Shown in pieces: positions 1 to 49,988 of a DNA stretch of 49,988 nt. This DNA is from Candidatus Omnitrophota bacterium. GTDB lineage: Bacteria > Omnitrophota > Gorgyraeia > Gorgyraeales > Gorgyraeaceae. The stretch is from positions 1 to 49,988 of the forward strand of contig JAPLMD010000066.1 of NCBI GenBank assembly GCA_026387235.1, written 5' to 3'. The notes beneath the pieces were generated by a model. It worked only from the letters and a program-made list of their open reading frames with translations. It had not been told where the DNA came from and made no database searches. A program made the translations under genes and the position numbers. Every line of letters starts with the position of its first letter. Position 1 is the stretch's first letter.

Positions 1-997
1 GGAGATTTGCAGCATGCTTAGAAAAACGGATAAAAATATTACATTAGCCGTGAATAAAGTGGACAGCGGAAGCTTAACGCAGAAGGCTAATGATTTTTAC
101 GGTTTAGGCTTTGGAGAGCCTATGTTCATATCCAGCTTGCATGGCCTGGGAATAGGAGATCTTTTAGATAAAGTTATGCGTAATATTGAGCAGCCTAATA
201 ACCAGAGCAGAAGCTTGGAACACGCCGTAAAACTTGCTGTTATTGGTAAGCCAAACGTTGGAAAATCCTCTTTTGTTAACAGTATTTTAGGAGAAGATAG
301 GATTACTGTCAGCGACATCCCCGGCACCACAAGAGATTCAATCGACACATACTTTGAGAAAGACAGAAAATCTTTTGTTATAATTGACACGGCAGGCATA
401 CGCTCAAAGAGCAAGATAAAAGACGCTGTCACTTATTTCAGTATATTGCGCACCGAAGAGAGCATTAAAAGAAGCGACGTGGCTGTGATAATTGCGGATG
501 CGCCGCTTGGGATAACTAAAGAGGAGCACAAGATAATAGACCTTGTCCAGAAAAATTTTAAGCCGTTTATCCTGGCTATAAATAAATGGGACCTGGCGGA
601 AAAAGAAGGCGTAAAGCAAGTTGGATACGAAAAAGTAATCCGCGAAAATATCAGGTTTATGTATAATGCGCCTATTGTTTTTATATCCGCGTTAAGAAAA
701 ATAAATCTCATGGCAGTGATTGATCTGGCGCATGAGCTGGCAGAAATAACCAGAAAGAATTTTTCAACAAGCGATTTAAACGCTATTCTGAAATCTATAG
801 AGTTTTATCCGACAAAGCTTTATTCCATAAGGCAGATAAAAAATTCTCCGCCTGAGTTTGAGGTTATCGCGAAAAGCCCGGAAGCGATAAACAATTCCGA
901 AGTAAATCACCTAGTCAATATATTCAGGAAAAAGTTGAATCTGGAAGGAGTTCCCGTGGTTATAAGGTTTAAAAGAAAGACATTTAAGTCCCGTTAA
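1..997 (+). CDS. der: Ribosome biogenesis GTPase Der/EngA (5' end lies outside the window)
   Basis: End of GD1 (NKVD, SSLHGLG), complete GD2 (GKPNVGKSS, GTTRD, DTAG, NKWD) and a short KH-like C-terminus; the frame is open from the window start. Confidence 0.95.
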   Translation, partial: EICSMLRKTDKNITLAVNKVDSGSLTQKANDFYGLGFGEPMFISSLHGLGIGDLLDKVMRNIEQPNNQSRSLEHAVKLAVIGKPNVGKSSFVNSILGEDRITVSDIPGTTRDSIDTYFEKDRKSFVIIDTAGIRSKSKIKDAVTYFSILRTEESIKRSDVAVIIADAPLGITKEEHKIIDLVQKNFKPFILAINKWDLAEKEGVKQVGYEKVIRENIRFMYNAPIVFISALRKINLMAVIDLAHELAEITRKNFSTSDLNAILKSIEFYPTKLYSIRQIKNSPPEFEVIAKSPEAINNSEVNHLVNIFRKKLNLEGVPVVIRFKRKTFKSR

Positions 998-1051
998 TGC
1001 TACAAAACAAATCATACTTGCTTAGTAACATATGAAAGGTTAGGAGGGCAT

Positions 1052-1681
1052 GTGGGGTATATTATATTATTTCTTGGGTTTGTGGCAGCTTACATAATCG
1101 GGTCTATTCCTACGGCATATATATTCGGCAGGGTTATTAAAGGCATAGATATACGCGAATACGGCAGCGGGAACGTCGGAGCTACAAACGTATTCAGGGT
1201 TATAGGCAAGGTGCCCGGCATAATAGTTCTTATGATAGACATCGTCAAAGGCCTCATCTGCGTAACTTATCTTGCTTCCGGGTTTTTATATCTGGCGCCT
1301 GTCACAAGGCCCGAACTTTACAGGATACTGGTTGGACTTTTCGCAATAGCTGGGCACAATTGGACGCTATTTCTTAAATTTAAAGGCGGCAAGGGCGTTG
1401 CTGCAAGCGCTGGCGTAGTGATAGGGCTTATACCTAAGATATCCTGGCTCGGATTCATGGTCTGGCTGATCACGTTTTTTATAACAGGATTTGTATCTCT
1501 CGCATCCATCATAGCGGTTATCTCAGTTCCGATTTTTACGCTTGCATTCGGAGAGCCCGTAGAAATAATTATTTTCACGTGTCTTTTATGCCTGATAATA
1601 GTCCATAGACATAAATCAAACATCAGGCGCCTGGCAAGAGGCGAAGAAAAGAGAATAGCGTTTTTTAAGAAGAAAAAATGA
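1052..1681 (+). CDS. plsY: Glycerol-3-phosphate acyltransferase PlsY
   Basis: GSIP, DIREYGSGNVGATN, FKGGKGVA and HKSNIRRL motifs; multiple TM segments; follows der. Confidence 0.95.
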   Translation: MGYIILFLGFVAAYIIGSIPTAYIFGRVIKGIDIREYGSGNVGATNVFRVIGKVPGIIVLMIDIVKGLICVTYLASGFLYLAPVTRPELYRILVGLFAIAGHNWTLFLKFKGGKGVAASAGVVIGLIPKISWLGFMVWLITFFITGFVSLASIIAVISVPIFTLAFGEPVEIIIFTCLLCLIIVHRHKSNIRRLARGEEKRIAFFKKKK

Positions 1682-3627
1682 AAAAAATTTTTGACAAAAA
1701 CGGCCCAATAGCCAAGGCCATGCCCGGGTATGAGGTGAGGCATGAGCAGATAGAAATGGCAGAGGCTATTGAGAGCGCCATACAGCATTCAGAGCAGTTG
1801 ATTGTAGAGGCTGGGACCGGCATAGGTAAAAGTTTTGCTTATCTGGTGCCGCTTGCAGAATACGCGCTTGAAAACAAAACTCTCGGCATAGTTTCCACAA
1901 ACACTATAAGCCTTCAGGAACAAATTATTCATAAAGACATACCTTTTCTGGAAAAATTCCTGGATAAAGATTTTAAAGCAGTACTTGTGAAAGGCAGGAA
2001 TAATTATCTGTGCCTGAGAAGGCTGCATAGGTCTGAGTTTCAGCAGAAAGATCTTTTTTCTGACCAGTACGAGTTAACAGAATTTACAAAGATTTTTGCC
2101 TGGTCGTATAAAACGCAGGACGGTACGCTTTACGACTTGGAAGAAGAGCCTGATTCAAAGGTTTGGAGCCTGATTTCAGCTGATTCAGAAACCTGCCTTG
2201 GCAAAAATTGCCAGTATTATAAAAGATGTTTTTTTCAGAAAGCCAGAGAAAAAATAAGCGAAGCGAGGATATTGGTTGTGAACCATCATTTATTTTTTTC
2301 GAACCTGGCGCTGGAGAAAGAGCAGAAAAACATATTTCCTGAATGGGACGCGCTTGTGTTCGACGAGGCGCATAGCATCGAAGGCGTAGCTACGGAACAT
2401 CTGGGCGCAAGCATATCAAATACAGGCATAAAATATCTACTGGACCTTTTGTTTAACTTAAAAAAACAAAAAGGGTTTTTGTTGGCCGTAGGCGATCAGA
2501 ATAGCATGGAAATGGTGGAGCAGATACGCAGGAGATCAGACGCATTTTTTAAGGACGCAAAGGAATATTTTGACGCAAACGCGAAAAAAGAAGATTCTGA
2601 CACGCTCAGGATCAAGGAGAAAAATTTTATAGAAAACAACCTGTCGTTACCTTTGCATGACCTGGCGGAATCGCTTCTAGCCGCTAAAAAAAGCGCGAAG
2701 GATAAAGAAGATGAGATGGAAATAGCCAGTTTCGCCAGGAAAATAAGCGGCCTAAAAGATTCCGTGGAACTTATACTTAACCAGGCAATGGGAAATTATG
2801 TATACTGGATGGAATGCTCCAAAAATAAAAAGGTAAACAGGATTTCTATAAATATGGCTCCTGTAAATATAGGCGAAATATTAAAAGAAAGGCTTTTTAA
2901 TGAGGAAAAACCGATTATTCTGACAAGCGCAACGCTCTCAGTGGGCAATGGTTCGTTCGAGTATTTTAAGGCTAGGGTTGGGGCAAGAAAAGCCATAGAG
3001 TTGAAGATGGGTTCCCCGTTTGACTACAAAAACCAGGTCAGGATGTATATAGCGAAAGACATGCCTAATCCCGATAATGTGACTGATTATGCGGCCAAAG
3101 CGGCAGATAGAATAAAACGATACCTGAGCCTTACAAATGGAAACGCATTCGTGCTTTTTACAAGCTATTCTCTGATGAATATCGTCTATGAGGAACTTGA
3201 GGGATATCTTATTCAGAAGGGTTTTAACGTTTTAAGGCAGGGCAATGGTTTGAGCAGAAGTAAAATGCTTGCCAGTTTTAAAAAAGAGTCAGGGTCTGTG
3301 CTTTTCGGAGTGGACACATTCTGGCAGGGCATAGATGTTCAAGGCAAAGCCCTCTCTAATGTAATTATAACAAAACTGCCTTTTGCGGTCCCTGATCATC
3401 CGGTTATCGAAGCAAGAATAGAGGATATAAAAAAAAGAGGAGGCGACGCTTTTCTGGAGTATAATCTGCCGGAAGCTGTCCTTAAATTTAAACAGGGGTT
3501 TGGCAGATTAATTCGCAGCAAGAAAGATACCGGCATAATAGCTATTCTTGACAGCCGCATAATAAACAAATTTTATGGCAGGGCATTCTTGAGTTCTATT
3601 CCAAAATGTGATATAATCATTGAATAA
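1678..3627 (+). CDS. DinG/YoaA family Fe-S ATP-dependent DNA helicase
   Basis: EAGTGIGKS, KGRNNYLC, Cys cluster CLGKNCQYYKRC, DEAH, TSATL, QGFGRLIRS. Confidence 0.92.
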   Translation: MKKIFDKNGPIAKAMPGYEVRHEQIEMAEAIESAIQHSEQLIVEAGTGIGKSFAYLVPLAEYALENKTLGIVSTNTISLQEQIIHKDIPFLEKFLDKDFKAVLVKGRNNYLCLRRLHRSEFQQKDLFSDQYELTEFTKIFAWSYKTQDGTLYDLEEEPDSKVWSLISADSETCLGKNCQYYKRCFFQKAREKISEARILVVNHHLFFSNLALEKEQKNIFPEWDALVFDEAHSIEGVATEHLGASISNTGIKYLLDLLFNLKKQKGFLLAVGDQNSMEMVEQIRRRSDAFFKDAKEYFDANAKKEDSDTLRIKEKNFIENNLSLPLHDLAESLLAAKKSAKDKEDEMEIASFARKISGLKDSVELILNQAMGNYVYWMECSKNKKVNRISINMAPVNIGEILKERLFNEEKPIILTSATLSVGNGSFEYFKARVGARKAIELKMGSPFDYKNQVRMYIAKDMPNPDNVTDYAAKAADRIKRYLSLTNGNAFVLFTSYSLMNIVYEELEGYLIQKGFNVLRQGNGLSRSKMLASFKKESGSVLFGVDTFWQGIDVQGKALSNVIITKLPFAVPDHPVIEARIEDIKKRGGDAFLEYNLPEAVLKFKQGFGRLIRSKKDTGIIAILDSRIINKFYGRAFLSSIPKCDIIIE

Positions 3628-3642
3628 AAGATATAAAAAAAC

Positions 3643-3671
3643 TTGACAATCTCAGGTATAGAAGGTATACT
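3643..3671 (+). promoter_or_regulatory. Sigma70-type promoter
   Basis: TTGACA (3643-3648), 17-bp spacer, TATACT (3666-3671), 40 bp upstream of the 3712 ATG. Confidence 0.8.
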
Positions 3672-3711
3672 AGTAACAGTTTTAAAATGTATTTAATAAA
3701 GGGGGTTTTGC

Positions 3712-5202
3712 ATGGATAAAGCTTTAAAGTCGTTGTCAGCTATTGTGGCGCTTAGTTTTATCGGAATAAGCTTGTGTTCTGCTGAAACAATTTGGGAAAA
3801 GCGGCAAAAGGCAATTAAGGCTGAAACTCAGCCCCAGGCTGAGCAGAAAGCAGAAGAAATAGCAGAGCCTGATACTTCTGACTATAATGAAGAAGATATA
3901 GCAATGCCTGCAAAACCGGTTACCCTTGATCCAACAGACCCCTTTAACATAACTGTCCCAGCCATGTATGGCACAATAATAGATTCATATAAAGGTACGA
4001 ATGGCAAGCTGATAGTCCATATCCAGGATGCGCATGCAAATTACGAGGCGCAGAAAAATATAGCAGGAATAATAGGAGCACTGGTTGATGACTATAATAT
4101 AAATTTAGTTCTTATGGAAGGGAAGTTGACAGATAGAGACTTTAAATATTTAAGATACAGGGCTCCAATGGAAGTAAGAGAGGAGATAGCAGACAATCTT
4201 TTGAAAAAAGGAGATTTTAATGGGGTTAATTATCTTGACCTGTCTTCCTCTTATCCTATATCCATTCAAGGGGTAGAGGATAAAAATCTTTACGATTCTA
4301 ACGGTATGTTTTTATTGGAAATGGATAAATTTAAAGATAGTGCATTGGAATATTTGAATAAAATGTCAGAGGCAGGGCAGAAGATAAAGGAAAAGGTTTA
4401 TAATCAGGACCTATTGTCTTTGGACAAGGCAAAGAAAGATTACGAAAATGAAACAATAGATCTTTTAGGTTATTACAGGATATTAAATGATGCAATAAAG
4501 AAAAAGGGCATAAGCGTATCCGAATTTACTAATTTCGCAAATCTTATGAAGATAGATGATATGGAGAAAAAGATAGATTTCGTAAAGATAAATACAGGCG
4601 CGGCTACGGATGAGCAAAAGGCCCTTTACAAAGAATATCAAGACAGCCTTAAAAATCTAAATGTAAGTAAGCTATTTAAAGAAGAATTGCCAGCAGAAGG
4701 CAAGGTCTTGAATTCTATTTCAGAAAATGACAATCAAAAAGAGCTTATCAAAATCTCAAAGGCTATATCAATATTGGATAAGATGTTAAGGATTAAGCTT
4801 GTGCCTGAGGAATACGGATATTTTCTGAGTAATAAAAAAGATTTTGATCCCAAGAAATGGGCAGATTTTTTAAAGAAAGAATCTGATGAACTTGCGCTAG
4901 GCCTGCAGATTCCTGAAAATTATTATGTAATAACCGACAACATAACCACCATAGAAAAATTTTACAGCACGGCTACAGAAAGAGAAAAAACATTTGTAAA
5001 CAAGTCTGACGAAAAAATAAAAAAGGATAATGTAAACTCAGCTATCCTTATTGCAGGCGGTTTTCACACTCCTTCGCTAACCCAGCTATTGAGTGAAGCG
5101 GGTTATTCATATATAGTCATAAGCCCAAAGGTTACAACAAAAACAGATGATAACCTTTACAGGGAGACCCTTAAAAGAGAATGGGACCCAGCAATAAAAT
5201 AA
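3712..5202 (+). CDS. Secreted hypothetical protein; possible TIKI/TraB/EreA/ChaN-superfamily fold
   Basis: 496-aa ORF with signal peptide (..ISLCSA) and motifs IVHIQDAH, LVLMEG, EREKTF, ILIAGGFH; the fold is an inference. Confidence 0.7.
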   Translation: MDKALKSLSAIVALSFIGISLCSAETIWEKRQKAIKAETQPQAEQKAEEIAEPDTSDYNEEDIAMPAKPVTLDPTDPFNITVPAMYGTIIDSYKGTNGKLIVHIQDAHANYEAQKNIAGIIGALVDDYNINLVLMEGKLTDRDFKYLRYRAPMEVREEIADNLLKKGDFNGVNYLDLSSSYPISIQGVEDKNLYDSNGMFLLEMDKFKDSALEYLNKMSEAGQKIKEKVYNQDLLSLDKAKKDYENETIDLLGYYRILNDAIKKKGISVSEFTNFANLMKIDDMEKKIDFVKINTGAATDEQKALYKEYQDSLKNLNVSKLFKEELPAEGKVLNSISENDNQKELIKISKAISILDKMLRIKLVPEEYGYFLSNKKDFDPKKWADFLKKESDELALGLQIPENYYVITDNITTIEKFYSTATEREKTFVNKSDEKIKKDNVNSAILIAGGFHTPSLTQLLSEAGYSYIVISPKVTTKTDDNLYRETLKREWDPAIK

Positions 5203-5219
5203 TAAAAAGGAGGGGAAAT

Positions 5220-6359
5220 ATGAAGGTGAACAGATTTTTAATGCTATTGTGCATTGCAGCTTTGATTAGTATTTTTGTTTTTGGGACAAGAGATTTAATA
5301 TTTGCAAAAGGAGCAGTAGTTGTAGAAGAGGCACAAGGAGGTACTACTGCTGTTGAAGGACAAATGCCGTCAACAACACCTGGGACAGAAGATAAAGGCT
5401 CTCCTATGCATGCTTGGAAAGCTATTGTAACAGCTGGTAAAAAAGAAGGTGATATTATAACAAGCGAAGAATTTGCCGGCATGAGAAACTGGTCAGCCAG
5501 AACAAGAGGCTATGAATTACAAAGCTTAGTTGTAATAGGTGTTTTGGCGCCAACTGGCACAAAAGGCGAATATAAGCTCGTGGTAGGTGCTACTACAGAT
5601 CAGATAGACCAGATTAATGAGCGGGCTAAACCATTCGTTGGTAGAACAGGTACAAATGGAGCAGCTTTAGGCATTGATAGCTATAGGTTGGATTCAGCTT
5701 ATTTAGGTCAAGGTAATGTTGCAGCTGGAAACTATGCTGCAGAAGCAATAAATGTTATAGTAAAAGATGTAACCAAGACAACAGCAGAAGTTAAAGCAGC
5801 TGCTAATACAAATTTTACAGGAGAGATAGCTGATGGGAAAGTTTTACCTGCAGCAGTTGCTATTAACGGAGATGTACCATTTACAATAAACGGTATAACT
5901 ATTTCAGGAAAAGATATGGATATATATCCCATCGAAGCGCAAGCTGTCTTAGCAGCATTGGTAGACATAAGGATAGTTTCTCCCGAAGGTAAAATTAAAG
6001 GCCAGGCTTGCGATTTTAGTGCAACAAAAGCTAAGACAGTAATGTTTAAAGATGTGTTTGTTACTGACAACCCAAGCGGATTTAAAGAAGAATTTGGCAA
6101 ATTGGCTAACGATGTAACAGCCGTCATTGTGGCAATAGATAAAAATGATGCTGAAATAAGGAAAGGCCTTGAGGACGCTGGGTTATTGCAAGAATGGGGG
6201 AAGAGGATAATAGTTATGGGCGTAAAGCCTGCATCTCCAGCATCTCAGGCATTTGCAAGATTGTTTGGCGACAGTAATATCATTGATCTGCGCGGTCAGA
6301 CTATAGACAAGATTCTTAAAGACAGAGACCTGATAGCAGGGTTAAAAGGCGCAGTATAA
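5220..6359 (+). CDS. Secreted or membrane-anchored hypothetical protein
   Basis: AGGAGGG SD at 5208-5214, ATG 5220, hydrophobic N-terminus, Ala/Gly/Thr/Val-rich; followed by a terminator. Confidence 0.8.
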   Translation: MKVNRFLMLLCIAALISIFVFGTRDLIFAKGAVVVEEAQGGTTAVEGQMPSTTPGTEDKGSPMHAWKAIVTAGKKEGDIITSEEFAGMRNWSARTRGYELQSLVVIGVLAPTGTKGEYKLVVGATTDQIDQINERAKPFVGRTGTNGAALGIDSYRLDSAYLGQGNVAAGNYAAEAINVIVKDVTKTTAEVKAAANTNFTGEIADGKVLPAAVAINGDVPFTINGITISGKDMDIYPIEAQAVLAALVDIRIVSPEGKIKGQACDFSATKAKTVMFKDVFVTDNPSGFKEEFGKLANDVTAVIVAIDKNDAEIRKGLEDAGLLQEWGKRIIVMGVKPASPASQAFARLFGDSNIIDLRGQTIDKILKDRDLIAGLKGAV

Positions 6360-6386
6360 TATAATTTAGATCAGCTGATTTATTTT

Positions 6387-6427
6387 ACCCCGCCCTTTCT
6401 AAAATTTAAAAAAGGGCGGGGTTTTTT
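6387..6427 (+). terminator. Rho-independent terminator
   Basis: ACCCCGCCCTTT...AAAGGGCGGGGT stem followed by a T-run. Confidence 0.85.
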
Positions 6428-6568
6428 AATGAGGCCACAATTTACGGAACGTAGTGACGTAAATTGTATAGGCCGAATTAATCCCGAGGATGCGACTAAG
6501 AGGAGCATTCGAGGGATCTAATTGAGATTGGCTTCGCCCTGAGGGCTTGGCGCTTCCTCGCAATGACA
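6428..6568. repeat. Cluster of nested palindromic (REP-like) elements
   Basis: ACAATTTACG-GA-AC-GTA-GT-GA-CGTAAATTGT; ATCCC-GA-G..ATGC-GA-CT-AAG-AG-GA-GCAT..C-GA-GGGAT; minus-strand TGTCATTGCGAGG...CAATCTC. Confidence 0.75.
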
Positions 6569-6585
6569 CTTTTCCCTTGATTCTA

Positions 6586-6614
6586 TTGACAAATGATTCT
6601 TTTTTCTATATAAT
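6586..6614 (+). promoter_or_regulatory. Consensus sigma70 promoter of trpBA
   Basis: TTGACA (6586-6591), 17 bp, TATAAT (6609-6614). Confidence 0.85.
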
Positions 6615-6640
6615 TTATATTCTATATTGGAGATATGTAG

Positions 6641-7816
6641 ATGTTACCTGATAAATACGGTAAATTTGGCGTATTTGGCGGAAAGTTTGTGCCTGAAACG
6701 CTCATGATAGCTCTTGAAGAGCTTGAAAAAGAATATAAAAAAACGCAGAAAGACGCTAAATTCAAAAAAGAATTAGATAATTTACTGGAAGTCTACGCAG
6801 GCAGGCCTACGCCGCTCTACCTAGCGAAAAACTTATCTAAAAAAACCAAAAGAAAAATATATTTAAAAAGAGAAGATCTTCTTCATACCGGCGCCCATAA
6901 GATAAACAATACTTTAGGCCAGGTGCTTCTGGCCGTTAAGATGGGAAAAACCCGCATCATCGCGGAAACAGGCGCGGGACAGCATGGGCTAGCTACTGCG
7001 ACCAGCGCAGCGCTATTCGGGCTTCCGTGCGAAGTATATATGGGAGAAGAAGATATTCACAGGCAGGCTCTTAATGTATTTAAGATGAGGCTTCTCGGCG
7101 CGAAAGTAATACCTGTTTATTCGGGAAGCAAAACCCTGAAAGACGCTACAAGCGAAGCAATAAGAGATTGGGTTACGAACGTAAGGAACACGTATTACGT
7201 CATAGGTTCTGCCATAGGCCCGCACCCGTATCCGATGATGGTCAGGGATTTTCAGTCAGTGATAGGCAAGGAGACAAAAAAACAGATTCTTAAATATGAA
7301 AAAAGACTTCCTGACTATATGGTTGCGTGTGTCGGCGGCGGAAGCAACGCAATGGGGTTTTTCCACCCATTTTTTAAAACAGGTGTAAAGCTTATCGGAG
7401 TGGAGGCAGGCGGATTAGGGCTTAATACGGAAAAGCACGGGGCAAGTCTTTGCAAAGGGGCTGTGGGTATTTTACATGGAACCAAGAGCTATCTATTGCA
7501 GGATAAAGACGGCCAGGTGAGAATAGCTCATTCCATATCTGCGGGATTGGATTATCCGGGCACAGGACCTGAACATTCTTATTATAAAGAAACCGGCCGC
7601 GCTGAATATGCGGCAATAACGGATAAAGAAGCGCTTCAGGGATTTAAGATGCTTACAGAACAGGAGGGCATAATACCCGCTTTGGAATCAAGTCATGCGA
7701 TATATTATGCTGTTAAAAAATTAGCTCCAAAAGTAAGTAAAGATAAAATCATAGCAGTCTGCCTTTCAGGCAGAGGCGATAAAGACATTGATATAATTAA
7801 AAATGAATCGCATTGA
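6641..7816 (+). CDS. trpB: Tryptophan synthase beta subunit
   Basis: [45 protein letters not shown]. Confidence 0.98.
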
Positions 7817-8591
7817 TAAAAAATTTAAAGAATTGCGGGAAGATAATAAGAAAGCTTTTATTGCTTTTATAATGGCAGGGGATCCATCTTTAGCCATCAC
7901 AAAAAAATTGATACTTGAATTAGACAAGCAAGGCGCGGATGTTATTGAGCTTGGCGTGCCTTTTTCTGATCCTATTGCTGACGGCCCAACCATACAAAAG
8001 GCTTCAGAGAGAGGTTTAAAAAGCAGGACAACTCTTGCCGATGTATTTAAGATAGCGAGGAGTGTCAGATCCATAATACAGACTCCGATAGTCTTTTTGA
8101 TGTACTACAATCTGGTTTTTCACTATGGGCTCGAAAGATTCGTAAAAGATGCTATATTTTCAGGCGTTGACGGCGTTATCATACCGGATCTTCCCGTGGA
8201 AGAGTCAAAAGATTTGCGGATGATTGCGAAAAGGCATGCCTTTTCAGTGATACATCTTTTGGCTCCGACCAGTTCTATTGAAAGAATAAAAAAAGTCAGC
8301 AATGCTTCAACAGGTTTTATATATTATGTTTCCCTTACCGGAACAACCGGAACCAGGGTAAAATTGCCGAAAGAACTGAAGTTGAGCATAAAAAATATAA
8401 AAAAGATTACCAAAAAACCTGTTTGCGCTGGATTTGGTATATCTACTCCCGAACAGGTAAAAGAGGTTCAGAAGGCGGCTGACGGAGCAATTGTAGGGAG
8501 CGCGATTGTAAAAGTTATTGAAAAAAATATCAGGAAGAAAGATTTAGTAAAAAAAGTCGGAAGTTTTGTAAGAACTCTAAAGGGGGCTTAA
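7803..8591 (+). CDS. trpA: Tryptophan synthase alpha subunit
   Basis: [40 protein letters not shown]. Confidence 0.98.
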
Positions 8592-8594
8592 TTT

Positions 8595-9653
8595 ATGTAC
8601 GCAGTTATAATGGCAGGCGGAAAAGGCGAAAGGCTTTGGCCGAAGAGCACTCGCGGTAAAGCAAAACACATAATATCTCTTGGAACAAGAAATGCGATGA
8701 TTCATGAGACCATTAAGAGGTTAAAAGAAAATTTACCCACAGAGAATATATTTCTCGTAACCACCAAGGATCAGTTTCACAGCCTGAAGCCTTACGTAGC
8801 AAGCCTCAAAAAAGAAAATATTATACTGGAACCTTTCGGCAGAGATACGGCTCCCGCGATATGCCTCAGCGCGCTCATTCTTGAAAAAAGATTCGGAGAC
8901 CCGACAATGGTAATTCTGCCTGCGGATCATATAATAAAAAACACAAAGACGTTTTTTAAGGATCTGGTTTCCGCGAAAAAGGCCGCAGAATCCGGATCAA
9001 ACCTTTTGACAATAGGCATAAAGCCCAGGTACCCGTCCGTAGGTTATGGGTACATGGAAATCGGCAAAAAATTCCAGGGATATTACGGCATAAAAAGATT
9101 TATAGAGAAGCCTAAAAAAGCAAAAGCAGAGGCATTGTATAAAAATAAAAAATATCTATGGAATAGCGGTATCTTTATCTGGAAGACAAGCTCCGCATTG
9201 AGCATGATGAAAAAGTACATGCCGGATATCTATTACAGCCTCGAAGACATTTCCAGGCTTGAAGGGAAAGCAGGTTATTCCCTAAGGCTAGAGAACGAAT
9301 ATTCTAGGTTTAATCCGATTTCCATAGATTACGCCATCATGGAGCCTGTTTCAAAGAACGAGCGCAATAAAATATTTTGCATAAAAGCAGATTTTGACTG
9401 GGTGGATATAGGGTCATGGTCGAGCATCGAAGAGATATACGATAAAGATTCGGATGGGAATATCATACTTTCTAATTCAAGCATGATAGACGTGAAGAAC
9501 TCTATCGTAGTAGGGGACAAAGATCATAAAATAGGGGTTATAGGGCTTAAGGATATAATAATAGTGCAGACGAAATCAGGAACTCTTGTTTGCAACAAGG
9601 CGAGGGCGCAAGAGGTAAAAGACCTGGTTAAGACTTTCAGGGTTTTTGAATAG
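8595..9653 (+). CDS. Mannose-1-phosphate guanylyltransferase (no PMI domain)
   Basis: AVIMAGGKGERLWP, EPFGRDTAPA, PADH, FIEKP, WNSGIF, SIDYAIME, DIGSW. Confidence 0.92.
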   Translation: MYAVIMAGGKGERLWPKSTRGKAKHIISLGTRNAMIHETIKRLKENLPTENIFLVTTKDQFHSLKPYVASLKKENIILEPFGRDTAPAICLSALILEKRFGDPTMVILPADHIIKNTKTFFKDLVSAKKAAESGSNLLTIGIKPRYPSVGYGYMEIGKKFQGYYGIKRFIEKPKKAKAEALYKNKKYLWNSGIFIWKTSSALSMMKKYMPDIYYSLEDISRLEGKAGYSLRLENEYSRFNPISIDYAIMEPVSKNERNKIFCIKADFDWVDIGSWSSIEEIYDKDSDGNIILSNSSMIDVKNSIVVGDKDHKIGVIGLKDIIIVQTKSGTLVCNKARAQEVKDLVKTFRVFE

Positions 9654-9654
9654 C

Positions 9655-10083
9655 ATGCAGAGAATACTCGCGCTTGACTTTGGAGAGAAACGCATAGGTG
9701 TTGCCGTAAGCGACGCATTGAATATAATAGCGCAATCTGTCGGAACAATAGAGCGTAAAGGCATAAAAAACGATATAAAAAATATACGGGATCTGGTGGA
9801 AGAGCATGATGCGGCGAAGCTGATCGTAGGGCTTCCTTTAAACATGAATGGCACTGAGGGAAAAAGCGCGAACCTTGCTATAGATTTTGTCAACGAATTG
9901 AAGAAAGAAATTAACATCCGGGTGGAGATGATCGATGAGCGCCTTACTACTGCACAAGGCGAGCGGATTTTTTTAGAGGCAGATCTCTCGAGAAAAAAGC
10001 GTAAAAAAAATATAGACAAAATAGCAGCGCAGTTAATTCTGCAGAATTATTTAGATTCCTATAAGCACAAGAAAACTTCATAG
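9655..10083 (+). CDS. ruvX: YqgF/RuvX pre-16S rRNA nuclease
   Basis: RILALDFGEKRIGVAVSD, VGLPLNMNG, DERLTT, IDKIAAQLILQ. Confidence 0.95.
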   Translation: MQRILALDFGEKRIGVAVSDALNIIAQSVGTIERKGIKNDIKNIRDLVEEHDAAKLIVGLPLNMNGTEGKSANLAIDFVNELKKEINIRVEMIDERLTTAQGERIFLEADLSRKKRKKNIDKIAAQLILQNYLDSYKHKKTS

Positions 10084-10089
10084 GTTAAA

Positions 10090-11358
10090 ATGTATAAGAA
10101 AACTAAACTTGATAATGGCCTTACGCTTGCAACAAACTATATGCCAAATATGGAATCTATGGCCATGGGTATATGGATAAGGGCGGGTTCCAGAAATGAA
10201 AACGAAAAAAATTCCGGGATATCGCATTTTTTGGAACATATGCTTTTTAAGGGCACTCCCTCGAGGACTTGCAGAAAACTGAAAGAAGAGATTGAAGGCA
10301 GAGGAGGTTCTTTAAACGGCTTCACAGCGGAAGAGGTTTCGTGTTTTCTTGCAAAAGTCAGTTTTAAACACCGAGATACAGCGCTGGAAGTTTTATCTGA
10401 TATGGTTTTAAACGCAAGTATCGACCAGAAGGAACTTGAGCGGGAGCGCGGGGTTATCATAGAAGAGATAAAGATGTATCAGGATCTTCCTAATCACCAC
10501 GTGCATGATATACTGGCCGAGATTATGTGGCCGGGGAATTCGCTTGGTTTTTCTATTGCCGGTACAATAGATTCAGTTCAAGCTATTTCAAGAAAAGATA
10601 TAGTTGGCTACAGAGATTCGAATTATATACCCGAGAACATAGTTATTGTTTTATGCGGCAATCTGGATCATGACGCAATAGAATCGAAGCTTAAAAAGAT
10701 ATTCGCCAGTTCCGTTAGAATAAAAGTCGCTCAGGCGGAAACCTTCCGCAATAATCAATCAAAGCCTCGCATAAAGGTCTTGAATAAAGATACTGAGCAG
10801 GCGCATTTATGCATAGGATTGCATTCCTTCGGAAAGGCTCACAAAGACAGATATGCGCTTGGTTTATTACACATTATTTTAGGCGGCAACATGTCATCCA
10901 GGTTATTTGAAAACATAAGAGAAAAAAAAGGCCTTGCGTATGAGATCGGTGCGGAGGTTAAAAGATATAATGAAACAGGCGCGTTTGTGGTGCACGCGGG
11001 CACGGAGCATAAAAAGGTTGAAGAGGCCATCAGCTGCATATTGGAAGAATTAAGAGGTATAAAAGAAAAGCAGGTTACGGCAGGCGAATTAAAAAGGGCA
11101 AAAGAATTTTTTAAGGTTCAGCTTTTGATGGCGCTGGAAGATACAGTGGATCACATGCTGTGGCTCGGAGATTACATGACTTCTTTGAATAAGCTGCCGG
11201 ATCGGCAGGACATTATAAAGAAAGTGGAAGCTGTTACAGCGGATGATATAAAGCGCGTTAGCCAAAATATATTCAATAGTTCTGGCCTGAACATAGCTGT
11301 GATAGGGGAACTTAATGACAGGGAACAGAAAGAAATAGAAAAAGAATTAGTTTTATAA
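10090..11358 (+). CDS. M16 family (pitrilysin-like) zinc peptidase
   Basis: Inverted zinc motif HFLEH; SSRLFENIREKKGLAY. Confidence 0.93.
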   Translation: MYKKTKLDNGLTLATNYMPNMESMAMGIWIRAGSRNENEKNSGISHFLEHMLFKGTPSRTCRKLKEEIEGRGGSLNGFTAEEVSCFLAKVSFKHRDTALEVLSDMVLNASIDQKELERERGVIIEEIKMYQDLPNHHVHDILAEIMWPGNSLGFSIAGTIDSVQAISRKDIVGYRDSNYIPENIVIVLCGNLDHDAIESKLKKIFASSVRIKVAQAETFRNNQSKPRIKVLNKDTEQAHLCIGLHSFGKAHKDRYALGLLHIILGGNMSSRLFENIREKKGLAYEIGAEVKRYNETGAFVVHAGTEHKKVEEAISCILEELRGIKEKQVTAGELKRAKEFFKVQLLMALEDTVDHMLWLGDYMTSLNKLPDRQDIIKKVEAVTADDIKRVSQNIFNSSGLNIAVIGELNDREQKEIEKELVL

Positions 11359-11385
11359 AAAACCGCGTAAGTTAAGGTGGTTAAA

Positions 11386-12138
11386 ATGAGTAAAATATTA
11401 ATAGCTCCGAGCTTGCTGTCAGCGGATTTTGCTAATCTTAAGGATGAAATAAAGAAGATTGAAGATTCAGGCGCAGACATGATACATATTGATATAATGG
11501 ACGGTCATTTTGTCCCTAATATTACAATAGGGCCTTTGATAGTCGAGGCGTCCAGGAGATGCACTGACATGATTTTGGACGTGCATCTCATGATTAAAGA
11601 ACCGCATAAATTTATCAAGGATTTTATAGAGGCAGGGAGCGATATCGTCACGATACACGCAGAAGCATACGGAAGGCCGCAAGGCTACAAAGGCACCCCG
11701 TACCATTCGCTTCGCTCAGGTACGGGGCAGGCAAAGACACAAGTCCTGAAAAAAGGGCAATCTAAAAGCGTAAAAGAGATTGATGAGAAAAGAATAACAG
11801 AGGTTTTGAAACAAATAAAAGCCTTTGGGAAAAAGGCAGGCATATCCTTGAATCCTGATTCGCCTTTATGCATAGAGGGCGTGTTAAAATATGCGGATAT
11901 GGTCTTACTTATGTCAGTTCATCCCGGATTTGGCGGGCAGAGTTTTATAGAAGCCGTATTGCCAAAAATAAAGGCATTAAGGGAGATGTATTCTAAAGAC
12001 ATAGAAGTAGATGGCGGCATAAATGATAAGATTGCTAAATTAGTTATCGGAGCTGGCGCGAATATACTGGTAGCGGGATCGTATTTCTTCGGCGCAAAAG
12101 ATAAAATAGATGCTGTAAAAAGATTACGCATACAATAG
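11386..12138 (+). CDS. rpe: Ribulose-phosphate 3-epimerase with a large internal insertion
   Basis: IAPSLLSADF, HIDIMDGHFVPNIT, DVHLM, MSVHPGFGGQ, EVDGGI; 42 aa between HAEA and ITEVLKQIK. Confidence 0.95.
   Translation: MSKILIAPSLLSADFANLKDEIKKIEDSGADMIHIDIMDGHFVPNITIGPLIVEASRRCTDMILDVHLMIKEPHKFIKDFIEAGSDIVTIHAEAYGRPQGYKGTPYHSLRSGTGQAKTQVLKKGQSKSVKEIDEKRITEVLKQIKAFGKKAGISLNPDSPLCIEGVLKYADMVLLMSVHPGFGGQSFIEAVLPKIKALREMYSKDIEVDGGINDKIAKLVIGAGANILVAGSYFFGAKDKIDAVKRLRIQ
11696..11727 (-). repeat. Palindromic element within the rpe coding sequence
   Basis: Minus strand reads CCCCGTACC-T-GA-GCGAAGC-GA-AT-GGTACGGGG (perfect 9-bp arms). Confidence 0.8.
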
Positions 12139-12157
12139 AAAGGAAAGGGCAGGTAAG

Positions 12158-13564
12158 ATGGGTATTAAATTCGGAACAGACGGTTGGAGGGCAATAATAT
12201 CGCAGGATTTTACATTCGAAAACGTAAGAATAGTTTCGCAGGCGGTCGCGGATCATTTTAAAGCGAAGGACGTGGTTTTTGTAATCGGATACGACTGGAG
12301 ATTTTTATCCGAGAAATATGCTGAGCTCGCGGCAGAAGTTTTGGCAGGCAACGGGATCAAGGTATTGCTTTCAGACAAGGCTGTTCCTACGCCGCTCGTA
12401 AGCTTTGCCATAAAAAATAAAAAATTATCCGGAGGCTTGATGTTATCCGCAAGCCATAATCCTCCTTATTATAACGGCCTAAAGATAAAAGCGGCTTATG
12501 CGGGCACTGCTGACGAAGGAATTACAAAGTCGGTGGAATCGTTGTTGGCTAAAAATCCCGTGCAGTCCGTGGAGTTTAAAAAAGGCATAGAGTCAGGTAT
12601 GATAGTGCTGAGCGACCTTAAAAAAGACTATATGAAATTTGCAAAATCCTACATTGACCTCAAGCATTTGAAAAACGCGAAAATAAACGTGCTGGTTGAT
12701 TGCATGCACGGCGTAGGCGACGGTTATATACCCGAGATGCTTAAAGGCACAAAGATAAAGGTTACCCAGATGAGGACAGGCAGAGATGCTTTGTTCGGAG
12801 GCGTAAATCCTGAGCCTATTCCGAAGAACCTGGATGTATCTTTCCGGGCAATGAAAGATAAAAAAGTAAAATATGATATCTGTATAGTGAATGACGGAGA
12901 TGCGGATAGGATAGGCGCGGTTATTCCGGGCGGAAAATTCATGGGCGCAGGCCAGATAATGGCGCTTTTATTGCTTCATTTTATAGAAGACAGGCTTTGG
13001 AAAGGCGGAGTTGTAAAAACAATTTCAAATACCACGCTTATAGACCTTATCGCCAAAAAATATAACCTGAAATTGTACGAAACGCCTGTCGGATTCAAAT
13101 ATATATGCAGGCTTATGCTGGACGAAGACATTCTTATCGGAGGAGAAGAGTCCGGCGGCATAGGGGTAAAGGGTTACATGCCTGAAAGAGACGGTATGCT
13201 TCTTGGCGCGCTTCTCGTGGAAATGATGGCGTACAGAAAAAAAGGAATACTAGAGATAATAAAAGATGTGGAAAAAGAATACGGCTCGTTTCGGTATCAA
13301 AGGATAGACATGGATTATTCCGATGATAAAAAGAAAAAATTGATGGAGTTATTGAAAACCAACCCGCCAAAAGAGGTTTGCGGCAGAAGCGTAAAAGAAA
13401 CGAAATCTTTTGACGGTCATAAATTTATAATGGACGATAACAGCTGGTTGATTTTAAGATTGTCAGGGACCGAGCCAATCTTGAGGATATACGCAGAAGC
13501 CCCCAGCGAAAAAACAGCCAAATCATACCTGGATTTCGGCAAAAACCTAGCCCTTAGCATGTAA
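12158..13564 (+). CDS. Phosphoglucomutase/phosphomannomutase family protein
   Basis: FGTDGWR, SASHNP, DGDADR, GGEESGG, RLSGTEP. Confidence 0.95.
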   Translation: MGIKFGTDGWRAIISQDFTFENVRIVSQAVADHFKAKDVVFVIGYDWRFLSEKYAELAAEVLAGNGIKVLLSDKAVPTPLVSFAIKNKKLSGGLMLSASHNPPYYNGLKIKAAYAGTADEGITKSVESLLAKNPVQSVEFKKGIESGMIVLSDLKKDYMKFAKSYIDLKHLKNAKINVLVDCMHGVGDGYIPEMLKGTKIKVTQMRTGRDALFGGVNPEPIPKNLDVSFRAMKDKKVKYDICIVNDGDADRIGAVIPGGKFMGAGQIMALLLLHFIEDRLWKGGVVKTISNTTLIDLIAKKYNLKLYETPVGFKYICRLMLDEDILIGGEESGGIGVKGYMPERDGMLLGALLVEMMAYRKKGILEIIKDVEKEYGSFRYQRIDMDYSDDKKKKLMELLKTNPPKEVCGRSVKETKSFDGHKFIMDDNSWLILRLSGTEPILRIYAEAPSEKTAKSYLDFGKNLALSM

Positions 13565-13582
13565 CATTGCGGAATAGAAGTT

Positions 13583-15376
13583 ATGGATAAAAGCAAGATT
13601 AGAAATTTTTGCATTATTGCTCATATAGACCATGGCAAGTCCACGCTTGCCGATAGGCTGCTTCAAATTACCGATACAGTGAATAAGAGGCAGTTCAGGG
13701 AGCAGCTGCTGGACGATATGGATCTAGAGAGGGAGCGCGGCATTACTATTAAAGCAAGCGCTGTCAGGATGTCTTATAAGGCAGCTGATGGAGATGTTTA
13801 CGAGCTGAACCTTATTGATACGCCTGGGCATGTCGACTTCAGCTATGAAGTCTCAAAATCTTTATCAGCCTGCGAAGGCGCAGTCCTTCTGGTAGACGCG
13901 GCCCAGGGCGTAGAAGCCCAGACAGTCGCAAATCTGCAGCATGCGCTTGATAAAAAACTTACTATAATCCCTGTTATAAATAAAATTGACCTGCAGAATG
14001 CGGATCCTGAAAGAGTAAAAAATGAGATAAAGGGTATTTTGAATGTTGAAGATAATGAAATAATGCTTACCAGCGCTAAAGAAGGCATAGGAACCAAGGA
14101 ACTTCTTGAAAGAATAATAAAGGATGTGCCTCCTCCAAGCGGGAGCATAGACGAAAAGCTCCAGGCATTGTTATTTGATTCAGCGTATGATACTTACAGG
14201 GGCGTAATAGTTTATGTAAGGGTTGTAAACGGCGTAATCAGAAAAGGTATGAATATACTCATGATGTCCGGCTCTAAAAAATACGAGGTTCAGGATGTAG
14301 GCATATTCAGGCCCCAGATGGAACCTGTGGACAGCCTTTCGTGCGGAGAAGTAGGTTACGTTATCTGCCAGATAAAAGAAGCCAAGGATGTAAAGAACGG
14401 AGATACTATTACTGACGCCAAGCGGCCGGCAGATAAGCCTTTGATCGGCTATAAACAGCTCAAACCCATGGTGTTCTGCGGCATCTATCCTGTCAATGCA
14501 AAGGATTTTGATTTTCTCAAAAATGCCATTGAAAAATTAGAATTAAGCGATTCATCTTTTATATATGAACCTGAAAATTCTCCGTCATTAGGTTTTGGAT
14601 ACAGGGCTGGTTTTCTAGGGCTTTTGCACATGGAGATAGCCCAGGAAAGATTGGAAAGAGAATATGACCTGAATCTTGTCATCACTACGCCCAGCGTTGT
14701 TTACAGGGTTAAGGACAAAAAAGGGAAAGTTACAGAGGTTGACAACCCCAGTAAATTGCCGGAGCCCCAAAACATAGAAGAAATTTCAGAGCCATTTGCA
14801 GCTACCTACATAATGGTGCCTCACGATACATTAAGCATGGTTATCGAGTTTGCAAAATCGAGGCGCGGAGAATACAAGTCAACAGAATACATTTCCCAGG
14901 AAAAGATAAAACTTATTTTTCAAATACCGCTGTCCGAACTTATAGTTGATTTTTATGATAAGATAAAATCTATGACCAGAGGGTATGGCTCTTTGGATTA
15001 TGAGGTGAGCGAATACAGGCCCGGAAATCTTGTAAAACTTGATATATTGATAAATGGCGATCCTTGCGACGCGCTTTCTTCGATTGTTCATAAAGAGAAA
15101 TCTCAATATAGAGGGAGGATGCTCGCGGCGAAGCTCAAAGAACTTATCCCGAGGCAGATGTTTGAAGTAGCGATACAGGCGGCAATAGGGAATAATGTGG
15201 TAGCGAGAGAAACAGTCCGAGCGATGAGTAAAAACGTAACTGCAAAATGTTACGGAGGAGACATTTCCAGGAAACGCAAACTCTGGGAAAAGCAAAAAGA
15301 AGGAAAAAAGCGAATGAAACAATTCGGCAAGGTGCAGATACCGCAGGAAGCGTTTCTTGCTGTTTTAAAAATCTAA
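13583..15376 (+). CDS. lepA: Elongation factor 4
   Basis: IRNFCIIAHIDHGKSTLADR, ERERGITIK, KCYGGDISRKRKL. Confidence 0.98.
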   Translation: MDKSKIRNFCIIAHIDHGKSTLADRLLQITDTVNKRQFREQLLDDMDLERERGITIKASAVRMSYKAADGDVYELNLIDTPGHVDFSYEVSKSLSACEGAVLLVDAAQGVEAQTVANLQHALDKKLTIIPVINKIDLQNADPERVKNEIKGILNVEDNEIMLTSAKEGIGTKELLERIIKDVPPPSGSIDEKLQALLFDSAYDTYRGVIVYVRVVNGVIRKGMNILMMSGSKKYEVQDVGIFRPQMEPVDSLSCGEVGYVICQIKEAKDVKNGDTITDAKRPADKPLIGYKQLKPMVFCGIYPVNAKDFDFLKNAIEKLELSDSSFIYEPENSPSLGFGYRAGFLGLLHMEIAQERLEREYDLNLVITTPSVVYRVKDKKGKVTEVDNPSKLPEPQNIEEISEPFAATYIMVPHDTLSMVIEFAKSRRGEYKSTEYISQEKIKLIFQIPLSELIVDFYDKIKSMTRGYGSLDYEVSEYRPGNLVKLDILINGDPCDALSSIVHKEKSQYRGRMLAAKLKELIPRQMFEVAIQAAIGNNVVARETVRAMSKNVTAKCYGGDISRKRKLWEKQKEGKKRMKQFGKVQIPQEAFLAVLKI

Positions 15377-15383
15377 CTAATAA

Positions 15384-15512
15384 TATTCTTCGAGCGAGGC
15401 CACGAAGTGGCCGAGTCGAGAAATTCTCGACTCGCTTCGTCCTTCGTCGCTATCGCTCCTCAGGATTAGGACGATCCTGAACGAAGTGAAGGATCTGGTT
15501 CGCTCGAATAAT
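15384..15512. repeat. Nested palindromic element between lepA and lepB
   Basis: Outer TTCGAGCGA (15389-97)/TCGCTCGAA (15500-08); inner GGCCAC-GAA-GTGGCC, GAGTCGAGAA-A-TTCTCGACTC, ATCCT-GA-AC-GAA-GT-GA-AGGAT. Confidence 0.8.
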
Positions 15513-15526
15513 AAAATGGGGGCTAA

Positions 15527-16069
15527 ATGAACAACAAGATGCGTTATTTGATGAAAGAATGGGTTGAGCCTATAATTATAGCAGTAATACTAGCATTGAT
15601 AATAAGAACCTTTGTAGTGCAGGCATTCAAGATACCTACGGGTTCTATGAGGACTACTTTAATAGAAAGCGACAGGATACTTGTAAACAAATTCATATAT
15701 AAATTTGTTCAGCCAGAAAGAGGAGATGTTATAGTTTTTATATCTCCTGAGGACAAGAAAAAGGATTTTATAAAAAGGCTTGTCGGCCTGCCGAATGAAA
15801 ATATTCAGATTTCAAACGGCGCTATCCTGGTAAACAATGCCCCAGTGGAAGAGAGCTCTATGTTAAAAAAGCAGCATTATTATAATAGGGGGGATTTTGG
15901 CGCAGAAGGGCAGATCGTTACAGTCCCCAATGATGCTTATTACGTGTTAGGAGATAATAGTATTTCCAGCCGCGACTCGAGATACTGGGGTTTTATGCCT
16001 AAAAAATATCTGTTGGGCAAGGCATTTTTAATATACTGGCCGCCTAATAGAATAGGTATGATCAAATAG
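15527..16069 (+). CDS. lepB: Signal peptidase I
   Basis: IPTGSM, DFIKRLVGLP, LGDNSISSRDSRYWG. Confidence 0.96.
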   Translation: MNNKMRYLMKEWVEPIIIAVILALIIRTFVVQAFKIPTGSMRTTLIESDRILVNKFIYKFVQPERGDVIVFISPEDKKKDFIKRLVGLPNENIQISNGAILVNNAPVEESSMLKKQHYYNRGDFGAEGQIVTVPNDAYYVLGDNSISSRDSRYWGFMPKKYLLGKAFLIYWPPNRIGMIK

Positions 16070-16080
16070 TTATATTGCGC

Positions 16081-16110
16081 TTGACTAGGGATGCTTAAAG
16101 GTGTTATAAT
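16081..16110 (+). promoter_or_regulatory. Sigma70 promoter with extended -10
   Basis: TTGACT (16081-86), 18 bp, TG-n-TATAAT (16105-10). Confidence 0.7.
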
Positions 16111-16121
16111 TACCAAAAATA

Positions 16122-16182
16122 GCCCCTCGTCCGCCAAAGTTCTGTGGCGGACTCGGGATCAAATTTTGTTTCACAAAATTTG
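16122..16182 (-). repeat. Family-A palindromic element
   Basis: GCCCCTCG-[TCCGCCA..TGGCGGA]-CTCGGGAT-CAAATTTTGT-TTC-ACAAAATTTG; same shell at 29192, 39018 and 45276. Confidence 0.85.
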
Positions 16183-16193
16183 GGAGGTGTAGA

Positions 16194-16499
16194 ATGAAAA
16201 AATATACGATAATAGTATTATTGCTTTTGTTGGTCATGGTTGCAGCAGGCTGCACAGGAACACAGAAAGGCGCTGGAATTGGCACATTGATAGGAGCTGG
16301 GGCAGGCGCTATCATAGGCCATCAGTCAGGTCATGCAGCTGAAGGCGCATTGATAGGCGGCGCTGCAGGAGCAGCAGGCGGAGCATTGGCTGGAGATGCT
16401 ATGGATAACAAGTTTTGCCCGGTTTGCGGAAAACAATACGGGTCAGATGTTCAGTATTGTCCGGCTGACGGAACAGAATTGAAAGTTATACAAAAATAA
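16194..16499 (+). CDS. Glycine-zipper lipoprotein with C-terminal zinc-ribbon-like motif
   Basis: Lipobox AAGC, GAGIG..GAGAGAIIG..GALIGGAAG, CPVCG..YCPADG. Confidence 0.85.
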   Translation: MKKYTIIVLLLLLVMVAAGCTGTQKGAGIGTLIGAGAGAIIGHQSGHAAEGALIGGAAGAAGGALAGDAMDNKFCPVCGKQYGSDVQYCPADGTELKVIQK

Positions 16500-16521
16500 A
16501 ATAACCAGAGCAGTTTGTGCA

Positions 16522-16562
16522 CCCCCGCCCTTTTTAAAATCTTAAAAAAGGGCGGGGTTTTT
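16522..16562 (+). terminator. Rho-independent terminator (near-identical to 6387-6427)
   Basis: CCCCGCCCTTTTT..AAAAAGGGCGGGG followed by TTTTT. Confidence 0.85.
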
Positions 16563-16567
16563 ATTTC

Positions 16568-16596
16568 TTGACCACGCATATCCTCCGTGTTAATAT
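16568..16596 (+). promoter_or_regulatory. Probable sigma70 promoter of the acs block
   Basis: TTGACC, 17 bp, TG-n-TAATAT; only 9 nt separate it from the ATG and there is no SD. Confidence 0.5.
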
Positions 16597-16605
16597 TTAT
16601 CTACT

Positions 16606-18543
16606 ATGGATGAATTTAAAATCACATTTTTTCCGGAACATAAGTCTGTTTCAGTAGATAGAGGAACAGATCTTTTGACAGCTGCGCTGAAGACAGGCGT
16701 GCATATATATAATAGCTGCGGAGGAGAGGGTGTGTGCGGCAGGTGCAAGGTAATAGTAAAAAAAGGCGATTATATAACAGAAGGCAGCGGAAGGGTTTCC
16801 GATGCGGAACGGAATGAAGGATATGTGCTTGCCTGCAGGACTTCTCCTGGATCAGACATGGAAGTTTTTGTGCCGGAGGAATCCAGGCTGGGAGACCTTG
16901 AGATACTTACGGAAGAGATAAAGGCGAAGCGCCTGGCAGGACTTTATACGCCTGTCGAAGAAATAGAAGAAGAGCATTACAAAGTCACTTCAAAGATTTT
17001 CAAGCATGGTCCGTTATCCACAAAAATATTTTTAAAGCTGCCGAATCCTACGATTGACGATAATTCCGGAGACGCTGACAGGCTTCTCAGAGAGATAAAA
17101 AAACATCATAAAGAAATTAATACAATACAGATGGGGCTTAGCAATATAAAAAGGCTGCCCAGGCTTTTAAGGGAGAGCAATTGGGAAGTTACCGTAACTC
17201 TCGGGAATAGGAATAGAACTACTGAGGTGGTGTTGATAGAGCCAGGTGACAGGTCTAAAGAAAATTTTGGAGTAGCTGTGGACGTAGGCACAACTACTAT
17301 AGTCGCTTATTTAGTAGACCTGAATTCGCAGAAAGTGCTTGGTTCAAAAGCAAGTTATAACCCGCAGGTGGATTTCGGAGAAGATGTAATTTCCAGGATT
17401 ATCTTTGCTCAGCATGAAAAAGGCCTCGAAAAACTGCATCACGCAGTCATAGATACAATAAACACCCTTATAGATAATCTTATAAAAGAAGCAAGTCTTA
17501 CGCTGGATGATGTAACAGCTGTTGTTTCTGCAGGGAATACCACAATGACTCACCTGCTTTTAAAAATAGACCCTGCGAATATAAGAAAAGACCCGTACAT
17601 CCCTGCTGTAAATTTCATGCCGGTAATAAGAGCCAGCGAAGCAGGCATAAAAATAAATCCCAGAGGCCTATTAATGTGCCTTCCATGCATAGGAAGCTAT
17701 GTAGGCGGGGATATAATAGCAGGCGTTCTTGCGTCAGGCATGGATAAAACCAGAGATCTCTCGCTTTTTATAGATTTAGGCACAAACGGCGAAGTTGCGC
17801 TAGGAAACAAAGAATGGCTGATGTCTTGTTCTACATCAGCAGGCCCATGTTTTGAAGGCGGAGGCCTCAAGTGCGGGGTACGAGCTATGAAGGGCGCTAT
17901 CCAGAATATTTCTATAAAAAATAATTCTCTTGAAATACAGACCATTGGGAATCTGCCTCCAAAAGGCATATGCGGTTCCGGTATAGTAGATATTGTCAGC
18001 GAATTATTGAAAAATAAAATAATAGACCGGTCCGGAAAAATAAAAGATAATAAAATTTGCCAGGTCAGGGATTGCGACGGTATAAAAGAGCTTGTATTGG
18101 TAGTCGCGGAAGATTCTGCCACGGGCAAGGATATTACCATAGATGAAAATGATATAAAAAATTTAATCCACTCGAAAGGCGCTATCTATACGGGCATAGA
18201 GGTATTGCTGAAAGAATCGGGTTTTGAAAAATCAGACATAAAGCATGTTTTTATCGCAGGCGGGTTGGGTACTGCTTTAAACATTCGCTCGGCAATTAAT
18301 ATAGGGCTTTTGCCCGACCTCCCTGAGAAAAGTTTTGCTTTTCTTGGAAATACTTCAGTAGCAGGCGCAAAGATGTGCCTTTTGTCATATGAGGCAACTG
18401 ATAAAGCAGACGTTATTGCGAATAAAATGACGTATTTGGACTTAAGCACCAATGCCTTATTTATGAATAATTACAGCGCGGCATTATTCCTGCCGCATAC
18501 GGATATAGAGCTGTTCCCAAGCGTGAAGAAATTATTAAGTTAA
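16606..18543 (+). CDS. ASKHA-domain reductive activator of corrinoid protein (RACo/AcsV) with N-terminal [2Fe-2S]
   Basis: SCGGEGVCGRC..LAC, AVDVGTTT, FGEDVISRI, IDLGTNGE, STSAGPCFEG, GICGSG; adjacent to cooC and acsDE. Confidence 0.92.
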   Translation: MDEFKITFFPEHKSVSVDRGTDLLTAALKTGVHIYNSCGGEGVCGRCKVIVKKGDYITEGSGRVSDAERNEGYVLACRTSPGSDMEVFVPEESRLGDLEILTEEIKAKRLAGLYTPVEEIEEEHYKVTSKIFKHGPLSTKIFLKLPNPTIDDNSGDADRLLREIKKHHKEINTIQMGLSNIKRLPRLLRESNWEVTVTLGNRNRTTEVVLIEPGDRSKENFGVAVDVGTTTIVAYLVDLNSQKVLGSKASYNPQVDFGEDVISRIIFAQHEKGLEKLHHAVIDTINTLIDNLIKEASLTLDDVTAVVSAGNTTMTHLLLKIDPANIRKDPYIPAVNFMPVIRASEAGIKINPRGLLMCLPCIGSYVGGDIIAGVLASGMDKTRDLSLFIDLGTNGEVALGNKEWLMSCSTSAGPCFEGGGLKCGVRAMKGAIQNISIKNNSLEIQTIGNLPPKGICGSGIVDIVSELLKNKIIDRSGKIKDNKICQVRDCDGIKELVLVVAEDSATGKDITIDENDIKNLIHSKGAIYTGIEVLLKESGFEKSDIKHVFIAGGLGTALNIRSAINIGLLPDLPEKSFAFLGNTSVAGAKMCLLSYEATDKADVIANKMTYLDLSTNALFMNNYSAALFLPHTDIELFPSVKKLLS

Positions 18544-18544
18544 T

Positions 18545-18874
18545 TTTTCGGCTCCGGCAGGCCTAAAGAAAAGCCTCGTCGATTCGAGCGGGCATGGTGT
18601 CCTGCAGGCAGGTTGGGACTGTTCGGCACTGAAAGAGTTTCGCCGTGCGCTACGGTTTACGGCTCATTTTTTATACCGAAGGTAGTCTTGACGGTATAAA
18701 AACTTCGCCGTAATTCCTTGCGCACTTAGCATTAAGAATATTATTAATGCCGAAACTTTTCTGAGGTGCCTCAAGCCCCAGCCTGCCTGCAGGACGAGCG
18801 AGAATCGGCGCGGAGCGAAGGACGCCTCGCTGGGGCGTCCGAGCGTCTTTTCGTAGGTCTGTTAGAGCCGAAAA
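18545..18874 (+). repeat. ~330-nt long nested inverted-repeat element (structured RNA or non-autonomous element)
   Basis: TTTTCGGCTC/GAGCCGAAAA ends, 19-bp stem 18599-617/18777-795, inner TTTTTATACCG/CGGTATAAAAA; homolog at 49885-49982. Confidence 0.8.
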
Positions 18875-18894
18875 GAATTGAAAAGGATTTCGAG

Positions 18895-19647
18895 ATGGCG
18901 TATGTTATTGCAGTAGCGGGAAAAGGCGGGGTTGGGAAGACTACGATCTGCGCAATGCTGGTTCAACATCTATTAAAGATAGACAAACCAATCCTTGCTG
19001 TTGACGCTGATCCGAATTCTAATTTAAACGTAGCGCTGGGGTTAGAATATGAGGAAACTATTGCGGACATCAGAGAAGAAGTCAAGAAACAAACTCCGGA
19101 AAGTTTTTCTAAAAGTGAATTTTTTGGCCTTAGACTGGAAGAGGCTGTAGCAGAAGGAAATGGGTTTGACCTTCTGGTTATGGGGAGGCCCGAAGGCCCA
19201 GGCTGTTATTGCGCAGTGAATAATATATTAAGAGAATACCTTGCAAGGATATCCAAGAAGTATAAATTTGTAGTTATTGACAACGAAGCCGGCATGGAGC
19301 ATCTTTCCAGGCGCACGGCAACAGATATAGATTTGCTTCTGCTTATCAGCGATCCTACAATGGTAGGCATTAGCTCTGCTGTAAATGCTTTTAATACCGC
19401 GAAGAGCGCCGGTCTAAAGATAAAAGACATAGTCTTGGTTATAAATAAATCAAAAGGCGGGCTGGAATCGGATAAATTGAAATTGATAGAAAATGCAGGT
19501 TTAAAGATAGGCGGGTATATCTGTTTTCAGGAAGAAATACAAAAGAATAGCGAAAAAGGGAAAGGCGTAGTTGAAGCAGACAGCAATTTGGAGAATATTA
19601 TCGATAGTTTATTTAAACAGGAGGAAAAAATAAATATAATTCCTTAG
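18895..19647 (+). CDS. cooC: CooC/AcsF nickel-insertion ATPase
   Basis: VAGKGGVGKTT, DADPNSN, MGRPEGPGCYC, DNEAGMEHLSR; start reassigned to ATG 18895. Confidence 0.92.
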   Translation: MAYVIAVAGKGGVGKTTICAMLVQHLLKIDKPILAVDADPNSNLNVALGLEYEETIADIREEVKKQTPESFSKSEFFGLRLEEAVAEGNGFDLLVMGRPEGPGCYCAVNNILREYLARISKKYKFVVIDNEAGMEHLSRRTATDIDLLLLISDPTMVGISSAVNAFNTAKSAGLKIKDIVLVINKSKGGLESDKLKLIENAGLKIGGYICFQEEIQKNSEKGKGVVEADSNLENIIDSLFKQEEKINIIP

Positions 19648-19698
19648 CCAATTTTGTCCGCCAAAGTTTTGTGGCGGACAAAATTCAGCGGTGGCTAT
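19638..19698 (+). repeat. Family-C palindromic element (copy 1)
   Basis: AATTCCTTAGCCAATTTTGTC-[CGCCA..TGGCG]-GACAAAATTCAGCGGTGGCTAT; inverted homolog at 46596-46662. Confidence 0.8.
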
Positions 19699-19712
19699 AC
19701 ATTGGAGATACA

Positions 19713-20627
19713 ATGGAAAGATTAATTGAAAAATGGCAGGATAAGATCAGCGAGGTTACGCTTGGCGCAAAAAAAATAATAAAGATAGGAGGAGAGACGG
19801 GTATCTATTTTATAGAGGGAGAAGACAAGTGCCCGAATCCTCCTCGCGTAGCAATGGAGGTATGGGACATGGAACCTGAGTCATGGCCGGAGGTGCTTAA
19901 ATCAAGTTTTGGAAAAGCGCTTAAAGATCCAGGCGATTGGGCAAAGATGTGCGTTGATAAATTTTTAGCTGACCTTATCTGTTTAAGGCTCGCAAGCACG
20001 CACCCTGACTCGAAAAATACTTCCGGAGAAGAAGCAGGAAAGGTTCTGGAAAAGGTTATGAAGGCTATTTCTGTCCCTCTGATAGTCATAGGAAGTTCTG
20101 CCCCTGAAAAGGATAATGAGGTTATGGCGTATTGCGCGAACATCGCGAAAGGACAAAACTGCCTGTTTGGCATCGCAACTCAGGCGAACTATAAAACGCT
20201 GACTGCTGCGTGCCTCAGCGCGGGACACGCTATAATTTCAGAAGCTCCTATAGATATAAATATTGCGAAGCAGTTGAATATACTTATCTGCGACATGCAG
20301 TTTCCGGCAGATAAAATAGTGATACATCACGCTACGGGCGCGCTGGGCTACGGCCTCGAGTACACTTATTCTATAATGGAAAGAACCAGGCTTGCCGGTC
20401 TTTCCGGAGACAAGATGTTGTCTATGCCGATGATAAGCTTTGCAGGCCAGGAGTCGTGGCGCACTAAAGAAGCGAAGACAGGGTGCATGGATACCGGTAT
20501 TTTATGGGAAATCGCTACAGGATCGGCATATCTGAATTCAGGCGTTGATATACTTGTAATGAATCATCCAAAAGCAGTTGAAGAAATAAAGAAGGCAATA
20601 AACAACTTTACAAGCAGAGGGGCTTAA
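19713..20627 (+). CDS. acsD: Corrinoid Fe-S protein small subunit (AcsD/CdhD)
   Basis: IGGE, AMEVWD, PIDINIAKQLN, ALGYGLEYTYSIMERTRLAGL..DKML; SD GGAG before ATG 19713. Confidence 0.92.
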   Translation: MERLIEKWQDKISEVTLGAKKIIKIGGETGIYFIEGEDKCPNPPRVAMEVWDMEPESWPEVLKSSFGKALKDPGDWAKMCVDKFLADLICLRLASTHPDSKNTSGEEAGKVLEKVMKAISVPLIVIGSSAPEKDNEVMAYCANIAKGQNCLFGIATQANYKTLTAACLSAGHAIISEAPIDINIAKQLNILICDMQFPADKIVIHHATGALGYGLEYTYSIMERTRLAGLSGDKMLSMPMISFAGQESWRTKEAKTGCMDTGILWEIATGSAYLNSGVDILVMNHPKAVEEIKKAINNFTSRGA

Positions 20628-21421
20628 TGTTTATTATAGGCGAGCGTATCAACGGGATGTTTAAAGATGTGGCAAAGGCTATAAAAGAAAAAGATAAATC
20701 CATAATCCATGACCTTGCGCTTAAACAGATTTCCTGCGGCGCAAATGCCCTTGACGTAAATGTCGGCCCTGCTTCCGCTAACCCGAAAGAGGCTATGGAA
20801 TGGCTTGTTAAAACCATTAAAGAGGTTACTGATATATCGCTCGCCATAGACACTACAAAGCAGGACGTGATGGAGCTGGGCCTCGGCCTGTGCGAATCAA
20901 AACCAATAATAAATTCCGTGAACGCAAATGAAGAAAAAATGAAAACCCTTTTCGGGCTTGCCAAAAAATATAACGCGGCCATTATCGGCCTTGCCATGGA
21001 CAAGGCAGGCATTCCAAAGGACAGCGAAGGCAGGATGGAACTTGCGATGAAAATGGTAGCATCTTGCATGGAATACGGAATTGACATATCCGAGCTTTAT
21101 TTAGATGCTGTTATATTGCCTGTAAACGTTGCGCAGCCGCACGCGAAAGAAGTTCTCAAGACTATAAGGGATTCGAAATTATTGGCTGACCCGAGTCCTA
21201 AAACAGTGCTTGGCCTGTCAAATGTGTCCCAAGGCTCTTCGGCCAAACATAAAAGCCTGATCAACAGGACTTTTCTCGCGATGGCTATTGCTAACGGGCT
21301 GGATGCCGCAATACTGGACGTCACTGACAGAGAATTGATGGACACATTGATAACAGCTGAGCTTTTAATGGAAAAACAGCTGTATTGTGACTCATATCTG
21401 GATGCTTACAGGAGAAAATAA
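20627..21421 (+). CDS. acsE: Methyltetrahydrofolate:corrinoid Fe-S protein methyltransferase
   Basis: IIGERINGMF, LDVNVGP, IINS, GLSNVSQG, GLDAAI, YCDSYL. Confidence 0.93.
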   Translation: MFIIGERINGMFKDVAKAIKEKDKSIIHDLALKQISCGANALDVNVGPASANPKEAMEWLVKTIKEVTDISLAIDTTKQDVMELGLGLCESKPIINSVNANEEKMKTLFGLAKKYNAAIIGLAMDKAGIPKDSEGRMELAMKMVASCMEYGIDISELYLDAVILPVNVAQPHAKEVLKTIRDSKLLADPSPKTVLGLSNVSQGSSAKHKSLINRTFLAMAIANGLDAAILDVTDRELMDTLITAELLMEKQLYCDSYLDAYRRK

Positions 21422-21840
21422 TGGCTATCATCACAAAAAAAATAAAACTCAGCACTAAGGGCGATACGGACATAATAAATATTACCACGGAGGTATCATC
21501 CGCTGTTTTAAATTCCAGCCTGAAAAGCGGGTCTGTGACTGTTTTTGTGCCCGGTTCCACGGGAGGCATTACAACCCTTGAATATGAGCCCGGCCTTGTA
21601 GATGATCTTAAAACGTTTTTTGAAAAAATAGCGCCTAAATCAGGCGTGTATCAGCATAATATAAGATGGCAGGACGGGAACGGATATTCTCACGTGAGAG
21701 CTTCTTTTTTAGGCCCCGGCATAACTGTGCCTTTTGTTGATAATAAAGTACTGCTGGGCAAGTGGCAGCAGATAGTTTTCATTGATTTTGATAATAGGCC
21801 CAGAGACAGGGAAATTATACTGCAAATAACAGGTGAATAA
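21421..21840 (+). CDS. yjbQ: YjbQ/UPF0047 family protein
   Basis: FVPGSTGGITTLEYE, DGNGYSHVRAS, LGKWQQIVFIDFD. Confidence 0.9.
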   Translation: MAIITKKIKLSTKGDTDIINITTEVSSAVLNSSLKSGSVTVFVPGSTGGITTLEYEPGLVDDLKTFFEKIAPKSGVYQHNIRWQDGNGYSHVRASFLGPGITVPFVDNKVLLGKWQQIVFIDFDNRPRDREIILQITGE

Positions 21841-23128
21841 TATGAAACCGGTATTGCAAGTAGCTTTAGATTTTGTGGATTTAAAGCGCGCCTTGAAATG
21901 CGCGGAAGAAGCAGTTAATGGAGGTATTGACTGGTTAGAAGCAGGAACCCCTTTAATAAAGAGCGAGGGCCTGAATGCTGTCAGGAAGCTGCGCGAAAGA
22001 TTTCCCAATAAAACAATAGTAGCTGATATGAAAATAATGGACGCGGGCCGCACAGAGGTAGAGATTGCCGCGAAATCAGGCGCAAATATTGTTTGTGTCC
22101 TGGGGGCTGCGAGCGATTCAACGATCAAAGAATGCGTGGAAGCGGCGCATAATTACGGCGCAAAGATACAGGCGGATATGATAGCGATAAAAGACGTCAA
22201 GTCCAGGGCCATGGATGTGGCCAAGCTAGGAGTTGACTATATCGGCATACACTGCTCTATTGATGACCAGATGCATGCAAAGGATCCCTTTAAGCAGCTT
22301 AAAGACGTCGCAAAACATTTATCTATCCCTATAGCTGTGGCAGGCGGAATAAATTCCGAGACAGCGTCCGATGCCATCAGATCAGGCGCAAGCATAGTCA
22401 TAGTAGGCGGAGCTATTAATAAATCAAAGGACGCAAAAAAAGCGACCGAGGAAATAAAACGTTCGATAATGCAATTGAAGAAAATAAAAACGGAGCTTTT
22501 TAAAAGAGTAGATGAAAAAGATATCTTAAAGATTCTGATGAAAGTTTCTGCTTCAAATCTTTCAGATGCGATGCACAGGCAAGGCGCGTTAAAAGACATA
22601 ATAAGCGTTAATCCTGGTTTAAACATATGCGGACAGGCTTTGACCGTAAGGACTTATCCGGGAGACTGGGCAAAGCCTGTTGAGGCAATTGACGTGGCTC
22701 AGGAGGGGCAGATAATAGTCATTGACGCGGGAGGCGTAGGGCCTGCCATATGGGGGGAACTGGCAACTCGCGGGGCCATTCAAAAAAAGATAGCAGGTGT
22801 CGTAATAGATGGGGCTATAAGGGATATCAGAGAGATAAGAGGCTTGAAATTCCCTGCTTTTTCAAAAATGATTTCTCCTTCAGCGGGTGAGCCTAAAGGA
22901 TTCGGGGAGATAGGCATACCTATAAACGTGGGGGGCGTAAGAATATTCAGCGGAGATTGGATATTGGGGGACGATGACGGAGTAGTCGTAATTCCTAAAG
23001 ATAAAGCAGTGGAATTTGCGAACAGGGCCATGAGCGTGATGGAATCAGAAAACAGGCTGAGAAAAGAAATAGACGAAGGTTCCACTCTGTCAAAGGTCAC
23101 GGAATTATTAAAGTGGGAGAAGAGGTAA
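21833..23128 (+). CDS. 3-hexulose-6-phosphate synthase fused to an RraA-like domain
   Basis: N-terminal LQVALD, EAGTPLIKSEG, ADMKIMDAG, AVAGGI; C-terminal NLSDAM, GDWAKPVEAID, WGELA, DGAIRD, GDDDGVV. Confidence 0.88.
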   Translation: MNNMKPVLQVALDFVDLKRALKCAEEAVNGGIDWLEAGTPLIKSEGLNAVRKLRERFPNKTIVADMKIMDAGRTEVEIAAKSGANIVCVLGAASDSTIKECVEAAHNYGAKIQADMIAIKDVKSRAMDVAKLGVDYIGIHCSIDDQMHAKDPFKQLKDVAKHLSIPIAVAGGINSETASDAIRSGASIVIVGGAINKSKDAKKATEEIKRSIMQLKKIKTELFKRVDEKDILKILMKVSASNLSDAMHRQGALKDIISVNPGLNICGQALTVRTYPGDWAKPVEAIDVAQEGQIIVIDAGGVGPAIWGELATRGAIQKKIAGVVIDGAIRDIREIRGLKFPAFSKMISPSAGEPKGFGEIGIPINVGGVRIFSGDWILGDDDGVVVIPKDKAVEFANRAMSVMESENRLRKEIDEGSTLSKVTELLKWEKR

Positions 23129-23135
23129 CAATACA

Positions 23136-24245
23136 TTGCAGAAAAGAATATTTATCGCAGCCACAAGGCAGAATGACGGAAAGACCACTATTTCTCTAGG
23201 CCTTATCAGGGCATTTAGAAAAAGATTCAGCAGGGTAGGTTTCATAAAACCTGTTGGTCAAAGATATGTGTTTGAGCATGGGTATAAGGTGGATGAAGAT
23301 TCTGTGCTTATTGAAAAAGTCTGCGGCATGAGGTGTTCAATAAAAGACATGAGCCCTGTAGCAATAGATAAAGGCTTTACAGAAAATTATATAAAAAGAG
23401 GCGACCACAGAAAACTGGTGGACAGCATAATCTCCTCCTTTGAGCGTATATCCAAAAGAAAGGATCTTGTCGTGATAGAGGGCACAGGTCATGCAGGCGT
23501 GGGCTCTATATTTGATCTTTCCAATGCTAGGGTGGCGAATATCCTGGATGCCAAGGTGATACTCGTGACAGCCGGCGGAATAGGTAAGCCAATGGATGAA
23601 ATAGAGCTGAATATGGCATTGTTTGAAAAAGAAGGCGTGGATGTCATAGGCGTTATAATAAATAAAGTCCTTGCGTCAAAATATAAAAAAGTAAAAGACG
23701 TGCTTAAGCTGGGCCTTAAGAGAAAAGGCATTGACGTGCTTGGCGTGATCCCTTATGCGCCAAAACTTTCAAACCCCACGATTCAAAATATTATAGAAGA
23801 AACCGGCATGAAGCTTATATCTAAAAAGGCAGGCATTGAGAATGTTGTACGCAATATTTTTATAGGCGCCATGGAGCCTCATGCCGCGCTTAGTTTCATT
23901 GAAACAGATTCTCTTTTAATAACGCCCGGCGACAGGGAAGACATAATAAGAACTGTTTTAACGGCGCATCTTTTGAAAAAACCTAAAAGAAAAATTTCAA
24001 TATCAGGCATCATATTGACCGGCAACATAGTCCCTAACGAAAAGGTAATGAGGCTTATAGAGAACGCGAATATACCCGTGCTTTTAAGTAAAGAGCACAC
24101 GTATAAAGCTGCTTCTGAGATATATGATCTTGTTGTCAAGATAGGGCCTCGGGACAAGGAGAAAGCCAGAATAGCCGAAAACCTGGTAAAGAATTATGTA
24201 AACGTGGGCTGGATATTGGAAAAAATTAAACAAGGGAGGAATTGA
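23136..24245 (+). CDS. AAA_26/DRTGG protein (phosphotransacetylase N-terminal-like, no catalytic Pta domain)
   Basis: [35 protein letters not shown]; TTG start. Confidence 0.85.
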
Positions 24246-24247
24246 CT

Positions 24248-24409
24248 ATGTTTGGGATAGGGATGCCGGAATTGATTTTAATATTAGTCATCTGCCTTTT
24301 GGTATTCGGGGCTGCCAAATTACCGGAGATCGGGAGGAATATGGGAAAGGCGATAGGCGAATTCAAGAAAGGCATGAAGGACGATGAGTCGCCTTCCAAA
24401 AAAGACTAA
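24248..24409 (+). CDS. tatA: Twin-arginine translocase TatA/E subunit (missing from the ORF track)
   Basis: Translates [53 protein letters not shown]; SD GGGAGG. Confidence 0.95.
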
Positions 24410-24415
24410 TAGTGC

Positions 24416-24444
24416 TTGACACTTATAGGTGTTTTATATAGAAT
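24416..24444 (+). promoter_or_regulatory. Sigma70 promoter of rpsU
   Basis: TTGACA, 17 bp, TAGAAT. Confidence 0.75.
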
Positions 24445-24472
24445 TGATTTATATTTTAGGGGGTGAAAAAGA

Positions 24473-24649
24473 ATGTCAAGAATAGATATAGCTCCCGGGG
24501 AATCCTTGGAGAAAGCCTTAAGGCGCTTTAAAAAGAAAATAGAACGCGATGGTTTGTTGAAATTATTAAAAGCTCGAAAGCATTATGAAAAACCGAGCGA
24601 AAAAAGAAGAAGAAAACAACGTTCGCCTAAATCAACCAGCAGGTATTGA
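24473..24649 (+). CDS. rpsU: 30S ribosomal protein S21 (missing from the ORF track)
   Basis: MSRIDIAPGESLEKALRRFKKKIERDGLLKLLKARKHYEKPSEKRRRK. Confidence 0.95.
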   Translation: MSRIDIAPGESLEKALRRFKKKIERDGLLKLLKARKHYEKPSEKRRRKQRSPKSTSRY

Positions 24650-24685
24650 TCTCTAATATCAAGCTATAATTTGATCGTGCCCAAG

Positions 24686-27271
24686 ATGATAAAAAAACAA
24701 ATTTTATTTTCTGTCTTGGCATTTTTTGTTTTAGGCGCTTTTATTTGCGCGCCTTTAAATGCTCAGGACAACGTAACGCTGGATAATGGCCTTAAGGCCA
24801 TTGTAAGAGAAGACCACAGAAACCCAATCGTGGTCTTTTCTGTTTTTACGGATTCCGGTTCTGCGTCTGAAGGTGAATACGCAGGAACAGGCATAAGCCA
24901 TCTTGTAGAGCACATGCTTTTCAAAGGGACTAAGAAATATCCAGTTGGCTCTATAGAAGATATATTGAATAAATATGGGGGCAATATAGAAGGCTATACC
25001 TCCTATGATTATACGGGTTATAGCGTGATCATACTTAAAGATCATTTGGATACGGCAATGGATATATTGAAAGGAATGCTCACAGAGCCTTTATTTGACC
25101 CAAGGGAATTTAAAAAAGAAAAGGCTGTTATTTTAAGAGAAATGGATATGAATAAAGATGATCCTGCCAGAAGGATTTCCAGGATGACGTTTGAGGCAGC
25201 CTTTTTAGAGCATCCTTACCGCCTGCCTCCCATAGGTTATAAAGAAAACTTCGAGCGGCTCAAAAGAGAGGACGCGGTAAAATTTTTCAAAGCCGCGTAT
25301 GTCCCGGAGAAAATTACCATAGCGGTTGTCGGGGATATAGACAGGCAGGATACGCTCGATAAAATAAAGGCGTCTTTCGGCAGGATACCGCGCGGCGCTA
25401 ACGCAATTGCCGTAAGGCCAAAAGAGCCTATGCAAGTAACGGGAAGATTTGCGGAAGAAAAAGCAGATATAGACGGCGCTTATATGAATATCAGCTTTCA
25501 TTCTACTGATTTGCTCGACACAGATCTATACGCGATGGATCTTTTGTCTTTTATTTTAGGGCAAGGAGAGAGCTCTATATTGAATGAAAATCTTAGGATG
25601 AAAAATCAAACAGTTCTTTCTGTTTCCGCGTATAATTATACGCCCAGAGATCCCGGCCTTTTTATTATTTCAAGCGTATTGGAAGAAAAAAACGTAAGCA
25701 AGGCAATGGAAGGCATGCTTGGCTGCACGGAAACCTTAAAACAAAATGGCGTTACCGAAGAAGATCTTTTAAAAGCAAAAAATAATTTTATCGCAGATTA
25801 TATATATCAAAAAGAAACAATAGAATCCCAGGCTAATGATATTGCGCAAAGCCAGATTCTGACAGGGAGCCCGGATTTTTTCAAGCAGTACATAGAAAAT
25901 ATAAAAGCGGTAAAGATAGAAGATATAAAACAAGCGGCTTCAAAGTATCTTAACGCTCAGAATATGACCGTAACGGTTTTGAGTAAATCGGGCAATGCCT
26001 TGAAGACTGGGTCTGCGCCGGGCTCAGCAGAAAAAAAGACAACGGATATTGAGAGAATTTTGCTTTCCAACAATATACCCGTGATTTTATATGAAAATCA
26101 CAACTTGCCGATAATAGCGGTATCTGTACTATTTAAAGGCGGGGTGAGGGCAGAGAACGAGGACAATAACGGCATATCAATGCTTACAAGCCAGATGTTT
26201 TTAGATGGCGCAGGTTCCATGTCAAGAAGCGATATGGCCAGGTTTTATGAATCAAGGGCAATAGCTTTAAACACATTCTCAGGAAATAACAGCTTGGGTA
26301 TTACTATGGCATGCCTTAAGGAGCATGTTGAAGACGCATTAAAACTTATTTCTGACATTTGTCTGAACCCTTCTTTTCCTGACGATGAGCTAAAGAGAGA
26401 AAAAAATGAAATCTCGCAGGCCATAGACATGCAGGATAATGACATTATTAATCACGGCCACAGGTTGTTAAAAGAGCTTTTATTTAAAACCCACCCATAC
26501 AGATTTCAGGCAATAGGCACGCACGATAGCATGAATAAAATAACAAAAGATATTATGAAGGATTTCTATAAAAGTATTGCAGCTGCGGATAATATTGCGA
26601 TAGGGGCATCAGGGGATTTTAAGAGCGGGGATATAGCGGCTATGATTGAAAAATATTTCTCAAAGATGCAATCAGGAGAAACAAAGCCCTTAAGCCCTAA
26701 AAAAGAACCAGCCATTGACAAAAATACAGAAAAAGACATAGCTACAAGCAAGGATCAGTCGCTTGTGCTGATAGGGTTCCGAGGAGTAGACATCTACGAT
26801 AAAGACAGATATGCTGTTGAGATACTTGCAAATATCTTATCGAGCCCTTCCGGCGTGTTGTTTGACAGTATACGGGAAGAAAAAGGCCTTACTTACGCAG
26901 TGGGCGCTTTTAATGTATTAGGCGTTGATCCTGGGTATGTCGCGATATATGCGCTGACTTCAAAGGGAAATATAGAAAGAGTGAAACAAGGGCTTTTCAA
27001 AGAACTGGATTTACTCGCGAGAAACGGCATAAAGAAAGATGAGATAGAGAAATCTAAAAATTATCTGAAAGCAATGCGCAAGGTAGAGATGCAGACAAAC
27101 TCCAGCTTTATTTTCAACGCGGCGATGGACGAACTTTACGGGCTTGGGTATGACAACTATAAGAATTTTGATAAAAACATAGATTCTGTTACAATAGAAG
27201 ACGTCAGGCAGGCAGCTAAAAGAGTTTTTACGCTTAATAAATGCGCGGTAGTGATTCTAAAGGGTAACTAA
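24686..27271 (+). CDS. Secreted two-module M16 zinc protease
   Basis: Signal peptide, HLVEH in the first module; the second module lacks HxxEH but keeps IREEKGLTY. Confidence 0.9.
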   Translation: MIKKQILFSVLAFFVLGAFICAPLNAQDNVTLDNGLKAIVREDHRNPIVVFSVFTDSGSASEGEYAGTGISHLVEHMLFKGTKKYPVGSIEDILNKYGGNIEGYTSYDYTGYSVIILKDHLDTAMDILKGMLTEPLFDPREFKKEKAVILREMDMNKDDPARRISRMTFEAAFLEHPYRLPPIGYKENFERLKREDAVKFFKAAYVPEKITIAVVGDIDRQDTLDKIKASFGRIPRGANAIAVRPKEPMQVTGRFAEEKADIDGAYMNISFHSTDLLDTDLYAMDLLSFILGQGESSILNENLRMKNQTVLSVSAYNYTPRDPGLFIISSVLEEKNVSKAMEGMLGCTETLKQNGVTEEDLLKAKNNFIADYIYQKETIESQANDIAQSQILTGSPDFFKQYIENIKAVKIEDIKQAASKYLNAQNMTVTVLSKSGNALKTGSAPGSAEKKTTDIERILLSNNIPVILYENHNLPIIAVSVLFKGGVRAENEDNNGISMLTSQMFLDGAGSMSRSDMARFYESRAIALNTFSGNNSLGITMACLKEHVEDALKLISDICLNPSFPDDELKREKNEISQAIDMQDNDIINHGHRLLKELLFKTHPYRFQAIGTHDSMNKITKDIMKDFYKSIAAADNIAIGASGDFKSGDIAAMIEKYFSKMQSGETKPLSPKKEPAIDKNTEKDIATSKDQSLVLIGFRGVDIYDKDRYAVEILANILSSPSGVLFDSIREEKGLTYAVGAFNVLGVDPGYVAIYALTSKGNIERVKQGLFKELDLLARNGIKKDEIEKSKNYLKAMRKVEMQTNSSFIFNAAMDELYGLGYDNYKNFDKNIDSVTIEDVRQAAKRVFTLNKCAVVILKGN

Positions 27272-28077
27272 TGATACGAAGACCTGCGTTCGCCGGACAA
27301 TTTTATCCTCAAACCGAAGCAAGCCTTAGAAAAATGCTATCGGGATTGATAGAGCCTGTTTCTGAAAAACAGGATGCAATAGGCGTAATAATGCCGCACG
27401 CGGGCTACGTGTATTCCGGCCACGTGGCAGGCGCTACAATATCAAAGGTAGAACTTAAGAAAACTGTAATTATTTTAGGCACAAATCATACAGGCCGAGG
27501 GGAAAAATTCAGCATTATGACCGGCGGAAGCTGGATGACGCCTCTTGGAGAGGTTAAAATAGATTCTGAAATAGCAGGGTCTATTTTAAAAGAAAGCCTT
27601 CTTTTAAAAGAAGATAGTCTGGCTCACTTGCAGGAACATTCCATAGAGGTTGAGATACCGTTTTTACAATATCTGCAGAATGACATCAGGATTGTTCCTA
27701 TAGCCGTATCTCCATGGGCGGAGTTATCAGAGTGCCGAAGTCTCGGAGAGAGCATAGCAAATGGTTTTAAAAAAATAGGAAGATCAGGTCTTTTTATGGC
27801 GAGCACTGACATGACTCATTATGAATCAAAAGAGGCTGCGCAGGAAAAAGACAGGCTGGCTATAGATGCTATTTTGGATATGGATGAAGAAAAATTATTC
27901 AATGTAGTTAAGGAGAATGATTTATCCATGTGCGGGCTTCCGGCCGTATGCGGGCTTATAAGCGCGTGTAAAAAATTAGGCGCGAAAAAAGCAGGGCTCG
28001 TAAAATACCAGACAAGCGGAGATACGTCAGGCGACTATAGTTCTGTGGTAGGTTATGCAGGAATGATTATATGGTAA
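27271..28077 (+). CDS. AmmeMemoRadiSam system protein B (MEMO1 family)
   Basis: RRPAFAGQFYP, PHAGYVYSG, EHSIEV, STDMTHY, SMCG, VVGYAG. Confidence 0.93.
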   Translation: MIRRPAFAGQFYPQTEASLRKMLSGLIEPVSEKQDAIGVIMPHAGYVYSGHVAGATISKVELKKTVIILGTNHTGRGEKFSIMTGGSWMTPLGEVKIDSEIAGSILKESLLLKEDSLAHLQEHSIEVEIPFLQYLQNDIRIVPIAVSPWAELSECRSLGESIANGFKKIGRSGLFMASTDMTHYESKEAAQEKDRLAIDAILDMDEEKLFNVVKENDLSMCGLPAVCGLISACKKLGAKKAGLVKYQTSGDTSGDYSSVVGYAGMIIW

Positions 28078-29036
28078 ACAACAAATCATCGTTTTTATTA
28101 AAATTTATTATAAGCTTCGGGCTTCTTTTGCTTCTAGTTTGGATAATGAGAAAAGATGCCGGAGAGGTCATAGAGATCCTTAAAAACTCTAATAAATTTT
28201 TTATTATGCTGTCCGTAGCCGTTAATATTCTTATTTCAATAGGGTTTGCTTGCAGATTAAGAATGTTATTGTCCGGAAAGAAAATTATGCTTTCGATAAG
28301 AGATGCTGTCCGCCTTACATTTATAGGATATTTTTATAATAATTTTTTACCGACCACGATAGGAGGGGATATAGCTAAGGCATATTATGCGTCTAAGAAA
28401 ACAAACGATAAAGCTGCTTCTTATGCTGCTGTATTCATGGATAGGATTCTAGGGTTGGTATCTACTTTGATAATAGCTCTCATAGGCCTTATTTTTATAG
28501 GCAAAGATATGGATAATAAGTTTATCGTCTGGAGTGTTCCTTTTTTATGTTTTTTAGCGGCATCTATGATCGTATTTTTGTTTAAGAAAAATAATAAAAC
28601 AGCAGATGATTCTTCCGATAAAAAAGGGATATTCAATAACGTAAAGGCCAAGGCTTCAAAATTATATACTGCGATAAATCTCTATAGAAACAACCCCGTT
28701 CTTTTAATAAAGGTCGTGATACTGTCTTTTATTCTGCAATCCCTGAGCATAGCTACTATTTATATGTTTGCGTTGTCTGTAGGAGGAGATATCTCCTTAT
28801 TGAAATTGTTTTTTATCATTCCGCTTGTGTGGACTATAAGCATGCTGCCCTCTTTGAATGGATTGGGAGTAAGAGAGGGGGCGTTTGTATATTTTCTAAA
28901 AGGTTACATCGGGGCGGAAAAGGCATTTGCGATTTCTGTTCTATGCCTTGGCTTAATTATGTTTTCTAGCTTAGCCGGAGGGATTTTTCAATTAGCGTAT
29001 CCCATAAAAATCAAAGGAGACCATGTAAATGATTGA
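28071..29036 (+). CDS. Lysylphosphatidylglycerol synthase TM-domain / flippase-like protein
   Basis: FYNNFLPTTIGGDIAK, MDRILG, PSLNGLGVREG; multiple TM segments. Confidence 0.85.
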   Translation: MVNNKSSFLLKFIISFGLLLLLVWIMRKDAGEVIEILKNSNKFFIMLSVAVNILISIGFACRLRMLLSGKKIMLSIRDAVRLTFIGYFYNNFLPTTIGGDIAKAYYASKKTNDKAASYAAVFMDRILGLVSTLIIALIGLIFIGKDMDNKFIVWSVPFLCFLAASMIVFLFKKNNKTADDSSDKKGIFNNVKAKASKLYTAINLYRNNPVLLIKVVILSFILQSLSIATIYMFALSVGGDISLLKLFFIIPLVWTISMLPSLNGLGVREGAFVYFLKGYIGAEKAFAISVLCLGLIMFSSLAGGIFQLAYPIKIKGDHVND

Positions 29037-29181
29037 CAAAGAATTATTGGCGATACTCGCATGTCCTGCGTGCAAGGCGGACGTTGAATTAAAAGATAAT
29101 AAAATTTGCTGCACGAGATGCGGAAAAAAATACCCTATTAGAGACGGGATACCGGTAATGCTTATAGAAGAAGCGGAATAA
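29029..29181 (+). CDS. Trm112/YcaR family protein (missing from the ORF track)
   Basis: MIDKELLAILACPACK..CTRCGKKYPIRDGIPVMLIEEAE; SD AGGAG upstream. Confidence 0.93.
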   Translation: MIDKELLAILACPACKADVELKDNKICCTRCGKKYPIRDGIPVMLIEEAE

Positions 29182-29191
29182 GCAAAATTTG

Positions 29192-29272
29192 GCCCTTCGC
29201 CGGCTAAAATGCTCGCTACTCGCTCGCATTTTTTTGACGCTGGCTCAGGATCAAATTTGTTTCACAAATTTG
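29192..29272 (-). repeat. Family-A palindromic element
   Basis: GCCCTTCG-[CCGGCTAAAATGCTCGC..GCTCGCATTTT..GCTGG]-CTCAGGAT-CAAATTTGT-TTC-ACAAATTTG. Confidence 0.85.
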
Positions 29273-29279
29273 GGAGGAT

Positions 29280-29735
29280 ATGATGATAAAAATTCTGGTT
29301 ATACACGGGCCCAATCTGAACCTGCTCGGCAAAAGGGAACCGGGGATTTACGGTAAGGTTACTATCGAAGGCATTAATAAAAAATTAAATGCAATTGCGA
29401 AAAAGAAAAAAATAACCCTTGAGATTTTTCAATCAAACCACGAAGGCGAAATTGTGGATAAAATAGGTAAGGCAAAAGATAAGCATGAAGCGCTCCTTAT
29501 AAATCCTGCTGCATACACTCATACCAGCGTTGCCATAAGAGATGCCATATTAGCTACGAATATCCCCACTGTAGAGGTTCATCTCTCTAATATTTATGCG
29601 AGAGAGGATTTTAGGCATAATTCATTGATCGCTTCTGTTGCAAAAGGCCAGATATCCGGATTCGGCGTTGATAGTTACTTATACGGCCTTGACGCCGCCA
29701 TTAATCTGGCAAGAAAATCAATTTCTCTGACCTGA
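29280..29735 (+). CDS. aroQ: Type II 3-dehydroquinate dehydratase
   Basis: [46 protein letters not shown]. Confidence 0.97.
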
Positions 29736-29790
29736 AAGCCAGGGAAATTGACACTGAGCGCCGCCATTGTTTCTATGGCGGGCGAATGTA
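29718..29790 (+). repeat. Degenerate family-A-like element overlapping the aroQ stop
   Basis: TCAATTTCTCTG/CAGGGAAATTGA hairpin, then CACT-GA-GC-[GCCGCCAT..ATGGCGG]-GC-GA-ATGT. Confidence 0.65.
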
Positions 29791-29798
29791 TAACCCCT

Positions 29799-30881
29799 AT
29801 GAGCTATACCGCCAGACAAAGAAAACTTACAGCGTATCTGAAAAAGGAATCCATAGATGCTTTTCTGGTAAGAAAAAAAGAGAACATATCGTATCTTACA
29901 GGCGCCAGAGGCGAAGATGCTGTCCTTTTTGTCTCCGCGGGGAATATTATATTAATAACGGATTCGAGATACGAAGAAGAGTATAAGAAAAATGCGGGGA
30001 AATGTTCTGTCAGGATCGCCGGAAACAAAAATCTTCTTGAAATTATATCTGAAACTTGCGCTGAAACCGGTTCGAAGTTCATAGGATTTGAGGCTGATAA
30101 TTTTTCTTATCAGGCATACGCAAACTTAAAAAAACGCCTTGGCGGTAGAAAATTAATTCCCCTAATGGCCGCCGTAGAAGATTTGAGAATAATAAAAGAT
30201 AAGAGCGAAATCCGGTATATAAGGCAGGCCTGTAAATATGGAGTCCGGTTGATGAACTACGCGGTTAAGGCCGCAAAGCCCGGCATCAGCGAAAATAGCG
30301 TAAAGCGCGTGATAGAGGCTTATGCCTTAGAGAATAATATCGATCTGGCAAGTTTTGATATAATAGTAGCCTCAGGCGTTAACGCATCAATGCCGCATGC
30401 AGCTGCGACAGAAAGGCGTATAAAAAAACAAGAAATGGTTACAATAGACTTAGGGGCTATGTATTTTAGCTATAATTCCGACTTGACAAGGACGGTTTTC
30501 TTGGGTAGAATTAATCATAATTATTCGCATGCATATGACATAGTTCTGGCTAGCCAAGCAATAGCTATAGAAAGCTTAAAGCCAGGCGTTTATGCAAAAG
30601 ATGTAGATGCTGTTTCCCGCCAGTATATATCAGATAGAGGGATGGGAAGCTTTTTCCTTCACAGCCTGGGCCATGGCATAGGCCGAGAAACCCACGAAAT
30701 CCCGGCTATTTCCCAAAGCAGCAAAATAAAGCTGGAAAAGGGCATGGTTATTACTATTGAGCCCGGGATTTATATTCCAGGCTGGGGCGGGATAAGAATA
30801 GAAGATACAGTGCTTATTACAGAAAACGGCTGCGAAGTATTGACAAAAGGAGCAGTGAAATATGCAGGCAGGAATCAATGA
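29799..30881 (+). CDS. Xaa-Pro aminopeptidase (M24B)
   Basis: MPH, IDLG..YNSDLTRT, HSLGHGIG..HE, TIEPGIY, GIRIED; classic aroQ-pepP-efp-accBC context. Confidence 0.93.
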   Translation: MSYTARQRKLTAYLKKESIDAFLVRKKENISYLTGARGEDAVLFVSAGNIILITDSRYEEEYKKNAGKCSVRIAGNKNLLEIISETCAETGSKFIGFEADNFSYQAYANLKKRLGGRKLIPLMAAVEDLRIIKDKSEIRYIRQACKYGVRLMNYAVKAAKPGISENSVKRVIEAYALENNIDLASFDIIVASGVNASMPHAAATERRIKKQEMVTIDLGAMYFSYNSDLTRTVFLGRINHNYSHAYDIVLASQAIAIESLKPGVYAKDVDAVSRQYISDRGMGSFFLHSLGHGIGRETHEIPAISQSSKIKLEKGMVITIEPGIYIPGWGGIRIEDTVLITENGCEVLTKGAVKYAGRNQ

Positions 30882-31419
30882 TATAAAGAATGGGCTGAGC
30901 ATAGAGCTGGACGGAGCGGTTTATTACGTAGTGAGTTATGAAAATGTAAAGCCAGGCAAAGGCAGCGCATTTGTCCGCACAAAATTAAGGAATATAAAAA
31001 CAGGCGCAATATTGGAGCGCACTTTCAGAAATGAAAAGATAGAAACAGCCGAAATAGACAAAAGAACATACCAGTATTTATACACGTCCGGAGACATATA
31101 TGAATTCATGGACCATGATACGTACGATCAGATAGCCCTTCACCGCGATCAGGTAGGAGAGGTAGTAAATTACCTTAAAGAAAACCTAGAAGCGACAGCT
31201 CTTATTTATAAAGATCAGGTACTTACGCTTGAACCGCCTATGTTTATAGATTTAAAAATAGTAGAAACCGAACCTGGCATCAGAGGCGACACGTCCAAAT
31301 CCGGCAATAAGCCCGCAAAAACAGAAACGGGTTTTGTCGTATCAGTGCCTTTGTTTATAAGTGAAGGAGATGTGGTGCGCATAGATACGAGAACTAAAAA
31401 TTACGCAGGCAGGGTATAA
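30862..31419 (+). CDS. efp: Elongation factor P
   Basis: VKPGKGSAFVR, PGIRGDT, KPAKTETG, VPLFI..GD..IDTR. Confidence 0.97.
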   Translation: MQAGINDIKNGLSIELDGAVYYVVSYENVKPGKGSAFVRTKLRNIKTGAILERTFRNEKIETAEIDKRTYQYLYTSGDIYEFMDHDTYDQIALHRDQVGEVVNYLKENLEATALIYKDQVLTLEPPMFIDLKIVETEPGIRGDTSKSGNKPAKTETGFVVSVPLFISEGDVVRIDTRTKNYAGRV

Positions 31420-31430
31420 GGAGACCTAAC

Positions 31431-31883
31431 ATGAATCTAAAAGAGATCAAAGAATTAATCACGCTTATGAATGAGAATGAGATTATGGAACTAGAGGTTG
31501 AAAGAGAAGGGATGAAAGTTAGGCTCAAAAAATCATCCTCCGGCAACATAGAGACTATTACGGAAAAACATATTGCGCCAAAGGTTGTTCAGGTCATGAG
31601 TGTGGATGAAAAAATCAGCGAACCCGTAAAGCAAGAATCAAACTTTACGGCGATAAAGGCGCCCATGGTAGGCACTTTTTACAGGTCAGCTAGCCCTGAA
31701 GCAAAGCCTTACGCAGAAATAGGCCAGACTGTAGTGGTCGGGCAAGTCGTATGTATTATTGAAGCAATGAAGCGGATGAATGAAATAAAATCAGAGGTCA
31801 AAGGCAAGGTCGTTGAGGTGCTTGTGGAAAATGCCAGGTCTGTTGAATATGGCCAACCGCTGTTTAAAGTGGAGCCTGCATAA
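31431..31883 (+). CDS. accB: Acetyl-CoA carboxylase biotin carboxyl carrier protein
   Basis: APMVGTFYRS, CIIEAMKRMNEI, VEYGQPLF. Confidence 0.95.
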   Translation: MNLKEIKELITLMNENEIMELEVEREGMKVRLKKSSSGNIETITEKHIAPKVVQVMSVDEKISEPVKQESNFTAIKAPMVGTFYRSASPEAKPYAEIGQTVVVGQVVCIIEAMKRMNEIKSEVKGKVVEVLVENARSVEYGQPLFKVEPA

Positions 31884-31885
31884 AG

Positions 31886-33235
31886 ATGTTTTCTAAAATA
31901 TTAATTGCCAATCGCGGCGAAGTAGCGGTAAGAATTATACGCGCCTGCAAAGAAATGGGTATAAAGACAGTTGCCGTGTACTCAGAGGCTGACGTTGATT
32001 CTCTTCATACAAGGCTTGCTGACGAAGCTGTTTGCATAGGACCTGCGCAAAGTTCTGAAAGTTACCTGAATATCCCTGCTATTATAAGCGCTGCTGAAAT
32101 TACTGATGTAGATGCAATCCATCCGGGCTACGGATTTCTGGCAGAAAATGCGCACTTTGCGGAGATATGCGAGTCCTGCGACATAACATTTGTAGGCCCT
32201 ACCCCTGAAAATATGAGGATGATGGGCGATAAGATGACAGCCAGGCTTACCATGCAGAAAGTTGGCATACCTGTTATACCGGGCAGCCAAAGCATTATAA
32301 AAACAAAAGAAGAAGCAGTAAAGACAGCCAAAAGATTAAAGTATCCTGTAATAATAAAGGCTTCTGCGGGCGGCGGCGGAAAAGGAATGAGGGTTTGCCA
32401 TAATGACGTAAGATTAATCAGTTCGCTCGTAACCGCTCAGCAGGAAGCAGAAGTCTCCTTCGGAAACGCAGACGTATATCTTGAGAAGTATGTTGAAAGG
32501 CCCAGGCATATAGAGGTGCAGATACTTGCCGATAAATACGGCCATATTGTATCGCTCGGAGAAAGAGACTGTACTATACAAAGACGGCATCAGAAATTAA
32601 TAGAAGAATCACCTTCTCCTGCCATAGATTCTAAATTAAGAAAAAAGGTAGGGGACATGGCGATCAAGGCTGCAAAGGCCTGTAATTATCTGAATGCCGG
32701 AACAGTAGAATTTCTTTTTGACAGAAACGAGAGCTTTTATTTTCTTGAAGTGAACACCAGGATTCAGGTAGAGCATCCTATAACAGAGATGGTGACAGGC
32801 ATAGATCTTATAAAAGAGCAGATAAAGATAGCCAGCGGAATGAAGCTTGGTTTCAAGCAGGAAGATATAAAAATAAAAGGCGTTGCTATAGAGTGCAGGA
32901 TCAACGCCGAAGATCCGGAGAAAAATTTTATGCCTTGCCCCGGAAAAGTGGAGATGTTTTTGGTTCCGGGAGGCCCAGGCGTGAGGGTGGATTCGCACGT
33001 TTATTCAGGATACAATATATCTCCGTATTACGATTCCATGATAGCCAAGCTTATATGCTATGGAAGTTCCAGGCAGGAGGCAATAAAGATAATGCAGAGA
33101 GCTCTCGATGAATTCATGATAACTCCGATAAAAACCACGATACCTTTTCATAAGCATGTAATGAGCGATACGTTATTTTTAAGAGGCGATTTTGCAACGG
33201 ACTATGTTGAAAAACTTTTAGGGACAGACGAATAA
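31886..33235 (+). CDS. accC: Biotin carboxylase
   Basis: KILIANRGE, HPGYGFLAEN, GGGGKGMR, EVNTRIQVEHP, YYDSMIAK. Confidence 0.97.
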   Translation: MFSKILIANRGEVAVRIIRACKEMGIKTVAVYSEADVDSLHTRLADEAVCIGPAQSSESYLNIPAIISAAEITDVDAIHPGYGFLAENAHFAEICESCDITFVGPTPENMRMMGDKMTARLTMQKVGIPVIPGSQSIIKTKEEAVKTAKRLKYPVIIKASAGGGGKGMRVCHNDVRLISSLVTAQQEAEVSFGNADVYLEKYVERPRHIEVQILADKYGHIVSLGERDCTIQRRHQKLIEESPSPAIDSKLRKKVGDMAIKAAKACNYLNAGTVEFLFDRNESFYFLEVNTRIQVEHPITEMVTGIDLIKEQIKIASGMKLGFKQEDIKIKGVAIECRINAEDPEKNFMPCPGKVEMFLVPGGPGVRVDSHVYSGYNISPYYDSMIAKLICYGSSRQEAIKIMQRALDEFMITPIKTTIPFHKHVMSDTLFLRGDFATDYVEKLLGTDE

Positions 33236-33254
33236 AAAAAGAGGAGAAATTATC

Positions 33255-34283
33255 ATGAAGAAAGTAGGCATATTAACAGGCGGTGGAGATTGTCCGGGAT
33301 TAAACCCGGTAATAAGAGCTGTTGTAAGGTACGCAATTCAAGAAAACTATCAAGTTGTAGGCATAAAAAACGGCTGGAAAGGCCTTGTGGAAAATGATAC
33401 CGTTGAATTAAACCTTCAATCGGTTTCAGGGATATTACCTAAAGGCGGAACCATACTGGGCACGTCAAGGACCAATCCTTACAAAAAAGAAAATGACATA
33501 AAAAACGTCAAGGAAAATTTTAAAAAGATGGGGCTTGAGGCATTGATAGCTGTAGGAGGAGAAGATACCCTTGGCATTGCGCATAAATTGTATAAAGACG
33601 GCTTTAATGTGGTTGGCGCGCCAAAGACTATAGATAATGATTTAAGCTGTACTGATGTTACGTTCGGATTTGATACTGCGATAAATATTGCGACAGATGC
33701 AATTGACAGGCTTCACACAACCGCAGAGTCGCACCATAGAATAATGGTAGTTGAAGTAATGGGAAGACATGCGGGATGGATAGCTCTTGAATCAGGGATT
33801 GCGGGCGGAGCAGATGTTATTTTGATACCGGAAATTCCTATAGATATCGATGAGGTATGCAGCCTGTTAAAGAAGAGGCATTCCAGAGGAAAAACCTTCA
33901 GCATAGTAGTGGCCGCTGAAGGCGCTCAGTTCAAAAAAGGAACAATGGTACTGCAGGAAGAAAAACTAGACGCCTTTGGCCACGTAAGATTGGGCGGCAT
34001 AGGCCAGAGGATCGGAGAGGAAATAGAAAAGAGAACAGGATACGAGACTAGGGTAACAGTTTTAGGGCATGTGCAGAGAGGCGGAACCCCTACTGCATTT
34101 GACAGGGTGCTTGGAACAAGGTTTGGAATAAAGGCTATGGACCTGGTTCTTAAAAAAGATTACGGCAAAATGGCCAGCATACAGGGAAACAAAGTAATAG
34201 CGGTTTCGCTGGAAGCCGCAGTCAGCGAGTTAAAGACCGTAGATATGGAGTTATATAACATTGCAAAGATATTTTTTGGATAA
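33255..34283 (+). CDS. pfkA: 6-phosphofructokinase (PPi-type signature residues)
   Basis: TGGGDCPGLN, GGTILGTSR, GGEDT, PKTIDND, EVMGRHAGW, LGHVQRGG. Confidence 0.93.
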   Translation: MKKVGILTGGGDCPGLNPVIRAVVRYAIQENYQVVGIKNGWKGLVENDTVELNLQSVSGILPKGGTILGTSRTNPYKKENDIKNVKENFKKMGLEALIAVGGEDTLGIAHKLYKDGFNVVGAPKTIDNDLSCTDVTFGFDTAINIATDAIDRLHTTAESHHRIMVVEVMGRHAGWIALESGIAGGADVILIPEIPIDIDEVCSLLKKRHSRGKTFSIVVAAEGAQFKKGTMVLQEEKLDAFGHVRLGGIGQRIGEEIEKRTGYETRVTVLGHVQRGGTPTAFDRVLGTRFGIKAMDLVLKKDYGKMASIQGNKVIAVSLEAAVSELKTVDMELYNIAKIFFG

Positions 34284-34301
34284 TACGAATGACAGGTAAA
34301 T

Positions 34302-34865
34302 ATGAAAAAAAAGATAGTCAGTTTGATAAAAGAAAGTATTGAGGTAAAGAATAAGCTGCTTGAAAACCAGGTTAGTGAGATTGAAAAGCTGGCAAAAGCA
34401 ATGCTTAAGACAATAAAATCAGGCCGCAAGATTTTATTGTTCGGAAACGGCGGCAGCGCCACCGATAGCATGCACATAGCGGCAGAGCTTGTAGGCAGGT
34501 TTCGCAAAGAAAGAAAAGCTCTTCCGGCCATAGCGCTTACTGCTAATGCCTCTATTCTTACCGCGCTTGGAAATGACTATAGTTTTGAATACATTTTTGA
34601 AAGGCAGGTAGAGGCCCTTGGCAATAAAGGCGACATGGCAATAGGCATATCTACGAGCGGCAGCTCTAAGAATGTTGTGGCCGGCATACTAAAGGCATCT
34701 GAGATGGGGCTCAAGACAGCTGCGTTAACAGGAAACAAAATCGGAGAGCTTTCTAAGATATCGGATTTATGCATAAGAGTGCCTTCTCTCAATACCCCCA
34801 GGATACAGGAAGCTCATATTACAATAGGGCATATTGTGTGCGAGCTTATAGAAGATGCTTTTTAA
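34302..34865 (+). CDS. gmhA: D-sedoheptulose 7-phosphate isomerase
   Basis: GNGGSATDSMHIAAE, GNDYS, ISTSGSS, RIQEAH. Confidence 0.95.
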   Translation: MKKKIVSLIKESIEVKNKLLENQVSEIEKLAKAMLKTIKSGRKILLFGNGGSATDSMHIAAELVGRFRKERKALPAIALTANASILTALGNDYSFEYIFERQVEALGNKGDMAIGISTSGSSKNVVAGILKASEMGLKTAALTGNKIGELSKISDLCIRVPSLNTPRIQEAHITIGHIVCELIEDAF

Positions 34866-35331
34866 TAAGATAAAAACCCTTCCTAAGGCAGTAGCCGCCA
34901 TAAGAGAACTGCAAAAAAATAATAAAAAGATTGTATTCACAAATGGCTGCTTTGATATTCTGCACGCGGGCCATGTAAGCTATCTTTCAAAGGCAAAATC
35001 TCTGGGAGACGTCCTGGTTATAGGGCTTAATAGCGACGGTTCAGTGAAAAAAATAAAGGGAAAATCAAGGCCTGTAGTATCGCAAAAAAACAGGGCCTTA
35101 TTGCTTGCGGCATTGGAGGCAGTGGATTTTGTAGTAATATTTAATGAATTAACTCCTGTGAAGCTTATAAAAGCAATCAAGCCGGACGTGCTTGTTAAGG
35201 GCGGGGATTGGAAAAAAGAAAAGATAGCGGGAGCTGAGTTCGTGGAATCATACGGCGGCAAAGTCAAAAGTCTCTCGTATGTAAAAGGGCTTTCTACCCG
35301 AGGATTAATAGCCAAGATTCAAACAAGTTGA
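34855..35331 (+). CDS. rfaE2: D-glycero-beta-D-manno-heptose 1-phosphate adenylyltransferase
   Basis: FTNGCFDILHAGH, GLNSD, KGKSRP, PDVLVKGGDW. Confidence 0.93.
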   Translation: MLFNKIKTLPKAVAAIRELQKNNKKIVFTNGCFDILHAGHVSYLSKAKSLGDVLVIGLNSDGSVKKIKGKSRPVVSQKNRALLLAALEAVDFVVIFNELTPVKLIKAIKPDVLVKGGDWKKEKIAGAEFVESYGGKVKSLSYVKGLSTRGLIAKIQTS

Positions 35332-35337
35332 CAGGTT

Positions 35338-35775
35338 ATGATTGAAAATAAGTTATTGCGGATCATAGACGCAAATTTAAACAGGACGCGCGAGGGGTTA
35401 AGGGTTTGTGAGGATATAGCCAGATTTTCATTGCGGAATAGAGGCGCTACAAAAACCTTAAAAGCAATAAGGCATGGCGCGACAAACCTGGTGCTGAAAT
35501 CAAAAAAGATATCGCTGGCCGAACTTTTGTCCAATAGAGACGTAGCCAAAGATAAAACAAAATTTATAGATTTGACGCCCGGCTTGGAAATAGAAATTTC
35601 AGACATTTTTATGTCTAACATAGAACGCGTCAAAGAGTCTTTAAGAGTTCTGGAAGAGTGTTTTAAAATAATAGACGAAAAAATAAGCCGGGGATATAGA
35701 AAGCTCAGGTTCGATACCTATGATGCTGAAAAAAGAATTGTTAAAAAAGCCGGGCTTATATCTTGTAACAGATAG
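35338..35775 (+). CDS. ThiD2-family protein (N-terminal domain of cyanobacterial-type ThiE)
   Basis: RIIDANLNRTREGLRVCEDIARF, RD, RVKESLRVLEE, RFDTY. Confidence 0.85.
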   Translation: MIENKLLRIIDANLNRTREGLRVCEDIARFSLRNRGATKTLKAIRHGATNLVLKSKKISLAELLSNRDVAKDKTKFIDLTPGLEIEISDIFMSNIERVKESLRVLEECFKIIDEKISRGYRKLRFDTYDAEKRIVKKAGLISCNR

Positions 35776-36349
35776 CGGTGTACTCAAAGGCAAGAATTTA
35801 TTTGACGCATTGTCCGGTTCCCTGAAAGCAGGGTTGGATATGGTTCAGTTTAGGGATAAAGAAGCGAGCGACGCAGATTTTTTTAAAACAGGCCTCAAGA
35901 TAAAAGGCCTGCTGAAAAATAAAGCCCTTTTTATAATAAATGACAGGGTTCACATGGCTCTTGCATTGGATGCCGACGGCGTGCATTTGGGCCCCACGGA
36001 TATGCCGATAGAAATAGCCAGAAAGATTCTCGGCAAGAAAAAGATAATAGGATTCTCATCCAGATCTCTGAAAGAAGCTATGGAAGCGCAAAAACAGGCT
36101 GTAGATTATATTGCCATAGGCGCTATTTTTAAGACCCCTGTAAAACCGGATTACAAGGCAGTAGGATTAGGAACATTGAAGCAGGCTGCAAAAAAGATAA
36201 AAATCCCTATCATAGCGATAGGTGGGATAAATAAGGCGAATATAAAAGAAGTTGCGGCAACCGGAGTAAAAAGAATAGCCGTCGTGCGGGCCATACTTAA
36301 AGCCAAAAATCATTATTCAGCTACAAGAAATTTATTGGAAAGAGTTTAA
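35720..36349 (+). CDS. thiE: Thiamine-phosphate synthase
   Basis: LYLVTD, QFRDK, IINDR, ADGVHLG, DYIAIG..TPVK, AIGGI. Confidence 0.93.
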   Translation: MMLKKELLKKPGLYLVTDSGVLKGKNLFDALSGSLKAGLDMVQFRDKEASDADFFKTGLKIKGLLKNKALFIINDRVHMALALDADGVHLGPTDMPIEIARKILGKKKIIGFSSRSLKEAMEAQKQAVDYIAIGAIFKTPVKPDYKAVGLGTLKQAAKKIKIPIIAIGGINKANIKEVAATGVKRIAVVRAILKAKNHYSATRNLLERV

Positions 36350-36350
36350 A

Positions 36351-37628
36351 ATGACCCAGGTAGAACTTGCAAAATCCAACAAGACCTCTCCCCAGATGCA
36401 GTATGTCTCAAAAAATGAAGGCATGCTTTTGGAGTTATTAAAAACCCGCATAAAAGAAGGAAAGATCGTCCTAATAAAAAATTCAAAAAGAAAAATAAAT
36501 CCATGCGCAGTAGGCGAAGGGCTTCGCGTAAAAGTAAATGCTAACGTAGGCACGTCCAAAGATAGTTTTAGTATCTATAAAGAACTCAGAAAGATGGATG
36601 TCGCAATAAAATTCGGGGCAGACGCTGTGATGGATCTGAGCACAGGAGGAGACATAAAGAAGATACGCAGGTTAATTCTGAAGAATTCAACAGTTCCGGT
36701 AGGCACTGTCCCCATATACGAGATAGCTATCATGGCAGCGAAAAAAAGAGGCCATATCTCCCGCATAAATCCGCAGGATATCCTTGAAATCCTTGAAGCC
36801 CAGGCGTCGGAAGGCGTGGATTTTTTTACCATTCATAGCGGCATAACGCAGAGCGTCATAGAAAGACTTAAAAAACAGAAACGGCTTATAAATATAGTTT
36901 CAAGAGGAGGTTCTTTTCTTGCGGAGTGGATGATTGTTAATAAAAAAGAAAACCCTTTTTATGAATATTTTGATGACATACTCAAGATTGCAAAAAAATA
37001 TGACGTAACTCTGAGCCTGGGAGACGGTTTAAGGCCGGGCTCGATAGTCGATGCTACTGATAGGCCTCAGATACAAGAACTTATTATGTTAGGGGAGCTT
37101 GCTGACAGGGCCAGGAAAAGCAACGTCCAGGTCATAATAGAAGGCCCGGGACATGTGCCATTAGATCAAATAGAATCAAATATGATTCTGCAGAAAAGAT
37201 TATGCGGCAATGCGCCTTTCTACGTTCTCGGCCCGATAGTTACAGACATAGCCCCCGGATATGACCACATAACAGGAGCCATAGGAGGCGCCCTGGCTGC
37301 TTTTTACGGCGCGGATTTCTTATGTTATGTAACGCCCTCGGAACACCTCAGGATACCTGACGAGGAAGATGTAAAAAACGGCGTCATAGCCTCCAGGATA
37401 GCAGGCCACGCAGCTGATATAGCAAAACGAATACCCGGCGCTCTGAACTGGGACAAGGCCATGTCAGAACTAAGGGTAAAAAGAGACTGGAAAGGTCAGA
37501 TCAAAAAATCCATAGACCCTATTAAAGCAGCAAAATACAGAAAATCTTCTATATCCATAAATAAGGACTTCTGCACAATGTGCAGCGATTATTGTTCTAT
37601 GAAAACTATGGAACAATACTTCAAATAA
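36351..37628 (+). CDS. thiC: Phosphomethylpyrimidine synthase
   Basis: KVNANVGTS, MDLSTGG, GTVPIY, SRGGS, LGDGLRPG, EGPGH, GYDHI, CTMC..YC. Confidence 0.96.
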   Translation: MTQVELAKSNKTSPQMQYVSKNEGMLLELLKTRIKEGKIVLIKNSKRKINPCAVGEGLRVKVNANVGTSKDSFSIYKELRKMDVAIKFGADAVMDLSTGGDIKKIRRLILKNSTVPVGTVPIYEIAIMAAKKRGHISRINPQDILEILEAQASEGVDFFTIHSGITQSVIERLKKQKRLINIVSRGGSFLAEWMIVNKKENPFYEYFDDILKIAKKYDVTLSLGDGLRPGSIVDATDRPQIQELIMLGELADRARKSNVQVIIEGPGHVPLDQIESNMILQKRLCGNAPFYVLGPIVTDIAPGYDHITGAIGGALAAFYGADFLCYVTPSEHLRIPDEEDVKNGVIASRIAGHAADIAKRIPGALNWDKAMSELRVKRDWKGQIKKSIDPIKAAKYRKSSISINKDFCTMCSDYCSMKTMEQYFK

Positions 37629-37637
37629 AAGGAGACC

Positions 37638-38540
37638 ATGAGAGAGATACTTGTTATAGGTTCAGTAGCGCTTGATACAATCGCGTCCCCTTCAGGATAT
37701 TCAAAGGAAATACTGGGCGGGTCTGCGACTTATTTTTCAATAAGCGCTAGTTTTTTTGCGCCTGTAAACTTAGTTGCGACCATAGGCATGGATTTTCCTG
37801 AAAAATACAAGAAAACCATGAAATCTTTTGGCTTAGATTTAGAAGGGCTTGAAGTAAAAGAAGGTAAAACTTTCCGATGGGAAGGGTCTTACGTAAAAGA
37901 CTTGAATTGCGCGGAGACCATTGAAACGCAGCTAAATGTATTTGCAGAGTTTAAGCCCTGTCTTCCAAAAAGATATGAAAAAAGTAAATATATTTTTCTC
38001 GCGAATATAGACCCAGACCTTCAGATATTCATACTTAAAAAATTTGCCGGTAAAAGATTTATAGGCTGCGATTCCATGAACCACTGGATTAAAAATAAAA
38101 ACAGGTCTCTTAAAAACATGATAAAGAAAACTTCTATAATATTTCTTAATGATACAGAAGCAAAGATGCTTTCCGGAGAATCTAATATGCTGAAAGCCGG
38201 CAAATACCTTCTTTCGATGGGGCCTGAATTTGCAGTTGTTAAAAGAGGCGAATACGGAGCGATACTATTCTCTAAAAATTTTACATTCATGGTACCTGCG
38301 TATCTTCTAGAAGATGTTAAAGACCCTACGGGCGCAGGGGATACGTTCGCAGGCGGATTTATGGGATATCTGGCAAAGATGGATAAGATAAGCGAAAAGA
38401 ATATAAAAAATGCCCTTCTGTGGGGCAGCGTGATGGCTTCTTTTACGGTCCAGGACTTCAGCATAAACAGATTTCTGAAATTGAATAAAAGAGACGTAGA
38501 GAAAAGGCATAAAAAATTCAAACAGCTGATAAGTATTTAA
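37638..38540 (+). CDS. PfkB family carbohydrate kinase
   Basis: GSVALD, GGSATY, KRGEYG, DPTGAGDTFAGG. Confidence 0.93.
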   Translation: MREILVIGSVALDTIASPSGYSKEILGGSATYFSISASFFAPVNLVATIGMDFPEKYKKTMKSFGLDLEGLEVKEGKTFRWEGSYVKDLNCAETIETQLNVFAEFKPCLPKRYEKSKYIFLANIDPDLQIFILKKFAGKRFIGCDSMNHWIKNKNRSLKNMIKKTSIIFLNDTEAKMLSGESNMLKAGKYLLSMGPEFAVVKRGEYGAILFSKNFTFMVPAYLLEDVKDPTGAGDTFAGGFMGYLAKMDKISEKNIKNALLWGSVMASFTVQDFSINRFLKLNKRDVEKRHKKFKQLISI

Positions 38541-38552
38541 ATTTTGAGTGTT

Positions 38553-38728
38553 TTGTTTGTGTGGAATTTTAAAATTCCACACAAACAATTGGGGGAGTTT
38601 GGAGGGGGTGCAGGCACCCCCTCGAGGGGTAACAGCGAAGCAATGCGACAATAGGAGCATTGAGTAGCGCCATAGGGGCAAAGCCCCTTTGGACAAGTTA
38701 TAAGGAGCGAAGCGACGAAATAACTTGT
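38553..38728. repeat. Array of five hairpins directly upstream of tRNA-Gly
   Basis: Perfect 36-bp palindrome 38553-88; GAGGGGGTGC/GCACCCCCTC; CAATGC-GA..GA-GCATTG; AGGGGC-AAA-GCCCCT; ACAAGTTA..GA-GCGAAGC-GA..TAACTTGT. Confidence 0.8.
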
Positions 38729-38802
38729 GCGGGTGTAGTTCAATGGTAGAACACGAGCTTCCCAAGCTCGCAGCGTGGGTTCGATTCCCATCACCCGCTC
38801 CA
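38729..38802 (+). tRNA. tRNA-Gly (anticodon CCC), CCA encoded
   Basis: GCGGGTG/CACCCGC acceptor stem, anticodon arm CGAGC-TTCCCAA-GCTCG, GGTTCGATTCC T-arm, TCCA end. Confidence 0.97.
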
Positions 38803-38813
38803 GAGTATTAAAA

Positions 38814-39175
38814 GGGAATCGAAGGGAGTCCGCTAGATGCGACAGATAGGAGCATCTGTTTAGCGGACGAGTGGCCGACCCGCCGTAGGCGGGCGCCGAT
38901 TCCCATCACCCGCTCCGAATTTTGCGAAGCAAAGTTCGTCCTGAGAATACGACCGAATAGAGAGTATTCGAAGGGCACAAAAGTAGATATTTGATAGAAT
39001 AGCTGATTGATGAGGAGATACTTCGGTAGCTAAAATGCTCGCTTTGCTCGCATTTTTGACGCTACCTCAGTACCAAATTTCCTTTGGAAATTTGGTTCCC
39101 ATCACCCGCTCCGAATTTTGCGAAGTAAAATTCGTCCCGAGCAACCATGGTCTTTTGTGCATAGTTGCGAGGGAC
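38814..39175. repeat. Two extra tRNA-Gly 3'-end copies interleaved with palindromic elements
   Basis: TTCCCATCACCCGCTCC at 38900-916 and 39096-112; 42-bp direct repeat 38900-941/39096-137 (2 mismatches); family-A elements at 38917-976, 39018-094 and 39113-175. Confidence 0.85.
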
Positions 39176-39197
39176 ATAATTAATATATAAAGATTAT

Positions 39198-40820
39198 ATG
39201 CCAAACGATAGAGAAGAAATTTTAAATACGCTTATACGCAGGGTAAATTCCTTTGCTGATGGATACAGGCAGAACATAGCCATATTCGGAGAGCCATGCA
39301 TAGGCAAGACTACTTTGATAAAGAATCTTTTTTCGTCAGAATTATTGAAAAAAGACAGCGTTGTTCCCGCGTATCTGGAAATAAAAATAGAACCTTTTGA
39401 ATTCTGCGCCAAGAGGTTCATAAAATCCATATTGTCCCAAGTTGTAAAATCAGACCCTCTGCTTACATCCCCTCAAGACGCGGTTCTTCTAATAGAAGAC
39501 CTGGCGAGAGATTATCCTAAGACTGCCCAGATCTGCATAAGGGTCCTACAGGACATAGAAAAGTCTAAATTAGACGAGGCGTTTTCATTCATGCTGGATA
39601 TTCCTTCCGTGCTGTCCGAGGAAACAAAAAAACGCTGCATCCTCATACTTGACGAATTTCACAACTTGGATAATTTCATGCTCAAAAATCCGTTCGGCAC
39701 GATTGCAAAAAAGATAATGATACAGAAAGATACGATGTATATACTGGTAAGCTCCAGAATAAACCAGTCTCTGCGCGTGGTGAATGAAAAATTAGCGCTC
39801 CTATTTGGTAACTTTGAGAAATTTTTCTTAAAGCCGCTTGATATAGCCGCCAGCAGAGCTTTTCTGCAAAACAACATAAAAGGCTCTGTGCTGTCTCAGG
39901 TTTATCTGGATTTCGTAGCTTCATTTGCGGGCAATAGGCCTTTTTACATGCAGGCAATATGCGATGAGATAGAGAGAGCTGTGTTTTCCAAAAGAATAGC
40001 GCCGGAGAATTATCAGGATCTAATAGAACGCTCGTTCATGGAGGCGCTTTTCAAAAGAAACGGTATTTTGAACCAATATTTTTACAATCTTCTTTTTAAG
40101 ATATCAGAAGGCAAACTATTGTCAAAGTCTATATCGGTCCTGATCTCGCTTTCTTCCGAGAACAAGAAACAGGGCGATATCGCAAAGGATGCTAAATTAC
40201 AATCTGGGGATGTGTCAAAAATATTGAACAGCATGATTGAGCTGGATATTATCGCGCGAAACGGCGCTTTTTACAGATTTACTGACAGGCTATTCAGGTT
40301 CTGGCTTAAATCCGTATATATGAAAAGAATTTCTTCTTTCAGCTTGGACGAGAACATAGAAGAAGCGGCTTTTAGAAAGGACGTATCCAACAGGTTTAAC
40401 GTATTTGCTCAGGAGTTTGAGAAAGAACTTTCCCACAGGATTATAGAGCTTTTCAAGTTGTTCAAAAATGATATAATACAGTTGAACGGCAAAAAACATA
40501 AGTTCATATCTTTTACAAATGTAGAGGAATTCGAGGATTACAGCAGGAGTCATGCCGCTATCCTGGCGACAAATGGCAGGCAGAAATGGCTATGCACTAT
40601 TAAAAAAGAGAATATAACAGAAAATGACATGCTGGACATAATAAAAAATAGCCGGGATCAGAAGAAGAATGCCGGGATTAACAAGAATATCGTAATAGCC
40701 TTTTCAGGTGTCAACGAAAATGCATATCTTATGGCAAAGGAAGCGAAATTCTGGACATGGAGCGCGGAAGACCTAAACGTGCTGATGGAATTGTACGGCA
40801 AACCGCATGTATCGTATTGA
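39198..40820 (+). CDS. Archaeal-ATPase-like P-loop protein with wHTH and degenerate nuclease-like C-terminus
   Basis: GEPCIGKT, ILILDEFHNL, GNRPFY, FTDRLFRFWL. Confidence 0.75.
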   Translation: MPNDREEILNTLIRRVNSFADGYRQNIAIFGEPCIGKTTLIKNLFSSELLKKDSVVPAYLEIKIEPFEFCAKRFIKSILSQVVKSDPLLTSPQDAVLLIEDLARDYPKTAQICIRVLQDIEKSKLDEAFSFMLDIPSVLSEETKKRCILILDEFHNLDNFMLKNPFGTIAKKIMIQKDTMYILVSSRINQSLRVVNEKLALLFGNFEKFFLKPLDIAASRAFLQNNIKGSVLSQVYLDFVASFAGNRPFYMQAICDEIERAVFSKRIAPENYQDLIERSFMEALFKRNGILNQYFYNLLFKISEGKLLSKSISVLISLSSENKKQGDIAKDAKLQSGDVSKILNSMIELDIIARNGAFYRFTDRLFRFWLKSVYMKRISSFSLDENIEEAAFRKDVSNRFNVFAQEFEKELSHRIIELFKLFKNDIIQLNGKKHKFISFTNVEEFEDYSRSHAAILATNGRQKWLCTIKKENITENDMLDIIKNSRDQKKNAGINKNIVIAFSGVNENAYLMAKEAKFWTWSAEDLNVLMELYGKPHVSY

Positions 40821-40827
40821 TAAAACT

Positions 40828-41319
40828 ATGAAAATCGGGATTGTGTCAGACACGCATTTATCTTGCGGTGATTGCGAGCTGCCGGCGAAGCTGACCAGAG
40901 AGCTTGAAAAATGCGACCTTATAATTCACGCGGGAGACCTGGTGGATATCTGCGTGCTGGACTCTCTTAGCAAGATATCAAAGGTGCATGCCGTGTGCGG
41001 CAACATGGACTGCGACAATGTGAGAACAAAGCTGGAAATCAAAGAAATTCTTAACGTAGTAGATAAAAAGATATGTGTCATGCATGGATACGGCCATCCG
41101 GACAAATTGATCGATATTTTAAAAAATGAATTTTTTTCAGAAAAACCGGATATAATAATATTCGGGCATTCTCATGTGCCGAAAAATGAGTATATAGACG
41201 GGGTCCTTTTTTTTAATCCCGGGAGTGCCACTGATACAGTATTTGCGCCATACAGGTCCTACGGCACAATAGAAATAAGTAAAGACGGGGGCATAAAAGC
41301 AGATATACATAAACTATAG
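40828..41319 (+). CDS. YfcE/MJ0936 family metallophosphoesterase
   Basis: SDTH, HAGD, GNMD, HG, GHSH, NPGS. Confidence 0.93.
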   Translation: MKIGIVSDTHLSCGDCELPAKLTRELEKCDLIIHAGDLVDICVLDSLSKISKVHAVCGNMDCDNVRTKLEIKEILNVVDKKICVMHGYGHPDKLIDILKNEFFSEKPDIIIFGHSHVPKNEYIDGVLFFNPGSATDTVFAPYRSYGTIEISKDGGIKADIHKL

Positions 41320-41322
41320 ATT

Positions 41323-41790
41323 ATGGATAAATTATGGGCTCCATGGCGGAGCGTATTTATAAAAATCAGAAAGATAAAAGGCTGCATATTCTGCGTTAAA
41401 GGCAAAAAGGATAAAGATCTTTTTATCATCAAGAGATCCAAGTATTCTTTTGCAATGCTGAACATATACCCGTACAATAACGGCCATATAATGGTAGCGC
41501 CTTTCAGGCACATAAAAGATTTAAAAGGATTGAATGATGAGGAGCTTCTGGATATAATAAAGCTTACAAGAGACATGCAGGCATTGCTTGAAAAAAAGCT
41601 GAAGCCGCACGGCTTTAATATAGGTATAAATACAGGCAAGGCAGCGGGGGCGGGATATAAAAATCATCTGCACGTGCATATAGTGCCGAGGTGGAAAGGC
41701 GACTCTAATTTTATGCCGGTTATCGCGGATACAAAAGTGATGCCGCAGTCGCTAAAAGAGTTATATAAGTTTTTTCTAAAGATAATATGA
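41323..41790 (+). CDS. HIT family hydrolase
   Basis: LWAPWR, CIFC, NIYPYNNGH, HLHVHIVPRW. Confidence 0.93.
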   Translation: MDKLWAPWRSVFIKIRKIKGCIFCVKGKKDKDLFIIKRSKYSFAMLNIYPYNNGHIMVAPFRHIKDLKGLNDEELLDIIKLTRDMQALLEKKLKPHGFNIGINTGKAAGAGYKNHLHVHIVPRWKGDSNFMPVIADTKVMPQSLKELYKFFLKII

Positions 41791-42941
41791 TTACGCGCAA
41801 AGATATAGAAAAAAGAGAATCTGATTTGCTGGCTCCTTATGCGATGCTTTCTAAGGATACGAAAGGCAGAAAATACCATGAAGAAGAGCCTAAGTACAGG
41901 TCTGTGTATCAGAGAGACAGGGACAGAATCATACACTCTACCGCTTTTAGAAGGTTGGAATATAAAACCCAGGTCTTTGTAAATCACGAGGGCGATTATT
42001 ACAGGACAAGGCTTACTCATACGATGGAGGTGAGTCAGATTGCCAGGTCTATTGCAAGAACGATGTCTTTAAACGAAGACCTGGTAGAGGTAATAGCGCT
42101 TTCTCATGACATAGGGCATCCTCCTTTCGGACACGCAGGAGAAGAAAGCCTGGGAATGCTCATGAAAGACAACGGCGGATTTGATCATAATCTGCAAGGC
42201 CTGAGGGTTGTGGAAGAGTTAGAACAGAGATACTTTAATTTTTCAGGGTTGAATCTCACGTGGGAAGTCAGAGAAGGCATCAATAAGCACACCACTATGT
42301 TTGACAGGGCGAAACAGCTAAAAGAGTTTAATCCAAATTCTTCCCCTACGATGGAAACGCAGGTGGTGGACGCTGCGGATGAAATCGCTTACGATAACCA
42401 CGATATAGACGACGGATTAACATCAGGCCTCATAGAAGAAAAAAACCTTCTTGAGCTTAAATTATGGAGAGATGCTGCCAGGTTTGTAAAAACGAAAGGG
42501 GCTGATTTACCCGATAAAATAAAAAAATATCAGATAATACGAAGATTGATAGATACTCAGATAGAAGACCTTCTGACCGCTTCAGAGAAAAACATAAAGT
42601 CTGGCAACATAAAAAATGTAGCCGATGTCAGAAAGCATAAAAAAAGGCTTGTTGCGTTTTCTGATGATATGCAGAAAAAAAGAAAAGAGCTGAGGACGTT
42701 TTTAATGGATAACTTGTATAAGAATTTCAGGGTAATGCGCATGTCTGATAAGGCCAGGAGATTTATAACAGGATTATTCAAGGTGTATCTTGAAAAACCG
42801 GAGCAGTTGCCGCCCTCTGACCAGAAAAAGATAAATAAAATAGGCCGCTACAGGGTGGTTTGCGATTACATAGCCGGCATGACAGACAGGTATGCCCTTG
42901 ACGAATATAAAAAATTATTCGACCCATATGAGCGAGTCTGA
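41787..42941 (+). CDS. dgt: Deoxyguanosinetriphosphate triphosphohydrolase-like protein
   Basis: RDRDRIIHS.AFRRL..KTQV, RTRLTH, HDIGHPPFGHAGE, DYIAGMTD. Confidence 0.93.
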   Translation: MITRKDIEKRESDLLAPYAMLSKDTKGRKYHEEEPKYRSVYQRDRDRIIHSTAFRRLEYKTQVFVNHEGDYYRTRLTHTMEVSQIARSIARTMSLNEDLVEVIALSHDIGHPPFGHAGEESLGMLMKDNGGFDHNLQGLRVVEELEQRYFNFSGLNLTWEVREGINKHTTMFDRAKQLKEFNPNSSPTMETQVVDAADEIAYDNHDIDDGLTSGLIEEKNLLELKLWRDAARFVKTKGADLPDKIKKYQIIRRLIDTQIEDLLTASEKNIKSGNIKNVADVRKHKKRLVAFSDDMQKKRKELRTFLMDNLYKNFRVMRMSDKARRFITGLFKVYLEKPEQLPPSDQKKINKIGRYRVVCDYIAGMTDRYALDEYKKLFDPYERV

Positions 42942-44400
42942 GATAAAAGAAAAGCAGGGGTTTTTTATAAGATTTTCTAAGAGCAACTCTATCAGTGTTT
43001 TTAGAAATCTTTGCTCAAAGATACTTAAAAAAAGCCGCTGCGCGTTTCTTGACGCAGAATACAAGCCCCTTAAACGCGGCAGTGAATGTAACCACCTGAG
43101 TACAGGAAAATACCTAGCCAGGATAAAATCCAGCCCTTCAAGAGAATATATGATATTTAAATGCAGCTGTAACAAGATCTGTCTTTCTTTCCCTGTGATG
43201 CAGGGTTCCAGCGTTTACGGCCACGTATTGTTTGCGCATTTAAACAAAGAGCCCGATAAAAGAGTGATAGATGCTGTAAGGATATGCATGGATCTGGCTC
43301 TAAAAGAATTTCAGAAAGAACAGGAGCTGAACAAGCTATATGAAACAATCAGGCCCAGGGCAATAGCCCTTTCCACTATACATACTATTCACAGGCTGTT
43401 AAGTTCGACGCTCGACATGGATGAACTAATAGAGCGTATTGCAAGATTGACGCTGCAGGTTATGAGGTCAAGGCATTGCTCTATAATGCTCCTGGACGAA
43501 TCAAAAAGACACCTTATCCCGAAGGCTGTAATAGACATGGATAAAGAAATACCAAAAACAGACCCGCAGTATAAAAAAATAAAGCTTGGCGTCAGACAGG
43601 AAGGGGGAGTCGCTAAAAACGGAGAGACCATTTTTTTGCGTAATTCAGTCTGCGTGCCTCTTGTGGAAGAGGACATAATCGGTGTGATAAGCGCGCGGGA
43701 TAAAATAAATGGCGCGCCTTTTGATAGATTTGAACTTGAAATCCTGATTACGCTTGCGGAACAGGCTGTTATCGCCATAAAGAACGCGCAGATGTATGAA
43801 GAGCAGGAAAGGATGGCTTACGGGAGCATAAAAACCCTGGCAGCGCTTCTTGACGCAAAATCTCCCAATACTTTTACTCATTCTGACCAGTTCGTAAAAA
43901 TGGTTCTCGCGATAGCGGAAGAAATGAAACTGCCCAGAGAAGACATAGCAAATCTGCACTATGCGGCATTATTGCCGGATACAGGTAAATTCAGCATACC
44001 TGATGAGATATTAAGAAAACCAGGAAGCCTTTCCAATAGGGAATATGACATTATAAAAAAACAGCATTTGGAGAGCCTTAAAATAATAGAGCATCTGGAA
44101 TTTTTAAAGCCCGCGATGCCTATAATAAGGCATCATCATGAGAGATATGACGGCACTGGTTATCCTGACGGACTGAAAGGCGATAAGATTCCTGCGGGAG
44201 CTAGGGTAATGTCTGTAGCAAATGCCTTTGAGGCAATGGTATCTGCCAGCCCATATAAAGGGAAAAAGATAAGCATACCCCAGGCGATAAAAGAAATAGA
44301 GAACAATAAAGGCAGACAGTTCGATCCAGAGGTAGTGTACGCCTTTATAGGAGTCACTAAGAAGCCGGAGTTTAAAAACATTCTGGGGGCTTCTGCATGA
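42928..44400 (+). CDS. Sensor (PocR-like)-GAF-HD-GYP protein with degenerate active site
   Basis: GAF segment (LAEQAVIAIKNAQMY); HHERYDGTGYPDGL intact, but HD reads PD and AD.FD reads AN.FE. Confidence 0.85.
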   Translation: MSESEIKEKQGFFIRFSKSNSISVFRNLCSKILKKSRCAFLDAEYKPLKRGSECNHLSTGKYLARIKSSPSREYMIFKCSCNKICLSFPVMQGSSVYGHVLFAHLNKEPDKRVIDAVRICMDLALKEFQKEQELNKLYETIRPRAIALSTIHTIHRLLSSTLDMDELIERIARLTLQVMRSRHCSIMLLDESKRHLIPKAVIDMDKEIPKTDPQYKKIKLGVRQEGGVAKNGETIFLRNSVCVPLVEEDIIGVISARDKINGAPFDRFELEILITLAEQAVIAIKNAQMYEEQERMAYGSIKTLAALLDAKSPNTFTHSDQFVKMVLAIAEEMKLPREDIANLHYAALLPDTGKFSIPDEILRKPGSLSNREYDIIKKQHLESLKIIEHLEFLKPAMPIIRHHHERYDGTGYPDGLKGDKIPAGARVMSVANAFEAMVSASPYKGKKISIPQAIKEIENNKGRQFDPEVVYAFIGVTKKPEFKNILGASA

Positions 44401-44669
44401 AGAACATAAAAAGTTTATTTAAAAACGAGGCGGCCAGAAAAATATTACTTTTCTTTAATGAAAATCCTAATTGCATCGATACTGTCAAAGGCATATCTCT
44501 GTGGATAAACGGAGATATAAACGCTATACAAAAGGCATTAAATCAGCTCGTGAAAGAGGGTGTGATTACCAGCCATCAGACAGCCTCTACTACTGCTTAC
44601 GCATATACGAACAATAAAGAGATTGTGAAAAAGATAGAAAAATATATAAAAATTTTTAAAGGTTTGTGA
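44397..44669 (+). CDS. Small hypothetical protein, winged-HTH-like
   Basis: 90-aa ORF translationally coupled (ATGA) to the HD-GYP gene; KALNQLVKEGVI pattern. Confidence 0.7.
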   Translation: MKNIKSLFKNEAARKILLFFNENPNCIDTVKGISLWINGDINAIQKALNQLVKEGVITSHQTASTTAYAYTNNKEIVKKIEKYIKIFKGL

Positions 44670-44686
44670 TATAATCGGTGAACCGT

Positions 44687-45028
44687 ATGAACATAAGAAC
44701 GCAAGAAAAAACGCAGAATGATCTTTTTGAGCAGGCCCAGGCAGCAGATAAAAAAATAAGAAGGAAAACCAGGTTTCTACTCCCGGATGTAAAGAACAGT
44801 ATGACTATTTCTTACGAGACCGCGATCTTTTACATGATAGGTTTTGTAATGGCATGCATAATAATATTTTCTCTGGGAGTTGAAAAGGGGAGGCATGACG
44901 AAAAAGAAAGGCGCATGGTAATTCCGCAACAAGCAGGCCGCGATGTCCAGCCTTTGCCTAAACAGGAACTAAAAAAAGGAGTGTCAAATGTCAATACACC
45001 CAAGCCTAAAAACGTCAAAGGCAGGTAA
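44687..45028 (+). CDS. Hypothetical single-pass membrane protein
   Basis: One TM segment (AIFYMIGFVMACIIIFSLGVEKG); start uncertain (44678 or 44687). Confidence 0.65.
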   Translation: MNIRTQEKTQNDLFEQAQAADKKIRRKTRFLLPDVKNSMTISYETAIFYMIGFVMACIIIFSLGVEKGRHDEKERRMVIPQQAGRDVQPLPKQELKKGVSNVNTPKPKNVKGR

Positions 45029-45275
45029 GAAGCACAGAACTGTTTTGAAGAGGTTTGAGAGACTAACTGCCTTAAAAGAAAAAGGCATCTTAAACGATAC
45101 GGATTCTGTTTTTGGCATGCCCAAGCTAAAGATAATAAAGATCAAGGTCAAAAAAGAAAAGGCCGAAGAGAAGCCAAAAGAAGGCGAAGGGTTAGTAGCT
45201 GCTCCGGCCGCTCCGGAAGCCGCAAAGAAAGAAACAGCTCCCAAGAAAGCTGGAAAAGAAGAAAAAAAGAAATAA
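44988..45275 (+). CDS. PVC-superphylum small basic protein (TIGR04137-like)
   Basis: MSIHPSLK..HRTVLKRFERL..SVFGMPKLK with Lys/Ala/Glu tail; SD AAGGAG. Confidence 0.88.
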   Translation: MSIHPSLKTSKAGKKHRTVLKRFERLTALKEKGILNDTDSVFGMPKLKIIKIKVKKEKAEEKPKEGEGLVAAPAAPEAAKKETAPKKAGKEEKKK

Positions 45276-45335
45276 GCCCTTGCCTGCCACAGAAACAATG
45301 GCTGCTCGGGATTAAATTTTGTTTCACAAAATTTG
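45276..45335 (-). repeat. Family-A palindromic element (degenerate)
   Basis: GCCCTTG-[CCTGCCA..TGGCTG]-CTCGGGAT-TAAATTTTGT-TTC-ACAAAATTTG. Confidence 0.8.
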
Positions 45336-45344
45336 GGAGATTCT

Positions 45345-45980
45345 ATGAGATATATTAAGAGTTGCGCAGTTATTTTTATTCTTTCGCTGTTCTCTTTAAC
45401 AGTTTATTCGGAAGAGGAGGCTAAGGAAAAATTTCCAAAGGTAGGCTATGTAAAAAATGAAGAAGCAATAGTCAGAGCGGGAGATAATGTAAATTTTGAA
45501 AACCTATGCTCGTTATCAAAATCTGACTCTGTGAAGATCATAGATAGGCGCTATAGCTGGTTTAAGATTTTATTGCCCAAAAAGGCGTTTTTGTATGTTA
45601 ATAAAGATTACGTCGATCTGACATCTGACGAAAAAGGCGTGGGCATAATAAATGCCTCCAACGTAAACTTAAGGGCAGGCGCAGGCACAAGATATTCCAT
45701 AATCGGACAGATATCAAAACCTGAAAAAGTTTCTATAATATCGGAAGATAGCGGATGGTATAAAATAGAACCGCCTTACGGCGCAACAGGCTGGATATAT
45801 TCTAACCAAATAATGCTGGCAGAAGAAAACGAGATAAAGATTCCAGAGCAAAAATCTGAGCAAAAAAAAGTAGAGGCAAAACCGAAAGAGACAACAGGTT
45901 CTACCGTAAGGCTTAACGCAAATTATCCCGCGCCTAAAGGCAATCTGTCCATAATTACTCCGGCAAAAAATAGCAGATGA
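45345..45980 (+). CDS. Secreted protein with two bacterial SH3 domains
   Basis: Signal peptide; VRAG..WFKI and VNLRAGAGTRYSIIGQ..GWYKI..GWI. Confidence 0.88.
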   Translation: MRYIKSCAVIFILSLFSLTVYSEEEAKEKFPKVGYVKNEEAIVRAGDNVNFENLCSLSKSDSVKIIDRRYSWFKILLPKKAFLYVNKDYVDLTSDEKGVGIINASNVNLRAGAGTRYSIIGQISKPEKVSIISEDSGWYKIEPPYGATGWIYSNQIMLAEENEIKIPEQKSEQKKVEAKPKETTGSTVRLNANYPAPKGNLSIITPAKNSR

Positions 45981-46588
45981 GTTTATTATTAAGTCTTTGC
46001 ATATTTTTCTTTGCGGTCATCATACATGAATACGCTCATGGATGGGTCGCGTGGAAGCTAGGGGATTCAACTGCGAGATTTATGGGAAGGCTTACGCTCA
46101 ACCCTCTTGCCCACATCGATCCCATAGGTACAATCTTTCTGCCGTTTATTCTTATCGCAACTCATTCTCCAGTACTTTTCGGATGGGCAAAACCCGTACC
46201 TGTAGATTTTTTAAATTTAAACAATCCAAAAAGGGATATGGTATGGGTAGGTCTTGCGGGCCCTGCGGCAAATATACTATTTGCGATAGCACTGGCCATG
46301 TTATTAAAGATCCCTTTATTAACAGCCAGTTACTTTGCCGTATCCGTGATAACGACCGCTATTATGGCAAATCTGGTTCTGGCCGTGTTTAATTTATTGC
46401 CTATTCCTCCTCTGGATGGGTCAAGAGTCATGATGGGCCTTTTGCCTTATAATATAGGTGCTGAATACGCAAAGATAGAGCCGTATGGTTTTATAATAAT
46501 ATTCGCGCTGCTTTGGATAGGTTTTGTAAATACTATAATTTGGCCTATAGTTATTTTTCTGGCACATGTATTGGGCGTACATGTATAG
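45977..46588 (+). CDS. Site-2 protease (M50) family protein
   Basis: HEYAH, AGPAAN, FNLLPIPPLDG. Confidence 0.94.
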   Translation: MSLLLSLCIFFFAVIIHEYAHGWVAWKLGDSTARFMGRLTLNPLAHIDPIGTIFLPFILIATHSPVLFGWAKPVPVDFLNLNNPKRDMVWVGLAGPAANILFAIALAMLLKIPLLTASYFAVSVITTAIMANLVLAVFNLLPIPPLDGSRVMMGLLPYNIGAEYAKIEPYGFIIIFALLWIGFVNTIIWPIVIFLAHVLGVHV

Positions 46589-46595
46589 TATCACC

Positions 46596-46662
46596 ATAGT
46601 TACCTCTGAATTTCGTCCCCGTCGCTTTGCGAAGCAACGGTGACGAAATTGGCTAAGGAATT
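46596..46662 (-). repeat. Family-C palindromic element (copy 2)
   Basis: Minus strand AATTCCTTAGCCAATTTCGTC-[ACCGTTGCTTCGCAAAGCGACGGG]-GACGAAATTCAGAGGTAACTAT. Confidence 0.8.
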
Positions 46663-46670
46663 GATGCATT

Positions 46671-47774
46671 ATGAAAAAGATAAAAGTAAATCTTGGAAAG
46701 AATAGTTATGATATAATGATCTGCTCAAATGAGCTTGATAAACTTGGGGCATGCCTTAAGCGCCTGAACATAGGCAAAGACGCCATAATAGTCACCAACC
46801 CTTTTATAAAAAAACTTTTCGGCAGCAGAATAGAAAAGGCGCTTATCTCCTGCGGCTTTAGCGTAAGATTTGAAACAATCCCGGACAGCGAAAAAGCCAA
46901 ATCAGAGAAAGAATGCGTAAGGCTGTTAAACAGTATTTCTAAATTCGACATTCGCCGCAGGGTGTTTATAGCAGCGCTTGGCGGAGGAGTGGTAGGAGAT
47001 CTGGCTGGATTCACCGCAAGCATCTATAAAAGAGGTATTCCTTATGTGCAGATTCCGACAACGCTTCTCAGTCAGGTAGATTCTGCTATAGGAGGCAAAA
47101 CAGCCATAGACTTAAGCGCAGGAAAAAATCTTGCAGGCGCATTCTATCAGCCAAAGCTAGTTTTCACAGACATATCGTTTCTGGAAAATCTGCCTAAAAA
47201 AGAACTGATATCAGGCCTTGCGGAAGTTATCAAATACGGAATAATAAAGTCACCCGGCCTTTTCAGGTTTGTAGAGAAAAATTATGTGAAAATCCTGAAT
47301 CGCGATAAGAAGTCTTTTCTGCGCATCGTGTACGAATGCAGCCTTATAAAAGCCGGGATTGTTGAAAAAGATGAGATGGATAATAAAAAGGTGCGGGTAA
47401 TCCTGAATCTGGGCCATACCATAGGCCATGCTATAGAGACCGCATCTAACTATCGCAAATCTTATAATCATGGCCAGGCAGTTGGGCTTGGCATGCTGTC
47501 CAGTGTTTATATAGCAGAGAAGTCAGGTTTCTTAACAAAGGTTGATAGCTGCAGGATAAAAAATACGATTAAAAATACAGGGCTGCCGGTTAGGCTGAAA
47601 AATGTAAACTTAAAAGATATTTTGTCAGCCCAGAGCCACGACAAAAAATTTATTCACGGTAAAAACCGTTTTGTTTTGCCTATTAAGATAGGAAAGGTTA
47701 TTGTTAAAGAGGGTATTCCGGAGATCACTGTAAGGGAGTCTATTCAAAGCCTTTATGAACCTAAAAAAAGATAA
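46671..47774 (+). CDS. aroB: 3-dehydroquinate synthase
   Basis: ALGGGVVGDLAGF, PTTLLSQVDSAIGGKT, LNLGHTIGHAIE, HGQAV. Confidence 0.96.
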   Translation: MKKIKVNLGKNSYDIMICSNELDKLGACLKRLNIGKDAIIVTNPFIKKLFGSRIEKALISCGFSVRFETIPDSEKAKSEKECVRLLNSISKFDIRRRVFIAALGGGVVGDLAGFTASIYKRGIPYVQIPTTLLSQVDSAIGGKTAIDLSAGKNLAGAFYQPKLVFTDISFLENLPKKELISGLAEVIKYGIIKSPGLFRFVEKNYVKILNRDKKSFLRIVYECSLIKAGIVEKDEMDNKKVRVILNLGHTIGHAIETASNYRKSYNHGQAVGLGMLSSVYIAEKSGFLTKVDSCRIKNTIKNTGLPVRLKNVNLKDILSAQSHDKKFIHGKNRFVLPIKIGKVIVKEGIPEITVRESIQSLYEPKKR

Positions 47775-48480
47775 AGACCGCTTAAAAAAACTTAAAATTT
47801 TTGAAAAATCCACAGGATATAGTTTTAGAAATAAAGTTTTGCTGAACCAGGCGTTTACGCATAAATCCTATGCAAACGAGAAAAAACTGGAACGTTCTAG
47901 CGATAACGAAAGACTGGAATTTCTAGGAGATTCTGTGCTCGGCTTAATTATGAGCCATACACTTTATAATGAATGCCCGGGCGATGATGAAGGCGTTCTT
48001 ACGCGTTATAAATCTCAGCTGGTGAGCGGAGAAACTCTTGGCAGGATAGCAAAGGAACTGGAAATAGGCGAATATCTGTTGCTCGGCAAAGGAGAAGAGG
48101 CTTCGGGAGGAAGAAAACACGTATCAAATCTTATGTGCGCAATGGAAGCCATCATAGGCGCCATTTTCTTAGACGGAGGATTAAAGGCTTCTTATGCTTT
48201 TATAAGCAGGATTTTTAGGCCTGAGATACAGCTCGTAAAAGAAGGCAAGGGGTCGAAGGATTATAAATCAGTATTTCAACAGATAGTGCTTAGAAAATTC
48301 AAAACCACCCCTACTTATAGAATTCTATCGGAAATAGGCCCTGACCATAAAAAACATTTTATTGTGGAAGCGATAGTAGCAGGCAAGAGATGCGGGATAG
48401 GATCTGGCCCGAATAAAAAAAGCGCAGAACAGATATCTGCCAAGGAAGCTATTTCTGCGCTGGAATCAGAAAACGGCTAG
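47755..48480 (+). CDS. rnc: Ribonuclease III
   Basis: NERLEFLGDSVL, EAIIGAIFLD, dsRBD (DYKS..GPDH..KKSAEQ). Confidence 0.96.
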   Translation: MNLKKDKDRLKKLKIFEKSTGYSFRNKVLLNQAFTHKSYANEKKLERSSDNERLEFLGDSVLGLIMSHTLYNECPGDDEGVLTRYKSQLVSGETLGRIAKELEIGEYLLLGKGEEASGGRKHVSNLMCAMEAIIGAIFLDGGLKASYAFISRIFRPEIQLVKEGKGSKDYKSVFQQIVLRKFKTTPTYRILSEIGPDHKKHFIVEAIVAGKRCGIGSGPNKKSAEQISAKEAISALESENG

Positions 48481-48500
48481 AAAACAGGCGCAAGCGTTTT

Positions 48501-48977
48501 CTACTTCAAGCCTAAAACTATTTCGTTCCCGTCTTTCTTTTTAATCCTTACAATATCTCGGGTTATGCTTATAATCTCTCCGCCGAGAAGATTGTCGCCT
48601 TCCTTGACGATCTTATCATTTACAATAGCCCATTTATCTTCATCGCCGTAAACAATGCCGTTTAATTTCGCGATATTCTGCGATTTCATGGCTTTTGCCG
48701 TATTTTTCTGCTCTATATTATTCAGAGTTGACTGAATTGCAGAGCCGGATTTATCGGATCCGCCGGCAATGTAATTGGGATTAGTTTTGAACACATTTCT
48801 GTGTAAAAAGAAAACTCCCAGAAGAATCGCCATGACAACAAAGATCATGGGTATCATCATCGGCCATTTTTTATCAGAGCTCGGCTCGGTTTTACGGACT
48901 GATGTTATCGTATCCTGAGCCTTGAATTCAAATTCTTTTCCGGCCTTTTTTAAAGCGTCATTGACAATGCTCATCAA
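48501..48977 (-). CDS. GspB/ExeB-like single-pass membrane protein
   Basis: MSIVNDALKK start, one TM segment, C-terminal LNGIVY..WAIVND..VKEGD..I.I motif; downstream of the ExeA-like ATPase. Confidence 0.7.
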   Translation of the reverse strand: MMSIVNDALKKAGKEFEFKAQDTITSVRKTEPSSDKKWPMMIPMIFVVMAILLGVFFLHRNVFKTNPNYIAGGSDKSGSAIQSTLNNIEQKNTAKAMKSQNIAKLNGIVYGDEDKWAIVNDKIVKEGDNLLGGEIISITRDIVRIKKKDGNEIVLGLK

Positions 48978-49782
48978 ACACCCCCTCTATTTCTTGAGCG
49001 CATTTTTTAACTATATCGGAATCTATTGTTTTTTTGTCGGCAGCATAGCCTGCCAGAAGCGATTTGTCGCACAATATGTTTATCAGCCTGGGAATGCCTC
49101 CGGAAAATTTAAATATTTCTTCAAGAGCGTCCTTATGAAAAATATCGCCGTTATGAGCGCCTGCCACGCTAAGCCTATGGGATACATAGCCATCGACCTC
49201 ATGCCTGGACAAGGGGCATATATGGTATCTTATGGTTATCCTCTGGCGCAATTGTTTTAATTCTCTTGACGCGAGTTTCTCTTTTAATTCAGGCTGTCCC
49301 ACCAGGATAATCTGCAGTAATTTTTCTTTTTCTGTCTCAAGGTTTGATAAAAGCCTTACCTGCTCCAGAAGAGATGGTTTTAAATTCTGAGCTTCATCTA
49401 TAATAAGCACCACATTGTTTCTGTGACTCAACTGCTCCAGTAAAAATTTATTCAGCTCATTCAGCATGGTAATCTTGTTTTTGGTTTTTACCTGTATGCC
49501 CAAGTCTTCTATGATGGCCTGCAAAAGCTGGATCTCCGTCATGTTTCCGTTCAGAATAAAGGCTGTTTTTGTATGTTGATCCAACTGGTTCAGAAGGGCC
49601 TTGCATACAGTCGTCTTTCCAGCGCCTATCTCGCCTGTTATTTCCAGGAAACCCATTCGCTCCTGAATTCCATACCGCATGTGGTTTATAGCTTCCTTAT
49701 GCTTTTTGCTGAGATAGAGAAAATTCGGGTCAGCTGTAACGCTGAAAGGCTTTTCAGTTAAGTTGTAAAATTTTAAATACAT
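48958..49782 (-). CDS. ExeA/GspA/MshM family AAA ATPase (no peptidoglycan-binding tail)
   Basis: MYLKFYNL.EKPF, GEIGAGKTT, IIDEAQ, ILVGQPEL, GGIPRLINILCD. Confidence 0.92.
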   Translation of the reverse strand: MYLKFYNLTEKPFSVTADPNFLYLSKKHKEAINHMRYGIQERMGFLEITGEIGAGKTTVCKALLNQLDQHTKTAFILNGNMTEIQLLQAIIEDLGIQVKTKNKITMLNELNKFLLEQLSHRNNVVLIIDEAQNLKPSLLEQVRLLSNLETEKEKLLQIILVGQPELKEKLASRELKQLRQRITIRYHICPLSRHEVDGYVSHRLSVAGAHNGDIFHKDALEEIFKFSGGIPRLINILCDKSLLAGYAADKKTIDSDIVKKCAQEIEGVFDEHCQ

Positions 49783-49884
49783 ATCATTATGAATTATAGC
49801 ACTATTAAGGCGTTAATGAAAGAAATCTTTTAGTAATATATGCAATCCCTTGCTTTCAATGTTAGGTTACACTTTAGCTATGCC

Positions 49885-49988
49885 TAGCCCAGCGAGTTTC
49901 AAGGACGCAAAATTTCCCCAGCGAGGAAATTTTGCTCCGTTTTGACACTCGCTCGCCCTGTCTAGGCTGGGGCCTGAGGCACATTTGA
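49885..49988 (-). repeat. Partial second copy of the 18.5-18.9 kb structured element (cut by the window end)
   Basis: Minus strand GTGCCTCAGGCCCCAGCCT (18/19 identical to 18766-84), CGAGCGAG, CGGAGC..CCTCGCTGGGG..GCGTC. Confidence 0.75.

Follow-up and report, generated by a model that had tools for sequence, protein, structure and literature searches.

PATEs are miniature derivatives of the IS200/IS605 family, and in-frame insertion is the hallmark of the Rickettsia palindromic elements. In integron attC sites an imperfect outer stem is conserved, the centre is variable, and the site functions as one folded strand. In the REP/REPIN and RAYT system (REPtron) of E. coli, RAYT acts on the folded single REP strand only, not on its complement, and requires two mismatches in the REP stem, as described in PMC8266576. 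The hallmark of a REP in that account is GTAG, a tetranucleotide conserved where the palindrome has its 5' foot. In REPtrons, binding and cleavage involve one folded strand only, with cuts at CT or CA beside the hairpin. IS608-type elements use the lagging-strand template (available part of PMC6006769). Pneumococcal BOX, RUP, and SPRITE sequences and bacterial MITEs are modular repeats of less than 200 bp with strong secondary structure, located near genes and co-transcribed; BOX and RUP have terminal inverted repeats and target duplications (available part of PMC3049150).

The element described here belongs with the mobile repeats of the REP/MITE type, and its choice of landing site is unusual. 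It comes from Candidatus Omnitrophota, uncultured bacteria with small genomes, and a literature search found no description of Omnitrophota repeats. The window, that is, the whole stretch of 49,988 nucleotides that was analysed, is an entire contig of a 1.496 Mb genome (G000).

Elements of the main family are 59-81 nt long. Read on the strand that carries the GA mismatches (GA strand), the element opens, from its very first base, with an A/T-rich hairpin capped by a GAA loop (consensus CAAATTTTG-YGAAR-CAAAATTTG). A second hairpin follows after 0-3 nt; its foot is the shell TCCYGAG...CGARGGR, which holds a tandem G.A/A.G mismatch and surrounds an inner hairpin that differs by subfamily. The last base of the element is C, and in 51 of 59 elements another C follows. 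The hairpins at the two ends are dissimilar and occupy the very termini.

Genome-wide, the shell pattern TCCYGAG-N(5-70)-CGARGGR gave 114 regular-expression matches, with both strands counted and nested double matches included, and the genome holds roughly a hundred copies of the element. Six matches are located in the window, at 6482-6516, 38939-38975, and 39135-39174 on the plus strand and at 29193-29250, 16123-16158, and 15440-15465 on the minus strand. The 15-mer AAATTTGATCCYGAG, with one mismatch allowed, occurs 50 times in G000 (reversed control, 0 times) and is present in 30 of 41 related genomes. Copy number differs greatly among these relatives, from 1 to 51 per genome within the genus. 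No Rfam family was matched. Of the 43 left-end matches in G000, all but four reach a strict closure within 100 nt; the four are an ordinary copy whose closure is degenerate and three unrelated sequences, and the genome therefore has no long version of the element. The initial annotation, made from the window alone, had predicted a high-copy, structure-defined, non-autonomous family with further genomic copies, and these counts bear it out. Its treatment of all palindromes as one system does not hold, as at least four distinct families had been lumped together; the second shell family, the composite at 15389-15508, and the tRNA-side X element are separate repeat families in the same intergenic niches (Table 1).

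Table 1. Repeat elements and associated features in the window
Feature	Position	Strand	Remarks
Composite element	6433..6523	+	GGCC-closed hairpin with C-GTA-G loop, 6433-6474; shell 6482-6516 encloses ..CGAC..GGAG..-type hairpin; outer AATTA/TAATT stem closes the whole; coordinates by hand
Small module, GNA-type loops on minus strand	6530..6561	-	By inspection
In-frame 45-nt (15-codon) insertion in ribulose-phosphate 3-epimerase gene	11683..11727	-	Holds hairpin 11696-11727
Nested composite, 9-10 bp outer stem	15389..15508	.	Minus-strand shell 15440-15465, plus-strand mini-shell 15473-15495
Shine-Dalgarno-type two-hairpin element, 61 nt	16122..16182	-	End abuts GAGG, 7 nt before ATG at 16194
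Second shell family, TTCCTTAGCC-AATTTTG-[hairpin]-CAAAATT-CAGCGGTGGC	19640..19695	+	In 5' untranslated region
Shine-Dalgarno-type two-hairpin element, 81 nt	29192..29272	-	Ends just before GGAGG and ATG at 29280
Hairpin-module block upstream of tRNA	38553..38728	+	Present in G000 and G006; absent from G001
tRNA-Gly(CCC)	38729..38802	+	Target of tRNA-linked elements
X element 38814-38896, then 20-nt duplicate of tRNA 3' end 38897-38916	38814..38916	+	First 8 nt of X element complementary to start of tRNA duplicate
Two-hairpin element, sense	38917..38976	+	Directly after ..GCTCC of duplicated tRNA end
Two-hairpin element, variant shell TACTGAGG..CCGAAGTA, inverted	39019..39095	-	
Second partial copy of tRNA 3' end, 17 nt, 39096-39112, then sense two-hairpin element 39113-39175	39096..39175	+	
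Shine-Dalgarno-type element, degenerate far half-shell	45276..45335	-	Ends before GGAG and ATG at 45345
Second shell family, inverted, GCGAAGC loop on plus strand	46602..46660	-	Absent from G004 at this site

Hairpin elements were confirmed at ten of the 11 places originally named in the window. The exception is 29718, a plain 10-bp hairpin over a stop codon with neither a GA/GA pair nor a GNA loop, which is not a member. Two other stretches, 6387-6422 and 16523-16557, resemble terminators, each with a G+C stem and a run of T after it.

Structural signals were counted in 157 kb of intergenic and short-ORF sequence and compared with 20 mononucleotide shuffles. Tandem GA/GA mismatches with at least 3 bp on either side numbered 100, against a shuffle mean of 12.0 and 12 for AG/AG, the same-composition control, an approximately 8-fold excess over both. 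For G-N-A triloops with a stem of 4 bp or more, the count was 188 (78.8 in shuffled sequence; 114 for A-N-G). The enrichment of both signals that had been proposed from the window is thus present across the genome's intergenic sequence. The accompanying rule, that these signals keep to one strand, stands inside single elements and is weaker over whole regions. A perfect-stem hairpin lies directly 5' of the shell in 59 of the 114 matches, and the loop core of these first hairpins is GNA in 37, TNC in one, and of another form in 21. Adjacent oriented features share a strand 44 times and lie on opposite strands 25 times, and 42 of 78 regions with at least two features hold both orientations, because copies come in both orientations and nest in each other.

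The two strands barely separate in folding energy when nearest-neighbour DNA parameters are used (GA strand mean -16.2 vs -15.8 kcal/mol; GA strand more stable in 26 of 41); under RNA parameters it is the more stable one in 35 of 41. At Shine-Dalgarno sites the GA strand is antisense to the gene and at tRNAs it is sense, so the common asymmetry cannot be a feature of one transcript. With respect to base skew, which is confounded with gene direction, the GA strand lies on the C-rich strand in all 32 strictly defined Shine-Dalgarno-type copies, and the full set of shell matches, read under the same confounding, is split 44 to 68. If the skew reflects replication, the GA strand of the Shine-Dalgarno type would be the leading-strand template and not the lagging-strand template.

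The element is mobile: at four orthologous sites, some genomes of the genus carry a copy and others have an empty site. The spacer 29172-29280 is empty in G010 and has an 81-nt insert in G000. In the spacer 16069-16194, ..ATAG is followed directly by GAGG.. in G006 and G007, and the same junction is filled in G000, G008, G004, and G009. On contig C17, the spacer at 11865 lacks an element in G001, G003, and G006; G000 and G009 carry one there, each with its own inner hairpin. The spacer at 3134 is empty in G001, G006, G008, and G009. A 2161-nt contig from the public-metagenome run X2, with 14 differences in ~2040 aligned letters (~99.3% identical), is without the 16122-16182 copy and joins 16119 to 16183 with two letters between. 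The spread of copies that the initial annotation had suspected is therefore seen at four orthologous sites and, at strain level, in one empty site. Target duplications at these junctions were not found beyond 1-2 ambiguous bases, except for 8 nt at 29172, a repeat that fits an older hairpin remnant at the site.

The other repeats of the window vary as well. The composite at 15389-15508 is represented in G004 by its outer part only, without the inner shells; contigs of runs X2 and X3 have 56 other letters in place of the whole 150-nt spacer, and a contig of run X5 has 28 letters with another shell in place of 15436-15498. Orthologues of the epimerase in G008, G006, and G009 are without the 14-15 inserted residues, and in G004 another insert occupies this position. 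An in-frame copy inside a conserved enzyme gene recalls the Rickettsia palindromic elements in its mode of insertion; unlike in those elements, it is a single case here, and nearly all copies are intergenic.

Insertion takes place in a single orientation, directly 3' of CC, without target duplication. Most often the site is CCTCC, which is the Shine-Dalgarno sequence read in antisense; among 59 elements, the tetranucleotide just 5' of the first hairpin is CTCC 25 times, CCTC nine times, GCTC three times, and TCTC twice (39/59). Half-shell sites with a CTCC 18-40 nt upstream number 77; in 45 of them a start codon lies 3-12 nt past the CTCC on the other strand, with an open frame of at least 50 codons required. 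The element's terminal GG makes the ribosome-binding site whole again, and thus the downstream gene keeps its signal. Copies of the tRNA type stand directly after the ..NCC(A) end of tRNA genes: a first hairpin directly follows the gene in 13 of 42, with the strict shell as well in eight, and in G006 the element separates the CC from the A of tRNA-Gly. The initial annotation had passed over both the oriented, site-specific insertion 3' of CCTCC or ..CC without target duplication and the in-frame gene insertion.

The X element is a second, tRNA-adjacent family that duplicates the 3' end of its own tRNA. It lies downstream of tRNA genes and is followed each time by a 20-nt copy of that tRNA's 3' end, starting from T-loop position 56. 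On its other side is an 8-9 nt inverted copy of the same tRNA stretch, with the look of a guide or of a footprint left by palindromic repair. X elements are associated with at least 11 different tRNA species across the family and in places form tandem arrays.

The enzyme had been expected outside the window, which indeed holds no HUH gene. Three RAYT-like Y1 HUH genes are encoded elsewhere in the genome (Y1_Tnp matches; best NCBIfam model, REP-associated tyrosine transposase), and this part of the expectation stands; a link between such genes and the family was not found. The three proteins score 64.6, 61.6, and 52.3 bits against a curated NCBIfam cut-off of 80, and a sequence search against solved structures at E 0.01 gave no match. 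Two of the genes are flanked by their own, different palindromes in the classic REPtron layout and the third by none. Shell elements flank none of the three, and a survey of 30 genomes from the taxonomic family, with 32 Y1 loci, found none within 1.5 kb of a locus. The two richest genomes, G000 with 50 copies and G012 with 51, have no close Y1 orthologue in common; the sole Y1 match in G012 is 35% identical to a 197-aa protein of G000. A search of the genome for TnpB, IS110, Y2, reverse transcriptase, Cas1, DDE_Tnp_1, and rve gave no match, and its Phage_integrase matches are the XerC and XerD equivalogs only, leaving the Y1 genes as the only transposase-like genes detected among the families searched; in a draft that is 95% complete, such absences are not proof. 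Among 80 viral loci listed, there were only chance matches to the element ends.

The best explanation, which we consider probably correct, is a non-autonomous mobile DNA family of 59-81 nt that is moved as folded single-stranded DNA by an enzyme supplied in trans, most likely a Y1 HUH enzyme. The element would travel as folded single-stranded DNA, and the enzyme, presumably of the RAYT/IS200 kind, would recognise both hairpins and mismatch on just one strand, with cuts at the hairpin feet. Since no shell element lies beside the HUH genes examined and no other transposase family was detected, HUH-driven movement of single-stranded DNA is plausible but unproven.

Each of the known systems matches this family in part. 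Like the REPtron, it consists of short, imperfect intergenic palindromes that are high-copy, non-autonomous, and oriented, with a stem mismatch as the likely recognition feature and RAYT-like genes in the same genome. It differs in that GTAG was found at no hairpin foot in 30 elements inspected, no RAYT gene is flanked by the family, and the unit is two unlike hairpins with defined ends. Junctions of the family lie after C on both sides. Its target is specific (CCTCC or tRNA ..CC), and none such is given for REPs in the available sections of PMC8266576. With IS200/IS605 and the PATEs, the family shares oriented insertion 3' of a 4-5 nt target without duplication, hairpins at both ends, and precise empty sites. 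No autonomous partner with the same ends was found for it, nor any TnpB in the genome; IS200/IS605 hairpins are mutually similar and subterminal, whereas those of the family are dissimilar and terminal. The IS608 model in PMC8266576 needs a guide tetranucleotide 5' of the left hairpin, for which the family has no room. The general features of BOX, RUP, SPRITE, and MITEs listed above are shared, but target duplications are not, and the ends are asymmetric, unlike those of a classical MITE, in a genome without a DDE_Tnp_1 or rve match.

It is possible, though doubtful, that the elements are not clients of RAYT or IS200 enzymes but arise through an undescribed mechanism that recognises, in DNA, where signals of the translation machinery end (CCTCC and CC(A) for the two-hairpin element, tRNA 3' ends for the X element). 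Somewhat less likely is a mobile element in which Y1 HUH enzymes have no part, with XerC/XerD acting on folded hairpins (as with integron attC and the CTX phage), a housekeeping single-stranded DNA enzyme, or an undescribed enzyme in their place. No Y1 gene is tied to the family, XerC and XerD are present and would be common to all genomes, and insertion at the CC(A) end and T-loop of tRNA genes is classic tyrosine recombinase territory. The architecture also appears attC-like, being structure-defined on one strand with a conserved imperfect outer stem and a variable centre. Against this, there is no integron integrase beside the two Xer equivalogs and there are no cassette arrays; the copies are dispersed at ribosome-binding sites and tRNA ends, and ~100 such sites, with a target of 4-5 nt and without any longer block of identity, are unlike Xer/integrase systems.

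Functional cis-acting hairpins under selection, with mobility secondary, are an improbable main explanation. The ~45 copies close to start codons with a rebuilt Shine-Dalgarno sequence would suit 5' UTR stabilisers or translation modulators, the elements at 13 of 42 tRNA 3' ends would suit processing or termination signals, and different inner hairpins among genomes at two orthologous sites also speak for such a role. However, orthologous genes are without elements in close relatives and in the ~99.3%-identical strain, the RNA strand differs by site class (TC at genes, GA at tRNAs), the genus spans 1-51 copies, and Rfam has no matching family. Unrelated terminators and chance hairpins without common origin, to which 29718 and the terminator-like stems might point, are refuted by the 114 shell copies, the 8-fold GA/GA excess, the conserved flanks, and the insertion polymorphism.

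The combination of hairpin, tandem G.A mismatch, and CTCC target offers a sequence-defined substrate for probing orphan RAYT-like HUH proteins, the role of which is described as an open question in the available part of PMC6006769. In practical terms, the repeats break assemblies of such genomes, displace start-codon predictions, and can lengthen enzymes by extra residues, as in the epimerase gene. If the insertion chemistry of the tRNA-linked X element is new, its interest would reach further. For the family itself, homing of a 60-80 nt element to tRNA ends and to the antisense of ribosome-binding sites, with each split site rebuilt, would represent a compact "safe-harbour" strategy.

The palindromes of the window, which the initial annotation had pooled as one system, belong to more than one family. 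The main family is a two-hairpin element of 59-81 nt. It is read here on its GA strand, on which stems show GA facing GA and loops read GNA; the complement is called the TC strand. The first base of the element is already paired, in the stem of an A/T-rich hairpin looped by GAA. After 0-3 nt follows a shell hairpin (TCCYGAG...CGARGGR) that carries a G.A/A.G mismatch and encloses an inner hairpin of a handful of recurrent types, and the last base is a C. In some copies a second shell is nested in the opposite orientation. No long versions were found in the draft genome (G000; 1,496,334 bases in 69 contigs): 4 of 43 left-end matches lacked a strict closure within 100 nt, and these were one ordinary copy whose closure is degenerate and three unrelated matches. 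Genome-wide the shell has 114 occurrences, of which 6 fall in the window; copy numbers, obtained with regular expressions and one 15-mer, are lower bounds.

The 15-mer spanning the junction of hairpin and shell, with one mismatch allowed, was found 50 times in G000 versus 0 for a reversed control, and in 30 of 41 related genomes, including other genera and families of the class. All 12 genomes of the same genus contain it at 1-51 copies, where counts of 1-2 are indistinguishable from controls (0-1). Viral contigs gave at least 113 single matches; among 80 of these loci only one closure motif lay within 90 nt and no hairpin was formed, and we read these matches as chance hits.

Inspection of the palindromes named initially showed GA facing GA in the stems, and GAA or GTA in the loops, of hairpins at every site except 29718. 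This site was rejected as a family member, as it holds only a plain hairpin over a stop codon. In the 157 kb of sequence that is non-coding or in short ORFs, stems held 100 tandem GA/GA mismatches, compared with 12.0 in shuffled sequence (20 shuffles) and 12 for an AG/AG control of the same composition, and GNA triloops numbered 188 versus 78.8. The structural observation of the initial annotation is therefore confirmed. Its orientation rule holds inside single elements: the loop core was GNA in 37 and TNC in 1 of the 59 shell copies with a perfect hairpin directly 5'. Over whole spacers the rule is weaker (44 same-strand versus 25 opposite-strand neighbours), because copies sit in both orientations and nest in one another. 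Standard energy models hardly separated the GA strand from its complement by folding energy, so the special stability of GNA loops and sheared G.A pairs stands here as textbook knowledge. The bare 7-mer TCCCGAG is uninformative as a count, since its 175 occurrences are exceeded by the highest of 60 permutations (median 83, maximum 335).

Palindromes outside the main family include the groups listed in the table. The second shell family also adjoins ribosome-binding sites, and at one orthologous site on contig C17 it is present in five genomes with five different inner hairpins and absent from five compared genomes. The in-frame insertion in the epimerase gene is missing in three orthologues and replaced by a different insert in a fourth.

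Positions of repeats distinguished from the main family (window positions unless a G000 contig is named)
Feature	Position	Sequence or loci
Second shell family	19640-19695; 46602-46660	TTCCTTARCC-AATTTTG-[hairpin]-CAAAATT-CAGRGGTGRC
In-frame 45-nt insertion, ribulose-phosphate 3-epimerase gene	11683-11727	
Nested composite	15389-15508	
X element (downstream of tRNA genes)	38814-38916; C2:5924; C17:312; C45:34038; C45:34528; C66:6204	loci L102-L131

The window, which is the entire contig C6, has a GC content of about 0.41, a strongly positive GC skew and nearly all of its long reading frames on the plus strand; its 866-residue protein is 70-86% identical to proteins from seven Candidatus Omnitrophota metagenome-assembled genomes. 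Two further stretches recur. A structured repeat of about 220 nt at 18544-18766 has no match in Rfam; blast returned about 30 pieces of it, with identities of about 80-96% and spread over about 25 G000 contigs, many of them at contig ends. In four metagenome contig sets its depth was up to about 15x that of the flanks, less in one of the runs, and G006 and G001 carry relatives at different sites. About 40 nt at the start of a 377-aa ORF (29753-29793) have matches of 86-95% at numerous unrelated loci in every member of the genus; this is probably a conserved N-terminal coding motif and not a repeat element.

Insertion of the main family is site-specific. The 4 nt before the first hairpin read CTCC in 25, CCTC in 9, GCTC in 3 and TCTC in 2 of 59 copies, and the base after the element was C in 51 of 59. 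CTCC stands at the expected distance from 77 half-shells. At 45 of these sites a start codon follows on the opposite strand 3-12 nt further on, and it opens a reading frame of 50 codons or more. On the sense strand of the gene the order is hairpin, ..TTTGG/GAGG, 5-9 nt and ATG, so that the element splits a Shine-Dalgarno sequence and restores it with its own final GG. Occupancy came to 20 of 1215 Shine-Dalgarno sites, a figure set aside as unreliable given the crude gene starts. The second type of target is the 3' end of tRNA genes: the first hairpin directly follows 13 of 42 tRNAs in sense orientation, after CC or CCA, and these copies comprise eight with a strict shell, three with a variant shell and two with the hairpin alone. 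The common denominator of both targets on the GA strand is thus ..(C/A/T)CC^. At C62:48711-48787, tRNA-Arg(CCT) is directly followed by an inverted shell-only element, with CCA bounding it on each strand.

At genes the GA strand runs antisense to the mRNA, and at tRNAs it is the sense strand; the shared asymmetry therefore cannot come from one transcript, which points to its being read at the DNA level. Any replication-strand bias is confounded with gene direction (median absolute skew 0.16).

Comparison of spacers across syntenic contigs of same-genus genomes revealed filled and empty sites. In the spacer at 16069-16194, G006 and G007 are empty and read ..ATAG/GAGG.. ahead of the start codon, and G000, G008, G004 and G009 carry an element precisely at the slash. 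At 29172-29280, 81 extra bases in G000 correspond to an empty site in G010. Two more sites on C17 are filled in G000 and empty in three or four genomes, one of them being filled in G009 too with a different inner hairpin. At a tRNA-Gly end of G006, the element lies between CC and A. Assembled public metagenome contigs from four runs were aligned to 14500-30500. One contig of 2161 nt, with 14 differences in about 2040 positions, joins 16119 to 16183 with two letters between and has 56 other letters in place of the entire 150-nt spacer 15377-15526. In another run, 28 letters with a different small shell replace 15436-15498. Strains that are nearly identical therefore differ in which of these elements they carry.

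None of the junctions compared shows a target duplication beyond 1-2 bases of ambiguity. An 8-nt direct repeat at 29192-29272 was considered as such a duplication and rejected, because other junctions show none; we read it as the putative remnant of an older hairpin arm. Sequence evidence, as far as it reaches, supports the proposal of a mobile family that is non-autonomous, REP-like and defined by structure. In spacers syntenic to the window and C17, each of five relatives (G008, G003, G005, G006 and G011) has its own hairpin or A-rich repeat families, and the same intergenic sites have been struck repeatedly by different elements.

The tRNA region at 38553-39175 contains a separate repeat. 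Its tRNA-Gly(CCC) gene (38729-38802) is the sole Rfam match in the window at gathering thresholds, and permissive scans of 38500-39250 and four tRNA/X loci returned only tRNAs and weak sub-gathering matches. The 3' end of the tRNA is repeated, with 20 nt at 38897 and 17 of these at 39096. Six G000 tRNA genes have an X element of 95-170 nt located 10-40 nt downstream. In five cases X is followed by an exact 20-nt copy of the 3' end of its own tRNA, beginning in the T-loop; the sixth duplicate (Lys) has one mismatch on inspection. The opening 8-9 nt of X exactly complement the beginning of this duplicate. By eye, the X cores of Leu, Trp, Tyr and Gly-GCC are nearly identical, and Gly-CCC and Lys share part only. 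With two mismatches allowed, the core occurs in 26 of 38 family genomes. Retrieval of 30 loci gave 33 core matches, two of them counted double because two loci overlap. A same-orientation tRNA lies at most 260 nt upstream of 23 of the 33, and a cognate duplicate of 16-20 nt is present at 20 of these 23. The family as a whole shows X at eleven tRNA species and includes tandem arrays. Possible routes by which X gains the cognate tRNA end and its complement are duplication of the integrase type, a long staggered cut or the footprint of fold-back repair.

The initial annotation had placed the mobilizing enzyme outside the window. G000 has three Y1 HUH matches, for which the best curated model is the REP-associated tyrosine transposase (RAYT), all below its cut-off. 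A 242-aa gene on C62 (44830-45600, L032) has on either side a long palindrome of about 44 nt that occurs at about 25 sites in the genome, and a 197-aa gene on C56 (13870-14640, L031) is flanked by a different short repeat with 8 copies; the upstream region is conserved between the two. Both are classic REPtron layouts, but with palindromes other than the main family. The third, a 474-aa protein (C45:4376-5800; L033 538-1962), combines an N-terminal Y1-like domain, whose HUH-motif histidines are lost on inspection, with a long C-terminal extension. Six other family genomes have open frames of 427-444 aa that match the same model, and the protein resembles the long, C-terminally extended subclasses mentioned in PMC6006769.

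No shell element lies within 1.5 kb of the three G000 Y1 genes or of 32 Y1 loci in 30 family genomes. Apart from G000, G012 is the genome richest in the element, and its sole Y1 match shows 35% identity to the 197-aa protein; the element-richest genomes have no Y1 orthologue in common, so copy number is not tied to one. Searches of this draft, which is 95% complete, returned no match to TnpB, IS110, reverse transcriptase, Cas1, DDE_Tnp_1 or rve, and the two tyrosine recombinases are XerD and XerC. Y2 gave none either, but its control matched nowhere, so this blank means little. This elimination leaves a trans-acting Y1 HUH enzyme as the best candidate, with nothing that ties one to the family. 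An ssDNA/HUH mechanism is our best guess, held at roughly even confidence.

According to PMC8266576, the substrate of RAYT is the folded single strand of a REP and not the complementary strand; GTAG is required, as are both stem mismatches in E. coli, and cleavage falls at CT or CA next to the hairpin. By the same account, IS200/IS605 ends have guide tetranucleotides 5' of subterminal hairpins. The main family shares with these kinds a single-strand logic, with features on one strand, a stem mismatch, oriented insertion without duplication and a short fixed target. It differs from them in having no GTAG, no RAYT beside it, no autonomous partner and no subterminal layout. A modular build is also seen in the pneumococcal BOX and RUP elements, but these have terminal inverted repeats and target duplications (PMC3049150). 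We therefore file the main family as a variant near the REP/IS200-type miniature elements, in neither group.

Listings from literature searches showed no element targeting the Shine-Dalgarno antisense, and full-text searches listed nothing relevant on Omnitrophota repeats. The new parts of the finding are the targeting of the Shine-Dalgarno antisense and tRNA ends, and the X element. Two mechanical ORF starts of the window, GTG 19671 and TTG 45333, lie within elements, and the real starts are probably downstream, for example at the in-frame ATG 45345. Elements of this kind are able to mislead start-codon calling.

Follow-up and report, generated by a model that had tools for sequence, protein, structure and literature searches.

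The window, the whole stretch of 49,988 nucleotides that was analysed, belongs to a Candidatus Omnitrophota bacterium whose genome is called G000 below (1.50 Mb, 69 contigs, 95% complete); C stands for a contig and L for an extracted locus. On the + strand of the window the gene for RACo, the reductive activator of the corrinoid Fe-S protein, precedes a gene for a CooC/AcsF-type P-loop ATPase, 3' of which Pfam identifies CdhD (acsD) and then a pterin-binding, acsE-like gene. The spacer between the RACo stop codon and the cooC start codon is occupied by a rod-like palindromic element of 330 nt, with a GC content of 0.53 against 0.41 for the genome. Its borders lie where the first-pass annotation of this DNA had placed them: the 5' border is 1 nt past the RACo stop and the 3' border is 20 nt short of the cooC ATG, both flanking reading frames bearing Pfam domains. 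The ribosome site of cooC, AAAGGA, is outside the stem of the element. The genes and the parts of the element are the following.

16606-18543, + strand: RACo (Pfam Fer2, RACo_linker, Raco_middle and RACo_C_ter)
18545-18874, + strand: the rod-like palindromic element, 330 nt
18545-18555, + strand: left arm of the basal stem, TTTTCGGCTCC, pairing with 18862-18874 in the minimum free energy (MFE) fold
18556-18602, + strand: left arm of the outer module, including the unpaired GAGCGGGCAnGGTG; nearly invariant in 19 copies from 8 genomes
18599-18620, + strand: left arm of the hypervariable stem, pairing with 18774-18795; inverted repeat I10, 91% complementary
18610-18785, + strand: core hairpin module of about 180 nt, found standing alone elsewhere with an nhmmer profile
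18729-18751, + strand: side hairpin GCATTAA...TTAATGC of the MFE fold, an optional sub-module
18792-18861, + strand: right arm of the outer module, which occurs without the core at C22, C41, C57, C18 and C69
18820-18840, + strand: side hairpin GGACGCCTC-GCT-GGGGCGTCC of the MFE fold, in the right outer arm
18862-18874, + strand: right arm of the basal stem, ..AGAGCCGAAAA, in the MFE fold
18895-19647, + strand: CooC/AcsF-type P-loop ATPase, downstream of the element (Pfam CbiA, AAA_31 and others)

Folded as RNA, the + strand of the element reaches an MFE of -178.4 kcal/mol, while dinucleotide shuffles (n = 100) have a mean of -110.6 and a standard deviation of 4.7 (z -14.3), and 0/100 of them attain the energy of the element. 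The nested stems and both side hairpins that had been read from the letters are all found in the sequence and in this fold. The - strand folds at -155.7 kcal/mol (z -11.1), likewise far beyond chance, and the + strand of the window copy is about 21-22.7 kcal/mol the more stable of the two. No terminator-like site was found at the element, and hence its transcription within the acs mRNA is plausible as far as the sequence can tell. A terminator-like palindrome, CCCCGCCCTTT..AAAGGGCGGGGTTTTT, occurs elsewhere in the window in two copies, at 6388-6428 and at 16523-16563, the latter just 5' of a promoter-like site and of RACo.

Search of G000 with the element as query returned 42 BLAST pieces, spread over 25 of the 69 contigs, and the repeat is where 17 contig ends break off. 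An nhmmer profile of the core detected 29 loci, of which 27 are substantial; on a crude ORF map all 27 are intergenic, often at 2-20 nt from a stop codon. A profile search for the outer module gave 17 left arms, 6 of them weak, and 7 right arms. The family has no coding capacity, the only ORFs across its copies being spurious frames of 90-93 aa within the repeat. The core (query 62-244) stands alone at C35:2299, C40, C65 and C52:36204, and in the five core-less copies listed above the outer module (query 12-58 and 248-317) carries a small apical hairpin instead. The closest paralogs are at C50:215-507 (95% identity over query 12-301), C42 (95%, core) and C52:36202 (94%, core); the remaining copies of G000 are at most 87% identical to the window element. 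The C50 paralog sits between rplQ and aspC, antisense to these neighbouring genes, and the core of the C42 copy is inverted, the one such case in G000. Another family member lies in the window itself, at the contig end (49854-49955), and in it an outer inverted end, TTTCAATGTTAGGTTAC, precedes a 67-nt module that recurs at about 10 other loci; the assembly breaks there.

Outside this genome, the element DNA matched 23 of the 41 searched genomes, G000 counted, among them 11 of the 12 congeners and, at family level, 19 of 24 genomes. Composite copies (query 12-317) were found at 74-90% identity in seven congeners. The exact core pattern occurred in 38 stretches of a species-level genome collection, 34 of them labelled Candidatus Omnitrophota or Omnitrophica, and an exact 27-mer of the outer module in 84 metagenome stretches. 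Viral contigs gave 0 matches to the core and outer patterns, which leaves a phage vector without support. A literature search, supplements aside, found no paper describing such a repeat from Omnitrophota (Omnitrophica), be it as a MITE, a REPIN, a palindromic repeat or an insertion sequence.

The copies are built of modules placed one within the other. In the C22 copy the outer ends enclose a second outer variant, which encloses the outer module and this a small hairpin; at C4:8756 the outer ends enclose the second variant and then the core; at L054 and others the order is outer ends, outer module and core; at C40 the core follows directly upon the outer ends; and in the window copy the outer module encloses the core. 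An extra hairpin module is found in the right arm of C50 and in that of five relatives, and the GCATTAA...TTAATGC hairpin is present in some copies and missing in others (alignment columns 189-210). The stems between modules vary among copies in both sequence and length, the two arms being always complementary. The same holds for the basal stem (helix 1), whose sequence varies among copies with its arms always complementary, and which in the window copy is similar to that of the outer-only copies C22 and C57. Copies without transposon ends have flanks that are palindromic and not directly repeated. The polarity of the core relative to the outer module is fixed in 57/57 metagenome copies having both, and the outer arms lie at most 387 nt apart, so that the composite is a unit. 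The core is missing from 23 of 80 metagenome occurrences of the outer module, and these core-less forms are probably deletions. Among the same 80 occurrences no gene lies between the outer-module arms and no gene-bearing parent of the composite was seen.

Comparison of orthologous sites indicates how copies come and change. The 3' end of RACo was found in 10 of the 12 congeners, the remaining two genomes being 79% and 61% complete. With 30 nt of each gene included, the RACo-cooC segment is 72-178 nt long in those 10 congeners versus 413 nt in G000. RACo and cooC, whose adjacency in relatives the first-pass annotation had named as a point to check, are thus adjacent without the element in 10/10 congeners with the locus, which implies insertion in the lineage of the window. 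The spacer of some congeners contains unrelated small perfect hairpins, at L047 (G002, a 54-bp palindrome), L050 (G006, TGTAGGGGACAG..CTGTCCCCTACA) and L046 (G011); the RACo-cooC spacer is a hot spot for palindromic DNA. The rplQ-aspC spacer holds a family copy also in G010, G011 and G005, four species with G000. Of the G010 copies, that at rplQ-aspC shares 90% identity with the window element and that at C52:36204 shares 85%. Since its identity to C50 is 95%, against 90% to the G010 copy, the window copy looks younger than the split of G000 and G010, or homogenised since. G010, G011 and G005 have the rplQ-aspC copy in sense orientation and G000 has it in antisense, and the apex type of the core in G011 and G005 differs from that in G000 and G010 (C50:215-507 compared with L052, L066 and L077). 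The opposite orientations imply flipping in place and, together with the differing apex types, exchange with other copies. At the C52:36204 site the spacer is 3 nt in G003 and 39 nt in G012, a core is present in G000 and G010, and G004 and G008 have the outer module, with or without core, between different flanks; such varied content points to at least two independent hits. At the C35:2296 site other short sequences occur in G012 and G002, and family copies in at least G011, G009 and G006. These site comparisons show that gene junctions are hot spots for the family. On the origin of the palindromic flanks the C52:36204 and C35:2296 comparisons are ambiguous, because the spacers diverge too fast between species.

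Full-length copies in relatives extend to inverted ends of about 25 bp, TGTAATACTTTCAATGATAGGTAAC ... GTTACCTATCTATTCAAATAGTACA (TGT...ACA, with a TGTAAT start), and are bordered by direct repeats of 12-18 bp, often with one mismatch, at L056 (17 bp), L058, L060, L069, L079 (18 bp, perfect), L082 and L087. In G000, C22 has a perfect 16-bp target duplication, and C40 a 13-14-bp duplication with one canonical end only. A strict search across the genus for the pattern of the outer inverted ends gave too few sites to pair. Insertion sequences (IS) of the ISTde1 subgroup of the IS1202 family are characterised by 15-17-bp duplications and ends beginning with 5'-TGT (bioRxiv 10.1101/2022.12.17.520857). 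As far as the subgroup is outlined in that preprint, full-length family members have both traits, TGT ends and 15-17-bp duplications, and the window copy has neither. In its stead the window copy ends in an inverted repeat of about 10-11 bp that is absent from most copies, and no target duplication is recognisable around it. The family moves, and its full-length members bear the transposition signature of the IS1202 family, ISTde1 subgroup, as that source defines it.

A candidate for the transposing enzyme was sought in the same genomes. The NCBIfam model ISNCY_2 detected transposases above its cut-off in 9 of the 41 searched genomes, including the congeners G001 and G002; in G000 (95% complete) no ISNCY_2, DDE_Tnp_1, rve or TnpB transposase was found. 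Two insertion sequences of the IS1202 family, at G001:C26 and G032:C3, end in TGT...ACA and lie between perfect 16-bp duplications. The inverted ends of the two show no more than a loose likeness to the repeat's, and the ends of the repeat had no match at 10 ISNCY_2 loci with up to 7 mismatches in 25 positions. Both elements (L139 865-2320 and L135 1357-2789, respectively) look intact, are about 1.45 kb long and carry doubled AATGTCCTA motifs in each end. Hence, by the published outline of the subgroup, the family resembles ISTde1-type MITEs in that its full-length members are short and gene-less, with TGT inverted ends and 15-17-bp duplications, and in that congeners harbour ISNCY_2/IS1202-type elements with ends of this kind (TGT...ACA) and 16-bp duplications. 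It differs in that the window copy has no such ends or duplication, in that no IS with matching ends was found, and in that its interior is made of conserved, nested and co-varying hairpins that are better conserved than the ends and are no random IS remnant. The suggestion of a MITE-like element made on first reading is supported, the element being multi-copy, dispersed, non-coding, strictly intergenic and absent at this site from the congeners; the inverted ends and direct repeats are seen at full-length copies, whereas the window copy lacks them.

Covariation was analysed in an alignment of 19 composite copies from 8 genomes, from which copies with the extra right-arm module and truncated copies were excluded. 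The fold of the window copy is kept in 90.1% of the alignment cells, versus 35-45% when the partners are slid by 1-3 columns, and both sides have changed in 56 of 122 pairs, versus 13-23 in the slid controls; 0/500 shuffles reached any of five covariation measures. The hypervariable stem (helix 5) has both sides changed in 14 of its 17 pairs and is always complementary, and the GGACGCCTC-GCT-GGGGCGTCC hairpin (helix 13) in 3 of 9. In a set of 46 core copies, 11 of 35 predicted pairs show at least two Watson-Crick types. Unpaired outer-module stretches, GAGCGGGCAnGGTG among them, are nearly invariant across the 8 genomes, and the inner modules are better conserved than the transposon ends. Invariant loops combined with co-varying stems are the classic signature of a functional structured nucleic acid.

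This signature would fit a functional structured RNA, either a processing or stability element or a non-coding RNA family, that acts on host mRNAs and whose acs copy would tune or uncouple RACo and cooC. Besides the strong pairing and the nearly invariant internal loops, this explanation draws on the 22.7 kcal/mol in favour of the + strand, on a location that is probably inside an mRNA, to judge from the lack of a terminator, and on an excess of G.U cells in the query strand (98 in 41 pairs, versus 48 A.C cells in 25 pairs), counts that rest on a structure taken from the RNA fold of the query strand, which favours G.U. It also draws on orientation, composites between co-directional genes in the relatives being 16 sense and 3 antisense (40 loci, some orthologous). 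However, the bias was unconfirmed in two other samples, with 2 sense and 4 antisense composites in G000 and 13 and 8 at 42 distinct metagenome sites (24 and 14 with one-sided cases). Core-only copies are 1 sense and 4 antisense, and all G000 cores between co-directional genes 2 and 7. Of 34 copies between co-directional genes, no more than 21 fold more stably on the sense strand. The strand asymmetry of the window copy is common to L052, which is sense, and to C50, which is antisense, and is hence inherited. Accordingly, the claim that mismatches are G.T on the + strand, as they should be if this strand folds, is correct for the window copy, with 8 G.U pairs in the + strand fold and 2 in the - strand fold, and does not hold as a strand signal, the antisense C50 keeping the G.U-rich strand. 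Moreover, the same operon lacks the element in all the congeners with the locus, the rplQ-aspC copy is inverted between species, and the arms of a palindrome can co-vary by conversion at the DNA level: changes at the centre of an unrelated 52-bp REP palindrome of G000, in about 24 copies, are compensated in the same way. Scanned against Rfam at a permissive threshold, 18300-19100 yielded no family match, its best hit being one of 17 bits (E = 2.5) to an animal lncRNA fragment, and a scan of the paralog locus yielded no match, which agrees with the earlier remark that no known riboswitch or non-coding RNA is recognisable. The element shares with the Rfam riboswitch and non-coding RNA families its structure, conserved loops and co-varying stems, and departs from them in being multi-copy and independent of the locus. 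A riboswitch was rejected because the element is multi-copy and missing from the same operon in congeners. Pairing, we conclude, is kept up in the DNA or on either strand, and its explanation requires no function in the mRNA. The proposal of an undescribed structured RNA is not supported by the counts of orientation and strand stability, and a functional RNA acting on host mRNAs is very improbable.

A different origin is offered by REPIN-like modules mobilised as folded single-stranded DNA by a RAYT-like HUH (Y1) transposase, whose preference for the apices of existing hairpins would explain both the onion-like nesting and the copy-specific palindromic flanks. G000 has three Y1_Tnp matches above the Pfam cut-off (proteins of 197, 242 and 474 aa), for which the best NCBIfam model is the REP-associated tyrosine transposase, and one of the genes is bracketed by its own 52-bp perfect palindrome, that of the 24 or so copies. 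The occurrence of modules within one another in many combinations, the palindromic, not directly repeated flanks of copies without transposon ends and the unrelated small perfect hairpins in the RACo-cooC spacer of relatives are as such an enzyme would leave them. Against it, none of the three genes is flanked by a piece of the element, C56 and C45 having no BLAST match and C62 a sole match about 23 kb from its RAYT-like gene; the NCBIfam REP_Tyr_transpos scores are 52-65 bits, below the cut-off of 80; the fixed polarity of the core, 57/57, argues against repeated independent insertions; and the comparisons of filled and empty sites are ambiguous. REPINs are roughly 100 nt long, and the elements are 2-3 times longer. 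Like REPINs and REP-BIMEs the family is intergenic, hairpin-forming, multi-copy and persistent in its lineage, its module mosaic recalls BIMEs, and both RAYT-like genes and a genuine REP family occur in the genome; unlike them the element flanks no RAYT gene and measures 180-400 nt, and some members of the family have DDE-type ends and target duplications. Mobilisation by a RAYT-like enzyme is hence quite unlikely. An assembly artefact, in which the repeat would have been collapsed or mis-joined into the spacer, could be suspected from the 17 contig ends that break in the family and from a contig depth of 100-300 inside the element versus 3-9 in the flanks (four DNA runs). Yet the window contig crosses the element with unique genes on either side, and contigs of other studies run with few differences from RACo into the left arm to 18584 (X3 record 11, X4 record 18) and from 18882 into cooC (X3 record 15, X4 record 18), an X1 contig covering 18804-19500. 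In the four DNA runs no contig bridges the spacer without the element, the interior being swamped by other copies. X4 record 18 joins 18584 to 18882 via 55 other letters with opposite-strand joints, as a short variant or a graph artefact. The probability of an artefact is practically negligible.

As to the RAYT-like genes themselves, the one bracketed by the palindrome encodes the 242-aa protein (G000:C62:44848-45583; L131 1234-2000), and in the palindrome, GTCCACCTGCCAGGTGAGCC..GGCTCACCTGGCAGGTGGAC, the central base pair co-varies (C-G, T-A, A-T) and the loop length varies. At G000:C45 (L132 538-1962, - strand) about 290 aa follow the Y1_Tnp/RAYT-like domain as a C-terminal extension, in which a hydrophobic stretch is predicted; the fusion makes up the 474-aa protein.

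The rod between RACo and cooC is then very probably a non-coding copy of a dispersed family of nested palindromic repeats of Candidatus Omnitrophota, that is, mobile DNA rather than a dedicated acs device; none of the evidence establishes a switch or an RNA gene tailored to that operon. The window copy consists of the core of about 180 nt placed in the apex of the conserved outer module and closed by the 11-bp basal stem. Its source was likely a copy like that at rplQ-aspC, which is 95% identical. Processes that act on long inverted repeats as DNA would have reshuffled and inverted the inner modules while preserving their self-complementarity. Template switching would be one of them, and recombination or gene conversion, whether of one arm with the other or among copies, another; processes of this kind would yield perfect-looking covariation without selection on RNA. 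Because the window copy has no transposon ends, its arrival is ascribed to such recombination or to insertion into a small pre-existing hairpin.

Once in place, the element is probably co-transcribed as a passenger of the RACo-cooC-acsD-acsE mRNA, in which it would fold into a long imperfect duplex. RNase III of G000, whose gene is at 47800-48459 of the window, may cut this duplex, and the cooC ribosome site would stay free. Correia elements (NEMIS/CREE) of Neisseria and ERIC/IRU sequences of enterobacteria are transposon-derived inverted repeats of about 100-160 bp that form single hairpins and are co-transcribed in operons, where RNase III can cut the RNA hairpin and mRNA stability can change as a result. 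By analogy, the element may work at its locus as they do, through a hairpin cut by RNase III that affects mRNA stability. It differs from them in being nested and not a single hairpin, the comparison being with their general description.

A broader interpretation, which we regard as unlikely, is that the core and outer modules represent a class of self-nesting hairpins which, folded as single strands, either enter the apices of hairpins or build them. If this were true, a RAYT-like HUH enzyme might drive the insertion, the invariant loops and co-varying stems would have been selected as a recognition structure, and the IS1202-type ends would be only one of several vehicles.

Under the preferred reading, that of a dispersed mobile repeat, a false lead is removed, since a co-varying 330-nt rod in a Wood-Ljungdahl operon turns out to be a genome-wide repeat and no acs regulator. 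The case is also a warning for non-coding RNA discovery, in that palindromic DNA repeats can give near-perfect covariation without a strand-specific RNA signal. Nesting and modules conserved beyond the transposon ends are unusual among prokaryotic MITEs, and the family would be a natural system for studying how small genomes keep, invert and reshuffle long palindromes. It supplies presence/absence and flip markers for strain typing and, together with the other hairpin repeats of G000, accounts for much of the fragmentation of Omnitrophota assemblies. The window also contains smaller repeats distinct from the element, with units of about 35-46 nt bearing a AAATTTTGTTTCACAAAATTT palindrome, plus a TTCCCATCACCCGCTCCGAATTTTGCGAAG unit, at 16139-16186, 29231-29273, 39053-39095, 45305-45339 and 38782-39141.
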